Translations under genes and position numbers: made by a program | NCBI GenBank assembly: GCA_043228905.1 | Contig: JBHGNT010000007.1 | Location: 14,818,001 to 14,882,000 of the forward strand | Source of the DNA: Azolla caroliniana | Taxonomy: Eukaryota > Plantae > Polypodiophyta | Direction: 5' to 3' | DNA: 64,000 nucleotides | Notes under the pieces: generated by a model | Databases searched by the model: none | What the model saw: the letters and a program-made list of their open reading frames with translations, nothing else | What the model was told of the DNA's origin: nothing | Shown: positions 1 to 64,000 of the stretch, piece by piece | Numbering within the stretch: the first letter of the stretch is position 1 | Layout of the letters: each line of letters starts with the position of its first letter

Positions 1-105
1 AGCCGCATCTCGCTTCACCATCTTCCGTCCGGCTTCCATCACGATTTTTTCCATCATCTCCTCGAAGTCGAAGTCTTCTTCCATCTCCATGCTCCCTTGC
101 CGCCC

Positions 106-123
106 TTCACGTCGGGTTCACCA
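106..123 (-). promoter_or_regulatory. Primer binding site complementary to the tRNA-Trp 3' end
   Basis: + strand TTCACGTCGGGTTCACCA matches the plant tRNA-Trp 3' end including CCA (recalled sequence); 4 nt from the LTR. Confidence 0.8.
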
Positions 124-127
124 AATA

Positions 128-781
128 TGTCACGTTATTACGCGCGTGCGTGTAGAAGGGCGGGACCACGGGGGTCTTGGACTAGGGAGTGGAGGAGAAA
201 GATTAGCTCAAGAGGAGAAGAGAACGAATATGATATTATGATAGAAGAAGAAGATGCAATCAAGATACTCAACAAGAAGTTCTATTAAGAAATGAATGAT
301 TACAACAAAATGGTGGCCGCCGTGGCCGCACCAAACGACTATATGAAAAACCCTAAATGAAAACCCAAGAAGAAAACCCTAACCGAACCCTAACGCTCGA
401 CCTATGTGGTATACCTCGTACACTCAAAATAGGCAACCCCCACAATGGTGCCTTCTCTCTCCTTTTATAGCACAAGGAGGGAAGACCGCTTACAAAGGTG
501 AGACTAAAATATCCCCTTTCATTCAAAGGGGATATTTGCCTTGATTTGGGGGAGGGTGAGATTGATGGCCCCTTAACTCCCACCTCCTCACAAACAACTA
601 GGTACCTATGTACCGCATAGTACCTCTCTCTCTCTCTCTCTCGCGTGGATGTGCGTACAACCACATCACCTTTATACCTTTATTACTATTACAAATACAT
701 TATGTACCTGTGCAACGTTGCACATCGCTCTTTGGCTCTCGTTGCTCGGGTTTCCACTTGTGGACGAAAATCTTCACGACA
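128..781 (-). repeat. LTR of the Trp-primed Gypsy
   Basis: TG...CA termini, adjacent PBS, minus-strand TATAAAA near 463-469. Confidence 0.75.
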
Positions 782-1089
782 ACGTAACAGTGTACAGAGA
801 GAGAGAGAGAGAAAGAGGTCGCTGCCTCTGTAGTAACCGCCGCCTGTGGCGAAGATCGTGAGAAAGAGGTCGTTGCCTCCGTGAACTCACTGTTTGTACA
901 TTCCTACATAGTGATAGTTTACAGCTGTGGGCTGCCGTGGTTTTTCCTTGAGTTTGGGTTTTCCACGTAAACATCCTGTGTACCTTTTCTCTCCTTTGTG
1001 TCGTGTTTTTCCGTTTCCTATTTTCTGTGTATGATTCTAAGCTCGGTTGTGGCCGAGCGTTGTGCATAAGGAGCGTTGAGTTCTCGTCA
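782..1089 (+). repeat. Copia A 5' LTR (3' part)
   Basis: Near-identical to 32940-33252; ends TCTCGTCA and is followed by the PBS. Confidence 0.9.
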
Positions 1090-1091
1090 AG

Positions 1092-1103
1092 TGGTATCAG
1101 AGC
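1092..1103 (+). promoter_or_regulatory. PBS tRNA-iMet
   Basis: TGGTATCAGAGC. Confidence 0.95.
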
Positions 1104-1106
1104 GAA

Positions 1107-4100
1107 ATGACACAGAAAATGGACGAATCGTTTGGTGGCATGTTCAAGCTCACCGGCTCCAACTATTCAGTGTGGAAGTCGAAGATGAGGGACATGCTCG
1201 TGGTTAAAGACCTCTGGCTGCCGGTTCAGTTCGGGGACAAGAGACCGGACAAAATCGACGCTGCGATATGGGAGGTGATGCACATGAAGACAACGGCGTA
1301 CATACGGTGCTTCATCGATATGAGCCTATACAACAACTTCAATGAAGAGAGCAAGGCTAATGAGCTCTGGGAGAAGATAGACATTATGTTTCAAAACAAA
1401 AATGCTGTTAATCAGGTTTCGGTATTCCGGAAGCTAGTAAGACTCCGGTACCAAGATGGCTACAGCATGGTGGAGCACATGAATTCTTTCCAGAGGCTGA
1501 TACACCAGGAAACGTCATTGGAAGTACCTCTCACCGATGAGGTACTAGTGCTACTCCTGCTCTGTTCCCTCCCGGATAGCTGGGAGACGTTGGTTGTCAC
1601 TTTGGGCAACGCCGGGCCGGAAGGAAAACGGTTATCCCTAGCAAGAGTAAAGTCGAGCTTGCTAGATGAGGAGGCGCGTCGGAAAGATAAAGATACGAGC
1701 TCCGACTCCAAAGCGCTCCTTACCGAATCGGAATGCCGAAGACATAGAAACCGTAGTCCCCAGAACCAGGAGAAGTCGGGGACACGGTCAAAGTCAAGAG
1801 GGAGGCCCACTTGCTTCTATTGCGGCAAGCCGGGACACTTCCAAAAGAACTGTCGGCATTTCCGAAAAGATAAGGAGACCGACGGTACCGATTCGAAGCG
1901 GACCCCGGACCGGAACGGTAAAGACCGGAGGGGGCTGGACCGGAAGGGAACGACGGCAATCGTGGCAAGTGAAGAAGAGTTGATGCTCATCACCGAGGAG
2001 AGTGAGACAAACCTTGCCGGCAACGAGATGACCTGGGTGGTAGACTCCGGAGCATCGTTCCACCTTACCCCGGACCGGAAATGCTTCTCATCCTACTCAG
2101 CCAATGATCACGGCTGTGTCCGGATGGGGAATGAAGGTACATGCCGAATTGTCGGCATAGGAGACGTGTGGCTGTCAACACCATCCAGATACAAGTTGCT
2201 GTTGAAGGATGTCCAACACGTTCCGGAGGTTCGTCTGAACCTGATATCAGCCGGTCGGCTAGATGATGAAGGCTACACGGGTAGCATCCGGAACGGTGTC
2301 ATGAAGTTCAGCAAAGGGAGCCTGATTGTGGTTCGGGCCCAGAAGGTCAACACACTGTACCTGATGAATGCCCGGTTATGTCCCGAAGAAGTGAACGTGG
2401 CATCCGACACTGCCGGTGAGCTGTGGCACAAGAGGCTGTGTCACACGAGCGAGAAGGGGATGAAGAGGCTTGCAGACGACAACCTCATTCCAGTGAAGAA
2501 CGTGCACTTGGAGAAGTGCACTGATTGTCTGGCCGGTAAGCAAAACCGGACCTCCTTCCGACCAAGGCCACCGATGAGACGTAATGCACCACTGGAGTTG
2601 GTGCATACGGATGTGTGTCAAGCAGACACGAAGTCACATGCCGGAGCGTAGTACTTCGTGACGTTCATAGATGACCACAGCCGGAAGTTGTGGGCCACAC
2701 CGTTGAAGACGAAGGATCAGGTGCTATCCATCTTCAAAGAGCTCCACGCGAGAGTGGAAAGAGAAACCGGCCGGAAGCTGAAGGCGGTTCGAGCAGATAA
2801 CGGAGGAGAATACCGGGGGCAGTTTGAGGAGTACTGCCACTCGAAGGGAATCCGGCTCGAATTTACCGTGCCGAAGACGCCGGAACTAAACGGACTGGCC
2901 GAGAGGATGAATCGGACCATAATGGAGAGGGTCTGGAGTATGCTAGCGCATGCAATACTACCCAAGAAGTTTTGGGCCGAGGCACTGTCGACGGCGACAT
3001 ATGTGATAAACAGATCACCCTCAGTACCCTTGGACGGAGACATGCCACAGAGAGTATGGACCGGTAAGGAAGTGTCCTACCGGCATCTGAAGGTGTTCGG
3101 GTGTCTCGCGTACGTGCATGTAGCTAAGGACCGGAGAGGAAAGTGAGATCCAAAGACCCGGCCATGCATATTCCTCGGTTACGGTGACGATGAGTTCGGC
3201 TACCGAGTGTGGGACCTGGTCGACAAGAAGGTATTTCGGAGTCGAGATATTATCTTCATGGAGGACAAGAAGCTCGCCGACTGGGAGTCGGAGAAGAAGA
3301 TAATGAACTCGGAGTCGACCGGTAAGGATCGACTCTACGATGAGCAGACCCAACCGGCAAGAGACCGGTTAGCACTCGAGGGACCAGCCGGTTACGGTGA
3401 GGATACCGAACAGGCTGAAGAAGAAGCAGTGGAAGCTGAAACCGGAACCGGCCAAGACCCCAAATCAGATTTGGATGAAGAGCAAGTGGAGGAGCCGTTT
3501 ACCGAAGCCCGAAGATGGAGATATCCTCTTAGAGAGAGAAGGGCCCCCCGAAGATTTCCAGATGCAGATCATGTTCTGCTGACTGATGAGGGGGAGCCGG
3601 AAAGCTTCGAAGAAGCGAAGGATGACACCCACAACCGCAAATGGTTAAGTGCCATGCAGGACGAGATGGATTCCTTGCATGAGAACCATACGTACGAATT
3701 GGTGGAGTTGCCGAAAGGAAAGCGGGCACTCCGAAACAAGTCGGTGTACAAGTTGAAACCGGGAGATGCCGGCAAACCCCCGGGATACAAAGCCAGGATC
3801 GTGGTGAAGGGGTTCCAGTAGAAAAAGGGTGTGGACTTTGACGAGATATTTGCCCCGGTTGTAAAGATGACCTCCATCCGGACGGTGCTGAGTATAGCGG
3901 CAAGAATGGACCTTGAGGTAGAGCAGCTGGACGTGAAGATGACATTCCTTCACGGCGACCTCGAAGAGGAGATCTACATGCAGCAACCGGAAGGATTTGT
4001 GGAGAAAGGGAAGGAGCACCTGGTATGCCGGTTGAAGAGGAGCCTGTACGGACTAAAGCAGGCTCCCCGACAATGGTACCGGAAGTTCGATTCCTTCATG

Positions 4101-4656
4101 ACGATCAAGGGTACCACAAGACGCAGGCCGATCACTGCGTGTTTGTGAAGAAGTTCGAAGCAGGCGACTTCCTGATACTCCTTCTGTACGTGGATGACAT
4201 GTTGATCGTCGGACGTGACCAAGTCAAAATACGGATGCTGAAGAAGGCTCTCAACCGGACCTTCTCAATGAAAGACTTGGGTTCGGCAAGATAGATGCTG
4301 GGGATACAAATCGTTCGGGACCGATCAAAGAAGCAATTATGGCTGTCACAGGAGAAGTACGTGACAAAGGTGCTTCACCGGTTCAACATGTCAGAAGCGA
4401 AACCGGTCGGATCGACACTTTCGGCAAACTGCAGGCTATCCGGTAAGCAAATCCCGAAGACGAAAGCAGAGAAGGCGGATATGATGAAGATTCCATATGC
4501 CTCTGCCGTCGGGAGCTTGATGTATGCAATGGTGTGTACCCGACCGGATATAGGATATGCAATCGGAGTGGTGAGCCGGTTTATGAGCAATCCCGGCAAG
4601 GAGCATTGGAACGCTATCAAATGGATACTCCGGTATTTGAAGGGCACTTCAAATAT
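1107..4656 (+). pseudogene. gag-pol: Copia A gag-pol (gag, CCHC, protease, integrase, RT) with stops and a frameshift, cut by the DNA transposon
   Basis: CFYCGKPGHFQKNC, WVVDSGAS, VHTDV..ADNGGEY..AE, LLYVDDML. Stops at 2651, 3146, 3821, 4294; frameshift near 4105. Confidence 0.93.
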
Positions 4657-4681
4657 GGGTAAAAGCATGCGAGTGAAAACA
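4657..4681 (+). repeat. Left TIR
   Basis: GGGTAAAAGCATGCGAGTGAAAACA. Confidence 0.88.
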
Positions 4682-4907
4682 CTATTATAGCTAATTAGCT
4701 ACTAAAATGGCCATAGCTAATTAGCTATTTGTTTAGCTAGTCTTTTTTGTGGGAAAATCAAATATTTGAAAAACTAATTTATGAAAAAACTCAAATATTT
4801 GAACTTCTGTTTCAGACGTAGTGGAACTTGGGGAATATCACCATCATCTAAGGTCGACTTCAATGTCATCAATTTCTTGTTTAGCCTAAGTCTGATTTTG
4901 AACGCAG

Positions 4908-5162
4908 ATGGAGTACTCAGAGCACGAACGCAGACGTAGCTCCCGCAACAGCAAAAAATCGACATTGCAGATTGAGAGCTACAACACAACCCGCTCGATC
5001 ATCGTCCAGGTATGTTTCAGTTACAGAAACCCCAAACATTTGTTTTTTCTTTTTGACTACTGTCTGAACTTTGGTGCCGATTCATATTTCCCCAAAATCG
5101 AATAGGGCGAAGTCCTTGGAGTCCCATACAAGGATGTCTCGCAAATCGGGGAGTAGCAACAG
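4908..5162 (+). CDS. Putative first exons of the transposon cargo gene (4908-5009, 5106-5162)
   Basis: ATG at 4908, CAG|GTATG at 5010, TAG| at 5105, CAG|GTGTG at 5163, followed by T-rich intron-like DNA. Frame and start are uncertain. Confidence 0.35.
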
Positions 5163-5209
5163 GTGTGTTTATATTAGTTTTTTTGTGTTTAATCCTGTCT
5201 TTAGTGATG

Positions 5210-5500
5210 ATTGGGGTTTCTGATTGAAATTTCTGATTAGGGTTTTTGTTTATAAATTTCTTATTAGAATTTCTGATTAGGGTTTGTGATTGAAATTTCT
5301 GATTAGGGTTTTTGATTATAAATTTCTGATTAGAATTTCTGAATAGGGTTTCTGGTTACAAATTTTGATTACAAATTAGAATTTCTGAATAGGGTTTTTG
5401 TTTATAAATTTCTGCTTAGGATTTCTGATTAGGGTTTGTGATTGAAATTTTTGATTAGGGTTTCTGATTGAAATTTCTGATTAGGGTTTTTGATTATAAA
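5210..5500 (+). repeat. Degenerate ~20-bp tandem repeat (AAATTTCTGATTAGGGTTT) with telo-box-like core
   Basis: Repeated TTCTGATTAG(G/A) units, truncated by the LTR at 5501. Confidence 0.8.
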
Positions 5501-6175
5501 TGTTGGGATATCGGTCCCTCCGGATAGGATGTCCGGAGATGAATGACGGCAAGCCCGGTTACGGCTACGGAGCCGGATGATGAAGACCCGGCTACGGAGC
5601 CGGATGATGAAGACCCCGGCTACGGAGCCGGATGATGAAGACCCGGTTACGGAGCCGGATGATGAAGACTCGGCTACGGAGCCGGATGATGAAGACCCCG
5701 GCTACGGAGCCGGATGCAGGGACATATTTGTGAATATGTTTGCCAAGGGCCCTTGAGGCTATATTTGTAAATAGCCCGAAAGTCATATGTGTATAAATAT
5801 GACTTAGGGCAAACCGTTTTACTGTCGCTACTCATTTTTTCTGTTTTTCCACTCAAGAGGAGTGAAGAGAGAGCAGCCGAGAGAGAGATAGAGCGTGAGA
5901 GACGAGGAGGTCGTTGCCTCTGTGTATTACCGCCGCCTGTGGCGAAGACAGTGAGCTCAAGGTTGTTGCCTTGAAGCTTCACCATTGTACATCTCTGTTC
6001 ATAGTGATAGTTGGAGTCTTGCACTCCCGTGGTTTTTTCCCGTATAGGGTTTTCCACGCTAATCCCTGTGTTATCGTGTCTTTCTCTGTACTTCCCATTC
6101 TCTGCAACAACGATTCGTGTGTTTCCTCGGTTGTGGCCGAGTGGTGAAGGTGAATCGGAGCGTCGATTCGCAACA
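5501..6175 (+). repeat. LTR1, with ~28-bp tandem repeats in U3
   Basis: TGTTG...CAACA; (CCCGGCTACGGAGCCGGATGATGAAGA)n at about 5555-5716. Confidence 0.95.
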
Positions 6176-6205
6176 AAGTGGTATCAGAGCGAGTTGCTGC
6201 AGAAA

Positions 6206-9200
6206 ATGGAAGGCGGCGGCAGCGGACAGCCGGGGATGATGGTGCTGAATGCGCAGAATTACGCCGACTGGAAGATCAAGATGGAGGATCTTCTGATTGT
6301 TCGGGACCTGTACGAACCGATTGACAGGTCGGAAATACCGAAGGGGGTACTTGAGACGGAATGGAGGCTTCTGAACCGGAAAGCCGTTGCAACCATTCGG
6401 CAATACGTCGACGTGAGCGTTCTACAACATGTGGCGAACGACACCAACGCATATGAGATGTGGCGGAAGCTGTCGGGTCTCTACGAGAGGAAGAATGCGT
6501 TGAACCGGACCTCCCTGATGAGGAAGATAGTGAACCTCAAGTACCGCGACGGCGAGAGTATGGTGGAACACGTAAGCACGTTCATGGGATTTGTGAACCA
6601 GCTTGCGGCGATCAAGTTCCCGTTGGAGGATGCAATGCAAGCCATCATTCTGATGTGTACACTGCCGGAAAGCTGGGAGAACTTGGTGGTGACTCTCAGC
6701 ACCTCCTGCACCGAAGATAACTTGTCTCTACAAACGGTAAAGACAAGTATTTTGAACGAAGAAGCGCGTCGGAGAGATAAAGAACCGGCCTCCGACTCGA
6801 AGGCGCTGCTTACCGAATCGGAACGGGGAAGACAATGGAACCGGAGTCTGCAAAGACGGGAGAAGTCGGGGACCCGGTCGCAGTCAAGAGGAAGACCCAC
6901 ATGCTTCCACTGTGGGAAGCCGGGGCACTTCCGGAAGAATTGTCGGCATTACCGAAAAGACAACGGAGCCGACGACACCGATTCGAAGAAGTCACCGGAG
7001 AGAAACGGTGCATACCGGGGAGCCACGGACCGGAGAGGTCCGGATCGGCGAGGGCAGGACCGGAAAGGAACGACGGCACTCGCGGCAAGTGAAGAAGAGA
7101 TAATGCTCATTACTGAAGAGAGGGAGCTGAACCTTGCCGGTGAAGAGATGACCTGGGTGGTTGATTCCGGAGCGTCGTTCCACCTGACCCCGGAGAAGAA
7201 ATACTTCTCATCCTACACAGCCGGGGAGCACGGCTGTGTCCGGATGGGAAATGAAGGTACATGCCGGATTGCCGGCATAGGAGACGTGTGGCTGATGACA
7301 TCAACCGGATGCAAGATGCTGCTGAAGGATGTCCGACACGTTCCGGAGGTTCGATTGAACCTGATTTCGGCCGGGAGGCTAGACGATGAAGGCTACACGG
7401 GTAGCATCCGGAACGGTGTTATGAAGTTCAGCAAAGGGAGCCTGATAGTGGCTCGGGCCCGGAAAGTCAACACACTGTACCTTATGAATGCCCGGTTGTG
7501 TCCGGAAGAGTTGAACGTGGCAGCCGACACTGCCGGTGAGCTGTGGCACAAGACACTGTGCCACATGAGTGAGAAGGGGATGAAGAGGCTTGCAGAAGAC
7601 AACCTCATTCCAGTGAAGCATGTGCACCTGGAGAAGTGCACCGATTACCTGGCCGGTAAACAGAACCGAACCTCCTTCCACTCAAGGCCACCGACGAGAC
7701 GTAGTGCACCATTGGAGTTGGTGCACACTGATGTGTGTCAGGTAGAAACGAAGTCACATGGCGGAGCCCAGTACTTCGTAACATTCATAGATGACCACAG
7801 CCGGAAGCTGTGGACGGCACCGTTGAAGACAAAGGATCAAGTATTGTCCGTCTTCAAAGAACTCCACGCAAGAGTGGAAAGAGAATCCGGCAAGAAGCTG
7901 AAAGCACTACGAGCGGATAATGGAGGAGAATACCGAGGGCAGTTCGCGGAGTATTGCCGTTCGATGGGAATCTGGCTCGAGTTCACTGTGCCGAAGACGC
8001 CGGAACTGAACGGGCTGGCCGAGAGGATGAACCGGACCATAATGGAGAGGGTCCGGAGTATGCTGGCACATGCGAAATTACCCAAGGGATTTTGGGCTGA
8101 GGCAATGTCGACGGCGACATACGTGATAAACAGATCACCCTCAGTACCTTTGGACGGAGACACGCCACAGAGAGTGTGGACCGGTAAGGAAGTGTCCTAC
8201 CGGCATCTGAAGGTATTCGGGTGTCTCGCATATGTGCATGTGGCAAAGGACCGGAGAGGAAAGCTAGATCCAAAGACCCGGCCATGCATATTCCTCGGTT
8301 ACGGCGATGACGAGTTCGGCTACCGAGTATGGGACCCGGTCGACAGGAAGATATTCAGGAGTCGAGATATCATCTTCATGGAGGACAAGACACTCGCCGA
8401 CTGGGAGTCGGAGAAGAAGATGAAGAGCTCCAAGTCGACCGGTGAGGATCAACTCTACGAGGAGCAGTCCCGACCGGCAAGGGACCGGTTAACACTCGAA
8501 GATCCGGCCGAAGACGGTGAAGAAACAGAACCGGCCGAAGAAGATGAAAATGATACCGGAACCGGCCCTGATCCCGAAATGGATTCGGATGAAGAAGAAT
8601 CGGAAGAACCGGTTACCGAAGCTCCGGAACGGAGATATCCTCTAAGAGAGAGAAGGGCCCCCCGGAGATTTCCGGAACCAGAGCACGTGCTGCTAACCGA
8701 CGAGGGGGAGCCGGAGAGCTTTGAAGAAGCGAAGCATGACACCCATAGCCGCAGGTGGTTAAGTGCCATGCAGGAGGAGATGGATTCCCTGCATGAGAAC
8801 CACACATATGAACTTGTGGAGTTGCCGAAAGGAAAACGGGCACTCCGTAACAAGTGGGTGTTCAAGCTGAAACCGGGAGATGCCGGAAACCCCCCGAGAT
8901 ACAAAGCGAGGATCGTGGTGAAGGGGTTTCAACAGAAGAAGGGCGTCGACTTCGACGAGATATTTGCCCCGGTAGTGAAGATGACCTCCATCCGGATGGT
9001 GCTGAGCATAGCGGCAAGCATGGACCTCGAGGTAGAACAGATGGACGTGAAGACGACATTCCTTCACGGTGACCTCGAGGAAGAGATCTACATGCAGCAA
9101 CCGGAAGGATTCGAGAAGAAAGGGAAGGAGCACCTGGTATGCCGGTTGAAGAAGAGCCTTTACGGTCTGAAGCAGGCTCCCCGGCAATGGTACCGGAAGT

Positions 9201-10279
9201 TCGACTCCTTCATGACAGACGAAGGGTACCACAAAACGCAGTCCGATCACTGCGTGTTTGTGAAGAAGTTCGAAGGAGGAGACTTTCTAATACTCCTCCT
9301 GTACGTGGACGACATGTTGATCGTCGGACGGGACCAGGTCAAGATACGGATGCTGAAGAAGGCCCTTCACCGAACCTTCTCAATGAAAGACCTGGGTCCG
9401 GCGAGGCAAATACTAGGGATGCACATCATCCGAGACCGAAAGAAGAAGCAGTTGTGGCTGTCACAGGAGAAGTACGTGACAAAGGTGCTTCACCAGTTCA
9501 ACATGTCCGAGGCAAGACCGGTCGGGTCAACACTCCCGACAAACTGCAAGCTGTCCAGCAAGCAAAGCCCCAAGACAAAGGCTGAGAAGGAGGACATGAT
9601 GAAAGTACCATATGCCTCTGCCGTCGGGAGCTTGATGTACGCAATGGTGTGCACCCGACCGGACATAGGATATGCAGTCGGAGTGGTGAGCCGGTACATG
9701 AGCAACCCCGGCAAAGAGCATTGGAACGCGGCCAAGTGGATACTCCGATACCTGAAGGGCACGGCAAACGTGTGCCTCCGATTCGGCTCCGGTAAGCCCG
9801 AACTCGACGGCTTTACCGATTCGGATATGTCGGCTGATGCAGATACCAGCCGGTCCACATCAGGGTATGTGATGACGTATGCAGGGGGAGCTGTTTCATG
9901 GCAGTCGAGGCTGCAGAAGACGGTTGCGTTGTCAACCACGGAGGCGGAGTACATGGCGGCCGTTGAAGCCGGCAAGGAAATAATATGGATGAAGGACTTC
10001 ATTAGAGAGCTCGGTATCCGGCAGGAGGAGTACCGACTCTACTGCGACAGTCAGAGTGCCATCCACCTTGCAAAGAACGCTACCTACCATTCCCGGACGA
10101 AACACATCCAACGTAGATACCACTGGATCCGGGAAAGGATAGAAGACAAGGAGTTCGTGCTGACGAAGATCCACACGGACGAGAACGGGTCAGATATGCT
10201 GACCAAAGTACTCACACCCGACAAGCTGGAAGCATGCCGGAAGAGGATCGGATTGGAGAGACATCCCATGCCGAATTGA
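6206..10279 (+). CDS. gag-pol: Copia gag-pol polyprotein, copy 1 (open; integrase zinc finger carries C>Y)
   Basis: First ATG after the PBS (MEGGGSG); CCHC, DSGAS, DDE, YVDD, RNase H DSD/EAEY. Confidence 0.95.
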   Translation: MEGGGSGQPGMMVLNAQNYADWKIKMEDLLIVRDLYEPIDRSEIPKGVLETEWRLLNRKAVATIRQYVDVSVLQHVANDTNAYEMWRKLSGLYERKNALNRTSLMRKIVNLKYRDGESMVEHVSTFMGFVNQLAAIKFPLEDAMQAIILMCTLPESWENLVVTLSTSCTEDNLSLQTVKTSILNEEARRRDKEPASDSKALLTESERGRQWNRSLQRREKSGTRSQSRGRPTCFHCGKPGHFRKNCRHYRKDNGADDTDSKKSPERNGAYRGATDRRGPDRRGQDRKGTTALAASEEEIMLITEERELNLAGEEMTWVVDSGASFHLTPEKKYFSSYTAGEHGCVRMGNEGTCRIAGIGDVWLMTSTGCKMLLKDVRHVPEVRLNLISAGRLDDEGYTGSIRNGVMKFSKGSLIVARARKVNTLYLMNARLCPEELNVAADTAGELWHKTLCHMSEKGMKRLAEDNLIPVKHVHLEKCTDYLAGKQNRTSFHSRPPTRRSAPLELVHTDVCQVETKSHGGAQYFVTFIDDHSRKLWTAPLKTKDQVLSVFKELHARVERESGKKLKALRADNGGEYRGQFAEYCRSMGIWLEFTVPKTPELNGLAERMNRTIMERVRSMLAHAKLPKGFWAEAMSTATYVINRSPSVPLDGDTPQRVWTGKEVSYRHLKVFGCLAYVHVAKDRRGKLDPKTRPCIFLGYGDDEFGYRVWDPVDRKIFRSRDIIFMEDKTLADWESEKKMKSSKSTGEDQLYEEQSRPARDRLTLEDPAEDGEETEPAEEDENDTGTGPDPEMDSDEEESEEPVTEAPERRYPLRERRAPRRFPEPEHVLLTDEGEPESFEEAKHDTHSRRWLSAMQEEMDSLHENHTYELVELPKGKRALRNKWVFKLKPGDAGNPPRYKARIVVKGFQQKKGVDFDEIFAPVVKMTSIRMVLSIAASMDLEVEQMDVKTTFLHGDLEEEIYMQQPEGFEKKGKEHLVCRLKKSLYGLKQAPRQWYRKFDSFMTDEGYHKTQSDHCVFVKKFEGGDFLILLLYVDDMLIVGRDQVKIRMLKKALHRTFSMKDLGPARQILGMHIIRDRKKKQLWLSQEKYVTKVLHQFNMSEARPVGSTLPTNCKLSSKQSPKTKAEKEDMMKVPYASAVGSLMYAMVCTRPDIGYAVGVVSRYMSNPGKEHWNAAKWILRYLKGTANVCLRFGSGKPELDGFTDSDMSADADTSRSTSGYVMTYAGGAVSWQSRLQKTVALSTTEAEYMAAVEAGKEIIWMKDFIRELGIRQEEYRLYCDSQSAIHLAKNATYHSRTKHIQRRYHWIRERIEDKEFVLTKIHTDENGSDMLTKVLTPDKLEACRKRIGLERHPMPN

Positions 10280-10289
10280 AGGGGGAGTT

Positions 10290-10965
10290 TGTTGGGATAT
10301 CGGTCCCTCCGGATGGGATGTCCGGAGATGAATGACGGCAAGCCCGGTTACGGCTACGGAGCCGGATGATGAAGACCCGGCTACGGAGCCGGATGATGAA
10401 GACCCCGGCTACGGAGCCGGATGATGAAGACTCGGTTACGGAGCCGGATGATGAAGACCCGGCTACGGAGCCGGATGATGAAGACCCCGGCTACGGAGCC
10501 GGATGCAGGGACATATTTGTGAATATGTTTGCCAAGGGCCCTTGAGGCTATATTTGTAAATAGCCCGAAAGTCATATGTGTATAAATATGACTTAGGGCA
10601 AACAGTTTTACTGTCGCTACTCATTTTTTCTGTTTTTTCCACTCAAGAGGAGTGAAGAGAGAGCAGCCGAGAGAGAGATAGAGCGTGAGAGACGAGGAGG
10701 TCGTTGCCTCTGTGTATTACCGCCGCCTGTGGCGAAGACAGTGAGCTCAAGGTTGTTGCCTTGAAGCTTCACCATTGTACATCTCTGTTCATAGTGATAG
10801 TTGGAGTCTTGCACTCCCGTGGTTTTTTCCCGTATAGGGTTTTCCACGCTAATCCCTGTGTTATCGTGTCTTTCTCTGTACTTCCCATTCTCTGCAACAA
10901 CGATTCGTGTGTTTCCTCGGTTGTGGCCGAGTGGTGAAGGTGAATCGGAGCGTCGATTCGCAACA
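10290..10965 (+). repeat. LTR2, shared central LTR, nearly identical to LTR1
   Basis: Flanked by PPT GAAGGGGGAG upstream and PBS downstream. Confidence 0.95.
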
Positions 10966-10995
10966 AAGTGGTATCAGAGCGAGTTGCTGCAGAAA

Positions 10996-13900
10996 ATGGA
11001 AGGCGGCGGCAGCGGACAGCCGGGGATGATGGTGCTGAATGCGCAGAATTACGCCGACTGGAAGATCAAGATGGAGGATCTTCTGATTGTTCGGGACCTG
11101 TACGAACCGATTGACAGGTCGGAAATACCGAAGGGGGTACTTGAGACGGAATGGAGGCTTCTGAACCGGAAAGCCGTTGCAACCATTCGGCAATACGTCG
11201 ACGTGAGCGTTCTACAACATGTGGCGAACGACACCAACGCATATGAGATGTGGCGGAAGCTGTCGGGTCTCTACGAGAGGAAGAATGCGTTGAACCGGAC
11301 CTCCCTGATGAGGAAGATAGTGAACCTCAAGTACCGCGACGGCGAGAGTATGGTGGAACACGTAAGCACGTTCATGGGATTTGTGAACCAGCTTGCGGCG
11401 ATCAAGTTCCCGTTGGAGGATGCAATGCAAGCCATCATTCTGATGTGTACACTGCCGGAAAGCTGGGAGAACTTGGTGGTGACTCTCAGCACCTCCTGCA
11501 CCGAAGATAACTTGTCTCTACAAACGGTAAAGACAAGTATTTTGAACGAAGAAGCGCGTCGGAGAGATAAAGAACCGGCCTCCGACTCGAAGGCGCTGCT
11601 TACCGAATCGGAACGGGGAAGACAATGGAACCGGAGTCCGCAAAGACGGGAGAAGTCGAGGACCCGGTCGCAGTCAAGAGGAAGACCCACATGCTTCCAC
11701 TGTGGGAAGCCGGGGCACTTCCGGAAGAATTGTCGGCATTACCGAAAAGACAACGGAGCCGACGACACCGATTCGAAGAAGTCACCGGAGAGAAACGGTG
11801 CATACCGGGGAGCCACGGACCGGAGAGGTTCGGATCGGCGAGGGCAGGACCGGAAAGGAACAACGGCACTCGCGGCAAGTGAGGAAGAAATCATGCTCAT
11901 CACCGAAGAAGGTGAACTAAACGTTGCCGGCGATGAGACGACCTGGGTGGTCGATTCCGGAGCATCGTTCCACCTGACCCCGGAGAGAAGATACTTCTCA
12001 TCCTACACAGCCGGTGAGCATGGCTGTGTTCGGATGGGGAATGAAGGTACGTGCCGGATTGCCGGCATAGGAGACGTGTGGTTGACAACCCCGACCGGAT
12101 GCAAAATGCTGCTGAAGGATGTCCGACACGTTCCGGAGGTTCGATTGAACCTGATTTCGGCCGGGAGGCTAGACGATGAAGGCTACACAGGTAGCATCCG
12201 GAACGGCGTAATGAAGTTCAGCAAGGGGAGCCTGATAGTGGCTCGGGCCCGGAAAGACAACACACTGTACCTGATGAATGCCCGGTTATGTCCGGAAGAG
12301 CTGAATGTGGCAGCCGACACTGCCGGTGAGCTGTGGCACAAAAGACTGTGCCACATGAGTGAGAAGGGGATGAAGAGGCTTGCAGAAGACAACCTTATTC
12401 CAGTGAAGCAAGTGCACCTGGAGAAGTGCACCGATTGCCTGGCCGGTAAACAGAACCGAACCTCCTTCCATTCAAGGCCACCGACGAGACGTAGCGCACC
12501 ATTGGAGTTGGTGCACACTGATGTGTGTCAGGTAGAAACGAAGTCACATGGCGGAGCCCAGTACTTCGTAACATTCGTTGATGATCACAGTCGGAAGCTG
12601 TGGACGGCACCGTTGAAGACAAAGGACCAAGTGTTGTGCGTCTTCAAAGAACTCCACGCGAGAGTGGAAAGGGAATTCGGCAAGAAGCTGAAAGCGATAC
12701 GAGCGGATAACGGAGGGGAATACCGGGGGCAGTTCCAGGAGTACTGTCGCTCGAAGGGAATCCGGCTCGAGTTTACTGTGCCGAAGACGCCGGAACTGAA
12801 CGGACTGGCCGAGAGGATGAACCGGACCATAATGGAGAGGGTCCGGAGTATGCTGGCGCATGCGAAATTACCCAAGGGGTTTTGGGCTGAGGCAATGTCG
12901 ACGGCGACATATGTGATAAATAGATCACCCTCAGTACCCTTGGACGGAGACACGCCGCAGAAAGTGTGGACCGGTAAGGAAGTGTCCTACCGGCACCTGA
13001 AGGTGTTCGGGTGTCTCGCATACGTGCATGTGGCAAAGGACCGGAGAGGAAAGCTAGATCCAAAGACCCGGGCATGCATATTCCTCGGTTACGGCGACGA
13101 TGAGTTCGGCTACCGAGTATGGGACCCGGTCGACAAGAAGATATTCAGGAGCCGAGATATCATCTTCATGGAGGACAAGACACTCGCCGACTGGGAGTCG
13201 GAGAAGAAGATGAAGAGCTCCAAGTCGACCGGTGAGGATCAACTCTACAAGGAGCAGTCCCGACCGGCAAGAGACCGGTTAGCACTCGAGGATCCGGCCG
13301 AAGACGGTGAAGAAACAGAACCGGCCGAAGAAGATGAAAATGATACCGGAACCGGCCCCGATCCCGAAATGGATTCGGATGAAGAAGAATCGGAAGAACC
13401 GGTTACCGAAGCTCCGGAACGGAGATACCCTCTAAGAGAGAGAAGGCCCCCCCGGAGATTCCCGGAACCAGAGCACGTGTTGCTAACCGACGAGGGGGAG
13501 CCGGAGAGCTTTGAAGAAGCAAAGCATGACACCCAGAGCCGCAGGTGGTTGAGTGCCATGCAGGACGAGATGGATTCCCTGCATGAGAACCACACATATG
13601 AACTTGTGGAGTTGCCGAAAGGAAAGCGGGCACTTCGAAACAAGTGGGTGTTCAAGCTGAAACCGGGAGATGCCGGAAACCCCCCGAGATACAAAGCCAG
13701 GATCGTGGTGAAGGGGTTCCAGCAGAAGAAGGGTGTGGACTTCGACGAGATATTTGCCCCGGTAGTGAAGATGACCTCCATCCGAACGGTGCTGAGCATA
13801 GCGGCAAGCATGGACCTCGAGGTAGAACAGATGGACGTGAAGACGGCATTCCTTCACGGTGACCTCGATGAAGAGATCTACATGCAGCAACCGGAAGGAT

Positions 13901-15069
13901 TCGAGAAGAAAGGGAAGGAGCACCTGGTATGCCGATTGAAGAAGAGCCTTTACGGACTGAAGCAGGCTCCCCGGCAATGGTACCGGAAGTTCGACTCCTT
14001 CATGACCGACGAAGGGTACCTCAAAACGCAGTCCGACCACTGCGTGTTTGTGAAGAAGTTCGAAGGAGGAGACTTCCTAATACTCCTCCTATACGTGGAC
14101 GACATGTTGATCGTCGGACGAGACCAGGTCAAGATACGGATGCTGAAGAAGGCTCTTCACCGAACCTTCTCAATGAAGGACTTGGGTCCGGCGAGGCAAA
14201 TACTAGGGATGCACATCATCCGGGACCGGAGCAAGAAGCAGTTGTGGCTGTCACAGGAGAAGTACGTGACGAAGGTGCTTCACCGGTTTAACATGTCGGA
14301 AGCAAGACCGGTCGGATCGACCCTCCCGGCAAACTGCAAGCTGTCCAGCAAGCAAAGTCCCAAGACAAAGGCTGAAAAGGAGGATATGATGAAAGTACCG
14401 TATGCCTCAGCCGTCGGAAGCTTGATGTACGCCATGGTGTGTACGAGACCGGACATCGGATATGCAGTCGGAGTGGTTAGCCGGTACATGAGCAATCCCG
14501 GCAAAGAGCATTGGAATGCGGCCAAGTGGATACTCCGATACCTGAAGGGCACGGCAAACGTGTGCCTCCGATTCGGCTCCGGTAAGCCCGAACTCGACGG
14601 CTTCACCGATTCGGATATGTCGGCTGATGCAGATACCAGCCGGTCCACATCAGGGTATGTGATGACGTATGCAGGGGGAGCCGTTTCGTGGCAGTCGAGG
14701 CTGCAGAAGATGGTTGCGTTGTCAACCACGGAGGCGGAGTACATGGCAGCTGTTGAAGCCGGTAAGGAAATAATATGGATGAAGGACTTCATTAGAGAGC
14801 TCGGTATCCAGCAGGAGGAGTACCGACTCTACTGTGACAGTCAGAGTGCCATCCACCTTGCGAAGAACGCGGCCTACCATTCCCGGACGAAACACATCCA
14901 GCGTAGATACCACTGGATCCGGGAAAGGATAGAAGACAAGGAGTTCGTGCTGACGAAGATCCACACGGACGAGAACGGGTCGGATATGCTGACCAAGGTG
15001 CTCACACCCGACAAGCTGGAAGCATGCCGGAAGAGGATCGGATTGGAGAGACATCCCATGCCGAAGTGA
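10996..15069 (+). CDS. gag-pol: Copia gag-pol polyprotein, copy 2 (core motifs intact)
   Basis: HKRLCH..CTDC, DDE, DVKTAFLHG, YVDD, RNase H. Confidence 0.95.
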   Translation: MEGGGSGQPGMMVLNAQNYADWKIKMEDLLIVRDLYEPIDRSEIPKGVLETEWRLLNRKAVATIRQYVDVSVLQHVANDTNAYEMWRKLSGLYERKNALNRTSLMRKIVNLKYRDGESMVEHVSTFMGFVNQLAAIKFPLEDAMQAIILMCTLPESWENLVVTLSTSCTEDNLSLQTVKTSILNEEARRRDKEPASDSKALLTESERGRQWNRSPQRREKSRTRSQSRGRPTCFHCGKPGHFRKNCRHYRKDNGADDTDSKKSPERNGAYRGATDRRGSDRRGQDRKGTTALAASEEEIMLITEEGELNVAGDETTWVVDSGASFHLTPERRYFSSYTAGEHGCVRMGNEGTCRIAGIGDVWLTTPTGCKMLLKDVRHVPEVRLNLISAGRLDDEGYTGSIRNGVMKFSKGSLIVARARKDNTLYLMNARLCPEELNVAADTAGELWHKRLCHMSEKGMKRLAEDNLIPVKQVHLEKCTDCLAGKQNRTSFHSRPPTRRSAPLELVHTDVCQVETKSHGGAQYFVTFVDDHSRKLWTAPLKTKDQVLCVFKELHARVEREFGKKLKAIRADNGGEYRGQFQEYCRSKGIRLEFTVPKTPELNGLAERMNRTIMERVRSMLAHAKLPKGFWAEAMSTATYVINRSPSVPLDGDTPQKVWTGKEVSYRHLKVFGCLAYVHVAKDRRGKLDPKTRACIFLGYGDDEFGYRVWDPVDKKIFRSRDIIFMEDKTLADWESEKKMKSSKSTGEDQLYKEQSRPARDRLALEDPAEDGEETEPAEEDENDTGTGPDPEMDSDEEESEEPVTEAPERRYPLRERRPPRRFPEPEHVLLTDEGEPESFEEAKHDTQSRRWLSAMQDEMDSLHENHTYELVELPKGKRALRNKWVFKLKPGDAGNPPRYKARIVVKGFQQKKGVDFDEIFAPVVKMTSIRTVLSIAASMDLEVEQMDVKTAFLHGDLDEEIYMQQPEGFEKKGKEHLVCRLKKSLYGLKQAPRQWYRKFDSFMTDEGYLKTQSDHCVFVKKFEGGDFLILLLYVDDMLIVGRDQVKIRMLKKALHRTFSMKDLGPARQILGMHIIRDRSKKQLWLSQEKYVTKVLHRFNMSEARPVGSTLPANCKLSSKQSPKTKAEKEDMMKVPYASAVGSLMYAMVCTRPDIGYAVGVVSRYMSNPGKEHWNAAKWILRYLKGTANVCLRFGSGKPELDGFTDSDMSADADTSRSTSGYVMTYAGGAVSWQSRLQKMVALSTTEAEYMAAVEAGKEIIWMKDFIRELGIQQEEYRLYCDSQSAIHLAKNAAYHSRTKHIQRRYHWIRERIEDKEFVLTKIHTDENGSDMLTKVLTPDKLEACRKRIGLERHPMPK

Positions 15070-15079
15070 TGGGGGAGTT

Positions 15080-15694
15080 TGTTGGGTTTACGGTCCCTTT
15101 CGGATGGGATGGTCGGATGTCGAAGATGAATACCGACAAGCCCGGTTTCGGTTTCGGAACCGGATGATGAAGACCCCGGTTTCGGAACCGGATGACGAAT
15201 GTACCCGGAGAGAGATCCGGATGCAGGAACATATCCGTGAATATGTTTGCTAAGGGCCCCCTGAGGCTATAGTTGTAAATAGCCCCAAAGTCATATATGT
15301 ATAAATATGACTTAGGGCAAACAGTTTTAAGCTTGCTAATCATTTTTCTGTTTTTCCACTCTAGAGGAGTGAAGAGAGAGAGCAGCCGCGAGAGAGAGAG
15401 AGGTATAGAGCGTGAGAGAGGAAGAGGTCGACGCCTCTGTGTATTTCCGCCGCCTGTGGCGAGGACAGCGAGCTCAAGGTCGTCGCCTTGCAGCTCGCCA
15501 TTGTATACTTCTCTGTACAGTGTTGGTTTGGAGTCTTGTACTCCCGTGGTTTTTCCCGTCTAGGGTTTTCCACGTTAATCCCTGTGTGTTCGCGTTTTGT
15601 TTCTCTTTGTGGTTCCTATTTTCTACTGCATCGATTCGCGCTTACTCGGTTGTGGCCGAGGGAAGAAGGTTAATCGAAGCGTTGATTCCCAACA
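15080..15694 (+). repeat. LTR3, diverged subfamily type
   Basis: TGTTGGG...CCCAACA; homologous to LTR1/2 but clearly different; no PBS follows. Confidence 0.9.
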
Positions 15695-16823
15695 CGATGA
15701 CTGCATGAGACTGCACCAGAAAGTTCATCAGGAGATCCCAGTCAACAATGAGTTGTCAGTTTCATTTGCTAGAGCATTTGCATATGAGTACTGCAAAACA
15801 GCGAAGGAATCTAGAGACCCTGAAATGTATAGGGTAGCTTGGGCAGTCTATGGTGAGGCATTGGTAAAAAGATGCCGAAAGATGGGGACCTTGGCACAAA
15901 AAATAGACAGATTTTGGAGCATGGCAGCTGTTGATGCAACTGCCGACTCCCAACAAGACCGGGGGCATACACCACACCGACACCCAAGGAAAGCCAATGT
16001 CGATGATACAGGTGAGACATTGGTTAGCTATATGCTAAAAAATGTCCATGAAGCCTGTGAGACATTGGCATTTTTTAAGACTGATTTAGAGAAAGCCACA
16101 ATGGCTTCTGCAATGGAGAGCAAAGTTACTTCTGCTGTTACAACAATTAGAAATAAGATTCAGGTAACTATTGTTTTGCTGGTATGTGATTGTGTTATAA
16201 ATAACGGGTAAAATGTGCTAATCAAGCATTATCTGGAATAGGTTGCGCAACAGGAGCTTGAATTAGAGGGGCCACTGGATCCCCAACGTAAAATAGAACT
16301 GCAAATAGAGATCCAGGTTCTTTCAATGAACCTGGACCTTCTAGGTGTAAATACTGTTGCAGATTACAATTTGGATAAGCTTCAAGTAAGTTAACGATTC
16401 CTGAGCAAAGTTGGTGTATCTTTCAACAACAAGAATAATTAATCGGTAAATTTCTCTGTTGCGTTGAAGGAACAATACATTCATCAAGAACAGGTAGTTA
16501 GCTGCCTTAAGAAGAAGCTACATTTTGTGGAGGGAATGGTAAGGACCAGACAGGATTTGGACCTGAACATTCTTGCTCCCTTACCAAATGAAGTAGAACC
16601 AGAAAATGATTTATTGACAGTTCAAGCACGTTGCATCGCTTGCGGGTTAGGTGTGGAGGACAAAACTGCGTCTTTGTTGGTTCACCTACAACCATGCAAC
16701 CACACATACCATCTGCTTTGTTTTCAACATGCCTGTCGAATTGCTGCATTCTGTTTGGGAGATTGCAGTACAACTCTACCAAATGAGTGGAGAAAACTAA
16801 CAGGTATACCATACTGTAGCTAA
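15695..16823 (+). CDS. Transposon cargo gene, exons 15695-16163, 16242-16385 and 16470-16803 (or to stop at 16823): helical/coiled-coil region plus RING-H2 finger
   Basis: Phase-0 GT-AG introns 16164-16241 and 16386-16469 keep one frame; CIAC..CNHTYHLLC..CLGDC. Confidence 0.75.
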
Positions 16824-18585
16824 TAAGCTTAGTCTTTTCTAATTAGCTATCCTACTAGCTAATTAGCTACTGGCAGCTAATGAGCTACTAGCTAATTAGC
16901 TATCCTAGTAGCTAATTAGCTATGGTACTAGCTAATTAGCTAGTACCATAGTTGTGTAAAAAAGCTAAATAGCTATCCTACTAGCTAATTAGCCACTGGC
17001 AACTAATTAGCTATCCTAGTAACTAATTAGCTACTGCCATAGTTGTGTAAAGTAGCTAATAAGCTATCCTAGTAGCTAATTAGCTATGGTACTAGCTAAT
17101 TAGCTAGTACCATAGTTGTGTAAAAAAGCTAATTAGCTATCCTACTAGCTAATTAGCTACTCGCAACTAATTAGCTATCCTACTAGCGAATTAGCTATCC
17201 TAGTAGCTAATTAGCTACTGGCAACTAATTAGCTATCCTACTAGCTAATTAGCTATCATAGTAGCTAATTAGCTACTGACATAGTTGTGTAAAGTAGCTA
17301 ATAAGCTATCCTAGTAGCTAATTAGCTACTGGCAGCTAATTAGCTGTCCTAGTAGCTAATAAGCTATCCTAGCTACTACATAGTTGAGAAAGTAGCTAAT
17401 TAGCTTTCATTGTAGCTAATTAGCTATCCTAGCTACCACCATAGTTAGTAAAGTAGCTAATTAGCTATCCTAGCTACTACCATAGTTGTGTAAAGTAGCT
17501 AATTAGCTATCCTAGTAGCTAATTAGCTATCCTAATTAGCTATGGTACTAGCTAATTAGCTAGTACCATAGTTGTGTAAAAAAGCTAAATAGCTATCCTA
17601 CTAGCTAATTAGCCACTGGCAACTAATTAGCTATCCTAGTAACTAATTAGCTACTGCCATAGTTGTGTAAAGTAGCTAATAAGCTATCCTAGTAGCTAAT
17701 TAGCTACTAGCAGCTAATTAGCTATCCTAGTAGCTAATTAGCTATCCTACTAGCTAATTAGCTAGTACCATAGTTGTGTAAAAAAGCTAATTAGCTATCC
17801 TACTAGCTAATTAGCTACTGGCAACTAATTAGCTATCCTAGTAGCTAATTAGTTATCCTACTAGCTAATTAGCTGCTGGCAACTAATTAGCTATCCTACT
17901 AGCGAATTAGCTATCCTAGTAGCTAATTAGCTACTGGCAACTAATTAGCTATCCTACTAGCTAATTAGCTATCATAGTAGCTAATTAGCTACTGCCATAG
18001 TTGTGTAAAGTAGCTAATAAGTTGTCCTAGTAGCTAATTAGCTACTGGCAGCTAATTAGCTATCCTAGTAGCTAATTAGCTGTCCTAGTAGCTAATAAGC
18101 TATCCTAGCTACTACATAGTTGAGAAAGTAGCTAATTAGCTTTCATTGTAGCTAATTAGCTATCCTAGCTACTACCATAGTTAGTAAAGTAGCTAATTAG
18201 CTATCCTAGCTACTACCATAGTTAGTAAAGTAGCTAATTAGCTATCCTAGCTACTACCATAGTTAGTAAAGTAGCTAATTAGCTATCCTCGCTACTACCA
18301 TAGTTCGTAAAGTAGCTAATTAGCTATCCTAGCTACTCCCATAGTTAGTAAAGTAGCTAATTAGCTATCCTAGCTACTACCATAGTTGAGTAAAGTAGCT
18401 AATTAGCTATCCTAGCTACTACCATAGTTGAGTAAAGTAGCTAATTAGCTATCCTAACTACTACCATAGTTGAGTAAAGTACCTAATTAGCTATCATACT
18501 AGCTAATTAGCTATCGTACTAGCTAATTAGCTATCCTAGCTTCTACCCCAGTTTAGTAAAGTAGTTAATTAGCTATCCTAAATAA
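16815..18585. repeat. Satellite of palindromic TAGCTAATTAGCTA units (array 1, with higher-order duplications)
   Basis: Dozens of AGCTAATTAGCT cores; block ~16915-17085 recurs at ~17535-17705. Confidence 0.95.
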
Positions 18586-18602
18586 CTGTCATGTTATTGT
18601 AG

Positions 18603-19138
18603 AATCTTGTGGATTAAGGACGGCACATGATGTGTCTGGTGCTGATGATGCTGCAACAGATGAGGATACTACTGCCAATGTGGCTGAAAGTAAGAGTCCT
18701 GCTATCACATCTCCTTCAGATCAGCTGCACCCTATTCTTTTGGAACAGTGTATTGAATTAGGCAACGATGTGAAATGCCATGAAATAGTGGAAACAACAT
18801 GTAAAACTGAGGTTCACAACAACAGTGTTTATGAACACTTGATGCAACATTTCTTCGAGTCTCAAGACCTTGATTCCACCCCACCGAGCCCAACTACTGA
18901 AAATGTCCAAACAGATCCCTCTGTACTTGAAAAGCTAGTTCAAGAAACGGCTGATGTGCAATTAGCTGCTGAGGCGATGGGAAGGTTGTCGGAGGAGGAC
19001 ACACTTGCGCATTGGGTGAAAGAAGCAAGGCTAAATGGGGAACCAACCAGAAAAAGGCTGAAGAAGGGGCCACGATCGGGAACAAGACCAGTTACTCGGT
19101 CAAGGGGCCCAGACGTAGTGGAGCGAAATACTGTTTAG
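18603..19138 (+). CDS. Cargo exon/ORF, acidic region with basic NLS-like C-terminus (RKRLKK)
   Basis: Acceptor TGTAG at 18602 is phase-compatible with the donor at 16804; open to 19138; internal donor GTAAG at 18690. Confidence 0.5.
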
Positions 19139-19387
19139 TTGGATATGATTGTTAGCTTAGGGATTTTGCTAGGGTTTTATGAAGTTTTACTATCCTGTTG
19201 GACAAGTAAAACCTCAGATTGGTTGTTGCTTGATCCACATTATGTAATGGAACTCTATGATGTTTTTCCAAGATAATTTGAAGAGTGTTGTTCTATGACT
19301 GAAACTCTTTGATGTTCAGGATATTGTTTTGTGAGACTATTAGTTACTTTGTGAGTGTGAATATGTTGGTGTTTTCTGATGTTGCAG

Positions 19388-20442
19388 AGTCTAAAGGGTT
19401 TGATTCTATTGCTCGTAAGGCCAATGGCAGTGTGGATACTGTTGATGTTGCGGCATGTTTAAAGGGCCCCATCTTGAAAGTAGATGTAGCAACTGACACA
19501 AGTGATCTGGTCACACAAGTTGATCAAGCATGTAGCATGGATGACTTGGTGTTGCAAGTAGATGCAACATGTAGCACGGATGACTTGGTGTTGCAGGTAG
19601 ATGCAGCATGTAGCACGGATGACTTGGTGTTGCAGGTAGATGCAACATGTGATACCAGTGGACTGATATCGAGTAGATCAGTAGCTACATGCACTGAGGT
19701 AATCCAAGGATTGATAACTAAGTCGACAAAACAAGAGCACCAGAATGTGAAGCTAGGCCCAACACAGTCGACTAGGGGTTTAAAGAGGAAAAGGACACCA
19801 GTTGTGTCAGCCGAACCTGAGCTGATTGAGATTGATCGTATCCTACCAGAAAATGGTGTAACAGCGGCTCAGTTTCAGGAATGGAAACCTAAACCACTAG
19901 AAGTCGAAAGAAGAGCCTTGATCTTGGAGCTTGATAAAGTCTTGATGAGTGTGAGATATATGCAGCCAAGGAGGGACGCAAATAAGTTTCTAGAGTGGGC
20001 TGTGGAATACTTTGATTTGTTTATTTGGAGTGAAAAACCAAAATCAGATGTGTGGAAGTGTTTGGCAAGATTCTTCCCAAAATGGCGAAGTCGTTTTAAA
20101 GGTCAATGGGCACGAGAAAATTGTGAGCAAATGGAAGCTGCAAGATTCAAGAGACTTTCTGATTTTTGGGCTACTTGGCCTGAATATAATGCCGACAATA
20201 CATTGATTTTGGATACAGAACATTTCCGACACTACTTCAATATTCGGAGATGCTGTCTCATTCTACCCGAGGAAATGCCTGAACAGTACCTGGTGCAAAT
20301 AGTGAGCTGCCAACTAGGTGCATGGTTGTGGACTCCATACCGAGCTCAATATGCGGATAATATATGTAGACTCGTTCCACTGACTAGCAAGAGCTTAGCT
20401 GTTTATAGGAGATTTGTAGACATTTCCAATGGTAATTTATAA
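19388..20442 (+). CDS. Cargo exon: 13-aa repeats plus degenerate FCP1/SCP-like (NIF, HAD) phosphatase-fold domain
   Basis: RALILELDKVL (cf. LVLDLDxTL), FLEWAVEYFDLFIWS, KRLSDFW, NTLILD; acceptor TGCAG at 19387; DDLVLQVDAxCST repeats at about 19510-19650. Confidence 0.65.
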
Positions 20443-20789
20443 ATATGTAAAGAGATGGCATTATTCAATGAAGAATTTAATTACTTGTTCCCACTGTACT
20501 TATCTACTGTGTAATTTGAGGAATATGTTGCAGATTGTTGATTTCATGCTATTGATGACTATTTAGCTATTGACAGCTAATTAGCTGCATTTGTACAACT
20601 AATTAGCTACTGATGACTATTTCGCTATAACTTATAACTTAAAACTTAACAAAAAAGACATGATTTTATTGAGAAAGAAGCACAGAAAGTAGACTGTATA
20701 CAAGAAATTGATTCCAAACGAATTTATTTAACTGTTTTCGCGAAATACATGTTTGTTTTACAAGAGAACATGGTAAGTGCTACTTGTAG

Positions 20790-23700
20790 CTACAAATTCC
20801 ATGGCATACTATTGTAAATACATTCATACACATTAGCACCAACAGTGTATAAACCAGAGCAGCTATTGTATTCTGACATTGGGACGTTGATGCACCTGAC
20901 CAAATGAGAGTACATATACGCCGCTGGTTTGTCTTCTAACAGCCTGTACACATATTCGTAGTCATCTAGTTTTGCATAAAAAATGCCTTCGATGTAGAAT
21001 GTCCCGGCAGATACAAAATTTCCCCATGCATCTACAATATTCTGCCTTGCGCACTGTTTACTAACCGTGCACTTTAATATATAGAAATCAGCACCCTGTG
21101 AATTGCCTTCTTCAGCATTTACAGCGAAGTTATCCCCAACGTTCAGGACATCACTCAAAGTATCTCCAAGTCCCTCATATGTGAAGTCAGCAATCTGCCC
21201 TGTTTCTCCATCAACTGCTTCCTTATCATTCAGAGTGTGATACTCCCAATTTTGAATGTATGCTTTGTTTAGACAATATCTCCAATTTCCCTGCACACAA
21301 TGGAAGCAAAAACAAGTCAATTCTCTAACCGCAATACAATGACCATCCAACCTGGAATAACCGCGAACAGCATGCAGAGATCGCAATTCGGGAATTCCTT
21401 GGCACTCCCAGGTCTTCTCCCTATTTACTTCATCTATCTTCACTTCCCAAAATTCACGTTTGATATCTCGGACTTGCGAGGAATAAACACCTGTGGCACT
21501 CGTTGACATATTTGTTCTTAAAAATTCAACTACATGTGATGCACAATTCATGTGCACACCATCTGTCTTTAGTTGTTCATGGGTAAGTGCCTGCTTTATA
21601 ACAGCCCCTGCACCATCATGTTCACCTTTACCATGGCCAGACCCAAAAAAATTCCATCTCATCTCCAAACCTGTTATAGCAGGATACCTCCCCACAAAAT
21701 AAAATGGACGTCGAGCCTTGAATTGTGACGCAGCTCCGTCAGACCAGACCCAATGTTGAGTAAGCTCCAAACGTTGAGCTAATAACCACTGCCAATGTAA
21801 CTTAAAACAGTGTTGGACGAACAAGGTATCATGCTTCTTATCATCGGAAATAAAGAAATGAATTACTTTTTTAACATCACCTGAAACTCGAAAATATGTT
21901 ATGTGCACAAAAATGGTTACCTGAACTGAACACCAATGCATAGATTGAATTTCATTCTGCTGCTTGAAAGTATAATTCTCTGCGAAATCTACTACTAAGA
22001 CTACTACATCATTTGGGAAATCAGATATGCAAGTCTTAAACTGATGGGCCTGCCATGAATAAATGAAGTTGTGTTTAATGAACTTTCCTAGAGATACTAC
22101 AAACAGAGACACCAAATCCCTTGGTTTAAGCATCTTTCGAACTAGATCCTTTCTTTTACACACCTTTCCTTCGAAATTGGTGTTCACTGACTCAAATAAC
22201 TTCACAGAGATCAATATTTCACTACTCAATTCATTTGGACACCACCTAAATCTAGTAGGGCCACAATCTTGACATAAACCCATGACACATTTGCGTCAGT
22301 TTCTCTCGGACACAATATTGAATCTAATAAATAACTCATGGAAGAGATAACGTGCTCAGATGATTTACACTCCTCTTGCGGGCTTGATCGACAGATTGGG
22401 CACCCACATGTGCAAACTGTATTAGTTAGGGATGCGCTATGGTGACGTAGTAGATTAACAGAGTCCTTCAGAAAACCCATCTGTACATGGTAAATGCAAC
22501 AACATGTGTATCGATCCTTTAAGCGTCTCACAAAGTGTGGCTTAAGAGACTCGAATGTTCGTAGTTGAACTTTGATAATTGGATGCATTCGTTTGAACCT
22601 AATAAATAAATCGACCTGCGTAATAAAGGGGAATTAGTTATTCTCGTAACTAGCTAACTATCCTAGTAGCTAATTAGCTATTCTAGTAGCTAGTTAGCTA
22701 TTCTAGTAGCTAATTAGCTATCATGGTAGCTAATTAGCTGTCCTAGTAGCTAATTAGCTATCATGGTAGCTAATTAGCTATCATGGTAGCTAATTAGCTA
22801 TCATGGTAGCTAATTAGCTGTCCTAGTAGCTAATTAGCTGTCCTGGTAGCTAATTAGCTATCATGGTAGCTAATTAGCTGTCCTAGTAGCTAATTAGCTG
22901 TCCTAGTAGCTAATTAGTTGTCCTGGTAGCTAATTAGCTATCATGGTAGCTAATTAGTTGTCCTAGTAGCTAATTAGCTATCATGGTAGCTAATTAGCTA
23001 TTCTAGTAGCTAATTAGCTATCATGGTAGCTAATTAGATGTCGTAGTAGCTAATTAGCTATCATGGTAGCTAATTAGCTGTCCTAGTAGCTAATTAGTTG
23101 TCCTAGTAGCTAATTAGCTATCATGGTAGCTAATTAGCTGCTCTAGTAGCTAATTAGCTATCATGGTAGCTAATTAGCTATCATGGTGGCTAATTAGCTG
23201 TCCTAGTAACTAATTAGCTATCATGGTAGCTAATTAGCTGGTCTAGTAGCTAATTAGCTATAATGGTGGCTAATTAGCTATCCTAACTACTTAGCTATCA
23301 TGGTAGCTAATTAGCTATCATGGTGGCTAATTAGCTGTCCTAGTAACTAATTAGCTATCATGGTAGCTAATTAGCTATAATGGTGGCTAATTAGCTATCC
23401 TAACTAATTAGCTATCATGGTAGCGAATTAGCTGGTCTTGTAGCTAATTAGCTATCACGGTGGCTAATTAGCTGTCCTAGTAAGCTAATTAGCTATCATG
23501 GTAGCTAATTAGCTTTCCTAGTAGCTAATTAGCTGGTAATAACGAAATAACAAACTAGCTACCATGATAGCTAACTAGCTTCTAGTACAACTAATTATCT
23601 AGTAGTACCTAAATTAGCTATTGAGAATAGCTAATTAGCTATTGAGAATAGCTAATTAGCTATCATGGTAGTAGTTATTGAGAGTAGCCAGTTACCTATG

Positions 23701-24786
23701 TAGTAGCTATCATAGTAGCTAATTAGCTATCATGGTAGCTAATTAGCTTTCCTAGTAGCTAATTAGCTGGTAATAACGAAATAGCTAACTAGCTACCATG
23801 ATAGCTAACTAGCTAGCAGTACAGCTAATTATCTGGTAGTACCTAAATTAGCTATTGAGAATAGCTAATTAGCTATCATGGTAGTAACTATTGAGAGTAG
23901 CTAGTTACCTATGTAGTAGCTGTCCTAGTAGCTAACTGAGGTAAATGTAACTGATAAGCTAATTAGCTTTTCTGCTAACTGAGCTAATTAACTTTCCGAG
24001 TAGAGTCAAAACAAATGTTGAGATAAATGTAAATACCTGAGGTACATCAAGAAGATGAATGGGATGCTCCTCGTATTGATTTCTTCCAACACGTTTCCTG
24101 CATAAATCCTTTTTATTGGGTGAAACCCTACTCTCATTAGTCCAAAACATTGTGATTACATCCTTGATTTCAAATGTTATGGGTGTCATTGGCTTACATC
24201 TTGTAGTTAGCTTTAGTAGACTAGTTCCTTCACCCGAGGAAATTATACGGTTCATTGTATTGTACACTGTTTTTCTACTAACACCAATTACCTTAGATAG
24301 CTCACTGATGTTTATATCATCAACATCACTATTAAGTAACATCATTAGACTAGACCTTTTTAAGACAAGATCATCTTCTGACCTGCTCATGGATACGAAA
24401 CTATTACGAAGATTATTTACTAAAATAGATGATATGTTTGCATTAAGACCATCACAATCAACTAAGTCCTTTATCGATGGATCATTACATATTCCATAAA
24501 GTACTACCTTCTTTTCTTCATTGCTGATGTGCTTGGTTTGAACATTGAAATAGTCTACAACCTTTCTCTCTATGATGGTAGTCGCATTACTTACATTCTC
24601 AGCTAAACTATCCTTACCTTTACTGAGTGTGGCTTTCGTATCCTTCAACAATTGACGATGTTTCCTTTTTTTTTCTGCCCAATAGTTTCGTATGGCTTGT
24701 TGTGTCCTGATAACATCATCCCTATCCTTATGATCATTGAGGGGTAATTCTAAACACCCTTCTTCCCCTTCCATTTGGCTGGACAT
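20790..24786 (-). pseudogene. Sola2-like DDD transposase, two exons (24786-24037 and 22615-20790), one frameshift near 22285
   Basis: VDFAENY, EIQSMHW, ISDDKKHD, WSDGAASQFK, WNFFGSGHGKGEHDG; Cys-rich N- and C-terminal parts; phase-0 intron CAG|GTATTT...CGCAG|GTC. Confidence 0.85.
22650..23985. repeat. Palindromic satellite array 2 (20-bp period) in the transposase intron
   Basis: (TCATGGTAGCTAATTAGCTA / TCCTAGTAGCTAATTAGCTG)n in exact 20-bp register from 22661 to 23280. Confidence 0.95.
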
Positions 24787-25121
24787 GTTAAAACCCTAAA
24801 TTTCCAGAACAAAAAACAAGTATTAAAGATGGCTATGGGCAACAACAATACACAAAAATATTCCACACAATACACAAGATTAGACACAACAATACACAAG
24901 ATAATCAATAGACAGAAAAGTTATTGCAATCCAAGACCGAACAGTAGAGGATTTCACTCCGTTGGATCCAACAGTTGAGGAGGCGATCCAAGACCGACCA
25001 ATGGCAACAACTGAGTGTAGAATGTTGCCGTTGGATGAGTGAACTCCGTCAAATCGAAATGTGGAAGCAATCCGGGACTGGACAGTAGTGGCAACTGAGT
25101 ATAGAATGATGGCAATGGAGG

Positions 25122-25858
25122 AGAGAACCCCGTCAGATTGAACAGTTACCGATGATGCTTGAAACGCACATAGAAGGCACTTGAGAATAGAGTGGCATAG
25201 AGAAGAGAACCCCGTCAGATTGAACAGTTACCAATGATGCTTGAAACGCACAGTAGCGGCCCCTGAGTGAGAGTGGAAAAGAGAAGAGAACCCCGTCAGA
25301 TTGACTAGCTCTTTGATTATGCTTGGAACGCACAGTAGCAGCCCCTGAGTGTAGAGTGGCAAAGAGAAGAGAACCCCGTCAGATTGAACAGCTCTTTGAT
25401 GATTCTTGGAACGCACAGCAGCGGCCCCTGAGTGTAGAGTGGCATAGAGAAGAGAACCCCCTCAGATTGAACAACTCTTTGATGATGCTTGGAACGCACA
25501 GTAATGGCCCCTGAGTGTAGAGTGGAACAGAGAAGAGAACCCCCTCAAATTGAACAGCTCTTTGATGATGCTTGGAACGCACAGTAATGGCCTCTGAGTG
25601 TAGAGTGTCACAGAGAAGAGAACCCCGTCAGATTGAGCAGCTCTTTGATGATGCTTGGAACGCACAGTAGCGGCCCCTGAGTGTAGAGTGGCACACAGAA
25701 GAGAACCCCGTCAGATTGAACAGCTCTTTGATGATGCTTGGAATGCACAGTAGTGGCCCCTGAGTGTAGAGTGTCACAGAGAAGAGAACCCCGTCAGATT
25801 GAGCAGCTCTTTGATGATGCTTGGAACGCACAGTAGCGGCCCCTCAGTGTAGAGTGGC
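25122..25858. repeat. 83-bp tandem repeat, about 9 copies, upstream of the transposase
   Basis: GAGAACCCCGTCAGATTGAACAG..TGATGCTTGGAACGCACAG..GAGTGTAGAGTGG recurs every 81-83 bp. Confidence 0.93.
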
Positions 25859-26186
25859 GGCAGGTGGACTCGATAGGGTTTAGCAGCAGTGGTAGCAACT
25901 AACCCACAGTACTCAACTAGAGATGGCCTACGTGATGTGGCAAAGGATCATGCATAATGGACCTAGGAATTCGATATATAATTTATGGTACACATTTATG
26001 GTGCACACATCAATTTATGTTGCACATTTATGGCACTCATTTACATATGTAATTAAAACACTCTAGTATTTTCAATGGTAGTTTTTTGCATACTTAATTT
26101 ATTAATGATGGCTTTTTACTAAAATGACTATTTATCAATGGTAGCTTTTTGCATAGCTAATTAGCTATGTCAAGGACATAGCTAAT

Positions 26187-26211
26187 TGTTTCCACTCGCA
26201 TGCTTTCACCG
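26187..26211 (-). repeat. Right TIR
   Basis: Reverse complement is CGGTGAAAGCATGCGAGTGGAAACA. Confidence 0.88.
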
Positions 26212-26215
26212 ATAT

Positions 26216-26723
26216 GTGTCTCCAATTCGGCTCCGGAAGACCTCAACTTGACGGTTTCACCGACTCGGACATGTCGGCTGATGTGGATACCAACCGGTCT
26301 ACATCCGGGTCTGTAATGACATATGCAGGGGGAGTTGTCTCGTGGCAGTCAAGGCTGCAGAAGATGGTTGCATTGTCAACCACGGAGGCGAAGGACATGG
26401 CGGCTGTGGAAGCCGGCAAGGAAACATTATGGATGAAGGACTTCATCGGAGAGCTCGGTATCCGGCAAGATGAATACCGACTCTATTGAGACAGTCAAAG
26501 TGTCATCCATCTTGCTAAGAATGCGGCCTACCATTCCCGGACGAAGCATATCCAGCGAAGATATCACTGGATCCGGGAAAGAGTAGATGACCAGGAGTTC
26601 GCACTGTCGAAGATCCACACGGCCGAGAACGGGTCAGATATGCTGACCAAAGTTCTGATACTCGACAAGCTGGATGCATGCCAGAAGCGGATCAGACTGC
26701 TAAGACACCCCATGCCGGAGTGA
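26216..26723 (+). pseudogene. pol: Copia A RNase H (continuation of pol)
   Basis: GFTDSDMSAD..SWQSRLQ..STTEA; stop at 26489; ends HPMPE before the PPT. Confidence 0.92.
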
Positions 26724-26733
26724 AGGGGGAGTT

Positions 26734-27157
26734 TGTTGGGAGACAGGTCCCTCTGGATGGGAAGAGAGAAGAACAGTGCCGATGAACAGCCTCGGCCGAA
26801 ACCGGATGAGGAGTACCCGGCTACGGAGAGCCGGATGACGCAGACCCGGTGAGAACCGAATGAGGAGTACCCGGCTACGGAGAGCCGGATGGTGAAGACC
26901 CGGTGAGATCCGGATGAGGAGTACCCGGCTACGGAGATCCGGATGGTGCAGACCCGGTGAGATCCGGATGAGGAGTACCAGGTTACGGAGAGCCGGATGG
27001 TGCAGACCCGGTGAGAACTGGATGAGGAGTACCCGGCTACGGAGAGCCGGATGGTGCAGACCCGGTGAGAACCGGATGAAGAGACATATTAGTAAATATG
27101 TTTCTAAGAGTCCATCGAGGCTATATTTGTAAATAGCCGAAAAGTCATATTAGTATA
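26734..27157 (+). repeat. Copia A 3' LTR, U3 part with ~54-bp tandem repeats
   Basis: Starts TGTTGGG after the PPT; (GATGAGGAGTACCCGGCTACGGAGAGCCGGATGGTGCAGACCCGGTGAGA) x5. Confidence 0.9.
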
Positions 27158-30100
27158 TCTAGAAAGTAGCGTGCGGAAGCAGATATGAAGACGGAACAGA
27201 AGGAAGGAAACTCAGGTTCAATGGAGAGCTTGAGCTTACACGGTATACGTGGGAGAGACAGAGAGAGTGAGAGAAGACACAAAAAATATGTTCAACAATA
27301 ATACTCAGTCTGTACATAAGACGTGCTCAGTGAACACTTTTATACAAGTCCTAGAAGGACTGACCGAAGTACTGACAGTACTTCAATGCTCATCAAGAGC
27401 TCCTACACTAACTCCCAAATATATTCCTCACGGAATATCTTTCCTAACGACCTCCCGGTTTACGCACTCGGCCTAACCGATCGGTCCCGACTGATCCGGT
27501 CCTCGGCTTCTTCAGCCGATCCGGCCGATATTGAGCTTGTCTCTCAACACTCCCCCTCAAGCCCAACTTGAGGCTCTTCGGGATCTTCACAACACCGGTT
27601 CCTCCTGGCTTCTCGCCTCGCTTGCGCTCCTCGACCTGTTCGACTCCGCGCGCTTCGACCGTTCCGGTCGGCTTGTCTGCTCATGCGGCCCTTATCAGCT
27701 CTTCTACTGTTGCGGTGTTGACGCTTCTCCTGCTGCCTTTTCTTCCGCTTGGGCCTCGGTTGATTCAGCATATCTGAATCAAACATCCGAACTGACTCGG
27801 CTTCCTCCGATCGGTTTTCGCTCTCGTCCGAGTTGGCTGTCTCCAACTCGTCTTCGGTCTTCTCATCCTCGATGGCGTCATCTCCCCCATGCGTGGTTGG
27901 CTTCGGCTCTCTCCTTCGGTCGCTCCCCTTCTGTCCGCTTTCGGACTTTTCCGTGGGTCCGCCCTCGGCTTCTTCAGCCGATCCGAAGTCGAACTCGACA
28001 ACCGAGTCAAACGACTCGGTGGTGTCGCGGTCTCCGCTCCTTTCATGCTGCCTTGCTTGGTCGTTCGGGACTGTTCTCCCTCTCAAGTTCGGCACGTCGA
28101 GGTGACGCAACCCGAGTGCACCTGAGAATTGCCGCAACTTGTCCAGACCAAGAGACTTGGTGAAGATGTCGGCAGTCTGCCGATCCGTCGGAACGTACTG
28201 AAGTTCGACTTCACCGGAAAGGACACGCTCACGGACGAAATAGTAGTGCACCTCAATGTGCTTGGTCCGTGCGTGGAAAACGGGGTTCTTCGCGAGCTGG
28301 ATGCTGCTGAGGTTGTCATAGTAGATCGTCGTCGGATCTGACACCTCCACCTGCAGGTCCTTAAGTAACCGCTTCAACCATATGGCTTTGCATGTCGCGA
28401 CAGCCGTTCCTCGGTACTCAGCTTCGGTGCTCGGCAGTGCAACTGTCGGCTGCTTCTTACTGCTCCACGCGATCGCGGCACTCCCGAGGGAGAACGCGTA
28501 TCCAGAAGTGGATCGACGATCGGCGGCATTGCCAGCCCAATCAGCATCGGTGTAGCCAACTAACTGCGCGGCTTCACCAGTCCGATATAGCAGTCCTAAG
28601 TCCTTAGTGCCACTTACGTACTGCAGTACGCGTTGCGCACACTGAAGGTACTCGGTAGGTCGCGCCATGAACTGACTGATCACCCCGACCGGATAACTAA
28701 GGTCGGGTCGGGTGATGGTCAAGTATATGAGGCTTCCAACAATTTGTCGGAACCTCGTCGGGTCGCATACCTTTCCCGTATCAGGACGAAGCTTGACACT
28801 TCTGTCCAGAGGAGTCGAGACGGACTTACAGTCGGCCATCCCGAATTTGAAGAGCATACTCAGCACGTAATGGCGTTGGTTGATCAATATGCCTTCGGGG
28901 GTACGGATCACTTCGATCCTGAGGAAGTAATGAAGGTCCCTAGATCCTTCATGTCGAACGATGCCGCAAGTTGGAGCTTCACGCGGTCGATTTCACCTAG
29001 GTCGGCGCCGGTGATGACCAAGTCATCAACATATAGTAGAATACTAACCGGTCCGAGTCGACCTTTCCGGATGAACAGGGAGGAGTCCGATTTTGACGCG
29101 ACGAAGCCCATCCGACGCAGTTGTTGCGTGATCTTCGCGTTCCAGGCACGCGGAGCTTGCTTCAGTTCGTAAAGGGACTTCTTCAGTCGGCATACTGCCG
29201 AGGAGTTCGTTCCAAAGTGAAATCCGGGGGGTTGTACCATGTACACCTGTTCCTCAAGGTCACCTTGCAAGAACGCATTCTTTACATCCATCTGATGTAA
29301 GTGCCACCCCTTGGCCGCGGCTACTGCGAGCAAAACACGGACGGTCGTCATTTTCGCGACCGGCGCAAACGTCTCATCGTAGTCGATGTCGTGTTTCTGC
29401 GCGTAGCCCTTTGCCACTAGCCGAGCCTTGTACCAGTTAACGGAGCCATCGGTGTTGTACTTGACCTTATGCACCCACCTACACCCGATCGGTTTTACCC
29501 CTGTTGGTGCGTCAACCAGGTCCCAGGTCTCGTTCTCAGCCAATGCGTGCATCTCTTCCTCCATCGCGGCACGCCAACTCGCGTCTTTAGCCGCTTCTGC
29601 GTAGCTCTCCGGCTCACGCACTTCCGCTACACGGGTCATGTACGCATAATGATGCGCCATGTACTCGTTGTATCCGAACCGCAAGACAGGGTTCTTCTGG
29701 CGGGTAGATCGGCGTAATCTCACATTAGCCGATGTCGAGGCCTTCTCGGTCGACGCGGTCTTCACCTTTAAAGACCCGTCACCGGTTCCCTCGGAGTCGG
29801 ACTCGCGTCAGTCTGACTCGTTCTTATCCGTGCCGTAATCCGACACCTTCTTCTTCCCTTTCTCTTTGCACGTAAGCCGTCTCCTCGGCTTCCTGCGCGG
29901 GGAATGCACGGCCGAGTCTCCACTACTCGCCGGCTCTTCATCGGACTGGTCGTATCGACTCAGTCGTCCAATCGGTCCACTTAACCAGAGTGAAATCGGA
30001 CTCTCTTCGCGGGTCTCGATTTCGGGCTCATCCGGAGGCATCTAGGCCTCGCTGACCTCATTGTCAGAGCTCGGATTGGAGTCGGGGTTCCGAGTCGGGG

Positions 30101-32861
30101 GCTGGTACTAGGACGCGGACTCGTCAAACATAACGTCGCGGCTAACACGCGCTTGTTTGGTGCGAGGGTTATAGCACTTATAACCCTTCTGCTCATCTGA
30201 GTAACCGACCAAGATGCATTTCTTGGTCTTTGTGTCCAACTTCCTCCTTTTCTCCTTTGGTACATGCACATACGCAATGCTACCGAACACTCTCAAGTGT
30301 CGTAAGTTCGGCTTCGTTCCGAAATATAGCTCGTGCGCCGACACTTTATCTCCGATCCGGTTCTGGATGTATACCGCGGTCCTTACCGTCTCGGCCCAGT
30401 AGAACTTGGGCAAGCTCTTCTCCTCCAGCATTGCCCGTGCTGCTTCCACAATCGACCGATTCTTCCTCTCGGCCACGTCGTTCTGCTCCGGCGTGTATCT
30501 ACAACTGAATTCGCGCCGAATCCCCATTTGTTGTAGATAACCATTGAATTGGCCGGAAAAGTACTCTTTCCCGCCATCCGACCGCAGACACTTGATCTTT
30601 CGTCCCGTTTCCTTTTCCACGAACCCTTTGAGGTCCCGAAAACAGTCGAAGACTTCGCTCTTCCTCTCAATGAGGTAGATCCATGTGTGCCGCGTGTGGT
30701 CATCGATGAAGGAGACAAAATATCGGCTCCCGCCAAGACTAACGTTTTGTGCCGGCCCCCATACATCGGAGTGTATAAGGTCGAGCTTGTTCCGGCTCCG
30801 GTTTCGCTCGTTGGGGAAAGGAAGTCGGTGTTGCTTCCCGAGCTGGCAGGCTTCACAAATTTGTGCCTTTCGACCACTAAATTTGGGCAATCCGAACACT
30901 ACCTGTTTCGATTGCAGATCTTGAAGCCGTTGGTGGTTGACGTGGCCTATCCGCTTGTGCCACGAGTCGATGTCCGACTCGGTTTTTTGTCCCTTCGCGA
31001 ACATTGCGGTGCTGCCGTCAGTGGAGTCGAGGATGAACATCCTCCCGTCTCTACGCCCTTGCGCAATCACACGGCCTTCTTCCTCAATGAAGCACCCGAG
31101 GTGTGTAAACCGAACCTCCATCCCTTGGTCGACGATCTGTCCGACCGAGACCAAGTTTTTCATGATTGTCGGGACGTGCATCACGTTCATGAGTTTCCCT
31201 TTCTGCCCGACATGGCTAAGGGGAACTTCTCTGAAATTCACGATCGGATGCAGAGTGTCGTCTCTAGTTGCGACTACTCCAGGTTGTATCGGTTTTTCAA
31301 GGTACTAGAACCACTCCTTATGGCTCGTCATGTGGTTTGACACGCCGGAGTCTACGTACCACACCTCGTCCGATCTCGGGGTGGTCTGCTTCATTGAGTT
31401 TGCTTCGTGTCTCATCACGAAGACAGACCCTTCTCCGGCTCTCCCGGAGTCTTCGGCGTAGTGCGATCGCTGTCGATTTCCCTTGTCGGTATGTCCGGGG
31501 CCGTTTTTGGAACCGGTTCTCTCCGAATTGGCGCGCTTCTTCCAGCACTCACTTTCCCTGTGGCCTTTCTTGCCATAGTACCAACACTCCGCGATGGCCT
31601 TCCCTTGCCGGTACTCATCGCTTCGACTCCCCCTATTTCCGGAGGGTCCGGAGTTGATGTCGGCATCACTTCGGTGCCTTCTTCGTTGATCTCGTCGGCC
31701 GCCTCCATTGCGCGCCGACTCGCCTCGTCCTCCACGTCCACGGGGCCTATCTCCCTCCGTGTACAACATTCTGTTGTCGGTGTGCATGCTTGTAGACGCA
31801 CCCGCGTGGTTCTCCTCTACCAGGAGCATCGACTGTAAGTCGAAAAAGGACGGCGTATTCTCCCGGGTACACACAGCCGTTCGGAACGCTCCGAACTTCG
31901 ACGCCAAACCTCCGAGACAGATCTGGACCATCTCGCTCTCCTCGATGTTCACCTCTATGGAGGCGAGGGAGTCGCAGATATCCTTGATCTTTGAGGTACA
32001 GTCCGTCACCGACAAGTCGCGTTGTCGTAGGTTGCTCAACTCCTGTCGGAGCTGAAGCTTCCTGGCTGTGGTGCTCGCGGCGAAAATCTTCTTCAGATTT
32101 TCCCATGCACCCTTTGGCGTCTTTGCATCCCGAACATAGCTCAATAGTTGTTCGCCCACACACGACGCGAAGCAGTACAATACCCTGCTCGCCGATTGCT
32201 CCCACGACGGGAAGTCTCTGTGTGTCGATTCGGGTGCCGCGTCATTAGCTCCTTCGACATAACTCCAGTAGTCGTGCCCGAGCAGGTACTGGTGCATCTT
32301 GTAGGACCAAGACACGTAGTTGGTTCTGTCGAGCTTCTCTGTTGGAAGCGAGCTCTATCCATCGTTCTTCTCTGTTGGAAGCCATGCCTCTATCCATCGT
32401 TCTTCTCGTTCTTCTTCGTCAAGCTGTGTTGGCTTCAGAGAGGTTCTCAACCCTCGCGCTCTGATACCATGTAGAAAGTAGCGTGCGAAAGCAGATATGA
32501 AGACGGAACAGAAGGAAGGAAACTCGGGTTCAATGGAGAGCTTGAGCTTACAGGGTATACGCGGGAGAGACAGAGAGAGTGAGAGAAGACACAAAAAATA
32601 TGTTCAACAATAATACTCAGTTTGTACATAAGACGTGCTCAGTGAACACTTTTATACAAGTCCTAGAAGGACTGACCAAAGTACTGACATTACTTCAATG
32701 CTCATCAAGAGCTCCTACACTAACTCCCAAATATATTCCACACGGAATATCTATCCTAATGACTTCCCGGTTTACGCACTCGGCCTAACCGATCGGTCCC
32801 AACCGATCTGGTCCTCAGCTTCTTTAGCCGATCCGGCCGATGTTGAGCTTATCTCTCAATA
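27158..32861 (-). mobile_element. Copia B, full-length but degenerate
   Basis: 392-bp LTRs 27158-27549 and 32470-32861; PBS-Met 32458-32469; PPT 27550-27558; TSD GTATA at 27153-27157 and 32862-32866. Confidence 0.95.
27544..32397 (-). pseudogene. gag-pol: Copia B gag-pol with frameshifts and stops, and a long charged C-terminal tail
   Basis: WYVDSGVSNH, WHKRIGH..CEAC, SDGGKEY, YVDDL, YTDADWAG. Confidence 0.93.
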
Positions 32862-33252
32862 GTATAAATATGACTTAGGGAAAACTTTTAGTAAAACCGT
32901 TGTTGTCATTTTCTTGTTGATGCAAGAAGAAGAGAGAGCACGTAACAGTGTACAGAGAGAGAGAGAGAGAGAGAAAGAGGTCGTTGCCTCTGTTGTAACC
33001 GCCGCCTGTGGCGAAGATCGTGAGAAAGAGGTCGTTGCCTCCGTGAACTCACTGTTTGTACATTCCTATATAGTGATAGTTTGCAGCCTGTGGGCTACCG
33101 TGGTTTTTCCCTGAGTTTGGGTTTTCCACGTAAACATCTTGTGTACCTTTTCTCTCCTTTGTGTCGTGTTTTTCCGTTTCCTGTTTTCTGTGTATGATTC
33201 TAAGCTTGGTTGTGGCCGAGCGTTGTGCATAAGGAGCGTTGAGTTCTCGTCA
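32862..33252 (+). repeat. Copia A 3' LTR, R-U5 part
   Basis: Resumes at the TATA box; matches 782-1089. Confidence 0.92.
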
Positions 33253-34603
33253 GGCTATCCAACCAAACGACTCCTATTTTGGCTGGACTTAGTCGTTTAA
33301 CTCTTCTTCTAACTGACTAAGGACATCAAATCTGTTTGCTAGATCTGGGCTATTAGTACTATTAGGACTATCACATATCCCTACTGAAATAGGCTCGGGT
33401 TTAGTACAATTAGAACTAGCGACTATTTGGTTTACCTGTCTTCTTGGCCTATGGGGGAAATTTATTGCAATATGTCCTGGTCCACCGTTGTAAAGACATA
33501 GTCGATTTGTACGGCGTCGCTGCTTTTCTTCTTCAGATAATGGCCCTCGACAACGTGTAGTGTCAATCTCCATCGGAGTCAGAGTATTCGCTGGAGGCGC
33601 ATTATATGACTCCCTCGGAAAAGGTCTTGCTACCACTGAGGCGTAGGTGGGCTCTGATCTTGCCCTCGGCATCTGTAGTTGTCGTTCCGAACGTCGCTCA
33701 AAGAGGTGGTTGTCACATCTGACCGCGCGACTGATTGCTTTTGTTATGGACTTTGGCTCTTCGGGGAAGGTCAAGAGTAAATCCTTGACGTCGTTGTGTA
33801 AACCATAACGGAATTGCTCCATCAACACTTGATCATGCCAAGGGATATCAGCAGCGAGTAGGCGAAAATCTGCAACATACGGAGGCTGGACGGTCACCTT
33901 GGCGTAATCGGCGAATTTTGTTGATTGCGGTCCTGATGCTGTCAGTATCTCCGAAACATGCTTTAAACTCACCTAGAAACTCTTCAAAATTGTTGAGTAA
34001 CGGGGATTCCTTTTCTAATAGTGGAGCGAACCATGCCAACGCTGAGCCACTTAACAAAGTGCCTACTAAACCCACTCGTGATGCATTGGTGGGATACCGG
34101 GAAGGATGCATTTGAATAATTAATCGTACCTGGTTAAGGAACCCTCTAAACTGCGATCGCGTTCCATCAAACTTCGTGGGAAGGCCAATCTTGGGTTCTT
34201 TATGAATCCCTTGTGTTTCGGGCCCTTGTTGTTGCATCGCTACGATGGTTGCTTCGAATTGTTGCACGCGTAACGCAAGTTCCCCATTCTTTGTTGCGTT
34301 TGCTGCTTTTCTAAGGAGATTTGTTGAAGATCCCCCAGCAACCGTTGGTTTTCTTGTTCCAAAGCATGGAACTTCTCTTTCAAGCATTGAAATTCCGAGA
34401 AAATAGATTGATATTCTTCAGCGCTAATAGTGGCCATGGGATGAAAGAAAAGAGGAATAAGAGATTAGTAGGAAATGAGATAGATAGAAGGTAGGAAAAT
34501 CGGTTCAAACTGTCAGGAACAGTACTAAGACAGAGAAGGAATTAGTACTAAAAGAAGTATTAGTACTAAGAGAGGTGAAGAACTCTTGAGAGAAGGAAAG
34601 AGA

Positions 34604-34641
<38 letters not shown>

Positions 34642-34859
34642 TGATAAGAAAATATATATATTATGTGAAGAAAATGTACAGTAGCTAGGAGGCTTAAGAC
34701 TGGCGTTGAACTGATTTGGTTCGAAATAATGCCTTGTGCCTCCTTTTATAGTGTTCTAAGGAATACTCCTGAAGTTTCTAGAATGTTCCAGAGAAATCTG
34801 GAATATACATCAATTTTCTATAATAAAACATAAATAAAAATAATATTTTATGTATTACA
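33253..34859 (-). mobile_element. 5' part of a Tcn1-like chromoviral Gypsy (LTR 34511-34859, gag 34437-33289), cut by Copia A
   Basis: EPKIGLPTKFDGTRSQFRGFL, LSGSALAWF, TPMEID, degenerate CCHC; TGTCAG...TTACA LTR with (GA)n. Confidence 0.8.
33289..34437 (-). pseudogene. gag: Gypsy gag (PEG10/Tf1-like capsid) with two frameshifts
   Basis: ORFs 34240-34437, 33848-34387 and 33289-33972 join into one gag. Confidence 0.85.
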
Positions 34860-34935
34860 ATGTATAGTCTAATGGTCGAGAGCTCGACCCATGTAGTATA
34901 AGGTCATGGGTTCGAGTCTTGCCATATCATGACAA
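34860..34935 (+). other. tRNA-like / SINE-head-like fragment with Pol III A and B boxes
   Basis: A box TAGTCTAATGG 34865-34875; B box GGTTCGAGTCT 34909-34919; tRNA-like spacing but no complete cloverleaf. Confidence 0.45.
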
Positions 34936-34944
34936 TCACTATAG

Positions 34945-37228
34945 ACAACTAGAGCCGAGTCAGATTCGACTTGTCCAACCGACCGAGCCATAAGGCCTCT
35001 TTCACCCCATCGGATGCAGTTGCGTATTTGGCCTCGATTGTTGATGTGGCAGTGCACTCCTAAAGTTTTGATTTCCATGAGATTGCTCCATTGCTAAACT
35101 TAAAGCAATATCCTGTTGTCGATTTTCGACTGTCCACACATCTAGCAAATTCCGAGTCAGTATACTTGACTACGCATGAGGTGTCGTTTGGACCAAATAC
35201 AATGCCAAGGTCTTTTGTGCCCAACAGATATCTCAACACATGCTTTAATGCATTCCAATGCGATCGGCCAGAGTTGTGCATGCATCTGTTAACGACTCCT
35301 ACATCGTGAGCCATGTCAAGCCGTGTTGCGACCATCACGTACATCAGGAAGCCGATTGCCGGTGCATATGGTACGGACTTCATGGTTTCCCCCTACGAAC
35401 CGGATGCCGGACCAAGATCCTTCATGGAAAACTTCAACTGTAGTTGTCGAACGAGTTCGGCAAGCTCTCCGGCTTGCCGACCGGAGATTAGCATGCCGTC
35501 CACGTAGACGATGAGGAAGATCAGTGACCCATCTCGAGTTGTTTTCGTGAAGAGGCTGTGGTCCTCATCACTCTTAGAGAAGCCGACCGACTGAATGAAG
35601 TCATCGAACTTCTTATACCACTATCACGGTGCTTGTTTTAGGCCGATAGACTCTTCCTGAGTCAGGAAACTACATGTTCTTGGCTGGGTGCCACAAAACC
35701 TTTCGACTGCTTCATATAAATTTCCTCCTCTAGATCACCATGGAGGAATGTCGTTTTGACATTTAGCTGAATCAGCTGCGAGTCCCCGACTGCCACGACG
35801 CCGAGCATGAATCTAAGGGTTGTCATTTTCACCACTGGTGAAAAGATTTCGTTGAAATCAATACCATGTTCTTCTCGAAAACCCTTATCTACTAGTCTGG
35901 CCTTGAATTTTGGGGTGGCCGAATCAGACGTCTCTTTGACTTGAAAGACCCACTTGCACGGAACATCATATTGATTCTACGGGAGCTCGACCAAGTACCA
36001 TGTTTGGTTTGCTCGAATGGAGTTCATCTCGGACTCCATTTCCAAATGCCAGGTGGTCGAATTGACAATGGCCGATGCTTCTTCCTATGACGTCGGTTCG
36101 TCGGCCTCCATAAAGAAGATTCTAGGAGAATATCTCTCCGGGGGTTGCAACAATCTCTCGGATCATCGAGGTATGACTGGACTAGTCACATTGGGTGTCG
36201 AAGTCGGATGATCCAAAGCCGAACCATTCGGTTGTTCTGAGTCGAGCGTTGTCAAGTTAGGGCTAGAGGATCCAGCTACCCGTGAAACTGATCTCGTGTT
36301 ATGGGCTGGGCCTTCATGAAGGGTTGACACTTCAATTGTCTTATGCATAGCCGACTCATTGAACACTATGTCCGAACTTTGAATGAATTGTCTATGCTGA
36401 GGGTCCCAAAGTCAGTATCCGATTTCACCATCTAGTCCATAGGCTACTAAAATACATTTCCTTGACCTTGGTGCAAGATTACGGAGATCATCTTTCGGTA
36501 TGAGGGCGTATGCCTCGCACCCGAAGATCCTCAACTTGTCATAATTTGGTTTACTACCGGTCCATAATTCCTGAGGTATCTTAAATCGTAGAGGCCTACT
36601 GGGCGACATATTGATAATGTGTATTGCCGTAAGTAGGGCCTCCACCCAGAAGCCATCCGACAGTCTGGAGTGTTGGAGCATGGCAACTATCCTTTCTTGA
36701 ATTATCTGATTCATCCTCTCGACAATTCCGTTCTGCTCTGAACTATAGCCTTCCGTATATTCACGTCTGAGTGGACCAAATTGAGTGGACTTGATTCTCT
36801 CGGTGCTGATGTAGGGTGTGATGTGAACGTTTGTTTGTCATACTAGCAATCCTCACAGAACTAATGATCAGAGAAGGAGAGTTTAGGGATGTATCCGGCT
36901 CTGGATAAATGCGTGATGTTGGCCTTGCTAAGGTGTCTGTGTCATCCATGCCATAGTGATGACACAGGAATGTCAACCAGGAACAAGTCACTCTCTCTAA
37001 GTGTGACGTATATCAGGTACAACGAATGTAATTTTGGTCCTCGAGCAAGTAGGAGGTTCCCCATGTGGAGTGTCTACCCTCTCGATGAGAAGCTGGCACG
37101 GATGCCGTCTTCATCCAGTTGTTCGACTGAGATCAAAGGTTTTGAGAGCTCAGGTACGTGTCGGACATTGTGTAGTACTAATGTAGAGCCACCTGGAAGG
37201 TTGAGCTCTATGCTGCCGATTCCGATTA
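34945..37228 (-). pseudogene. pol: Old, deleted Copia pol relic (integrase, RT, RNase H)
   Basis: FWVEALLTA..NMSPS, LIVYVDGML, HWNALKHVLRYLLGT, YTDSEFA; no LTRs found. Confidence 0.85.
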
Positions 37229-38033
37229 TCACGCTAAGTTATCTAGGACAATATTAACGGGTTCTGACTCTTCTATAATATTTATAGAAGCAATGGTACG
37301 ACCATCAATGACTACTCTAGAGGTCTTTAGGGATATCTGATGAGCTTGGCCAAAATTCCTATCAATGAAGCAAGAGTTGGCTCCGGAATCTAAGAGTGCT
37401 AAGACATGTACTAGAGGAGTACTTTTAGTACTAACCATTACTTGAGCTAAGGACACATTGCTAACTTGCTTAGAGGAAATGGAACCACTAATGGGTTGCA
37501 CAGATCTAGGGTTGTCCAACCAAACAACTCCTATTTTGGTTGTACTTAATCGTTTAACTCTTCTTCTAGTTGACTAAGGATTTCAAATATGTTTGGAAGG
37601 CTTCGGCTATTAGGACTATCAGACATTCCTAGAGAAATAGACTCGGTTTTAGTACTATTAGTACTAGAGGTTATTTGATTTACCTACCTTTTCGGCCGAT
37701 GGGGTGCCCCGGTCCACCGCAATAAAGATATAATCGATTTACCCTGCGTCGTTGCTTTTCTTCTTTTGATAGTGGTCCGCAATGACGTGTGGTGTTGATT
37801 TCCATTGGAATCGGAGTATTTGTTGGAGACGTATTGAATGACTCCCTTAGGAAAGGCTTTGTTACGATTGAAGCGTACGTGGGCTCTGATCTTGTCCTTG
37901 GCATTTGGAACTGACGTTCCGAACATCATTCGAAGAGGCGATTATTGCATCGCACCGCACGACTGATTGCTTATTTCAATGACTTTGGCTCCTTGAGGAA
38001 AGTTAAGACTAAATCTTTAACCTCATTACGTAG
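37229..38033 (-). pseudogene. Second Tcn1-like fragment: gag C-terminus plus aspartic protease
   Basis: Homologous to 33253-33810; VLALLDSGANSCFID. Confidence 0.82.
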
Positions 38034-38132
38034 TGTAAAGAATGGCGTGCGGAAGCAAGTAGAAAACCGAAGACAGAAAAATACGCAAGTTTAATGGAGA
38101 GCTTGAATATACGCAGTAGGCAGGAGAGACAA
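38034..38132 (-). repeat. LTR fragment related to the Copia B/F LTR, interrupted by the LINE tail
   Basis: TGTAAAG..GCGTGCGGAAGCA..AATGGAGAGCTTGA resembles 32470-32580. Confidence 0.6.
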
Positions 38133-39161
38133 ATAGATAGATAGATAGATAGATTATATTATCGTCTTTGGAGGTCAAATATGACCTATGAGACCAAAAA
38201 TATTACATTTCACGTGATATGTGTGAAAGTGAATAGTGACTCTCGATGTTCAAGAACTTTACCAATGAATGTTGCAATCGAGAGTGCACATTGTGGTTGT
38301 GAGAGGAATTCATGCAAAGATTGGGCTCGATCGAAGAGATGTGGAAAGCATGGTCGAATATGATCAAAGACAGAGCATTGTATCAAAGTGTGATACTCAG
38401 ACTCGCGAACTTGTTTAGGGCAAAGTGTGCATAGCCGACCACTCTCATCACTTGTACCTCAACGCCCTGTTTCACATCGCAATGCATGTGAGCTAAGTCG
38501 CATGGAAGCAATGGTTCGAATGGCAGATAACGATATGGGCTCTAACATGTATGGATGTGTACGATTTCCCCGTTCCGCAGAGAATATGGTTTTGTAGTTA
38601 GGTGCAACATGTGTAGTATAATGTGTGAAGCGTGAGCCTCCACATTTGTCCCATGTCATGATACATTGGCGTTGCAAAAATGCCTCATTTACAAAGGAAT
38701 CTAATGATGCATCATGAAGCAAGTGTCTCACATCCCATCTACCAAACCATTTTTCTATATCTTGCATCCAACCAGAACACAAAATTTTGCTTTTATGCGT
38801 CTTTTGGATCTTTTTGCTTGCTTCCCACGCAATTCTAGGAAGTCGATGTGAGGGACTTTTTTGAACCTTAAGCATGTATTCAACAACCCTTTCCATGGCC
38901 ATGATCTCAATGGGAAGCGATCCTGTCTTAAGGAGGAGGAGGGTGTAGGGCGTTTGTTTCTTAACTTGTAGAAACTTGGTAAGAAAATGCTTTTGGACAT
39001 TTTCAAACTCTTTCCACATAGATTTAGGGATGCTACCGCCCCATACTTCCACCCCATAGAGAAGAACCGGTGTCACCAAAGTGTCGAAAAGATATTTCTT
39101 GAGGACCCAACACTTAATATCTCCAAGATTGCATGTGTTCTCAAATGCATAATATGCTCAC
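38133..39161 (-). mobile_element. Non-LTR retrotransposon (RTE/RTEX-like), 3' part with CCHC-like motif and (CTAT)5 tail
   Basis: VTPVLLYGVEVWG, RLSSHALRCETGR, CTLC..ESEYH..QC; microsatellite tail 38133-38152. Confidence 0.82.
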
Positions 39162-39320
39162 TGTTGTCCGCCGGAATAGTAACCGACGGCCAAAAGCGTA
39201 GGAATAAGAAACTATATAAAGCGTAACGTATGTAACGCTTCACGCGGGTACGCGTGAACGGCTAATTAGACCTTGCATATATAAAGGGCAGAAAACCTCG
39301 TAAGGAGGTGCGTGTAAATT

Positions 39321-42300
39321 CCCGATCAGTGCGGCCGTTGGGCTAATTCGCAAAATAGGCATCATCGTGGGCGGACACTGCTTCGACATATGGGCGGTCG
39401 TCCTCACTTTGGACGCACCTGGAGCGTACCCAGTGCTTCTGGGCAGACCATGGCTTCGGACAGCAAATATCAAGCAAAGCTAGCAACACGAGTGTATCAG
39501 TTTCCGGCAGGGACGCATCAAGGTTCGTGTTCCTACGGAAGGCAACACACCCCAACCTAAGGGGATAACACCGTTATATGCGGAAGACATCAATATGTTG
39601 GCTGGGGTGGAAGATGCCGAATTGGAAGCGTACCTTGACGAACATCCTCGGATTATTCCGCTGTTCGAGATAGATGTCATCGCAACTGCGGCAGAATATA
39701 CTACGGCCATTGTTCTGAGCGAAGAGCCGTACGAACCAAACCCAGAGTCCATATTGGAACTCAGTAGAGCACGGGCGGCCTTCGAAAGGGAAATGGAGAT
39801 TTCACGACGGGTCACCGCTTTCGCTCTCGACGAAGTGAATGTGGGTACGGGATAGGAACCCCGGTTCCTCTCCATAGCAAAGGAATTGAGGCCGGACCAG
39901 AGAACCACAATCATCGCACTACTCACAGAATATAAAGATGTGTTCGCGTGGGCTCATGAGGACATGAAGGGGTTAGATCCCAAGTTCTATCAGCATAAGA
40001 TCAATTTAGCAACAGACGCAAATTTCTTGTCCAGCAACGTCGCTACCGCATGAACCCCAATTACGCGACCCGCGTGAAAGAAGAAATTGACAAGCTGTTG
40101 AGGGCTGGGTTCATACGACCAGTAAAACAAGCGACATGGCTTAGCCCGATAATGGTTGTCCCAAAGAAAAACGGCAAAATACGGGTATGCGTGGATTACC
40201 GAAAATTAAACGCCATAACCATTACGGACGCATTTCCCTTACCCTTCACTGATAGCGTGTTGGACGTCGTCGCAAGCCATGAGATGTATAGTTTCTTAGA
40301 TGGCTTCAGTGGCTATAACCAAGTGCGTATGCACCCCGACGACCAGGAGAAGACGGCATTTGTCACGGACTGGGGAGTATATGTGGCGGTCGTCATGATG
40401 TTCGGCCTAAAGACAACACCGGCAACATTCCAACAAACGATTACGGAGATCTTTGGGGAATACATTCCGGCGTTCATGCAAGTCTTTTTAGACGATTTTG
40501 CGGTATATGGGCGAACAAAAGACCATTTCTCGCACTTACGTCTCTGCCTGGAACGTTGCCGCACTGCACGCTTAAGCCTGAATCCCGCGAAATGTGCATT
40601 CGGCGTGACCAGCGGGGCTCTCCTAGGCCACATAGTCAGCAAGGAAGGAATAGCGGTCGACCCAAACAAGATCTCCGCTATTACACAAGCTAAAACTCCG
40701 ACAAATGCCAAAGCACTTAGCCGGTTTTTGGGCCAAATACGGTGGCATAGTCGGATGATACGGTATTTGGCGGACTTCGCCACGCCACTACACGTTGTCG
40801 TACATCGGACTCCTTTTCAATGGACTGCAACAGAGGATAAGGCATATGAGGCACTTAAGATAATGCTTACACAGGCCCCCGTAGTACAACCTCCAGTTTG
40901 GGCGAAACCATTTCATGTGTTCGTCGACGCCTCAAACACAGCAATAGGAAGCGTGCTAATGCAACTCACCGAACAAAACTGGTACAGGCCCGTATACTAC
41001 GCAAGTCGTAAATTATCAGCAGCAGAGCGTAACTATTCCACAACAGAGTGGGAGGCGCTAGGGATGATCTATAGCATCAATAAATTCCGACATTATTTAC
41101 TAGGACGGAAATTCACGTTCTACGTGGATCATTCGGCATTATTGTATTTGGTAGAGAAACAAGCCCTGACAGGGAAATTGGCGCGGTGGATGTTGCTGCT
41201 CCAGGAATTCGAGTTTGTAATTCAGCACCGGCTAGGGACGCAACACGCAGTGGCGGATTTTTTGAGCAGACTTGAGAGTGGAGAAACAGTACAAAAAGAC
41301 GACGACGATTTTCCGGACGCCGACATTTGGTGAGTAGCGACATTTGCAGAAAAAACGGAATCCACCTTTCCAGATCGATGGCTTATGGAAATGACGTACT
41401 TTTTGACTAGAGAACTACCTCCACCACAATTACGCACAGATGAGATAAAACGACTAGCCTTCTGAAGCCGTCACTTCTGCCTGGTCGAAGGGTATTTATA
41501 TCACAAAGGAAGTGATGGCATTTGGCGACGTGGAGTCCATCAGGATGAAAAAGAAGCAGTGTTACGGGAGGCACACTGCGGCACGGTCGGCGGCCATTAC
41601 GCAGGCAACGTGACAGCCCGCAAAGTATGGCAGACGGGCTTATGGTGGCCAACAACACAGAAGGACGCATCCGAGTATTGTAGAAAGTGTGATTTGTGCC
41701 AATGGATGGGTCAGCCCGCGGAGGATGCAAGGATGCCACACCAGCCCGTGCTACCATTGGACCCCTTCCAAAAGTGGGGATTGGATTTTATGGGGCCCTT
41801 CACACCAGCAACAGCCCGTACGGGTAACAAATACATATTGGTAGCCACGGATTACTGTACCAAATGGGTAGAAGCAAAGGCACTACGGGAAAATACGGCG
41901 GCCGTCACAGCCAAATTTCTGTACGAGCACATCTGGTGCCGGTTCGGCTGCCCAATTGAGCTCATCAGTGACCAGGGGAGCCACTTCCTCAATACGGTGG
42001 TTCGGGAACTAACACAACATTACGCAGTCATCCATAAGAAAAGCATGCCATACTACCCGCAGGCGAATGGATTAGCGGAATCCACGAACAAAACTTTACA
42101 GACCATTTTAAAGAAAACCGTCAATGAAAACAGAACGGACTGAGATACCAAACTCCAGAGTGCATTATGGGCGTACAGAACTAGTTACAAAACAAGCATA
42201 CGGTCAACACCGTTGTGGCTAGTGTTTGGACTAGAAGCGGTAATGTCGATCGAATTCCGGGTACCTAGTTTGCGCATTCAGGTACGGAACCGATTATCAG

Positions 42301-42689
42301 AAGCCAAGTCAGAGGAGGAACGGCTCTACCAACTCCTCGAACTAGGGGAGAAACGCGTCCACAGCATGGCTGTGTTGGAAGAAGAACAACGACGGCGTAA
42401 AGCATTTGTTGATCGACATCGGAGCGCAAGGGAAAAGGAGTTCGCCGTGGGCCGAGCGGTGCTAGTTTTTCAAACACGCATGGGCCAGATGCCGAGTAAA
42501 CTACGTTTCCGCTGGACCGGCCCATACTGGATAATTGGAGTGGAACAGGGTACGTTCCAACTAGGCACACTGGCTGGAGAAATAGTACGGAAAAAAGTGA
42601 ATGGGTTTCGGCTCAAACCTTACCTGGGCCCTACACCACCTAACCCATTCACCGCCGAACGAGACAAAGCCAGAGAACCCGCAGCGTAA
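39321..42689 (+). pseudogene. pol: Gypsy C pol (protease remnant, RT, RNase H, integrase)
   Basis: RVCVDYRKLN, FLDGFSGYNQ, VFLDDF, VDASN, H..H..C..C, GLDF/SDQG/AE, WTGPY. Confidence 0.92.
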
Positions 42690-42936
42690 AAGGGACAGGC
42701 CCAATTGTACTATAATGTAAAAATAGGGGGTAACTAACCGTTAGGAAAAAAACAAAAAAAAGAAGAAGAGAAGATAGTGACTATTAAAACGACTAAAGGC
42801 ATGCACAAACTCCTAGTTCAAGAACACGCGGCACCACGATGGCTCACCGCCCAAGGAACCCTAAGCCACAAAAAGAAGGAAATAGAAGGTTTTCTGCACA
42901 AAGCAGAAACACAGAATCTAGCTATCAGCGCTCCCA

Positions 42937-45767
42937 TTGCTCCTCCTCACCTTCTTCCCCATCACATCTCAGAGCTCCAACTCACCACTGCTACCCGTCA
43001 CCTCTCCACGAACCTACCCTGGCGATGCCCTACGCCTATGGCTCGTGGAGAAGTGCCTGGATGGTTATATTTGGGTCGCAGAAGCACCTCCGCACCCGGA
43101 CGCCATGGACATCGCCAGGCGGCTTAACATCGACACGGTCACAAACTCTTCCATTCGGAAGAAGTTAGACCTATCTTCACTAGGCGAAAGACATTTCGAA
43201 ATACCTCCTACAGAGGCGCTGCAGCGGTATTTTGGCCCATACTCATCCTCCGCCAAAGCCTATAGAACAAAACAGATTCCGGATCCCTTCTTCCGTGAAG
43301 TGGCCAAGTTCCTACTGGAAGTAGGTTGCGTCCATGTCAATGCTTACGGGATGCCTAAACAGAAGGCGAGCATCATTATCGACACCTTTGAGGGGCATAC
43401 AGTCGACTGGGGGGTCATCACAGGGCCGGCGTTACGGGAAGGCTTGCATGCGTACCAAGCATGCAAAAAGCTCAGGCCAATCATCCAACAATACCTTACG
43501 GTGCTGTTTCCACCCCGAGGTCTACCAGCACCACAGCCCAACAGCCAACCCACGGCCCCGCCCCGCTCCGCGAAACGCAGCTTAGCAGAGTTAGCGGCCC
43601 CAACATGGGAGGAGGAACCCCAACCAGCCCAACCAGACCCAAGGACAATACCTCCTACCGACCAATCGAATACACGGGCGACGCAGGAGGAACAGCCGAG
43701 ACACCCCAGGGAGGCAGCCCCAGAACCAGCCACCGAAGCACGGGGGGAAAGCCCTAGACCCAAACGGCACAGATTGGACAGAAAGGATGGGCGGGGGTTG
43801 GTAAAAAACACCCCCACAGATCTGGAGGCACCAACCGCAGGCGAAGGCCCCGCAACAACAGAGCCGAATACCACCTTCGAAATCATCCGGGAGCCGCGGC
43901 CGATTATTACGACTTAGTGCCAGCGAGGGAAAGCCGTATTGACAGGGGAAAGCGTGGTTTTGGCATATCCGGATATTCCGGATACGGCCCACGAATTCAG
44001 CGCCCTCTTGCAGTTCGGGACCTCTTTCGAGCTCATGGAGTTCCTGGCAACACAACAGGTCAAGGCCGCTCAACCATGGCCAAGGAGCATGCAGAACGAC
44101 AGATGATAGAGCGCGCCCTAACACAAACAACGGAGAGTGACGATGAGGACCGGCTGGCCACGATCGGGAGACAGAGGAACGTTGGGGTACGACGAGTAGG
44201 GATGGGGATACCACCCTTAAACACGGCCCTAGTCGAAGTCCATCGGGAACTGGCAAAGGTCAGCACGGGCGCCAAGGAGATGGCCATAAAAAATAAGAAT
44301 GTCTGGAAGAAGGTTAAACTGACCGACGCCGAACTACAAAAGGCCAACGCATGCATCGCGGAGTTAGAAGCTCATACGACTACAGCGCAACACGAAACCC
44401 CGCCACCGAACCACGTTATTGATGCTCTCAAAGAAGAAATCGAGGCTTAGACTGCCATCGCCTCAAAAGCAAAAAGGGTCGTGCAGCTAGCGGAATCCGA
44501 AATTGACCGCCTTCGAGCAGAGCTATGCCAATCCTCCAACAGAGAAAAGGAGATACGGGCTAACGGACGAAAAGCCGTAAAAACGCTTGAAGAGAAACTA
44601 GCTACGGAGGTGGCACAACACATCCAAACAAAAGACGACAACGCCCAATTACGAGAGGACGTGAAGAAATTAGAGGCGGCAATAGCGGGACTTCGGGCCT
44701 TATTAGAGAAAAAGAAGGTATGGTTCGATGAACAGTTGGTAGTCGAACAAGGCAGACGGCATCAACTCGAAATCCGCCTAAACAATGAAATGGGGAAATT
44801 AGAAAAACAGCATGAAAAGGAATCCCAGCTGTGGGCGGGCCTGAAGGCCACATATGAAGAAGCGACAACCGTTAAACAGCAAAAAATCGCAAATCTCTAG
44901 AAGTCGATGGAAGACGCACGCAACCGCTGCCAGGCCATCACGGATAACGTGCGCATCCTTCTCCAAACCAACCGGGAAAGGTTCACAGCGCAATTGAAAA
45001 CGGCGCTAGACAAAGGATGGATGGCGTGGGCAACCCAAGCAGCGGAACTTCACGTGTATCGTGCGGACTGGAAGAACCGGCGGAAAGACGGCCGAGGGTT
45101 TTATAAGCTAAACGAGGAGAGCATTGCGACCGTACGGGAGGACCTAGCGCAAGACTATCGCACATTAGCAGACCAACACTCCGAAGAACTCGCACAACTC
45201 CTAGATGATTTTGGTGAAAGTCAGGAGGAGCTATTTCACCAGATCACACAAACCGGCAACACGCATACAAACGGGGAACCCAACGAGACACCAATTCCGG
45301 GCCCAGCCGAAGACGAGGAACCTCAGGACCGATCACCAGCGAGGACAACGGAGGAGAATAGCGGGGACGAACGAGCGGAGTTCCCCACAAGACCAGACAG
45401 CGAAACGATTAACCAACAAAAGGTCCAGCCCACACCATCTTCAGAAAACGCGGAAAATAGTGCGGACTAGGCAGAATCCCCGCCCCACGCCCAGGGACAC
45501 ACAAAAATGGCCAAGACCGCGGAGGACGTAACAATAGAGGCGGAGCAGCAGCCGATGGCAAGCACGCTACCGACGGAGCCCAGTCCACGAACTCAAGAAG
45601 AACCCACCGTACCCGGACCACCCGCACACGGCGAAGGCAGCTCCGGGAGAAACCAGGCCGACCAAGCAGAGGAGCCGCACCACGATGCACCTACGGGCCC
45701 TACATCAACTCCGGTCGAGGACACCACAACAGAGCCAAACATCTGGGGCATTTTGGAAGAAGATTAA
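42937..45767 (+). pseudogene. Extra 3' ORF of Gypsy C: globular N-terminus, Pro-rich linker, long coiled coil, acidic tail
   Basis: Successive ORFs 42937-43917, 43917-44450, 44481-44900, 44907-45470, 45507-45767; the last four share one frame, separated by single TAG codons. Confidence 0.72.
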
Positions 45768-46742
45768 CAGGATCGGTCCGACGTGCATAGGCACTGTCCC
45801 ACAGGCGTGCTAGGTCTTGTCCGCCGGAATAGTAACCGACGGCCAAAAGCGTAGGAATAAGAAACTATATAAAGCGTAACGTATGTAACGGTTCACGCGG
45901 GTACGCACGAACGGCTAATTAGACCCTGCATATATAAAGGGCAGAAAACCTCGTAAGGAGGTGTGTGTAAATTTTGGGAATTGTAAAAAGAACGCCTGAT
46001 AATAGAATACTATCTTTTCTGAGCTTCTGTGTATAGCTACGGCTAATTTAGTGTCTGTGTCTCGGATACGTAATCGTAGTAGTACGTTGTCGAGGTATTC
46101 CTCGCGGATGCGTGGAGTGAGGCGGGACCTCGGGGGTCCTGTACCGAAGAGTAAGAGAGAGAGAGAGACCCACTACGTGCGAGCGTAGATTCACAGGGAC
46201 ACGGCCCTTCGACGCAAAGACGCGAGTGGGACAGCGACACAGAAAGACACGAAAGTATGTATGTATATTCAAGACAAACAACAAGAACACGAAGACAACA
46301 AAACACGAAGTCGGTTACAACCGAACAGGCCGGCGAACAGATGTCGATACCTGCTCGTAAACGCACAGAGGGGGATGAGTAGGTTGGAGGTGCTGCTGGA
46401 AGCGCTTGGGCATTCCTCAGAGCAGTGCGGGCCTCCCGAAACCTGCACAGAAGGAAGCTATGGCGCTTGCAACCAGAAAGAGAGAGAGAGAGAGAGAAGC
46501 CTTCGCACGCAAACCGACAGCACTTCGTCCTCGACTCTCCGCGATCCCCTTTTCTCCTCCTTGTCTCCCTCCTTTTATAGGCTAGGAAGGAGCCGTTTCC
46601 CCTTTACTTCCTACCTACCGAATCTGCCCGCCTAGGATCTCCTATGTACAACATAAGGCGCACGTGCATGAAGAGCCGGTTCCTACGCTCTGGTGCACCG
46701 ATTCCGCTTGTGGACGGTTTTCTTCACGACATCCACAGCCAC

Positions 46743-49700
46743 CTAACCGCGCATCCACCAGCATGCGCCAAATCGAGTTGGGACGGAGAAAACCGGTTCC
46801 CCAATCGTCGGTTCTTCTTCGGTTTCGGATCGTTCGTCGTCCCGGTCCAGGTTAACCGGATCCGGCTCGTTGTCATGACGCTTCTTGAACGCTTTGACCC
46901 GCTTCCCCGCTACCAGTATCGCCATTCGCTTACCGTTGAGCTCCGCCAGATAGTACGTCCCGTTGTCGTTAGCGCTTTGTACCACGTAAGGCCCGAACCA
47001 CCTTCTTGCGAATTTCCGTGTCGCTCGGTGCTGGTTGTCGAGGTTGCTGTCGTAGACTAGCACCCAGTCGCCTTCCTCGATCTTCTTCGGTCGGAGCCGG
47101 TGCGTCCGGTCGAACCGGGCTTTGCTCCTCGTCCTAGCCACCCGAAGCTTTTCCGCAACCTGCTCCACGTCCTCCGGTCTCCGCTCGAGCTATCGTATGC
47201 GCGCCGTCAACAGTTCCTCCCGGCTCATCTCGTCTCTCCAATCCACGGTTGCCCACGAGGAGACCGTACGTTCGATCGGCATGATCAGCTTCTGCCCAAA
47301 CATGAGCTCTGCCGGCATGAATCTGGTTACCGAACTGTGCGTAGTCCGGTCAGCCCACAACGCGTAAGGCAGTAGCCGCGGCCAGTTCCCGACTTGACCT
47401 CCGCATGCCCGAACTAACGCCTTGACGATCGGTCCGTGTCTGCGCTCCACCTTCCCATTTGCCTCTGGATTGTACGCAGTGGTAAGCGAGAGCTTGACCC
47501 CTAACCGGTCGAACAGCTCCTCGGCCTCCTCGGCGTCCAACTCCCCGCGATCAGCCACGATCTTCCCGACGCACCCGTACCGGCATATTACGTCCTCGAG
47601 CAGGAACCGACATACGGCCGCAGTCGTTTTGTTCTGAAGGGCCCGGCCTTCCACCTGGTTCGTTAGATCTTCCCGAGCCAGGACCAGATACCGCATCTGT
47701 CCTACTCCTATTGGCATCGTTACCAGGTCTACCATCCATTTGAAGTGGATGGTCGGAGGGTACGTAGGGTGAAGTTCGTCCCGGTGTCGGACTATGGAGT
47801 GCATCTGACAGCTCTTGCAAGTTGTCACGAATCGATGCACGTCCCGGTACAGTCCCGGCCACCAGTACTTCCCCTTTATCTTCTCGAACGTGGCCCAGGT
47901 TCCACGGTGTCCGGCCCAAGGGCTGTCGTGGTAGGCCGTCAGCAGCTCCTCCTGTTCTTCCTTCATTGCCACCACCCGGAGCGGAGCGCCGTCCCTCTTC
48001 TTCGGGTGCTTCCATAAGTATCCGTCCCGGAGAAAGAATCGGTAAGCTTTCTTCCGGATCCGGTTGGCCTCGTCCTTCGTCCATGACGCATCCGGCGTCA
48101 TTGTCCTTAAGAATCCACCGATCTGGAGCCACTCGCCGTCGTACTTGCTCTCATCGAAGTCGTTAAGTGCCGGAATGCTCGTCCCATCGGTCGTCACATA
48201 CGCCGCCTCGAAGAAGTCCACGCTGACTTCTTCGTCCTCCGAAACCATGCCGCCCTCGTTATCAAACCTCGCCCTCGAAAGCATGTCGGCCATGGCGTTG
48301 TCCTTTCCGGAAATGTGTCGTATCTCCGGGTCCAGGGACTTGATGTACGCTATCCACCTGAGCATCGCCAGGTCCGGTGTCGCGCATCCGGAAACCATGC
48401 CGAGAATCGGCAGGCAATCCGTTTCGATAATCACTTCTGTCCCGATCAGGTAGTCTTTGTCCGCCTTTACCGCCGAAACGATACCCCAGAGTTCGTGTTT
48501 AACCTGGGCGTACCCTCGCTGTCGCTCACTGAGGACCTTAGCGCCGAATCGGGTCGGGAACCGGGTGCCGTCCTTGTCTTCTTGGTTGACGACCCATCCG
48601 ATCCCGGTGGGGCTCGTATCCACTGTTATGTATACCGGGGTACCCTTCTCGTAGACAGCCTTCCGGAGCGCCGGTGCTGCCGTAAGAGCCTCCTTCAGCT
48701 TCCGGACCAACCCCGTGTGCTCGTCTCGCCACTCGAATCTTTGCCCCTTCTTCAGCAACCCGTATAGTGGCTCCGCAACGTGGGCGTAATGCGGGATCCA
48801 TATGTGGTAGAACGCGCATGCCCCCAGGAACCTCCGAACTTCCGTTACCGAGCTACAGTCGGTCTTCATCGCGGAGATGGCTTCTACCTTTGCCGGAGAC
48901 GGCTTCCGGCCATATGGCCCACATAGATGCCCGACCACCAGGATTTCTGATTGCCCGAAGGCCGATTTCTCCCCGGAGAAGGTGAGCCTCGCATCCTCTA
49001 GCCTTTGTAGCACCTTCTCGCAGTCGTCGATGTGTGTTGCTACGAATCGCCGGCATCCGTCCGGCCCGAGTGTCTCGTCCTTCTCTTCCACCGGGCACCC
49101 CTTTATGGGGATGTCGTCTAGAAACAGCATGGTGATGTCCGGTATGCAATCCCTCAGTACTTTGTTCATTGCATTCACCATGTGGGCCACCAAGTTGGTC
49201 CCTCCTTGTGGCAGGGTACACATTCGCACTAGGCCGAGGGGAGTTCGCATTGTCATAATGTCTCTGCTCTCCACGGCTAGCTGGAACTGGTCGTACCCCG
49301 AGTACAGATCACCGACCGAGTAAATCGACCTTCCGGCGAAGGCCTCCGCGAACTCGTCTATGGTCGGTCCGATTCCTGCGTTTCGGATGGTCACTCTGTT
49401 GACCGGCTGCAGGTCCTGAATGAAGCGCAATGTTCCGTTTTTCTTTGGTACGGTAAACCATCGGTTCGAGTATGGCGCGCTCGATGGTTCGAGTATGGCG
49501 CGCTCGACGGTTCGAGAATACCCATATCGACTTTCTGCCTCAATAGCTCCATCAACTTCAGGATGTGAGCTCTCGGTACTGGAATCGGCTTGAGATTCCA
49601 CGGTACATGTGGTACCGTGAATATCACCATCGGCTCCACGATCGTCGGGTCTACGCACCCGATTTTTTCCGGCGAGAATGCGAAGGCTTTCCCGTGCCTC

Positions 49701-50176
49701 CCGAGCATTTTCCGAAACCGGTCTTCCTCCGCAGGCAGTAGGAACCCGCCCCCACCGATCCTGAGCTCCCGGAGCGTCCCGTCGGTGAAGGTGTGTCCTA
49801 TGCAGGCCGGGTCCCGTAAACTGGGGTCCGACGCCACCCCTCTGATTCGGGACTCGCTGCCCTCCGGCAAGGGTGCCACGACTGGCCTTACCTTCTGGTC
49901 CACAGTCTTGTACTTCGTGCTAACTCGGGCCGCCCGATCCGACCCGAGCCCCTGACTGAAGTTCGCGATGACTTCGTACATCTCTTCGGAACATACCGGT
50001 ATCGTCCGGTCTTCGTTAAGGTCTTCTCCGGCTACCTTCCTCAGCATTCCCAAGGTGTCGTCGAAGGAGACCGTCTCCACGGCTCCGCTGATTTCCTCGT
50101 CCGGGCCGAGAACTCCGCACGCTCGAAGTCGCACTTCCGCCCTTGTCTTTTCTCGGACGACGATGCCGACTATCAT
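46743..50176 (-). pseudogene. pol: Gypsy D pol (RT, RNase H, integrase)
   Basis: DLYSGYDQ, FLDDI, VDTSPTG, H..H..C..C, VDL/ADRG/VE, WFGPY; 23-bp duplication frameshift at 49463-49516; stop at 47190. Confidence 0.92.
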
Positions 50177-50280
50177 ACACCCTCCATTGTTGGAGAAGCA
50201 AAATTTTCTACCTATCGTATAGTCGTGGGGTCTTTACCGAGTGTCCGGACTGCCTCGGCCCCACGCCTTGGCAGCCCTCT

Positions 50281-52214
50281 CTAAAAATCCTCCCGGTTCT
50301 CGCCACCGAGGGATTCGCGGTTCCTCTCGTGATTCGGTCTCACAGTCAGAAATTGGACCGAATGGCGCCCGTCCTGGCTTTTGACCCTTGCGTAGGCCGA
50401 ACCGTTGTCTAGCACCTTGGTCTCCATTCGAGCTGCCGTGATGTATGGTTCCCCTAATATGACCGGGTGCGAGGACGTCTCCTGTACGAAGAAGTGCTGG
50501 TCAATCTCGACGTCGCCGATCTTGACTCGCACGTTCGGGCAGGCCCCATGCAGTTCCTCGGTGGCGCGCGTCGCCGCCCATATCTTCCACCCGTGCTTGG
50601 TGTTGATCGGCCACTTCCCCTTCTTATAGAAGTCCATGGACATCAGGTTTATTTCCGAACCGTGGTCCACCAGTGCCACCACCGGTTCCTGAACCTCTCC
50701 GATCTTTACCGGGGTCTCCGTGGTCGCTCGGGCCCAGTGTGGCCTCGAATAGTGGCTCTCCGCCCACTCATCTGCCAGCGCCGAGTCTTCGATGTGCGTC
50801 GTCCGTACCTCTACCGGTCTTTCCGGATCCGTCTCCGTCGACAGCCTCTTCCGTTTCACCAAGTCTACAATGGAGTCGTGGAACTCCTTCTTGGCGATCC
50901 CTAACACCTCTCGCAATGTCAGCTCCACTTTGCTGTCGAGGATCTGTTCTTCTAGGACCTTTCGTAGGTCCGTAGTCCTTTCTATTTCTGTCCCCAGTCG
51001 GTACCCACCCTTCCTGGGGTTATCTTGCGGGCCGGGCCCACCGGCATGGTTCCGTCGTTGCCCGAATCGGGTCTCGTACCGTTGTGAGGGCCCGGCCGCT
51101 CCGGCTTTCCCCACTCGTTTTTCTTCTACCATAGCCTCGTAGTTCCGGCAAGCGGCTTCTACGAAGCCCGTCTTCTCCTCGACCGGATCGCTCCACCCGG
51201 TTATTTCCCGGACCCGTCTCTCAGCACGGTCCGTTTCATCTTTCCTCAGCCGCGCGCCGGCGAGGCCTTCCAGCATTGCCGACCAGAAACCGTCTTTACT
51301 CTCCTTTCGGGCCTCGCTGCCCCCGACCTGAATACCGGTTGACGCCGAGTAGTGGATGGCCTCCACGTGTTGGGCCGCTGCCTCTTCCATCAGTCTCTTC
51401 ATACCTCCTCGCCCGTCGTTTCGGCTCAGGGCCCTCCTGGTGTCGCCAGCGTGCACCCGGCCTTCCCACAGGTACACCACCCGGTTTCTCAACGCCTCTA
51501 CGAAATCGCCGCAGTCCTTCCGAATGTGGCCGACCTCGTCGCACCACATGCACCTGTTCCCCGGTGCCGGCCGTCGGTCACGAGCCGGTTCGCCGCCTTC
51601 CCTTCGAGTCTGGGCGATCTGGAGATCCTTTATCGCCCGCGTCAACTCCTCTAGCGCTACTCCTCCGGACGAGCCATTGACCATGCTGGTCGAAGCCGGA
51701 CCGGTTTCGAGCCATTCCCGGGTTTCTTCCCTTCGCACTTGCGGTGCCGGTTCAAGCCTCCTTGCTGTAACAGAGCCCGCACCGGCCGCCCCGTTGTCAG
51801 CCCATTCTCGCCGTTTGTCGAAACGGCCACAGACTCTCTTAACCGCAGCCCAGCCGGTTGTCAGCCCGTCTTCAGTTTCCAGCAAGGAGCCGACTTGATC
51901 CCGGTCCCGCTCGTCCACCGACTTGACGAACAGTAGGACCCGGCTCGTATCCAGAATGGTTCGGTCAAGCGCCGAAAGGCGCGCAAAGTGTTCTTCGAAC
52001 TCTCCGAGGAGTGCCGACGCGTTTCTTCCTTTTCCGGGGGACTCCACCCATTCCATGAAGTCCCGTTTCGAAAGCCGGAGCGCGTCGTCCAGCCCATATT
52101 TCTCTAGGAGTCGGCCTTTGAACTCCTCCCAGGTACGGCTCTCCGCCCGTACCTCGAGCAGCTCCGCATGGATGCTCGGCATCGCCACTCGAGGGAACCC
52201 TGCAAGACGCCTCT
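50281..52214 (-). CDS. gag: Gypsy D gag-protease (N-terminus at 56783-56586, split by element E)
   Basis: CMWCDEVGHIRKDC, ALVDHGSEINLM, ILGEPY. Confidence 0.88.
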
Positions 52215-52786
52215 TGTTAAGAGTCTATTACTAATCAATAGACCAAATCAAGTAAAAAGGAAGAAAATAGATTGGATAGAAGAACCCGTTCCACCCGACC
52301 ACCCCCGAGCTATGATCTAGACATAGCCAACCTACCACCGACGTCCCATACCGCCGGATATTAGGATGACTAATACCTTGGAAGAGATAAACACGATCGT
52401 CGAGACGAAAGCCTAGCCTGCACCACCGGTGTCTACGACAGCAGCCTTCCGACGTGATGATCCTTATGAGGGTAGCTAAGCCTCATATTTATACCTTTTC
52501 CTAGGCCCCTTGAATAGATGTGCCTTTCTAAAAGGCTCTCTATTCATTGGTTGTCTAAATCATGATAGTGCATGCACATATCATTCATTCTATCCAATCA
52601 TTAGTCCCCTTTTTAATAATAGTGAACATACCCATCACTAATGTAAATATTAGTGACCTACCCTCACCAACGTTATGTGTACATAACATACTCCCCTACT
52701 TCAAAAGATTGCACTCTTGCAATATAAAGTGAGGAAATTGTGCCTTAAGCGAATGCTCGCGTTCCCATGTGGCATCATCAATAGGT

Positions 52787-54358
52787 TTATCCATCAATTT
52801 GATCTTGAATAGCCGAATCTATAGAGTCGAGTAATCGTTGCTCAAAATGTGGTAATTGTGTGGCGTCAATATTAAAATAATAAAATTGAACCGCAGGATC
52901 AATTACACACGAATAAATTAATGAACTAGAATACTCACTTAAAGATTTAGAAGACACAAGTGAATGAGAAGGAAGTTTGGAACATTGAATAAAATGTTTA
53001 CAATTATTAAGTTCAAATGTGATTGAGTGATTAACCCAATCAATGGACAAAGAAGGGTTTTTATTAAAAAACCAAGGATATCCTAAAATGACATCTGCGG
53101 ATTGTAATTTCATAACATGAAAATCAAGCTTCTCCAAATAAGTATCTATTTGAATTGGCAGTTGACAAACAATGCCACTGATGTATTGAACGTTTCCATT
53201 TGCCATGTGAACTTGATAGATATGATCACTTGCGTTTATGTGGAGCTCCATTTGCTGCACAAAGTGATCATTAAGAAAATTGTGAGAACTACCGGAATCA
53301 AACAAGAAATGTGCTTGTGTTCCATTGATATATCCGACTGCTCGGAGTAAATCATTAGGTCCAAGTAAATGTGAAGGAAAAGTGAATTCACATAAACTTA
53401 AGTGATTGGTATGAACTTCAACAATATCAAAAGACTCATCTGTGTGACTCGTAGATTTGTCTTGAGGAGGGGTGTTCATTGACTTCCTCTCAAGACGACG
53501 ACAGGTATCCTTTGTGTGGCCCCGCTTCTTGCAATATGCACAGAAGAGGTTCGGTTTCTTTGAGTCGCGGTCAAGAGTGTCACTGGATTGCTTACGTTTC
53601 CCAATGAACTTGACATTCGGAGTTTTGGCGAACTCAGGTTTATTGTGGTCTTTCTTGGAAGTCCTATGGTATCGCAGCACAATGTTGACGGCTTCCTCGA
53701 AAGTTGTGGGGTCCTTGTCATGGACAATCCAATGATAATCCCCATTGGGAATACCATTCAAAAAACAAGCGACAAACCATTTCTCACCCGTAAGTCCCGA
53801 TTTTTGGATCTGGGTCCGAGCGTGATGCACATAATCCTCGAGAGAGGTAAATGGCTTACTAGACAATGTGAGCAAGTGTTGCGCTTGTTCGGTTTGAGAA
53901 GGTGGCTGCAAGAATTGTTTCTTAAAAACATCAACGAAACCTTCCCAAGTTGTGGGTAAGTTTTTTGCGGTCCTTAGGCCACGCCACCAAACAGCAGCTT
54001 GGCCACCTAACTCACGACCGACATAACCAATTTTTACTGCATCGGGCTTGGGATGAAGCTCAAAGTGAGACTCCCAACGACCAAGCCAAGTGCTAATGGC
54101 CTCCTCGGTTCTTTCTTTCTTATCTCCCTTGAAAGGCGTGACTACGAAGGAAGGTTCACCTTCTTTCTTGGACTCAATAGTTAATTCTTGGAATTTCTTT
54201 TCCAATGCCATATTGGCCTGTCTCATTTCGGCCAATTGATTCAAGGTAGTAGTGAGCAATTGCTCAATAGTGATCTCAGCTTGTGTGCGAGATGCGGATT
54301 GGGGTTGAGAGGTCTCATTTGGAGAGATCGTTCCAACTGCGTTCAAAACTTGTTCCAT
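52787..54358 (-). CDS. gag: Element E gag-protease
   Basis: AAVWW..TWEGF, CAYCKKRGHTKDTC, FLFDSGSSHNF, DVILGYPW. Confidence 0.9.
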   Translation of the reverse strand: MEQVLNAVGTISPNETSQPQSASRTQAEITIEQLLTTTLNQLAEMRQANMALEKKFQELTIESKKEGEPSFVVTPFKGDKKERTEEAISTWLGRWESHFELHPKPDAVKIGYVGRELGGQAAVWWRGLRTAKNLPTTWEGFVDVFKKQFLQPPSQTEQAQHLLTLSSKPFTSLEDYVHHARTQIQKSGLTGEKWFVACFLNGIPNGDYHWIVHDKDPTTFEEAVNIVLRYHRTSKKDHNKPEFAKTPNVKFIGKRKQSSDTLDRDSKKPNLFCAYCKKRGHTKDTCRRLERKSMNTPPQDKSTSHTDESFDIVEVHTNHLSLCEFTFPSHLLGPNDLLRAVGYINGTQAHFLFDSGSSHNFLNDHFVQQMELHINASDHIYQVHMANGNVQYISGIVCQLPIQIDTYLEKLDFHVMKLQSADVILGYPWFFNKNPSLSIDWVNHSITFELNNCKHFIQCSKLPSHSLVSSKSLSEYSSSLIYSCVIDPAVQFYYFNIDATQLPHFEQRLLDSIDSAIQDQIDG

Positions 54359-55349
54359 GATGCACGCTGTGGGTATGCAATAAAATAAGGAGGTTCAGAA
54401 AATACACAAGCAAAATGAATGCTTGAAATTTTGATTGAAAGAACTTTATCCAAGAAAGTATCTCATGTCTTTACCCCTCTAGACATATGAGATGTGATTC
54501 GAGATCCGATAACTATGGTAACACTATGGTGTTTTAAAAACCATGGGGGAAAACATAGGTAAGATGTATTTCTCGGATCTCTATCTTGAGTAATCATGGC
54601 GGCTCCCCGAGGCTCAACCATGGTTCTTACATCAATGAAATTTCCTAGATAGCCTTATATTAATGCCAACCCATCATGTATTATATGGTCGAGAAAGTGT
54701 ATTACGTGAAAAAACAAGTGCACTCACAAGTAATATTCTAGTCTTGCGAGCAATAAGCAAACGTGATGATAAAATGATAAAATAAGGCACTACTCATAAG
54801 AGTTAAGTAGTGACGAAAACAAGGGTAAAAAAAAAGAACCCATGTGTTACCTACGAAAAAAACAATGTCACAAATAAATGGGAAGTGCAAGGTATGCACT
54901 TATACATCCCAATATGATTGTTATAACTTGCACAATTGTGACATAAGCCACAAATTGATACAAGTGATGACGGTGTTGTGCGCAAAGATGTAATACTCAA
55001 ATCCATGAGTAAAACATCAATAAGGGAACTCATATGGTTTTACTCGTTTTCTAAGGCTTGATGATAAGAGTTAACCTAGATGACCCGTTGAAAAAAAATC
55101 GTTCAACAAGCCACTCCATACGAAAAAAATAGTCTACACGTAAAGGTTACATTAAAAATAAACGATGTAAATACTTTATACATGAAAAGGAAGTGGAAAA
55201 AGGAGAGTTAATTGTGGGCGGGTAAATAATAATTACTAGAAAATCATATAAGTGAAACAATACTTATGAAATTAAAATTTAATTAGAATAATCAACAATT
55301 AGGTGTATGAAATCAAACATGCCCTAAGATACGAAACCCTAGGGTAGTT

Positions 55350-55672
55350 GACATGCACCTCCTCAAGACCACCACATATCCCTAGAATCGGCCAAGTAAT
55401 GGCTAATTAAAGAGGAAAGTGGCATAGGTAAGTGACATATACCTCGTCAAGGCCACATCATCCCTTAGAATCGGCCAATTGATGGCTAATTAAAAAGGAA
55501 AGTGGCATATGTAAGCTACATATACCTTGTCAAGGCCACAACATCCCATAGAATCGGCCAATTGATGGCTTAATAGAGAGTAGAGTGGCATAGGTAGGCA
55601 ACATACACCTCGTCAAGGCCACATCATCCCTTAGAATCGGCCAAGTGATGGCTCAATAGAGGGGAAGAATGG
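55350..55672. repeat. 82-83-bp tandem repeat, 4 copies, in the element E 5' UTR
   Basis: TAGAATCGGCCAA at about 55384, 55466, 55549 and 55632. Confidence 0.85.
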
Positions 55673-57011
55673 TATACTCAACATCATATGCAAAACGGCC
55701 ATGAGATAAGCATGTGCGATTAGAGCAAACACGCTCGACCCAATGCACAAGAATAATTATTATCGTAAGAGTTCAAGAGAGGAGAGAGTGGGATATATAT
55801 CGCAATATGCAAAAGGCCATGAGTTGAGCGTGTGCGATTAGTGCAAACACGCTCGGCCCGATGCATAATAATAAGTAAAATCGTAGCGTAGTAGGAGGTA
55901 GAAAGAAAGAGAATAAAACGTAATACCAATTTGATTCGACCATAAAGGACGCATAATAGAAAAAGAGAAGAGATCAAAAAAGAAGAATACCGGGTTTAGA
56001 GTGTTGTTTTGATCCTGAGAAGAGCATGACGAGCCTTGTTAGATCTCCCTCGCTCACACGCAAAAAACATCAAAACAACAAAAAAATTGTTAGTAAAAGC
56101 TCTGATACCACTGTTAAGAGTCTATTACTAATCAATAGACCAAATCAAGTAAAAAGGAAGAAAATAGATTGGATAGAAGAACCCGTTCCACCCGACCACC
56201 CCCGAGCTATGATCTAGACATAGCCAACCTACCACCGACGTCCCATACCGCCGGATATTAGGATGACTAATACCTTGGAAGAGATAAACACGATCGTCGA
56301 GACGAAAGCCTAGCCCGCACCACCGATGTCTACGACAGCAGCCTTCCGACGTGATGATCCTTATGAGGGTAGCTAAGCCTCATATTTATACCTTTTCCTA
56401 GGCCCCTTGAATAGATGTGCCTTTCTAAAAGGCTCTCTATTCATTGGTTGTCTAAATCATGATAGTGCATGCACATATCATTCATTCTATCCAATCATTA
56501 GTCCCCTTTTTAATAATAGTGAACATACCCTTCACTAATGTAAATATTAGTGACCTACCCTCACCAACATTATGTGTACATAACACCTCTCTTCCGGAAT
56601 GTCCCGCGTCAGCATTTCCGCCCCGTAGGACGCCAAATACTTCGTAGCATCCTTTCCGCTGAAACGGCCGATCGTACCGACGACCGCCTCAATGGCTCTG
56701 TCGAGGGCACCGGTGCCCTCGCGTGTGCTCAATATCCGATCCACGGCCGAAGCCATGGCCTCTGCAAGATCCGACCCCCTCATCTTCTGCTCTTCTACCA
56801 CCTCTTTCACGTCGGGTTCACCAAATATGTCGAGGTATTCCTCGCGGATGCGTGGAGTGAGGCGGGACCTCGGGGGTCCTATACCGAAGAGTAAGAGAGA
56901 GAGAGAGACCCACTACGTGCGAGCGTAGATTCACAGGGACACGGCCCTTCGACGCAAAGACGCGAGTGGGACAGCGACACAGAAAGACACGAAAGTATGT
57001 ATGTATATTCA

Positions 57012-58374
57012 AAACTCCTTCTTGGTGATCCCTAACACCTCTCGCAATCTCAGCTCCACTTTGCTGTCGAGGATCCGTTCTTCTAGGACCTTTCGTAGGT
57101 CCGTAGTCCTTTCTATTTCTGTCCCCAGTCGGTACCCGCCCTTCCTGGGGTTATCTTGCGGGCCGGGCCCACCGGCATGGTTCCGTCGTTGCCCGAATCG
57201 GGTCTCGTACCGTTGTGAGGGCCCGGCCGCTCCGGCTTTCCCCACTCGTTTTTCTTCTACCATAGCCTCGTAGTTCCGGCAAGCGGCTTCTACCAAGCCC
57301 GTCTTCTCCTCGACCGGATCGCTCCACCCGGTTATTTCCCGGACCCGTCTCTCAGCGCGGTCCGTTTCATCTCTCCTCAGCCGCGCGCCGGCGAGGCCTT
57401 CCAGCATTGCCGACCAGAAACCGTCTTTACTCTCCTTTCGGGCCTCGCTGCCCCCGACCTGAATACCGGCTGACGCCGAGTAGTGGATGGCCTCCACGTG
57501 TCGGGCCGCTGCCTCTTCCATCAGTCTCTTCATACCTCCTCGCCCGTCGTTTCGGCTCAGGGCCCTCCTGGTGTCGCCAGCGTGCACCCGGCCTTCCCAC
57601 AGGTACACCACCCGGTTTCTCAACGCCTCTGCGAAATCGCCGCAGTCCTTCCGAATGTGGCCGACCTCGTCGCACCACATGCACCTGTTCCCCGCTACCG
57701 GCCGTCGGTCACGAGCCGGTTCGCCGGCTTCCCTTCGAGTCTGGGCGATCTGGAGATCCTTTATCGCCCGCGTCAACTCCTCTAGCACTGCTCCTCCAGA
57801 CGAGCCATTGACCATGCTGGTCGAAGCCGGACCGGTTTCGAGCCATTCCCGGGTTTCTTCCCTTCGCACTTGCGGTGCCGGTTCAAGCCTCCTTGCTGTA
57901 ACAGAGCCCGCACCGGCCGCCCCGTTGTCAGCCCATTCTCGTCGTTTGTCGAAACAGCCACAGACTCTCTTAACTGCAGACCAGTCGGTTGTCAGCCCGT
58001 CTTCAGTTTCCAGCAAGGAGCTGACTTGATCCCGGTCCCGCTCGTCCACCGACTTGACGAACAGTAGGACCCGGCTCGTATCCAGAATGGTTCGGTCAAG
58101 CGCCGAAAGGCGCGCAAAGCGTTCTTCGAACTCCCGGAGGAGTGCCGACGCGTTTCTTCCTTTGTCGGGGGAATCCACCCATTCCATGAAGTCCCGTTTC
58201 GAAAGCCGGAGCGCGTCGTCCAGCCCATATTTCTCTAGGAGTCGGCCTTCGAACTCCTCCCAGGTACGACTCTCCGCCCGTACCTCGAGCAGCTCCGCAT
58301 GGATGCTCGGCATCGCCACTCAATATCCGATCCACGGCCGAAGCCATGGCCTCTGCAAGATCCGACCCCCTCAT
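57012..58374 (-). pseudogene. gag: Duplicated, truncated Gypsy D gag
   Basis: Near-identical to 50882-52190; fused to a partial LTR at 56828-57012. Confidence 0.9.
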
Positions 58375-59238
58375 CTTCTGCTCTTCTGCCGCCTCTTTCA
58401 CGTCGGGTTCACCAAATATGTCGAGGTATTCCTCGCGGATGCGTGGAGTGAGGCGGGACCTCGGGGGTCCTGTATCGAAGAGTAAGAGAGAGAGAGAGAC
58501 CCACTACGTGCGAGCGTAGATTCACAGGGACACGGCCCTTCGACGCAAAGACGCGAGTGGGACAGCGACACAGAAAGACACGAAAGTATGTATGTATATT
58601 CAAGACAAACAACAAGAACACGAAGACAACAAAACACGAAGTTGGTTACAACCGAACATGCCGGCGAACAGATGCCGATACCTGCTCGTAAACGCACAGA
58701 GGGGGATGAGTAGGTTGGAGGTGCTGCCGGAAGCGCTCGGGCATTCCTCAGAGCAACGCGGGCCTCCCGAAACCTGCATAGAAGGAAGCTATGGCGCTTG
58801 CAACCAGAAAGAGAGAGAGAGAGAGAGAGAAGCCTTCGCACGCAAACCGACAGCACTTCGTCCTCGACTCTCCGCGATCCCCTTTTCTCCTCCTTGTCTC
58901 CCTCCTTTTATAGGCTAGGAAGGAGCCGTTTCCCCTTTACTTCCTACCTACCAAATCTGCCCGCCTAGGATCTCCTATGTACAACATAAGGCGCACGTGC
59001 ATGAAGAGCCGGTTCCTACGCTCTGGTGCACCGATTCCGCTTGTGGACGGTTTTCTTCACGACAACGTAAGCGCAACCTGTGAGAAGGAGTCGGTTGTAG
59101 CCGTCTCCCCTTACACACAGAGGAGTCACAGAGGTTCTCTCCTTACGTAGTACGATTAAGCTCTGTTCGTTGTTCCACACCCACCTTGGGGTCTAGGTCG
59201 AACGACTGACCACGGACTGTGTTTCCTAAGAGGCAACA

Positions 59239-60835
59239 CTCACTTGCCCACCTCTAAGCGGCGTGTCGCACATTCATTCCATCTATGATTTGGAGGAACT
59301 TCAAGGCCAAGATATTTGAAGCTTTCCACACATTCAAGTGGCTCATTGTTGTACATAATGCATGGTTTATCTCTTTTTTGGCTCTTCACAAGCATAATCT
59401 TTGTTTTAGAGCTATTGACACTTTATTTAGTATGCATGCAAAAAATTTCCAATGCCTTCATAAGCTTTTGTGCATCTCCTAAAGTATTTGCAAAAAGCAC
59501 TACATCATCTGCATATAGCAAAAGCATAATCACAACTTTCCCAATGGCAACTTCTTCAACACATTCTTCCTTTGCAAACTTGGTAACCATTTCTTCCAAT
59601 TCATCAATGCATAGACCAAATAGTGTTGGTGAGAGTGGGCATCCTTGCTTAACACCAATAGTGCTTTTGAAAAAATCTGAAAGTTTATCTCTCATGCGCA
59701 CACAACATATAACCTTCTCATAAATTCGGGAAATTGCAAGCATATATTCACTTGGCACCTCAAGTTCTTCCATTCGCCTCCAAAGATGCTCACGAGGTAC
59801 CATATCAAAAGCTTTCTTGAAGTCTACAAAGCAACAATATAAACCTTTACCTCTAAGGCGACTTTCCTCCATTAATACTTGAAGGGTGATAAGGTGATCA
59901 ATGGTGCTATGGTGTTTCCGAAAGCCAGCTTGTCCATAAGCTCTCTTACCACTTTTTTCAGCCCATACACTTATCTTTGATTCCATTATACATCCAAATA
60001 GTTTTGCCATTAATGAGCCAACCATGATGGTTCGATAGTTGTTTACATTATTTATATCTCCACCTTTATGTAAAGGTTTGATCCAATTTGTAGTCCAATC
60101 GTATGACATACCATGTTGCAATGCATCATTAAACATATCGCTTATCCATATATGTGCTTCCTTTCCCGTCCATTTGAGCATTTCAGCCTTTATACATTGA
60201 AGATCGCTTGCCTTTCGAGAGGCCAATTTCTTAAGTCCTATGAATATATCTTCAATTGTAAAGAAGGGAGGCATATGTGAAAGAGAACCATAACACATCA
60301 TCTTTCCGGCAAGAGATAACTCATATAAATTCTTACAATGCATAGACAAGTCGTGAAGAGTTAAGTCACCATAACTCTCAACACGTTTTCCCTTTAGATT
60401 TCCCCAAAATTTAGCACATGCATGTGCTTTCTCTTGCGTTTGGATAAATTGTTGAGTAACTTCCCATATTCTTCTCTTTCTTTGAATAAGCCTTTTATAC
60501 TCATGCAAATGCTTTTGGTAATTCTCTCTATCCTTAACTACATCCAAAACCATAAGGCACTTTCAAGCTTCACGACATTCTTTATCAAACCATTTTTTCC
60601 TAAGTTTCTTGGTGCACTTCCAAGATGTGCGGTTGGTCGAAAAACATTTGTTTGTACATGAAAGAATGACTTTCTTGAAAGCTTCCCATTTGCATTCTAG
60701 TGTGGCACCATGTTGTATCTTTGTCATTTGTAACATATCCTCAACCATCTTGGAATACATGGGTGCTCGCTTAAGGTTCATGCTCAAGTGCGGTTGTTTA
60801 TTATCTTCAATAGCCTTCTCACAATCAAACCTATG
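59239..60835 (-). mobile_element. Non-LTR retrotransposon RT region (5' part of the same LINE)
   Basis: NYRTIMV, QAGFRK, FVDFKKAFD, GVKQGCPLSPTLF, LLYADDVVL. Confidence 0.92.
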
Positions 60836-61570
60836 TGTTGAGAGACAAGCTCAACATCGGCCGGATCGGTTGGGACCGATCGGTTAGGCCGAGTGCGTAC
60901 ACCGGGTGGTCGTTAGGAAAGATATTCCATGAGGAATATATTTGGGAGTTAGTGTAGGAGCTCTTAATGAGCATTGAAGTACTGTCAGTACTCCGGTCAA
61001 TCCTTCTAGGACTTGTATAAAAGTGCTCACTGAGCACGTCTTATGTACTAACTGAGTATTATTGTTGAATACAGTTTTTTGTGTTTTCTCTCTCTGTCTC
61101 TCCCGAGTATACTGCGTAAGCTTAAGCTCTCCATTAAACCTGAGTTTCCTTCCTTCTGTTCGGTCTTTATACTTGCTTCCGCACGTTGCTTTCTACATGG
61201 TATCAGAGCGCGAGGGTTGAGAACCTCTCTGCAGCCGACAAAGCTTGACGAAGAAGAACGAGAAGAACGATGGATAGAGGCATGGCGAGCTCGCTTCCAA
61301 CAGAGAAGCTCGACAGAACCAACTACGCGTCTTGTTGTAGGTTTTAGAGTTAGGGTTAGGGTTAAGGATGATGATGGTTAACGATGACAAAGATAGACAT
61401 GGTGAAATAGCAAAGATGATGAAGAGTATGATGGTGAGAGAGATTGACATGAAGATGTTGAGAATTATTGAGAAGCATTGCGGAGTAAGGATGACATTGA
61501 TGAGCATTGCGGGGTGGGGGGTGGTGCCTAGAATGGCTCCACCCCCCTCCCAAGGGGTTCAACGTTGAGG

Positions 61571-61611
<41 letters not shown>

Positions 61612-63543
61612 AAAGAGAGATAGAGAGAAATGTTCATTCATGTTTCATTCATTCCCCATAAGGGGGTTAAATAGTACAAGAGGGGATAGATACATAGGGG
61701 TGTAAGCCCCCTAGAGCATTCATATTGGACACTCACTCACACCTCATCGTATCCCTCCACATGCACACACTTGTGCATGTGTTCACATACATATCGACTC
61801 ACAATTACATTTATGTTCCCTACACATACACAACAACATCATGATAACATTCGAACCTCGATCATCACACTTGACTCTCCGTACATCTCGTACGGGGTAA
61901 CACAATATGACATGCCCGTGGGAAAGTGCCTTGCACGTCGATCCCACATGCCTTGATGATGATATATCTTCGACCGAAACTCCATCGGTCCATTGATCGA
62001 CTCCCTCGATCGGAGTGCTTGACTCGAACATCTTTGTCGGTCAGCAAATCTTCCGCGACACGAACATCTTCGGTCGACTTACGAACTTCGTAAAATCATT
62101 CGGGTCATCAAAAAAACGTTGTATGTATGTGTGTTCCTTTTGTTGGTTTTGTGAGTTGTGTGTCAATCGCGTCCATTTCTTTTAGGTTCATGAGTTTTCG
62201 ACATTTCGTAGGTGCCCTTTGATTTTTTTAAATTTTGACAATGCCATCATGTTTTTCGAAATTCTTCAGATGCCCTTAGGTTTTCAAAACTCCTCCAATG
62301 CCCCTTATCATTCTCTTTTTCCCTCTTTTTTCTTTTCTTGTTTCCTTCTTTTTCTCTTGCTTCTGTCGTTTCCCTCCTTTCTATCTGTCTGTCTCTTCCA
62401 ATTCCTTCCTTCTTCTTCTTCTTGTTTTCTTCTTCTTCAACGTCTCTTTCTCTGTGTTTTCTATTCGACCATTCCGTCCGCTCTCTGGCTTCTGTCGGTT
62501 GGTGATGACCGTTCTTGAAGCCCCTCTCGTCGTCGCCGGCCCTGTCCGGCCGGTCTGCAGTCGCGTGGCCGTCTGTTTTGGCTGAGCTCCGTCACTTGGC
62601 CACTCTTCAGTCGTCATCCGGTTGTCGTTCGGCTGCTGTCTGGCCGCTTCCGGCAATCTCCATCACCGTCGTTGTTTGGCGTCATCAGGTCCGGCCGCCT
62701 CCATTCCGACGCCATTCAGCCACTGGGACCGTTCTTAGGTCGCTTTCCGACAAGTGCTCTGTCACCTCTTGTTCTGTCACCATCTCCGTATCACCTTCTT
62801 GGCCGTGGTTTGGCTGTGTCTTTTCGGCTCTTTTTGGTTGTGTCGCTTGAGTCTATTTTTCTTGCCTGTGTCAGTTTGCTCATAAAACACTACAGATTCA
62901 TCTCTTCGAAATTCCTAAGACGGGAACATAGAATGATTGGGAGAATGTCATTCAAACAGAAATCCATAGTCTCTATAGTTTGGTAGTTCGTTCTATCTTC
63001 TTCCTTAATCATGTTGCATCCTTCAGAATCTCTTTCATCGGTAAGATTCGAAATGGAGAAGACGCAAACCGAAACCCTAATGACACAACATCATAATCAT
63101 CGTAATCATTGTATTTTACTCCTATTTCTTTGACCTTTTCCCCATCTCTTGCACACGGTCATTGCCATTGTTGTAGTCTCGCACAACGTCATCATTTCAT
63201 CATCATCGCTGTTACACGCACATTTCGTTGTTGCCATGTCTTTGCCGCATATTCGTCTTCGACTTCATCTTCAAAGGGGGGGTCGCCTTAGTGGTCGCCA
63301 AAAGGTGTTGTAGGTTTTAGAGTTAGGGTTAGGGTTAAGGATGATGATGGTTAACGATGACGAAGATAGACATGGTGAAATAGCAAAGATGATGAAGAGT
63401 ATGATGGTGAGAGAGATTGACATGAAGATGTTGAGAATTATTGAGAAGCATTGCGGAGTAAGGATGACATTGATGAGCATTGCGGGGTGGGGGGTGGTGC
63501 CTAGAATGCCTCCACCCCCCTCCCAAGGGGTTCAACGTTGAGG

Positions 63544-63592
<49 letters not shown>

Positions 63593-64000
63593 AAAGAGAG
63601 ATAGAGAGAAATGTTCATTCATGTTTCATTCATTCCCCATAAGGGGGTTAAATAGTACAAGAGGGGATAGATACATAGGGGTGTAAGCCCCCTAGAGCAT
63701 TCATATTGGACACTCACTCACACCTCATCGTATCCCTCCACATGCACACACGTGTGCATGTGTTCACATACATATCGACTCACAATTACATTTATGTTCC
63801 CTACACATACACAACAACATCATGATAACATTCGACCCTCGATCATCACACTTGACTCTCCGTACATCTCGTACGGGGTAACACATCTTGGTCCTACAAG
63901 ATGCACCAGTACCTACTCGGGCACGGCTACTAGAGTTATGTCGAAGGAGCTAATGACGCGGCACCCGAATCGACAGACAGAGACTTCCCATCGTGGGAGC
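60836..64000 (+). mobile_element. Copia F (same family as Copia B), 5' end; continues beyond the window
   Basis: LTR 60836-61197; PBS-Met 61198-61209; gag NYASWSYKMHQYLLG split at 61332/63884. Confidence 0.9.
61333..63883 (-). mobile_element. Element G: non-coding, non-autonomous LTR element (large TRIM-like)
   Basis: LTRs 61333-61902 and 63306-63883 (TGTTG...TAACA), near-identical; TSD CGTCT/CATCT; PBS-like TGGCGACCAC at 63300-63291. Confidence 0.85.

Follow-up and report, generated by a model that had tools for sequence, protein, structure and literature searches.

Organization of the element and its insertion site

The element described here occupies positions 4657–26211 of a 64,000-nucleotide stretch of Azolla caroliniana DNA (the window), a span of 21.5 kb that falls to 11.4 kb once a nested Copia is subtracted. 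It is bounded by 25-bp terminal inverted repeats (TIRs), as the earlier note had reported, and the left TIR at 4657–4681 on the plus strand (GGGTAAAAGCATGCGAGTGAAAACA) matches the reverse complement of the right TIR at 26187–26211 on the minus strand at 22 of 25 positions. Directly outside the TIRs are two copies of ATAT (4653–4656 and 26212–26215), which make up the target site duplication (TSD). Removal of the element together with one ATAT restores the frame of a Copia pol, colinear with a paralogous 1422-aa gag-pol, and the description of an ATAT duplication splitting a Copia pol therefore holds. Among the relatives, L001 is the only one whose ends have been located. Its 23-bp TIR (GGGTATATGCATG...) resembles the left TIR of the window, with GGGTA...GCATG common to both; the L001 ends were found by a TIR search, and the flanks (TCCA and TTCA) form an imperfect TSD that is not cleanly AT-rich.

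A 14-bp palindrome, TAGCTAATTAGCTA, has 102 matches at no more than one mismatch, versus 0 expected, and all of them fall within 4688–26167, in agreement with the earlier claim of arrays of one 14-bp palindrome. Most are concentrated in two arrays. Array 1 (16839–18580, 56 sites) lies in a putative intron of the second gene, and its periods vary (20, 33, 38 and 41 bp), with 20 bp being the commonest spacing; array 2 (22632–23887, 43 sites) has exactly 20 bp at 27 of its 42 spacings. In addition, there are two subterminal copies on the left (4688–4727) and one on the right (26154–26167), the latter followed by a half-site at approximately 26179–26190. A short stretch of degenerate, palindrome-related repeat occurs between the 3′ ends of the two genes (20548–20628), and palindromes are found at the same position in L002 and L009. 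The palindrome positions are better preserved than the spacers, and the arrays are nearly free of CpG (observed/expected 0.11–0.15, versus 0.4–0.6 for the exons and arms of the element). Two other tandem repeats are present: an 83-bp repeat of nine copies upstream of the transposase (25118–25858), and a 13-bp repeat of the TTTCTGATTAGAA type (5217–5496), which is truncated by the Copia.

The nested Copia (5501–15694, plus strand) is foreign to the transposon proper and makes up 10,194 bp, or 47%, of the interval. It is a tandem LTR-int-LTR-int-LTR structure with two intact 1422-aa ORFs, its third LTR is about 82% like the first two, and its ends show no target duplication (ATAAA versus CGATG). 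Two further defects mark this copy. The transposase is thrown out of frame at about 22292 by the absence of 16 bp found in other copies (a frameshift deletion), and the conserved N-domain of the second gene is missing its first ~87 positions, the expected site of which is now occupied by the Copia. As read from the sequence, loss of the N-domain accompanied the Copia event, and neither protein can come from this copy, which is dead because its transposase is frameshifted and its second gene has no conserved N-terminal part. The features of the element that were described previously are all present, but the nested Copia, the 16-bp deletion and the N-terminal loss had been overlooked.

The transposase and its relation to Sola2

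The transposase gene lies on the minus strand. Exon 1 (24037–24786, 250 codons) contains a weak helix-turn-helix (HTH) match (HTH_11, E 6e-5, under the Pfam cut-off), and is separated from exon 2 by a putative intron (22616–24036; GT..AG, phase 0 on both sides) that has an array at the same place in homologues. Exon 2 consists of a Cys-rich 5′ part (22293–22615), shifted in frame by the 16-bp loss, and the catalytic DDD core (20790–22292), in which the motifs DFAENY, WSDG and GHGKGEHDG bear out the minus-strand DDD transposase of the earlier note. Throughout the family the protein is approximately 860 aa long and is encoded by two exons, one with the HTH and the other with the core; D206, D289 and D330 are invariant or almost so across 38 homologues. 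The core has a dN/dS of 0.20. A value of 1.7 for the HTH exon (window versus L010) was set aside, because few changes underlie it and its dS is odd (0.02, versus 0.11 in the core).

No Pfam family scored above its cut-off in a search with the transposase, and a profile built from the 38 transposases matched none of the PDB sequences. An AlphaFold model (pLDDT 84) gave weak Foldseek matches, and every one was a nuclease of the RNase H-like type (integrase cores, at probabilities of at most 0.97; NurA; and the P element transposase). The nearest Atlas clusters are hypothetical proteins of cnidarians, molluscs and chordates.

The Sola2 superfamily was reportedly described by Bao, Jurka and Kapitonov in 2009. 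Four motif blocks occur in the same order in Sola2_DFa-2 and in the window (MDFKEN/VDFAENY, FSD...H/ISDD..H, WSDGAKHFK/WSDGAASQFK and HGKSDVD/HGKGEHD, respectively), and the block spacings are similar, at 50/36/43 residues versus 47/35/41 (PMC3627910, supplement file 3), with both order and spacing read by eye rather than from a scored alignment or tree. ATAT also fits the published Sola2 TSD, AWWT, for which ATAT itself is named (PMC3627910). The assignment to Sola2 suggested in the earlier note is thus supported by the sequence comparison. With Sola2, including the dictyostelid Sola2-Fanzor elements (PMC3627910), the family shares a DDD transposase of ~860–890 aa with the same blocks and spacing (again by eye), a 4-bp AT-rich TSD, short imperfect TIRs, and a size of 10–15 kb with a further gene. 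In Sola2-Fanzor the further gene is Fanzor, whereas here it encodes an N-domain, coiled coil and RING (plus a NIF-like domain) and is kept across land-plant lineages; here, too, lineage-specific palindrome arrays fill the predicted introns.

The helper gene and its conservation

The second gene, which we call the helper gene, is on the plus strand and faces the transposase gene. A putative first exon (4909–5010) begins with an ATG 252 bp from the TIR and ends at a GT donor; it has no homology match, and the helper ORF of L001 begins about 240 bp from its TIR. The remnant of the N-domain exon (15695–16012) begins at profile position 82–88, and is followed by an exon for the end of the coiled coil and a RING-H2-like finger (16443–16820; CIAC...PCNHTYHLLC...C-x3-C), a middle exon ORF (18632–19138) that is acidic with a basic KRLKKG tail, and the NIF-like (FCP1/SCP-type) exon (19309–20442). 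The middle exon, which is kept in L010 and L011 with a dN/dS of 0.47–0.58, terminates in a stop, and therefore an isoform without NIF is possible. In both genes, splicing was deduced from GT/AG sites, frame phase and homologues, and the exons were searched singly. Three putative RNA runs, which may be DNA, gave no splice joints and had reads over exon-like parts only; because the runs are partly from another species, this cover may reflect conservation rather than expression.

The helper protein is basically an N-domain, a coiled coil and a RING-H2-like finger, to which a NIF-like domain is added in ferns. A profile of the N-domain found 253 representative clusters, but its fold was not placed by either of two fold searches, both of which were filled by coiled coil and RING matches, and no DNA-binding domain was recognised in the protein. 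The first six RING ligands are canonical (C-x2-C...C-x-H-x2-H-x2-C), while the last pair is C-x3-C or C-x4-C, not C-x2-C, and the Pfam scores are under the cut-offs. The modelled RING of the L001 orthologue superposes on that of HRD1 (TM 0.73, rmsd 1.8 Å over 54 columns, 31% identity), and RNF12, RNF165 and RNF38 also superpose.

The FCP1 and SCP1 CTD phosphatases belong to the Pfam NIF family (PF03031), of which TIM50 is an inactive relative. The helper proteins resemble these phosphatases in having a NIF domain above the Pfam cut-off (21.8 bits) in four lineages (28.9–44.4 bits), with 30.1 for the window, 38.2 for L001, 33.8 for Adiantum P0124, 28.9 for L009 and 44.4 for P0187; a phmmer search of the PDB with the NIF ORF of L001 gave no match. 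They differ in the catalytic DxDx(T/V), which is degenerate in 18 of the 18 copies that align there. It is replaced by ELDKV in the window, a sequence shared unchanged by five members of the window subfamily (down to 66% identity), and outside the subfamily by D[LM]NG[VLA] in 12 members and GINGV in one. Because of this degeneracy, a binding rather than a catalytic role is expected for the domain.

The same layout, i.e., an HTH exon, an intron array, the transposase core and a facing gene with an intron array, recurs in Adiantum and further fern-like contigs. L001 is bounded by TIRs, is 12.4 kb long and has both genes in this arrangement, as do L002 (Adiantum capillus-veneris), L009, L010 and L012 (Adiantum nelumboides), so related copies, whether delimited by TIRs or known from contigs, carry the second gene. 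For a liverwort (Calypogeia, L005) and contigs L006 and L008, the facing gene has the N-domain and RING and is without NIF. The layout persists even though the transposases are just 40–53% identical to that of the window; between the window and L001 the helper proteins are ~25–27% identical and the transposase cores 53%. All four fern loci that cover the relevant positions carry arrays both in the intron of the transposase gene and inside the helper gene, despite a changed motif, and the four lineages with arrays each have a palindrome of their own (TAGCTAATTAGCTA, GGTAGCTACC, TGCTATATAGCA and AGGACTNNAGTCCT). In the liverwort, one array falls within the region of the helper gene and a second directly beyond the transposase; the array of the metagenome contig L010 is shorter, and none was seen in L006 or L008. 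There are also partial loci: a Cryptomeria transposase (L004) has no partner gene within 10 kb, and a Riccia partner gene (L013) has no transposase within 10 kb. A 752-aa gene model of Adiantum nelumboides is weak support for a single transcript, since it covers 49 kb and probably links up more than one element. The family is numerous, with 3258 contigs of one DNA run aligning to 6 kb. As far as these sequences go, the family keeps a transposase, a facing RING helper gene and palindrome arrays of its own from liverworts to ferns.

The convergent RING/NIF-like exons were correctly recognised in the earlier note, but “cargo” is the wrong term, because the gene is an old, family-wide second gene. 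RING and NIF are common host domains, which would suit a recently captured host-gene fragment (Pack-type cargo). That origin is almost certainly wrong, and is already contradicted by the data: word-level searches with two NIF exons returned only four and six relatives, all of the located ones being in the same element type; the gene has no close host paralogue, and accompanies the transposase at the 40–53% identity noted above and in liverworts; and, instead of evolving neutrally, the NIF exon has a dN/dS of 0.41–0.53 (Fisher p 3e-9 to 0.02).

Possible roles of the arrays and the helper protein

We consider the interval to be, probably, one inactive copy of a Sola2-superfamily transposon that has two genes and moves by cut-and-paste. 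The palindrome is predicted to be bound by an element-encoded dimeric protein, for which the HTH part of the transposase is the likeliest candidate, and this binding would mark “self” ends; alternatively, the helper protein could be the binder. In the arrays, where sites are 20 bp (about two helical turns) apart, many copies of the binding protein would be loaded onto the element. The RING/NIF-like protein would be a required cofactor, acting by contacts with other proteins (E2 recruitment, phosphoprotein binding) and not as a phosphatase, with assembly of the transpososome, copy-specific regulation or a change in chromatin as candidate outcomes. Since the same motif adjoins both TIRs, a role in transposition is the first reading, and a platform of binding sites for the element's own proteins would be simpler than anti-silencing.

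Two known systems offer partial parallels. In En/Spm (CACTA), TnpA and TnpD are produced from one alternatively spliced unit, and TnpA counteracts methylation of the element. En/Spm likewise relies on two proteins, the transposase and a partner that binds a short motif repeated in each of the subterminal regions (binding that is only predicted here); however, the En/Spm motifs are subterminal only, whereas the present element has two facing genes and its main arrays in putative introns. The PIF/Harbinger transposase needs a second element-encoded protein, which is Myb/SANT-like, binds DNA and is kept across the superfamily. The likeness is the conserved second protein alongside the transposase, but PIF/Harbinger elements are not known to have RING, NIF or palindrome arrays.

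The arrays might instead be targets in an anti-silencing system, in which the helper protein binds own-family arrays in non-coding DNA and removes or blocks silent chromatin, as VANC does on VANDAL elements; the RING and pseudo-phosphatase might then ubiquitylate or sequester a host silencing or polymerase factor. Motif binding by VANC and loss of methylation were shown for Arabidopsis VANDAL21 (PMC5735166, PMC10398659). The element shares with VANDAL21 an accessory protein and short motifs, tandemly repeated in non-coding DNA and different from one related lineage to the next, and this much of the VANDAL parallel drawn in the earlier note stands. It does not extend to a VANC-related protein in a Mutator-like element: no VANC-related or MULE-like protein was found in the element, Pfam searches of the helper protein gave only NIF and a weak RING, superfamily and proteins are unrelated, and the motif here is a palindrome. 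An anti-silencing role would also agree with a helper gene that is old and constrained yet faster-evolving than the transposase, and with the near absence of CpG from the arrays, and none of the observations that had been named as speaking against it was made. On the other hand, the helper protein has no recognised DNA-binding domain, and for copies next to the TIRs transposition is the usual explanation. We regard anti-silencing as unlikely on balance. The fuller proposal, that lineage-specific intron arrays and the RING/pseudo-phosphatase form a self-recognition module which would aim a host-modifying activity at own-family copies only, as an anti-silencing system independent of VANDAL/VANC and kept from liverworts to ferns, is similarly doubtful.

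We give little credence to the two remaining alternatives. One is that the arrays act as RNA, with intronic transcripts folding or pairing to yield small RNAs that would silence, or self-limit, every copy of the family. Both arrays lie inside predicted transcription units on opposite strands, the exon and arm CpG ratios could reflect past methylation, and a 301-nt segment of array 2 folds as a single near-perfect hairpin (−148.9 kcal/mol, z −15.6); the hairpin is not evidence of use, because any palindrome array folds in this way. The three putative RNA runs all have a depth of 0 at 23095–23894 and never exceed 0.5 from 22695 on, and an RNA role leaves unexplained the subterminal copies and the retention of arrays in every fern lineage. 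The other, which we judge very improbable as well, is that the arrays are functionless slippage expansions of subterminal transposase-binding repeats, unrelated to the helper gene. Variable periods and lengths, the shorter L010 array and the absence of arrays from L006 and L008 agree with neutral expansion, but it does not readily account for arrays at both positions in all four fern loci after the motif changed, for palindromes better preserved than their spacers, or for the many spacings of exactly 20 bp in array 2.

In the literature searched, we found no description of a Sola2 transposase combined with a facing RING helper gene and palindrome arrays, in line with the earlier note, which knew of none. 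Sola2 is treated there as transposase-defined, and a conserved second gene with self-specific arrays would alter the annotation of the very large fern and gymnosperm genomes; in one conifer genome preprint, Sola2 is the most abundant DNA transposon superfamily (10.64898/2026.07.23.736688). The family would also provide a second, independent test case for how transposons recognise themselves and handle host silencing, and such a test is straightforward with the matched pairs of protein and motif that four lineages offer. Exons of the family are now annotated as “hypothetical proteins” in Adiantum nelumboides and Riccia sorocarpa.

Ends and state of the window copy

The element at 4657-26211 has well-defined ends and is a dead member of an abundant lineage with two genes, for which Sola2 is the best superfamily for filing. 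Its left terminal inverted repeat (TIR; 4657-4681) is identical to the reverse complement of 26187-26211 at 22 of 25 positions, and ATAT immediately flanks the element on the left and on the right. On the outside, each flank is one half of a split Copia pol gene. When the element and one ATAT are taken out, the Copia frame becomes continuous (…LKGTSNMCLQFGSG…), and it is colinear with a related Copia whose 1422-aa gag-pol is intact (…LKGTANVCLRFGSG…). The TIRs, the ATAT duplication and the interrupted pol gene proposed in an earlier note are thus borne out at these ends.

Nearly half of the interval is a nested Copia (5501-15694) with the order LTR-internal-LTR-internal-LTR and two intact 1422-aa gag-pol ORFs. 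Its first and second LTRs are ∼99% alike while the third is only ∼82% alike, and there is no target duplication (the flanks are ATAAA and CGATG). These two features fit a recombination event that joined two independently inserted Copia elements and would have deleted the intervening transposon DNA; the structure looks like a young recombinant. The CpG observed/expected ratio is 1.00 in the nested Copia and 0.4-0.6 in the transposon around it. Without the Copia, the transposon measures 11.4 kb, similar to the 12.4 kb of a relative on a 44.6-kb assembly contig (L001).

The second gene, which faces the transposase and which we call the helper gene, encodes an N-terminal domain (N-domain) that in the window starts at profile position 82-88, immediately next to the Copia; the window lacks the conserved beginning of the domain. 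For the transposase, the comparison is with P0001, a 604-aa ORF that is intact in another copy and 96% identical: its residues 1-99 and 105-604 align in different frames that meet at 22292, and contigs of other runs have 16 additional bases at 22290-22292 relative to the window. With the helper N-domain truncated and the transposase frameshifted, this copy can produce neither protein. Despite the dead window copy, the family as a whole is numerous and has recently been under constraint. From a single DNA run, 3258 contigs align on 6 kb, one third of them at ≥99%. In the transposase core, comparison of the window with a contig from a different species gives 20 synonymous and 16 non-synonymous differences (pN/pS 0.21).

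Transposase and superfamily

Exon 1 of the transposase gene (250 codons; minus strand, 24786-24037) weakly matches a helix-turn-helix family (HTH_11, E 6e-5, under the Pfam cut-off); no other part of the element's proteins was recognised as a candidate for DNA binding. Exon 1 would be followed by an intron of 1421 nt, with GT at 24036 and AG at 22616, phase 0 at both edges, and nine open codons preceding the ATG of the core ORF. Three core aspartates (D206, D289 and D330 in P0001 numbering) are invariant or nearly so among 38 homologues. Pfam and PDB sequence searches with the core gave no match, and the weak matches of its AlphaFold model (pLDDT 84) are all RNase H-like nucleases.

By eye, the window transposase shares four blocks in the same order with Sola2_DFa-2, whose reference sequence is that printed in the supplement of PMC3627910; the blocks are spaced by 47/35/41 residues in the window and by 50/36/43 in Sola2_DFa-2. 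The published Sola2 target duplication is AWWT, with ATAT named (PMC3627910), and the ATAT found here falls within it. On these sequence criteria the element very probably belongs to Sola2, as first proposed. Sola2 elements of 12-15 kb with an additional gene, Fanzor, have been described (PMC3627910), and a preprint on one conifer genome ranks Sola2 first in abundance among its DNA transposon superfamilies (10.64898/2026.07.23.736688).

Between the window (23959-24786) and L010 (4733-5560), a member of the window's own subfamily, the HTH exon has a dN/dS of 1.7 at a dS of only 0.02, which represents few changes; the core of the same pair has a dS of 0.11. This could reflect exchange between copies, or rapid change of the putative DNA-binding part.

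The helper gene across relatives

At L001 the transposase is 53% identical to that of the window, and the element is bounded by TIRs that have GGGTA…GCATG in common with those of the window. Two ORFs face the transposase: one of 551 aa (N-domain, coiled coil and RING-like finger) and one of 410 aa that contains Pfam NIF. The same gene order occurs in Adiantum capillus-veneris (L002), at L009 (transposase 47% identical to the window's), at L010 (intact 568-aa transposase ORF) and, as a remnant, in A. nelumboides (L012). Profiles made from sequences of these elements also found facing N-domain and RING exons beside the transposases of a liverwort, Calypogeia fissa (L005), and of two other contigs (L006 and L008); NIF was not found by profiles beside the transposase at these three loci. 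The label “cargo” used in the earlier note does not suit this second gene. Copies lacking the gene were sought, as that note had proposed, and none were found.

When the N-domain profile was searched exhaustively, 253 representative clusters came up at E≤1e-3 (122 at ≤1e-10); fern and liverwort “hypothetical proteins” are among the eight that were looked up. Among 62 long N-domain proteins, 21 have a RING region and seven a NIF domain. Word-level searches with two NIF exons gave only 6 and 4 relatives; every one that was located lies inside such an element, so that a recent host origin, which was sought, was not found. Nor was neutral evolution: the NIF exon has a dN/dS of 0.41-0.53 among three window-subfamily members (340-370 codons; Fisher p 3e-9, 3.5e-8 and 0.02), and the transposase core 0.20.

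In the model of the L001 helper protein (pLDDT 82), a compact N-domain (pLDDT >90) is joined by a small zinc-finger domain and by a long coiled coil with antiparallel helices. The fold search gave no placement for the N-domain, the result lists being filled by the coiled coil. The modelled finger superposes on the RING-H2 E3 ligases HRD1 (TM 0.73, rmsd 1.8 Å), RNF12, RNF165 and RNF38. We call it RING-H2-like rather than RING-H2 because its last ligand pair is C-x3/4-C instead of C-x2-C, and its Pfam scores are under the cut-offs. The NIF domain exceeds the Pfam cut-off in four lineages. Its DxDx(T/V) position reads ELDKV in all five window-subfamily members, down to 66% identity, and in other lineages D[LM]NG[VLA] (twelve members) or GINGV (one). 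The main forms thus lack one of the two catalytic aspartates, a different one in each group, which favours a binding module rather than an enzyme. In SCP1, a change of Asp+2 to Asn has been used experimentally as a substrate trap.

Two loci have one gene only within 10 kb: a transposase homologue without the helper gene in Cryptomeria japonica (L004, LOC131074642), and a helper homologue without the transposase in Riccia sorocarpa (L013, KAL3688661.1, named “LOV domain-containing” in UniRef). Either may be a decayed element or a gene recruited by the host. The protein models P0163 (Adiantum nelumboides) and P0170 fuse the helper N-domain with retrotransposon gag or protease domains, and P0187 (A. 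nelumboides) extends over 49 kb; here the annotation probably chains adjacent repeats.

Palindrome arrays and comparison with known systems

With ≤1 mismatch allowed, the window contains 102 copies of the palindrome TAGCTAATTAGCTA (none expected), all of them inside the element. Three copies are subterminal: two near the left end, at distances of 32 and 58 bp, and one near the right end, at 45 bp. Another 56 form array 1 (16839-18580), in an inferred helper-gene intron, and 43 form array 2 (22632-23887), in the inferred transposase intron. In array 2, the spacing equals 20 bp in 27 of 42 cases. Within the arrays, palindrome positions are more conserved than spacers, and CpG observed/expected ratios are 0.11-0.15 (0.4-0.6 in exons). 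L010 and L011 have the palindrome of the window, while L001, L002 and L003 have GGTAGCTACC, L009 has TGCTATATAGCA and Calypogeia has AGGACTNNAGTCCT. The array sites of the fern elements correspond, lying between the HTH exon and the transposase core and within the helper gene, and a few palindromes lie between the two 3' ends in loci of three of the four fern lineages. In Calypogeia one array is in the helper-gene region and the other just beyond the end of the transposase gene; no palindrome arrays were found in L006 and L008.

Since the motif adjoins both TIRs and varies together with the element's proteins, it is most simply a candidate binding site for an element-encoded protein. The palindromic form suggests a dimeric binder, for which the HTH part of the transposase would be the candidate. 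Alternatively, the arrays might act as RNA, forming long hairpins when transcribed. Their RNA is indeed computed to fold in this way, but such folding follows from the palindrome make-up of the arrays, and we retain this reading only as a rival to protein binding. The anti-silencing system envisaged in the earlier note draws on an analogy with VANDAL/VANC, where tandem motifs in non-coding DNA likewise differ between related elements. The proteins are unrelated, however, and the superfamily is another, so the window element is not a member of that group. An anti-silencing role is possible on this analogy, at a low probability.

A transposase, a second protein and repeated short motifs also recall En/Spm (TnpA/TnpD), and the family-wide retention of a second gene recalls PIF/Harbinger. 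A known family with the same layout was sought and not found, and the literature searched, of incomplete coverage, contained no published description of it for Sola2 with plants, ferns or RING. The point of interest is the family-level architecture, which adds the helper gene and the palindrome arrays to the known Sola2 type, and not the dead copy itself.

Other repeats are present. An 83-bp tandem repeat (25118-25858; nine copies with 90% matches), located between the right TIR and the beginning of the transposase gene, has no palindrome motif and is possibly a promoter region. In the left arm, a 13-bp unit (TTTCTGATTAGAA or ...GGG) with zero CpG is repeated ∼22 times (5217-5496) up to the Copia, which ends the array. 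Further repeat pairs elsewhere in the window (other LTR elements and duplications, 90-99% identity) involve 27157-27547, 32381-32859 and 60861-61286; 46088-46731 and 56728-59064; and 50882-52688 and 56112-58321.
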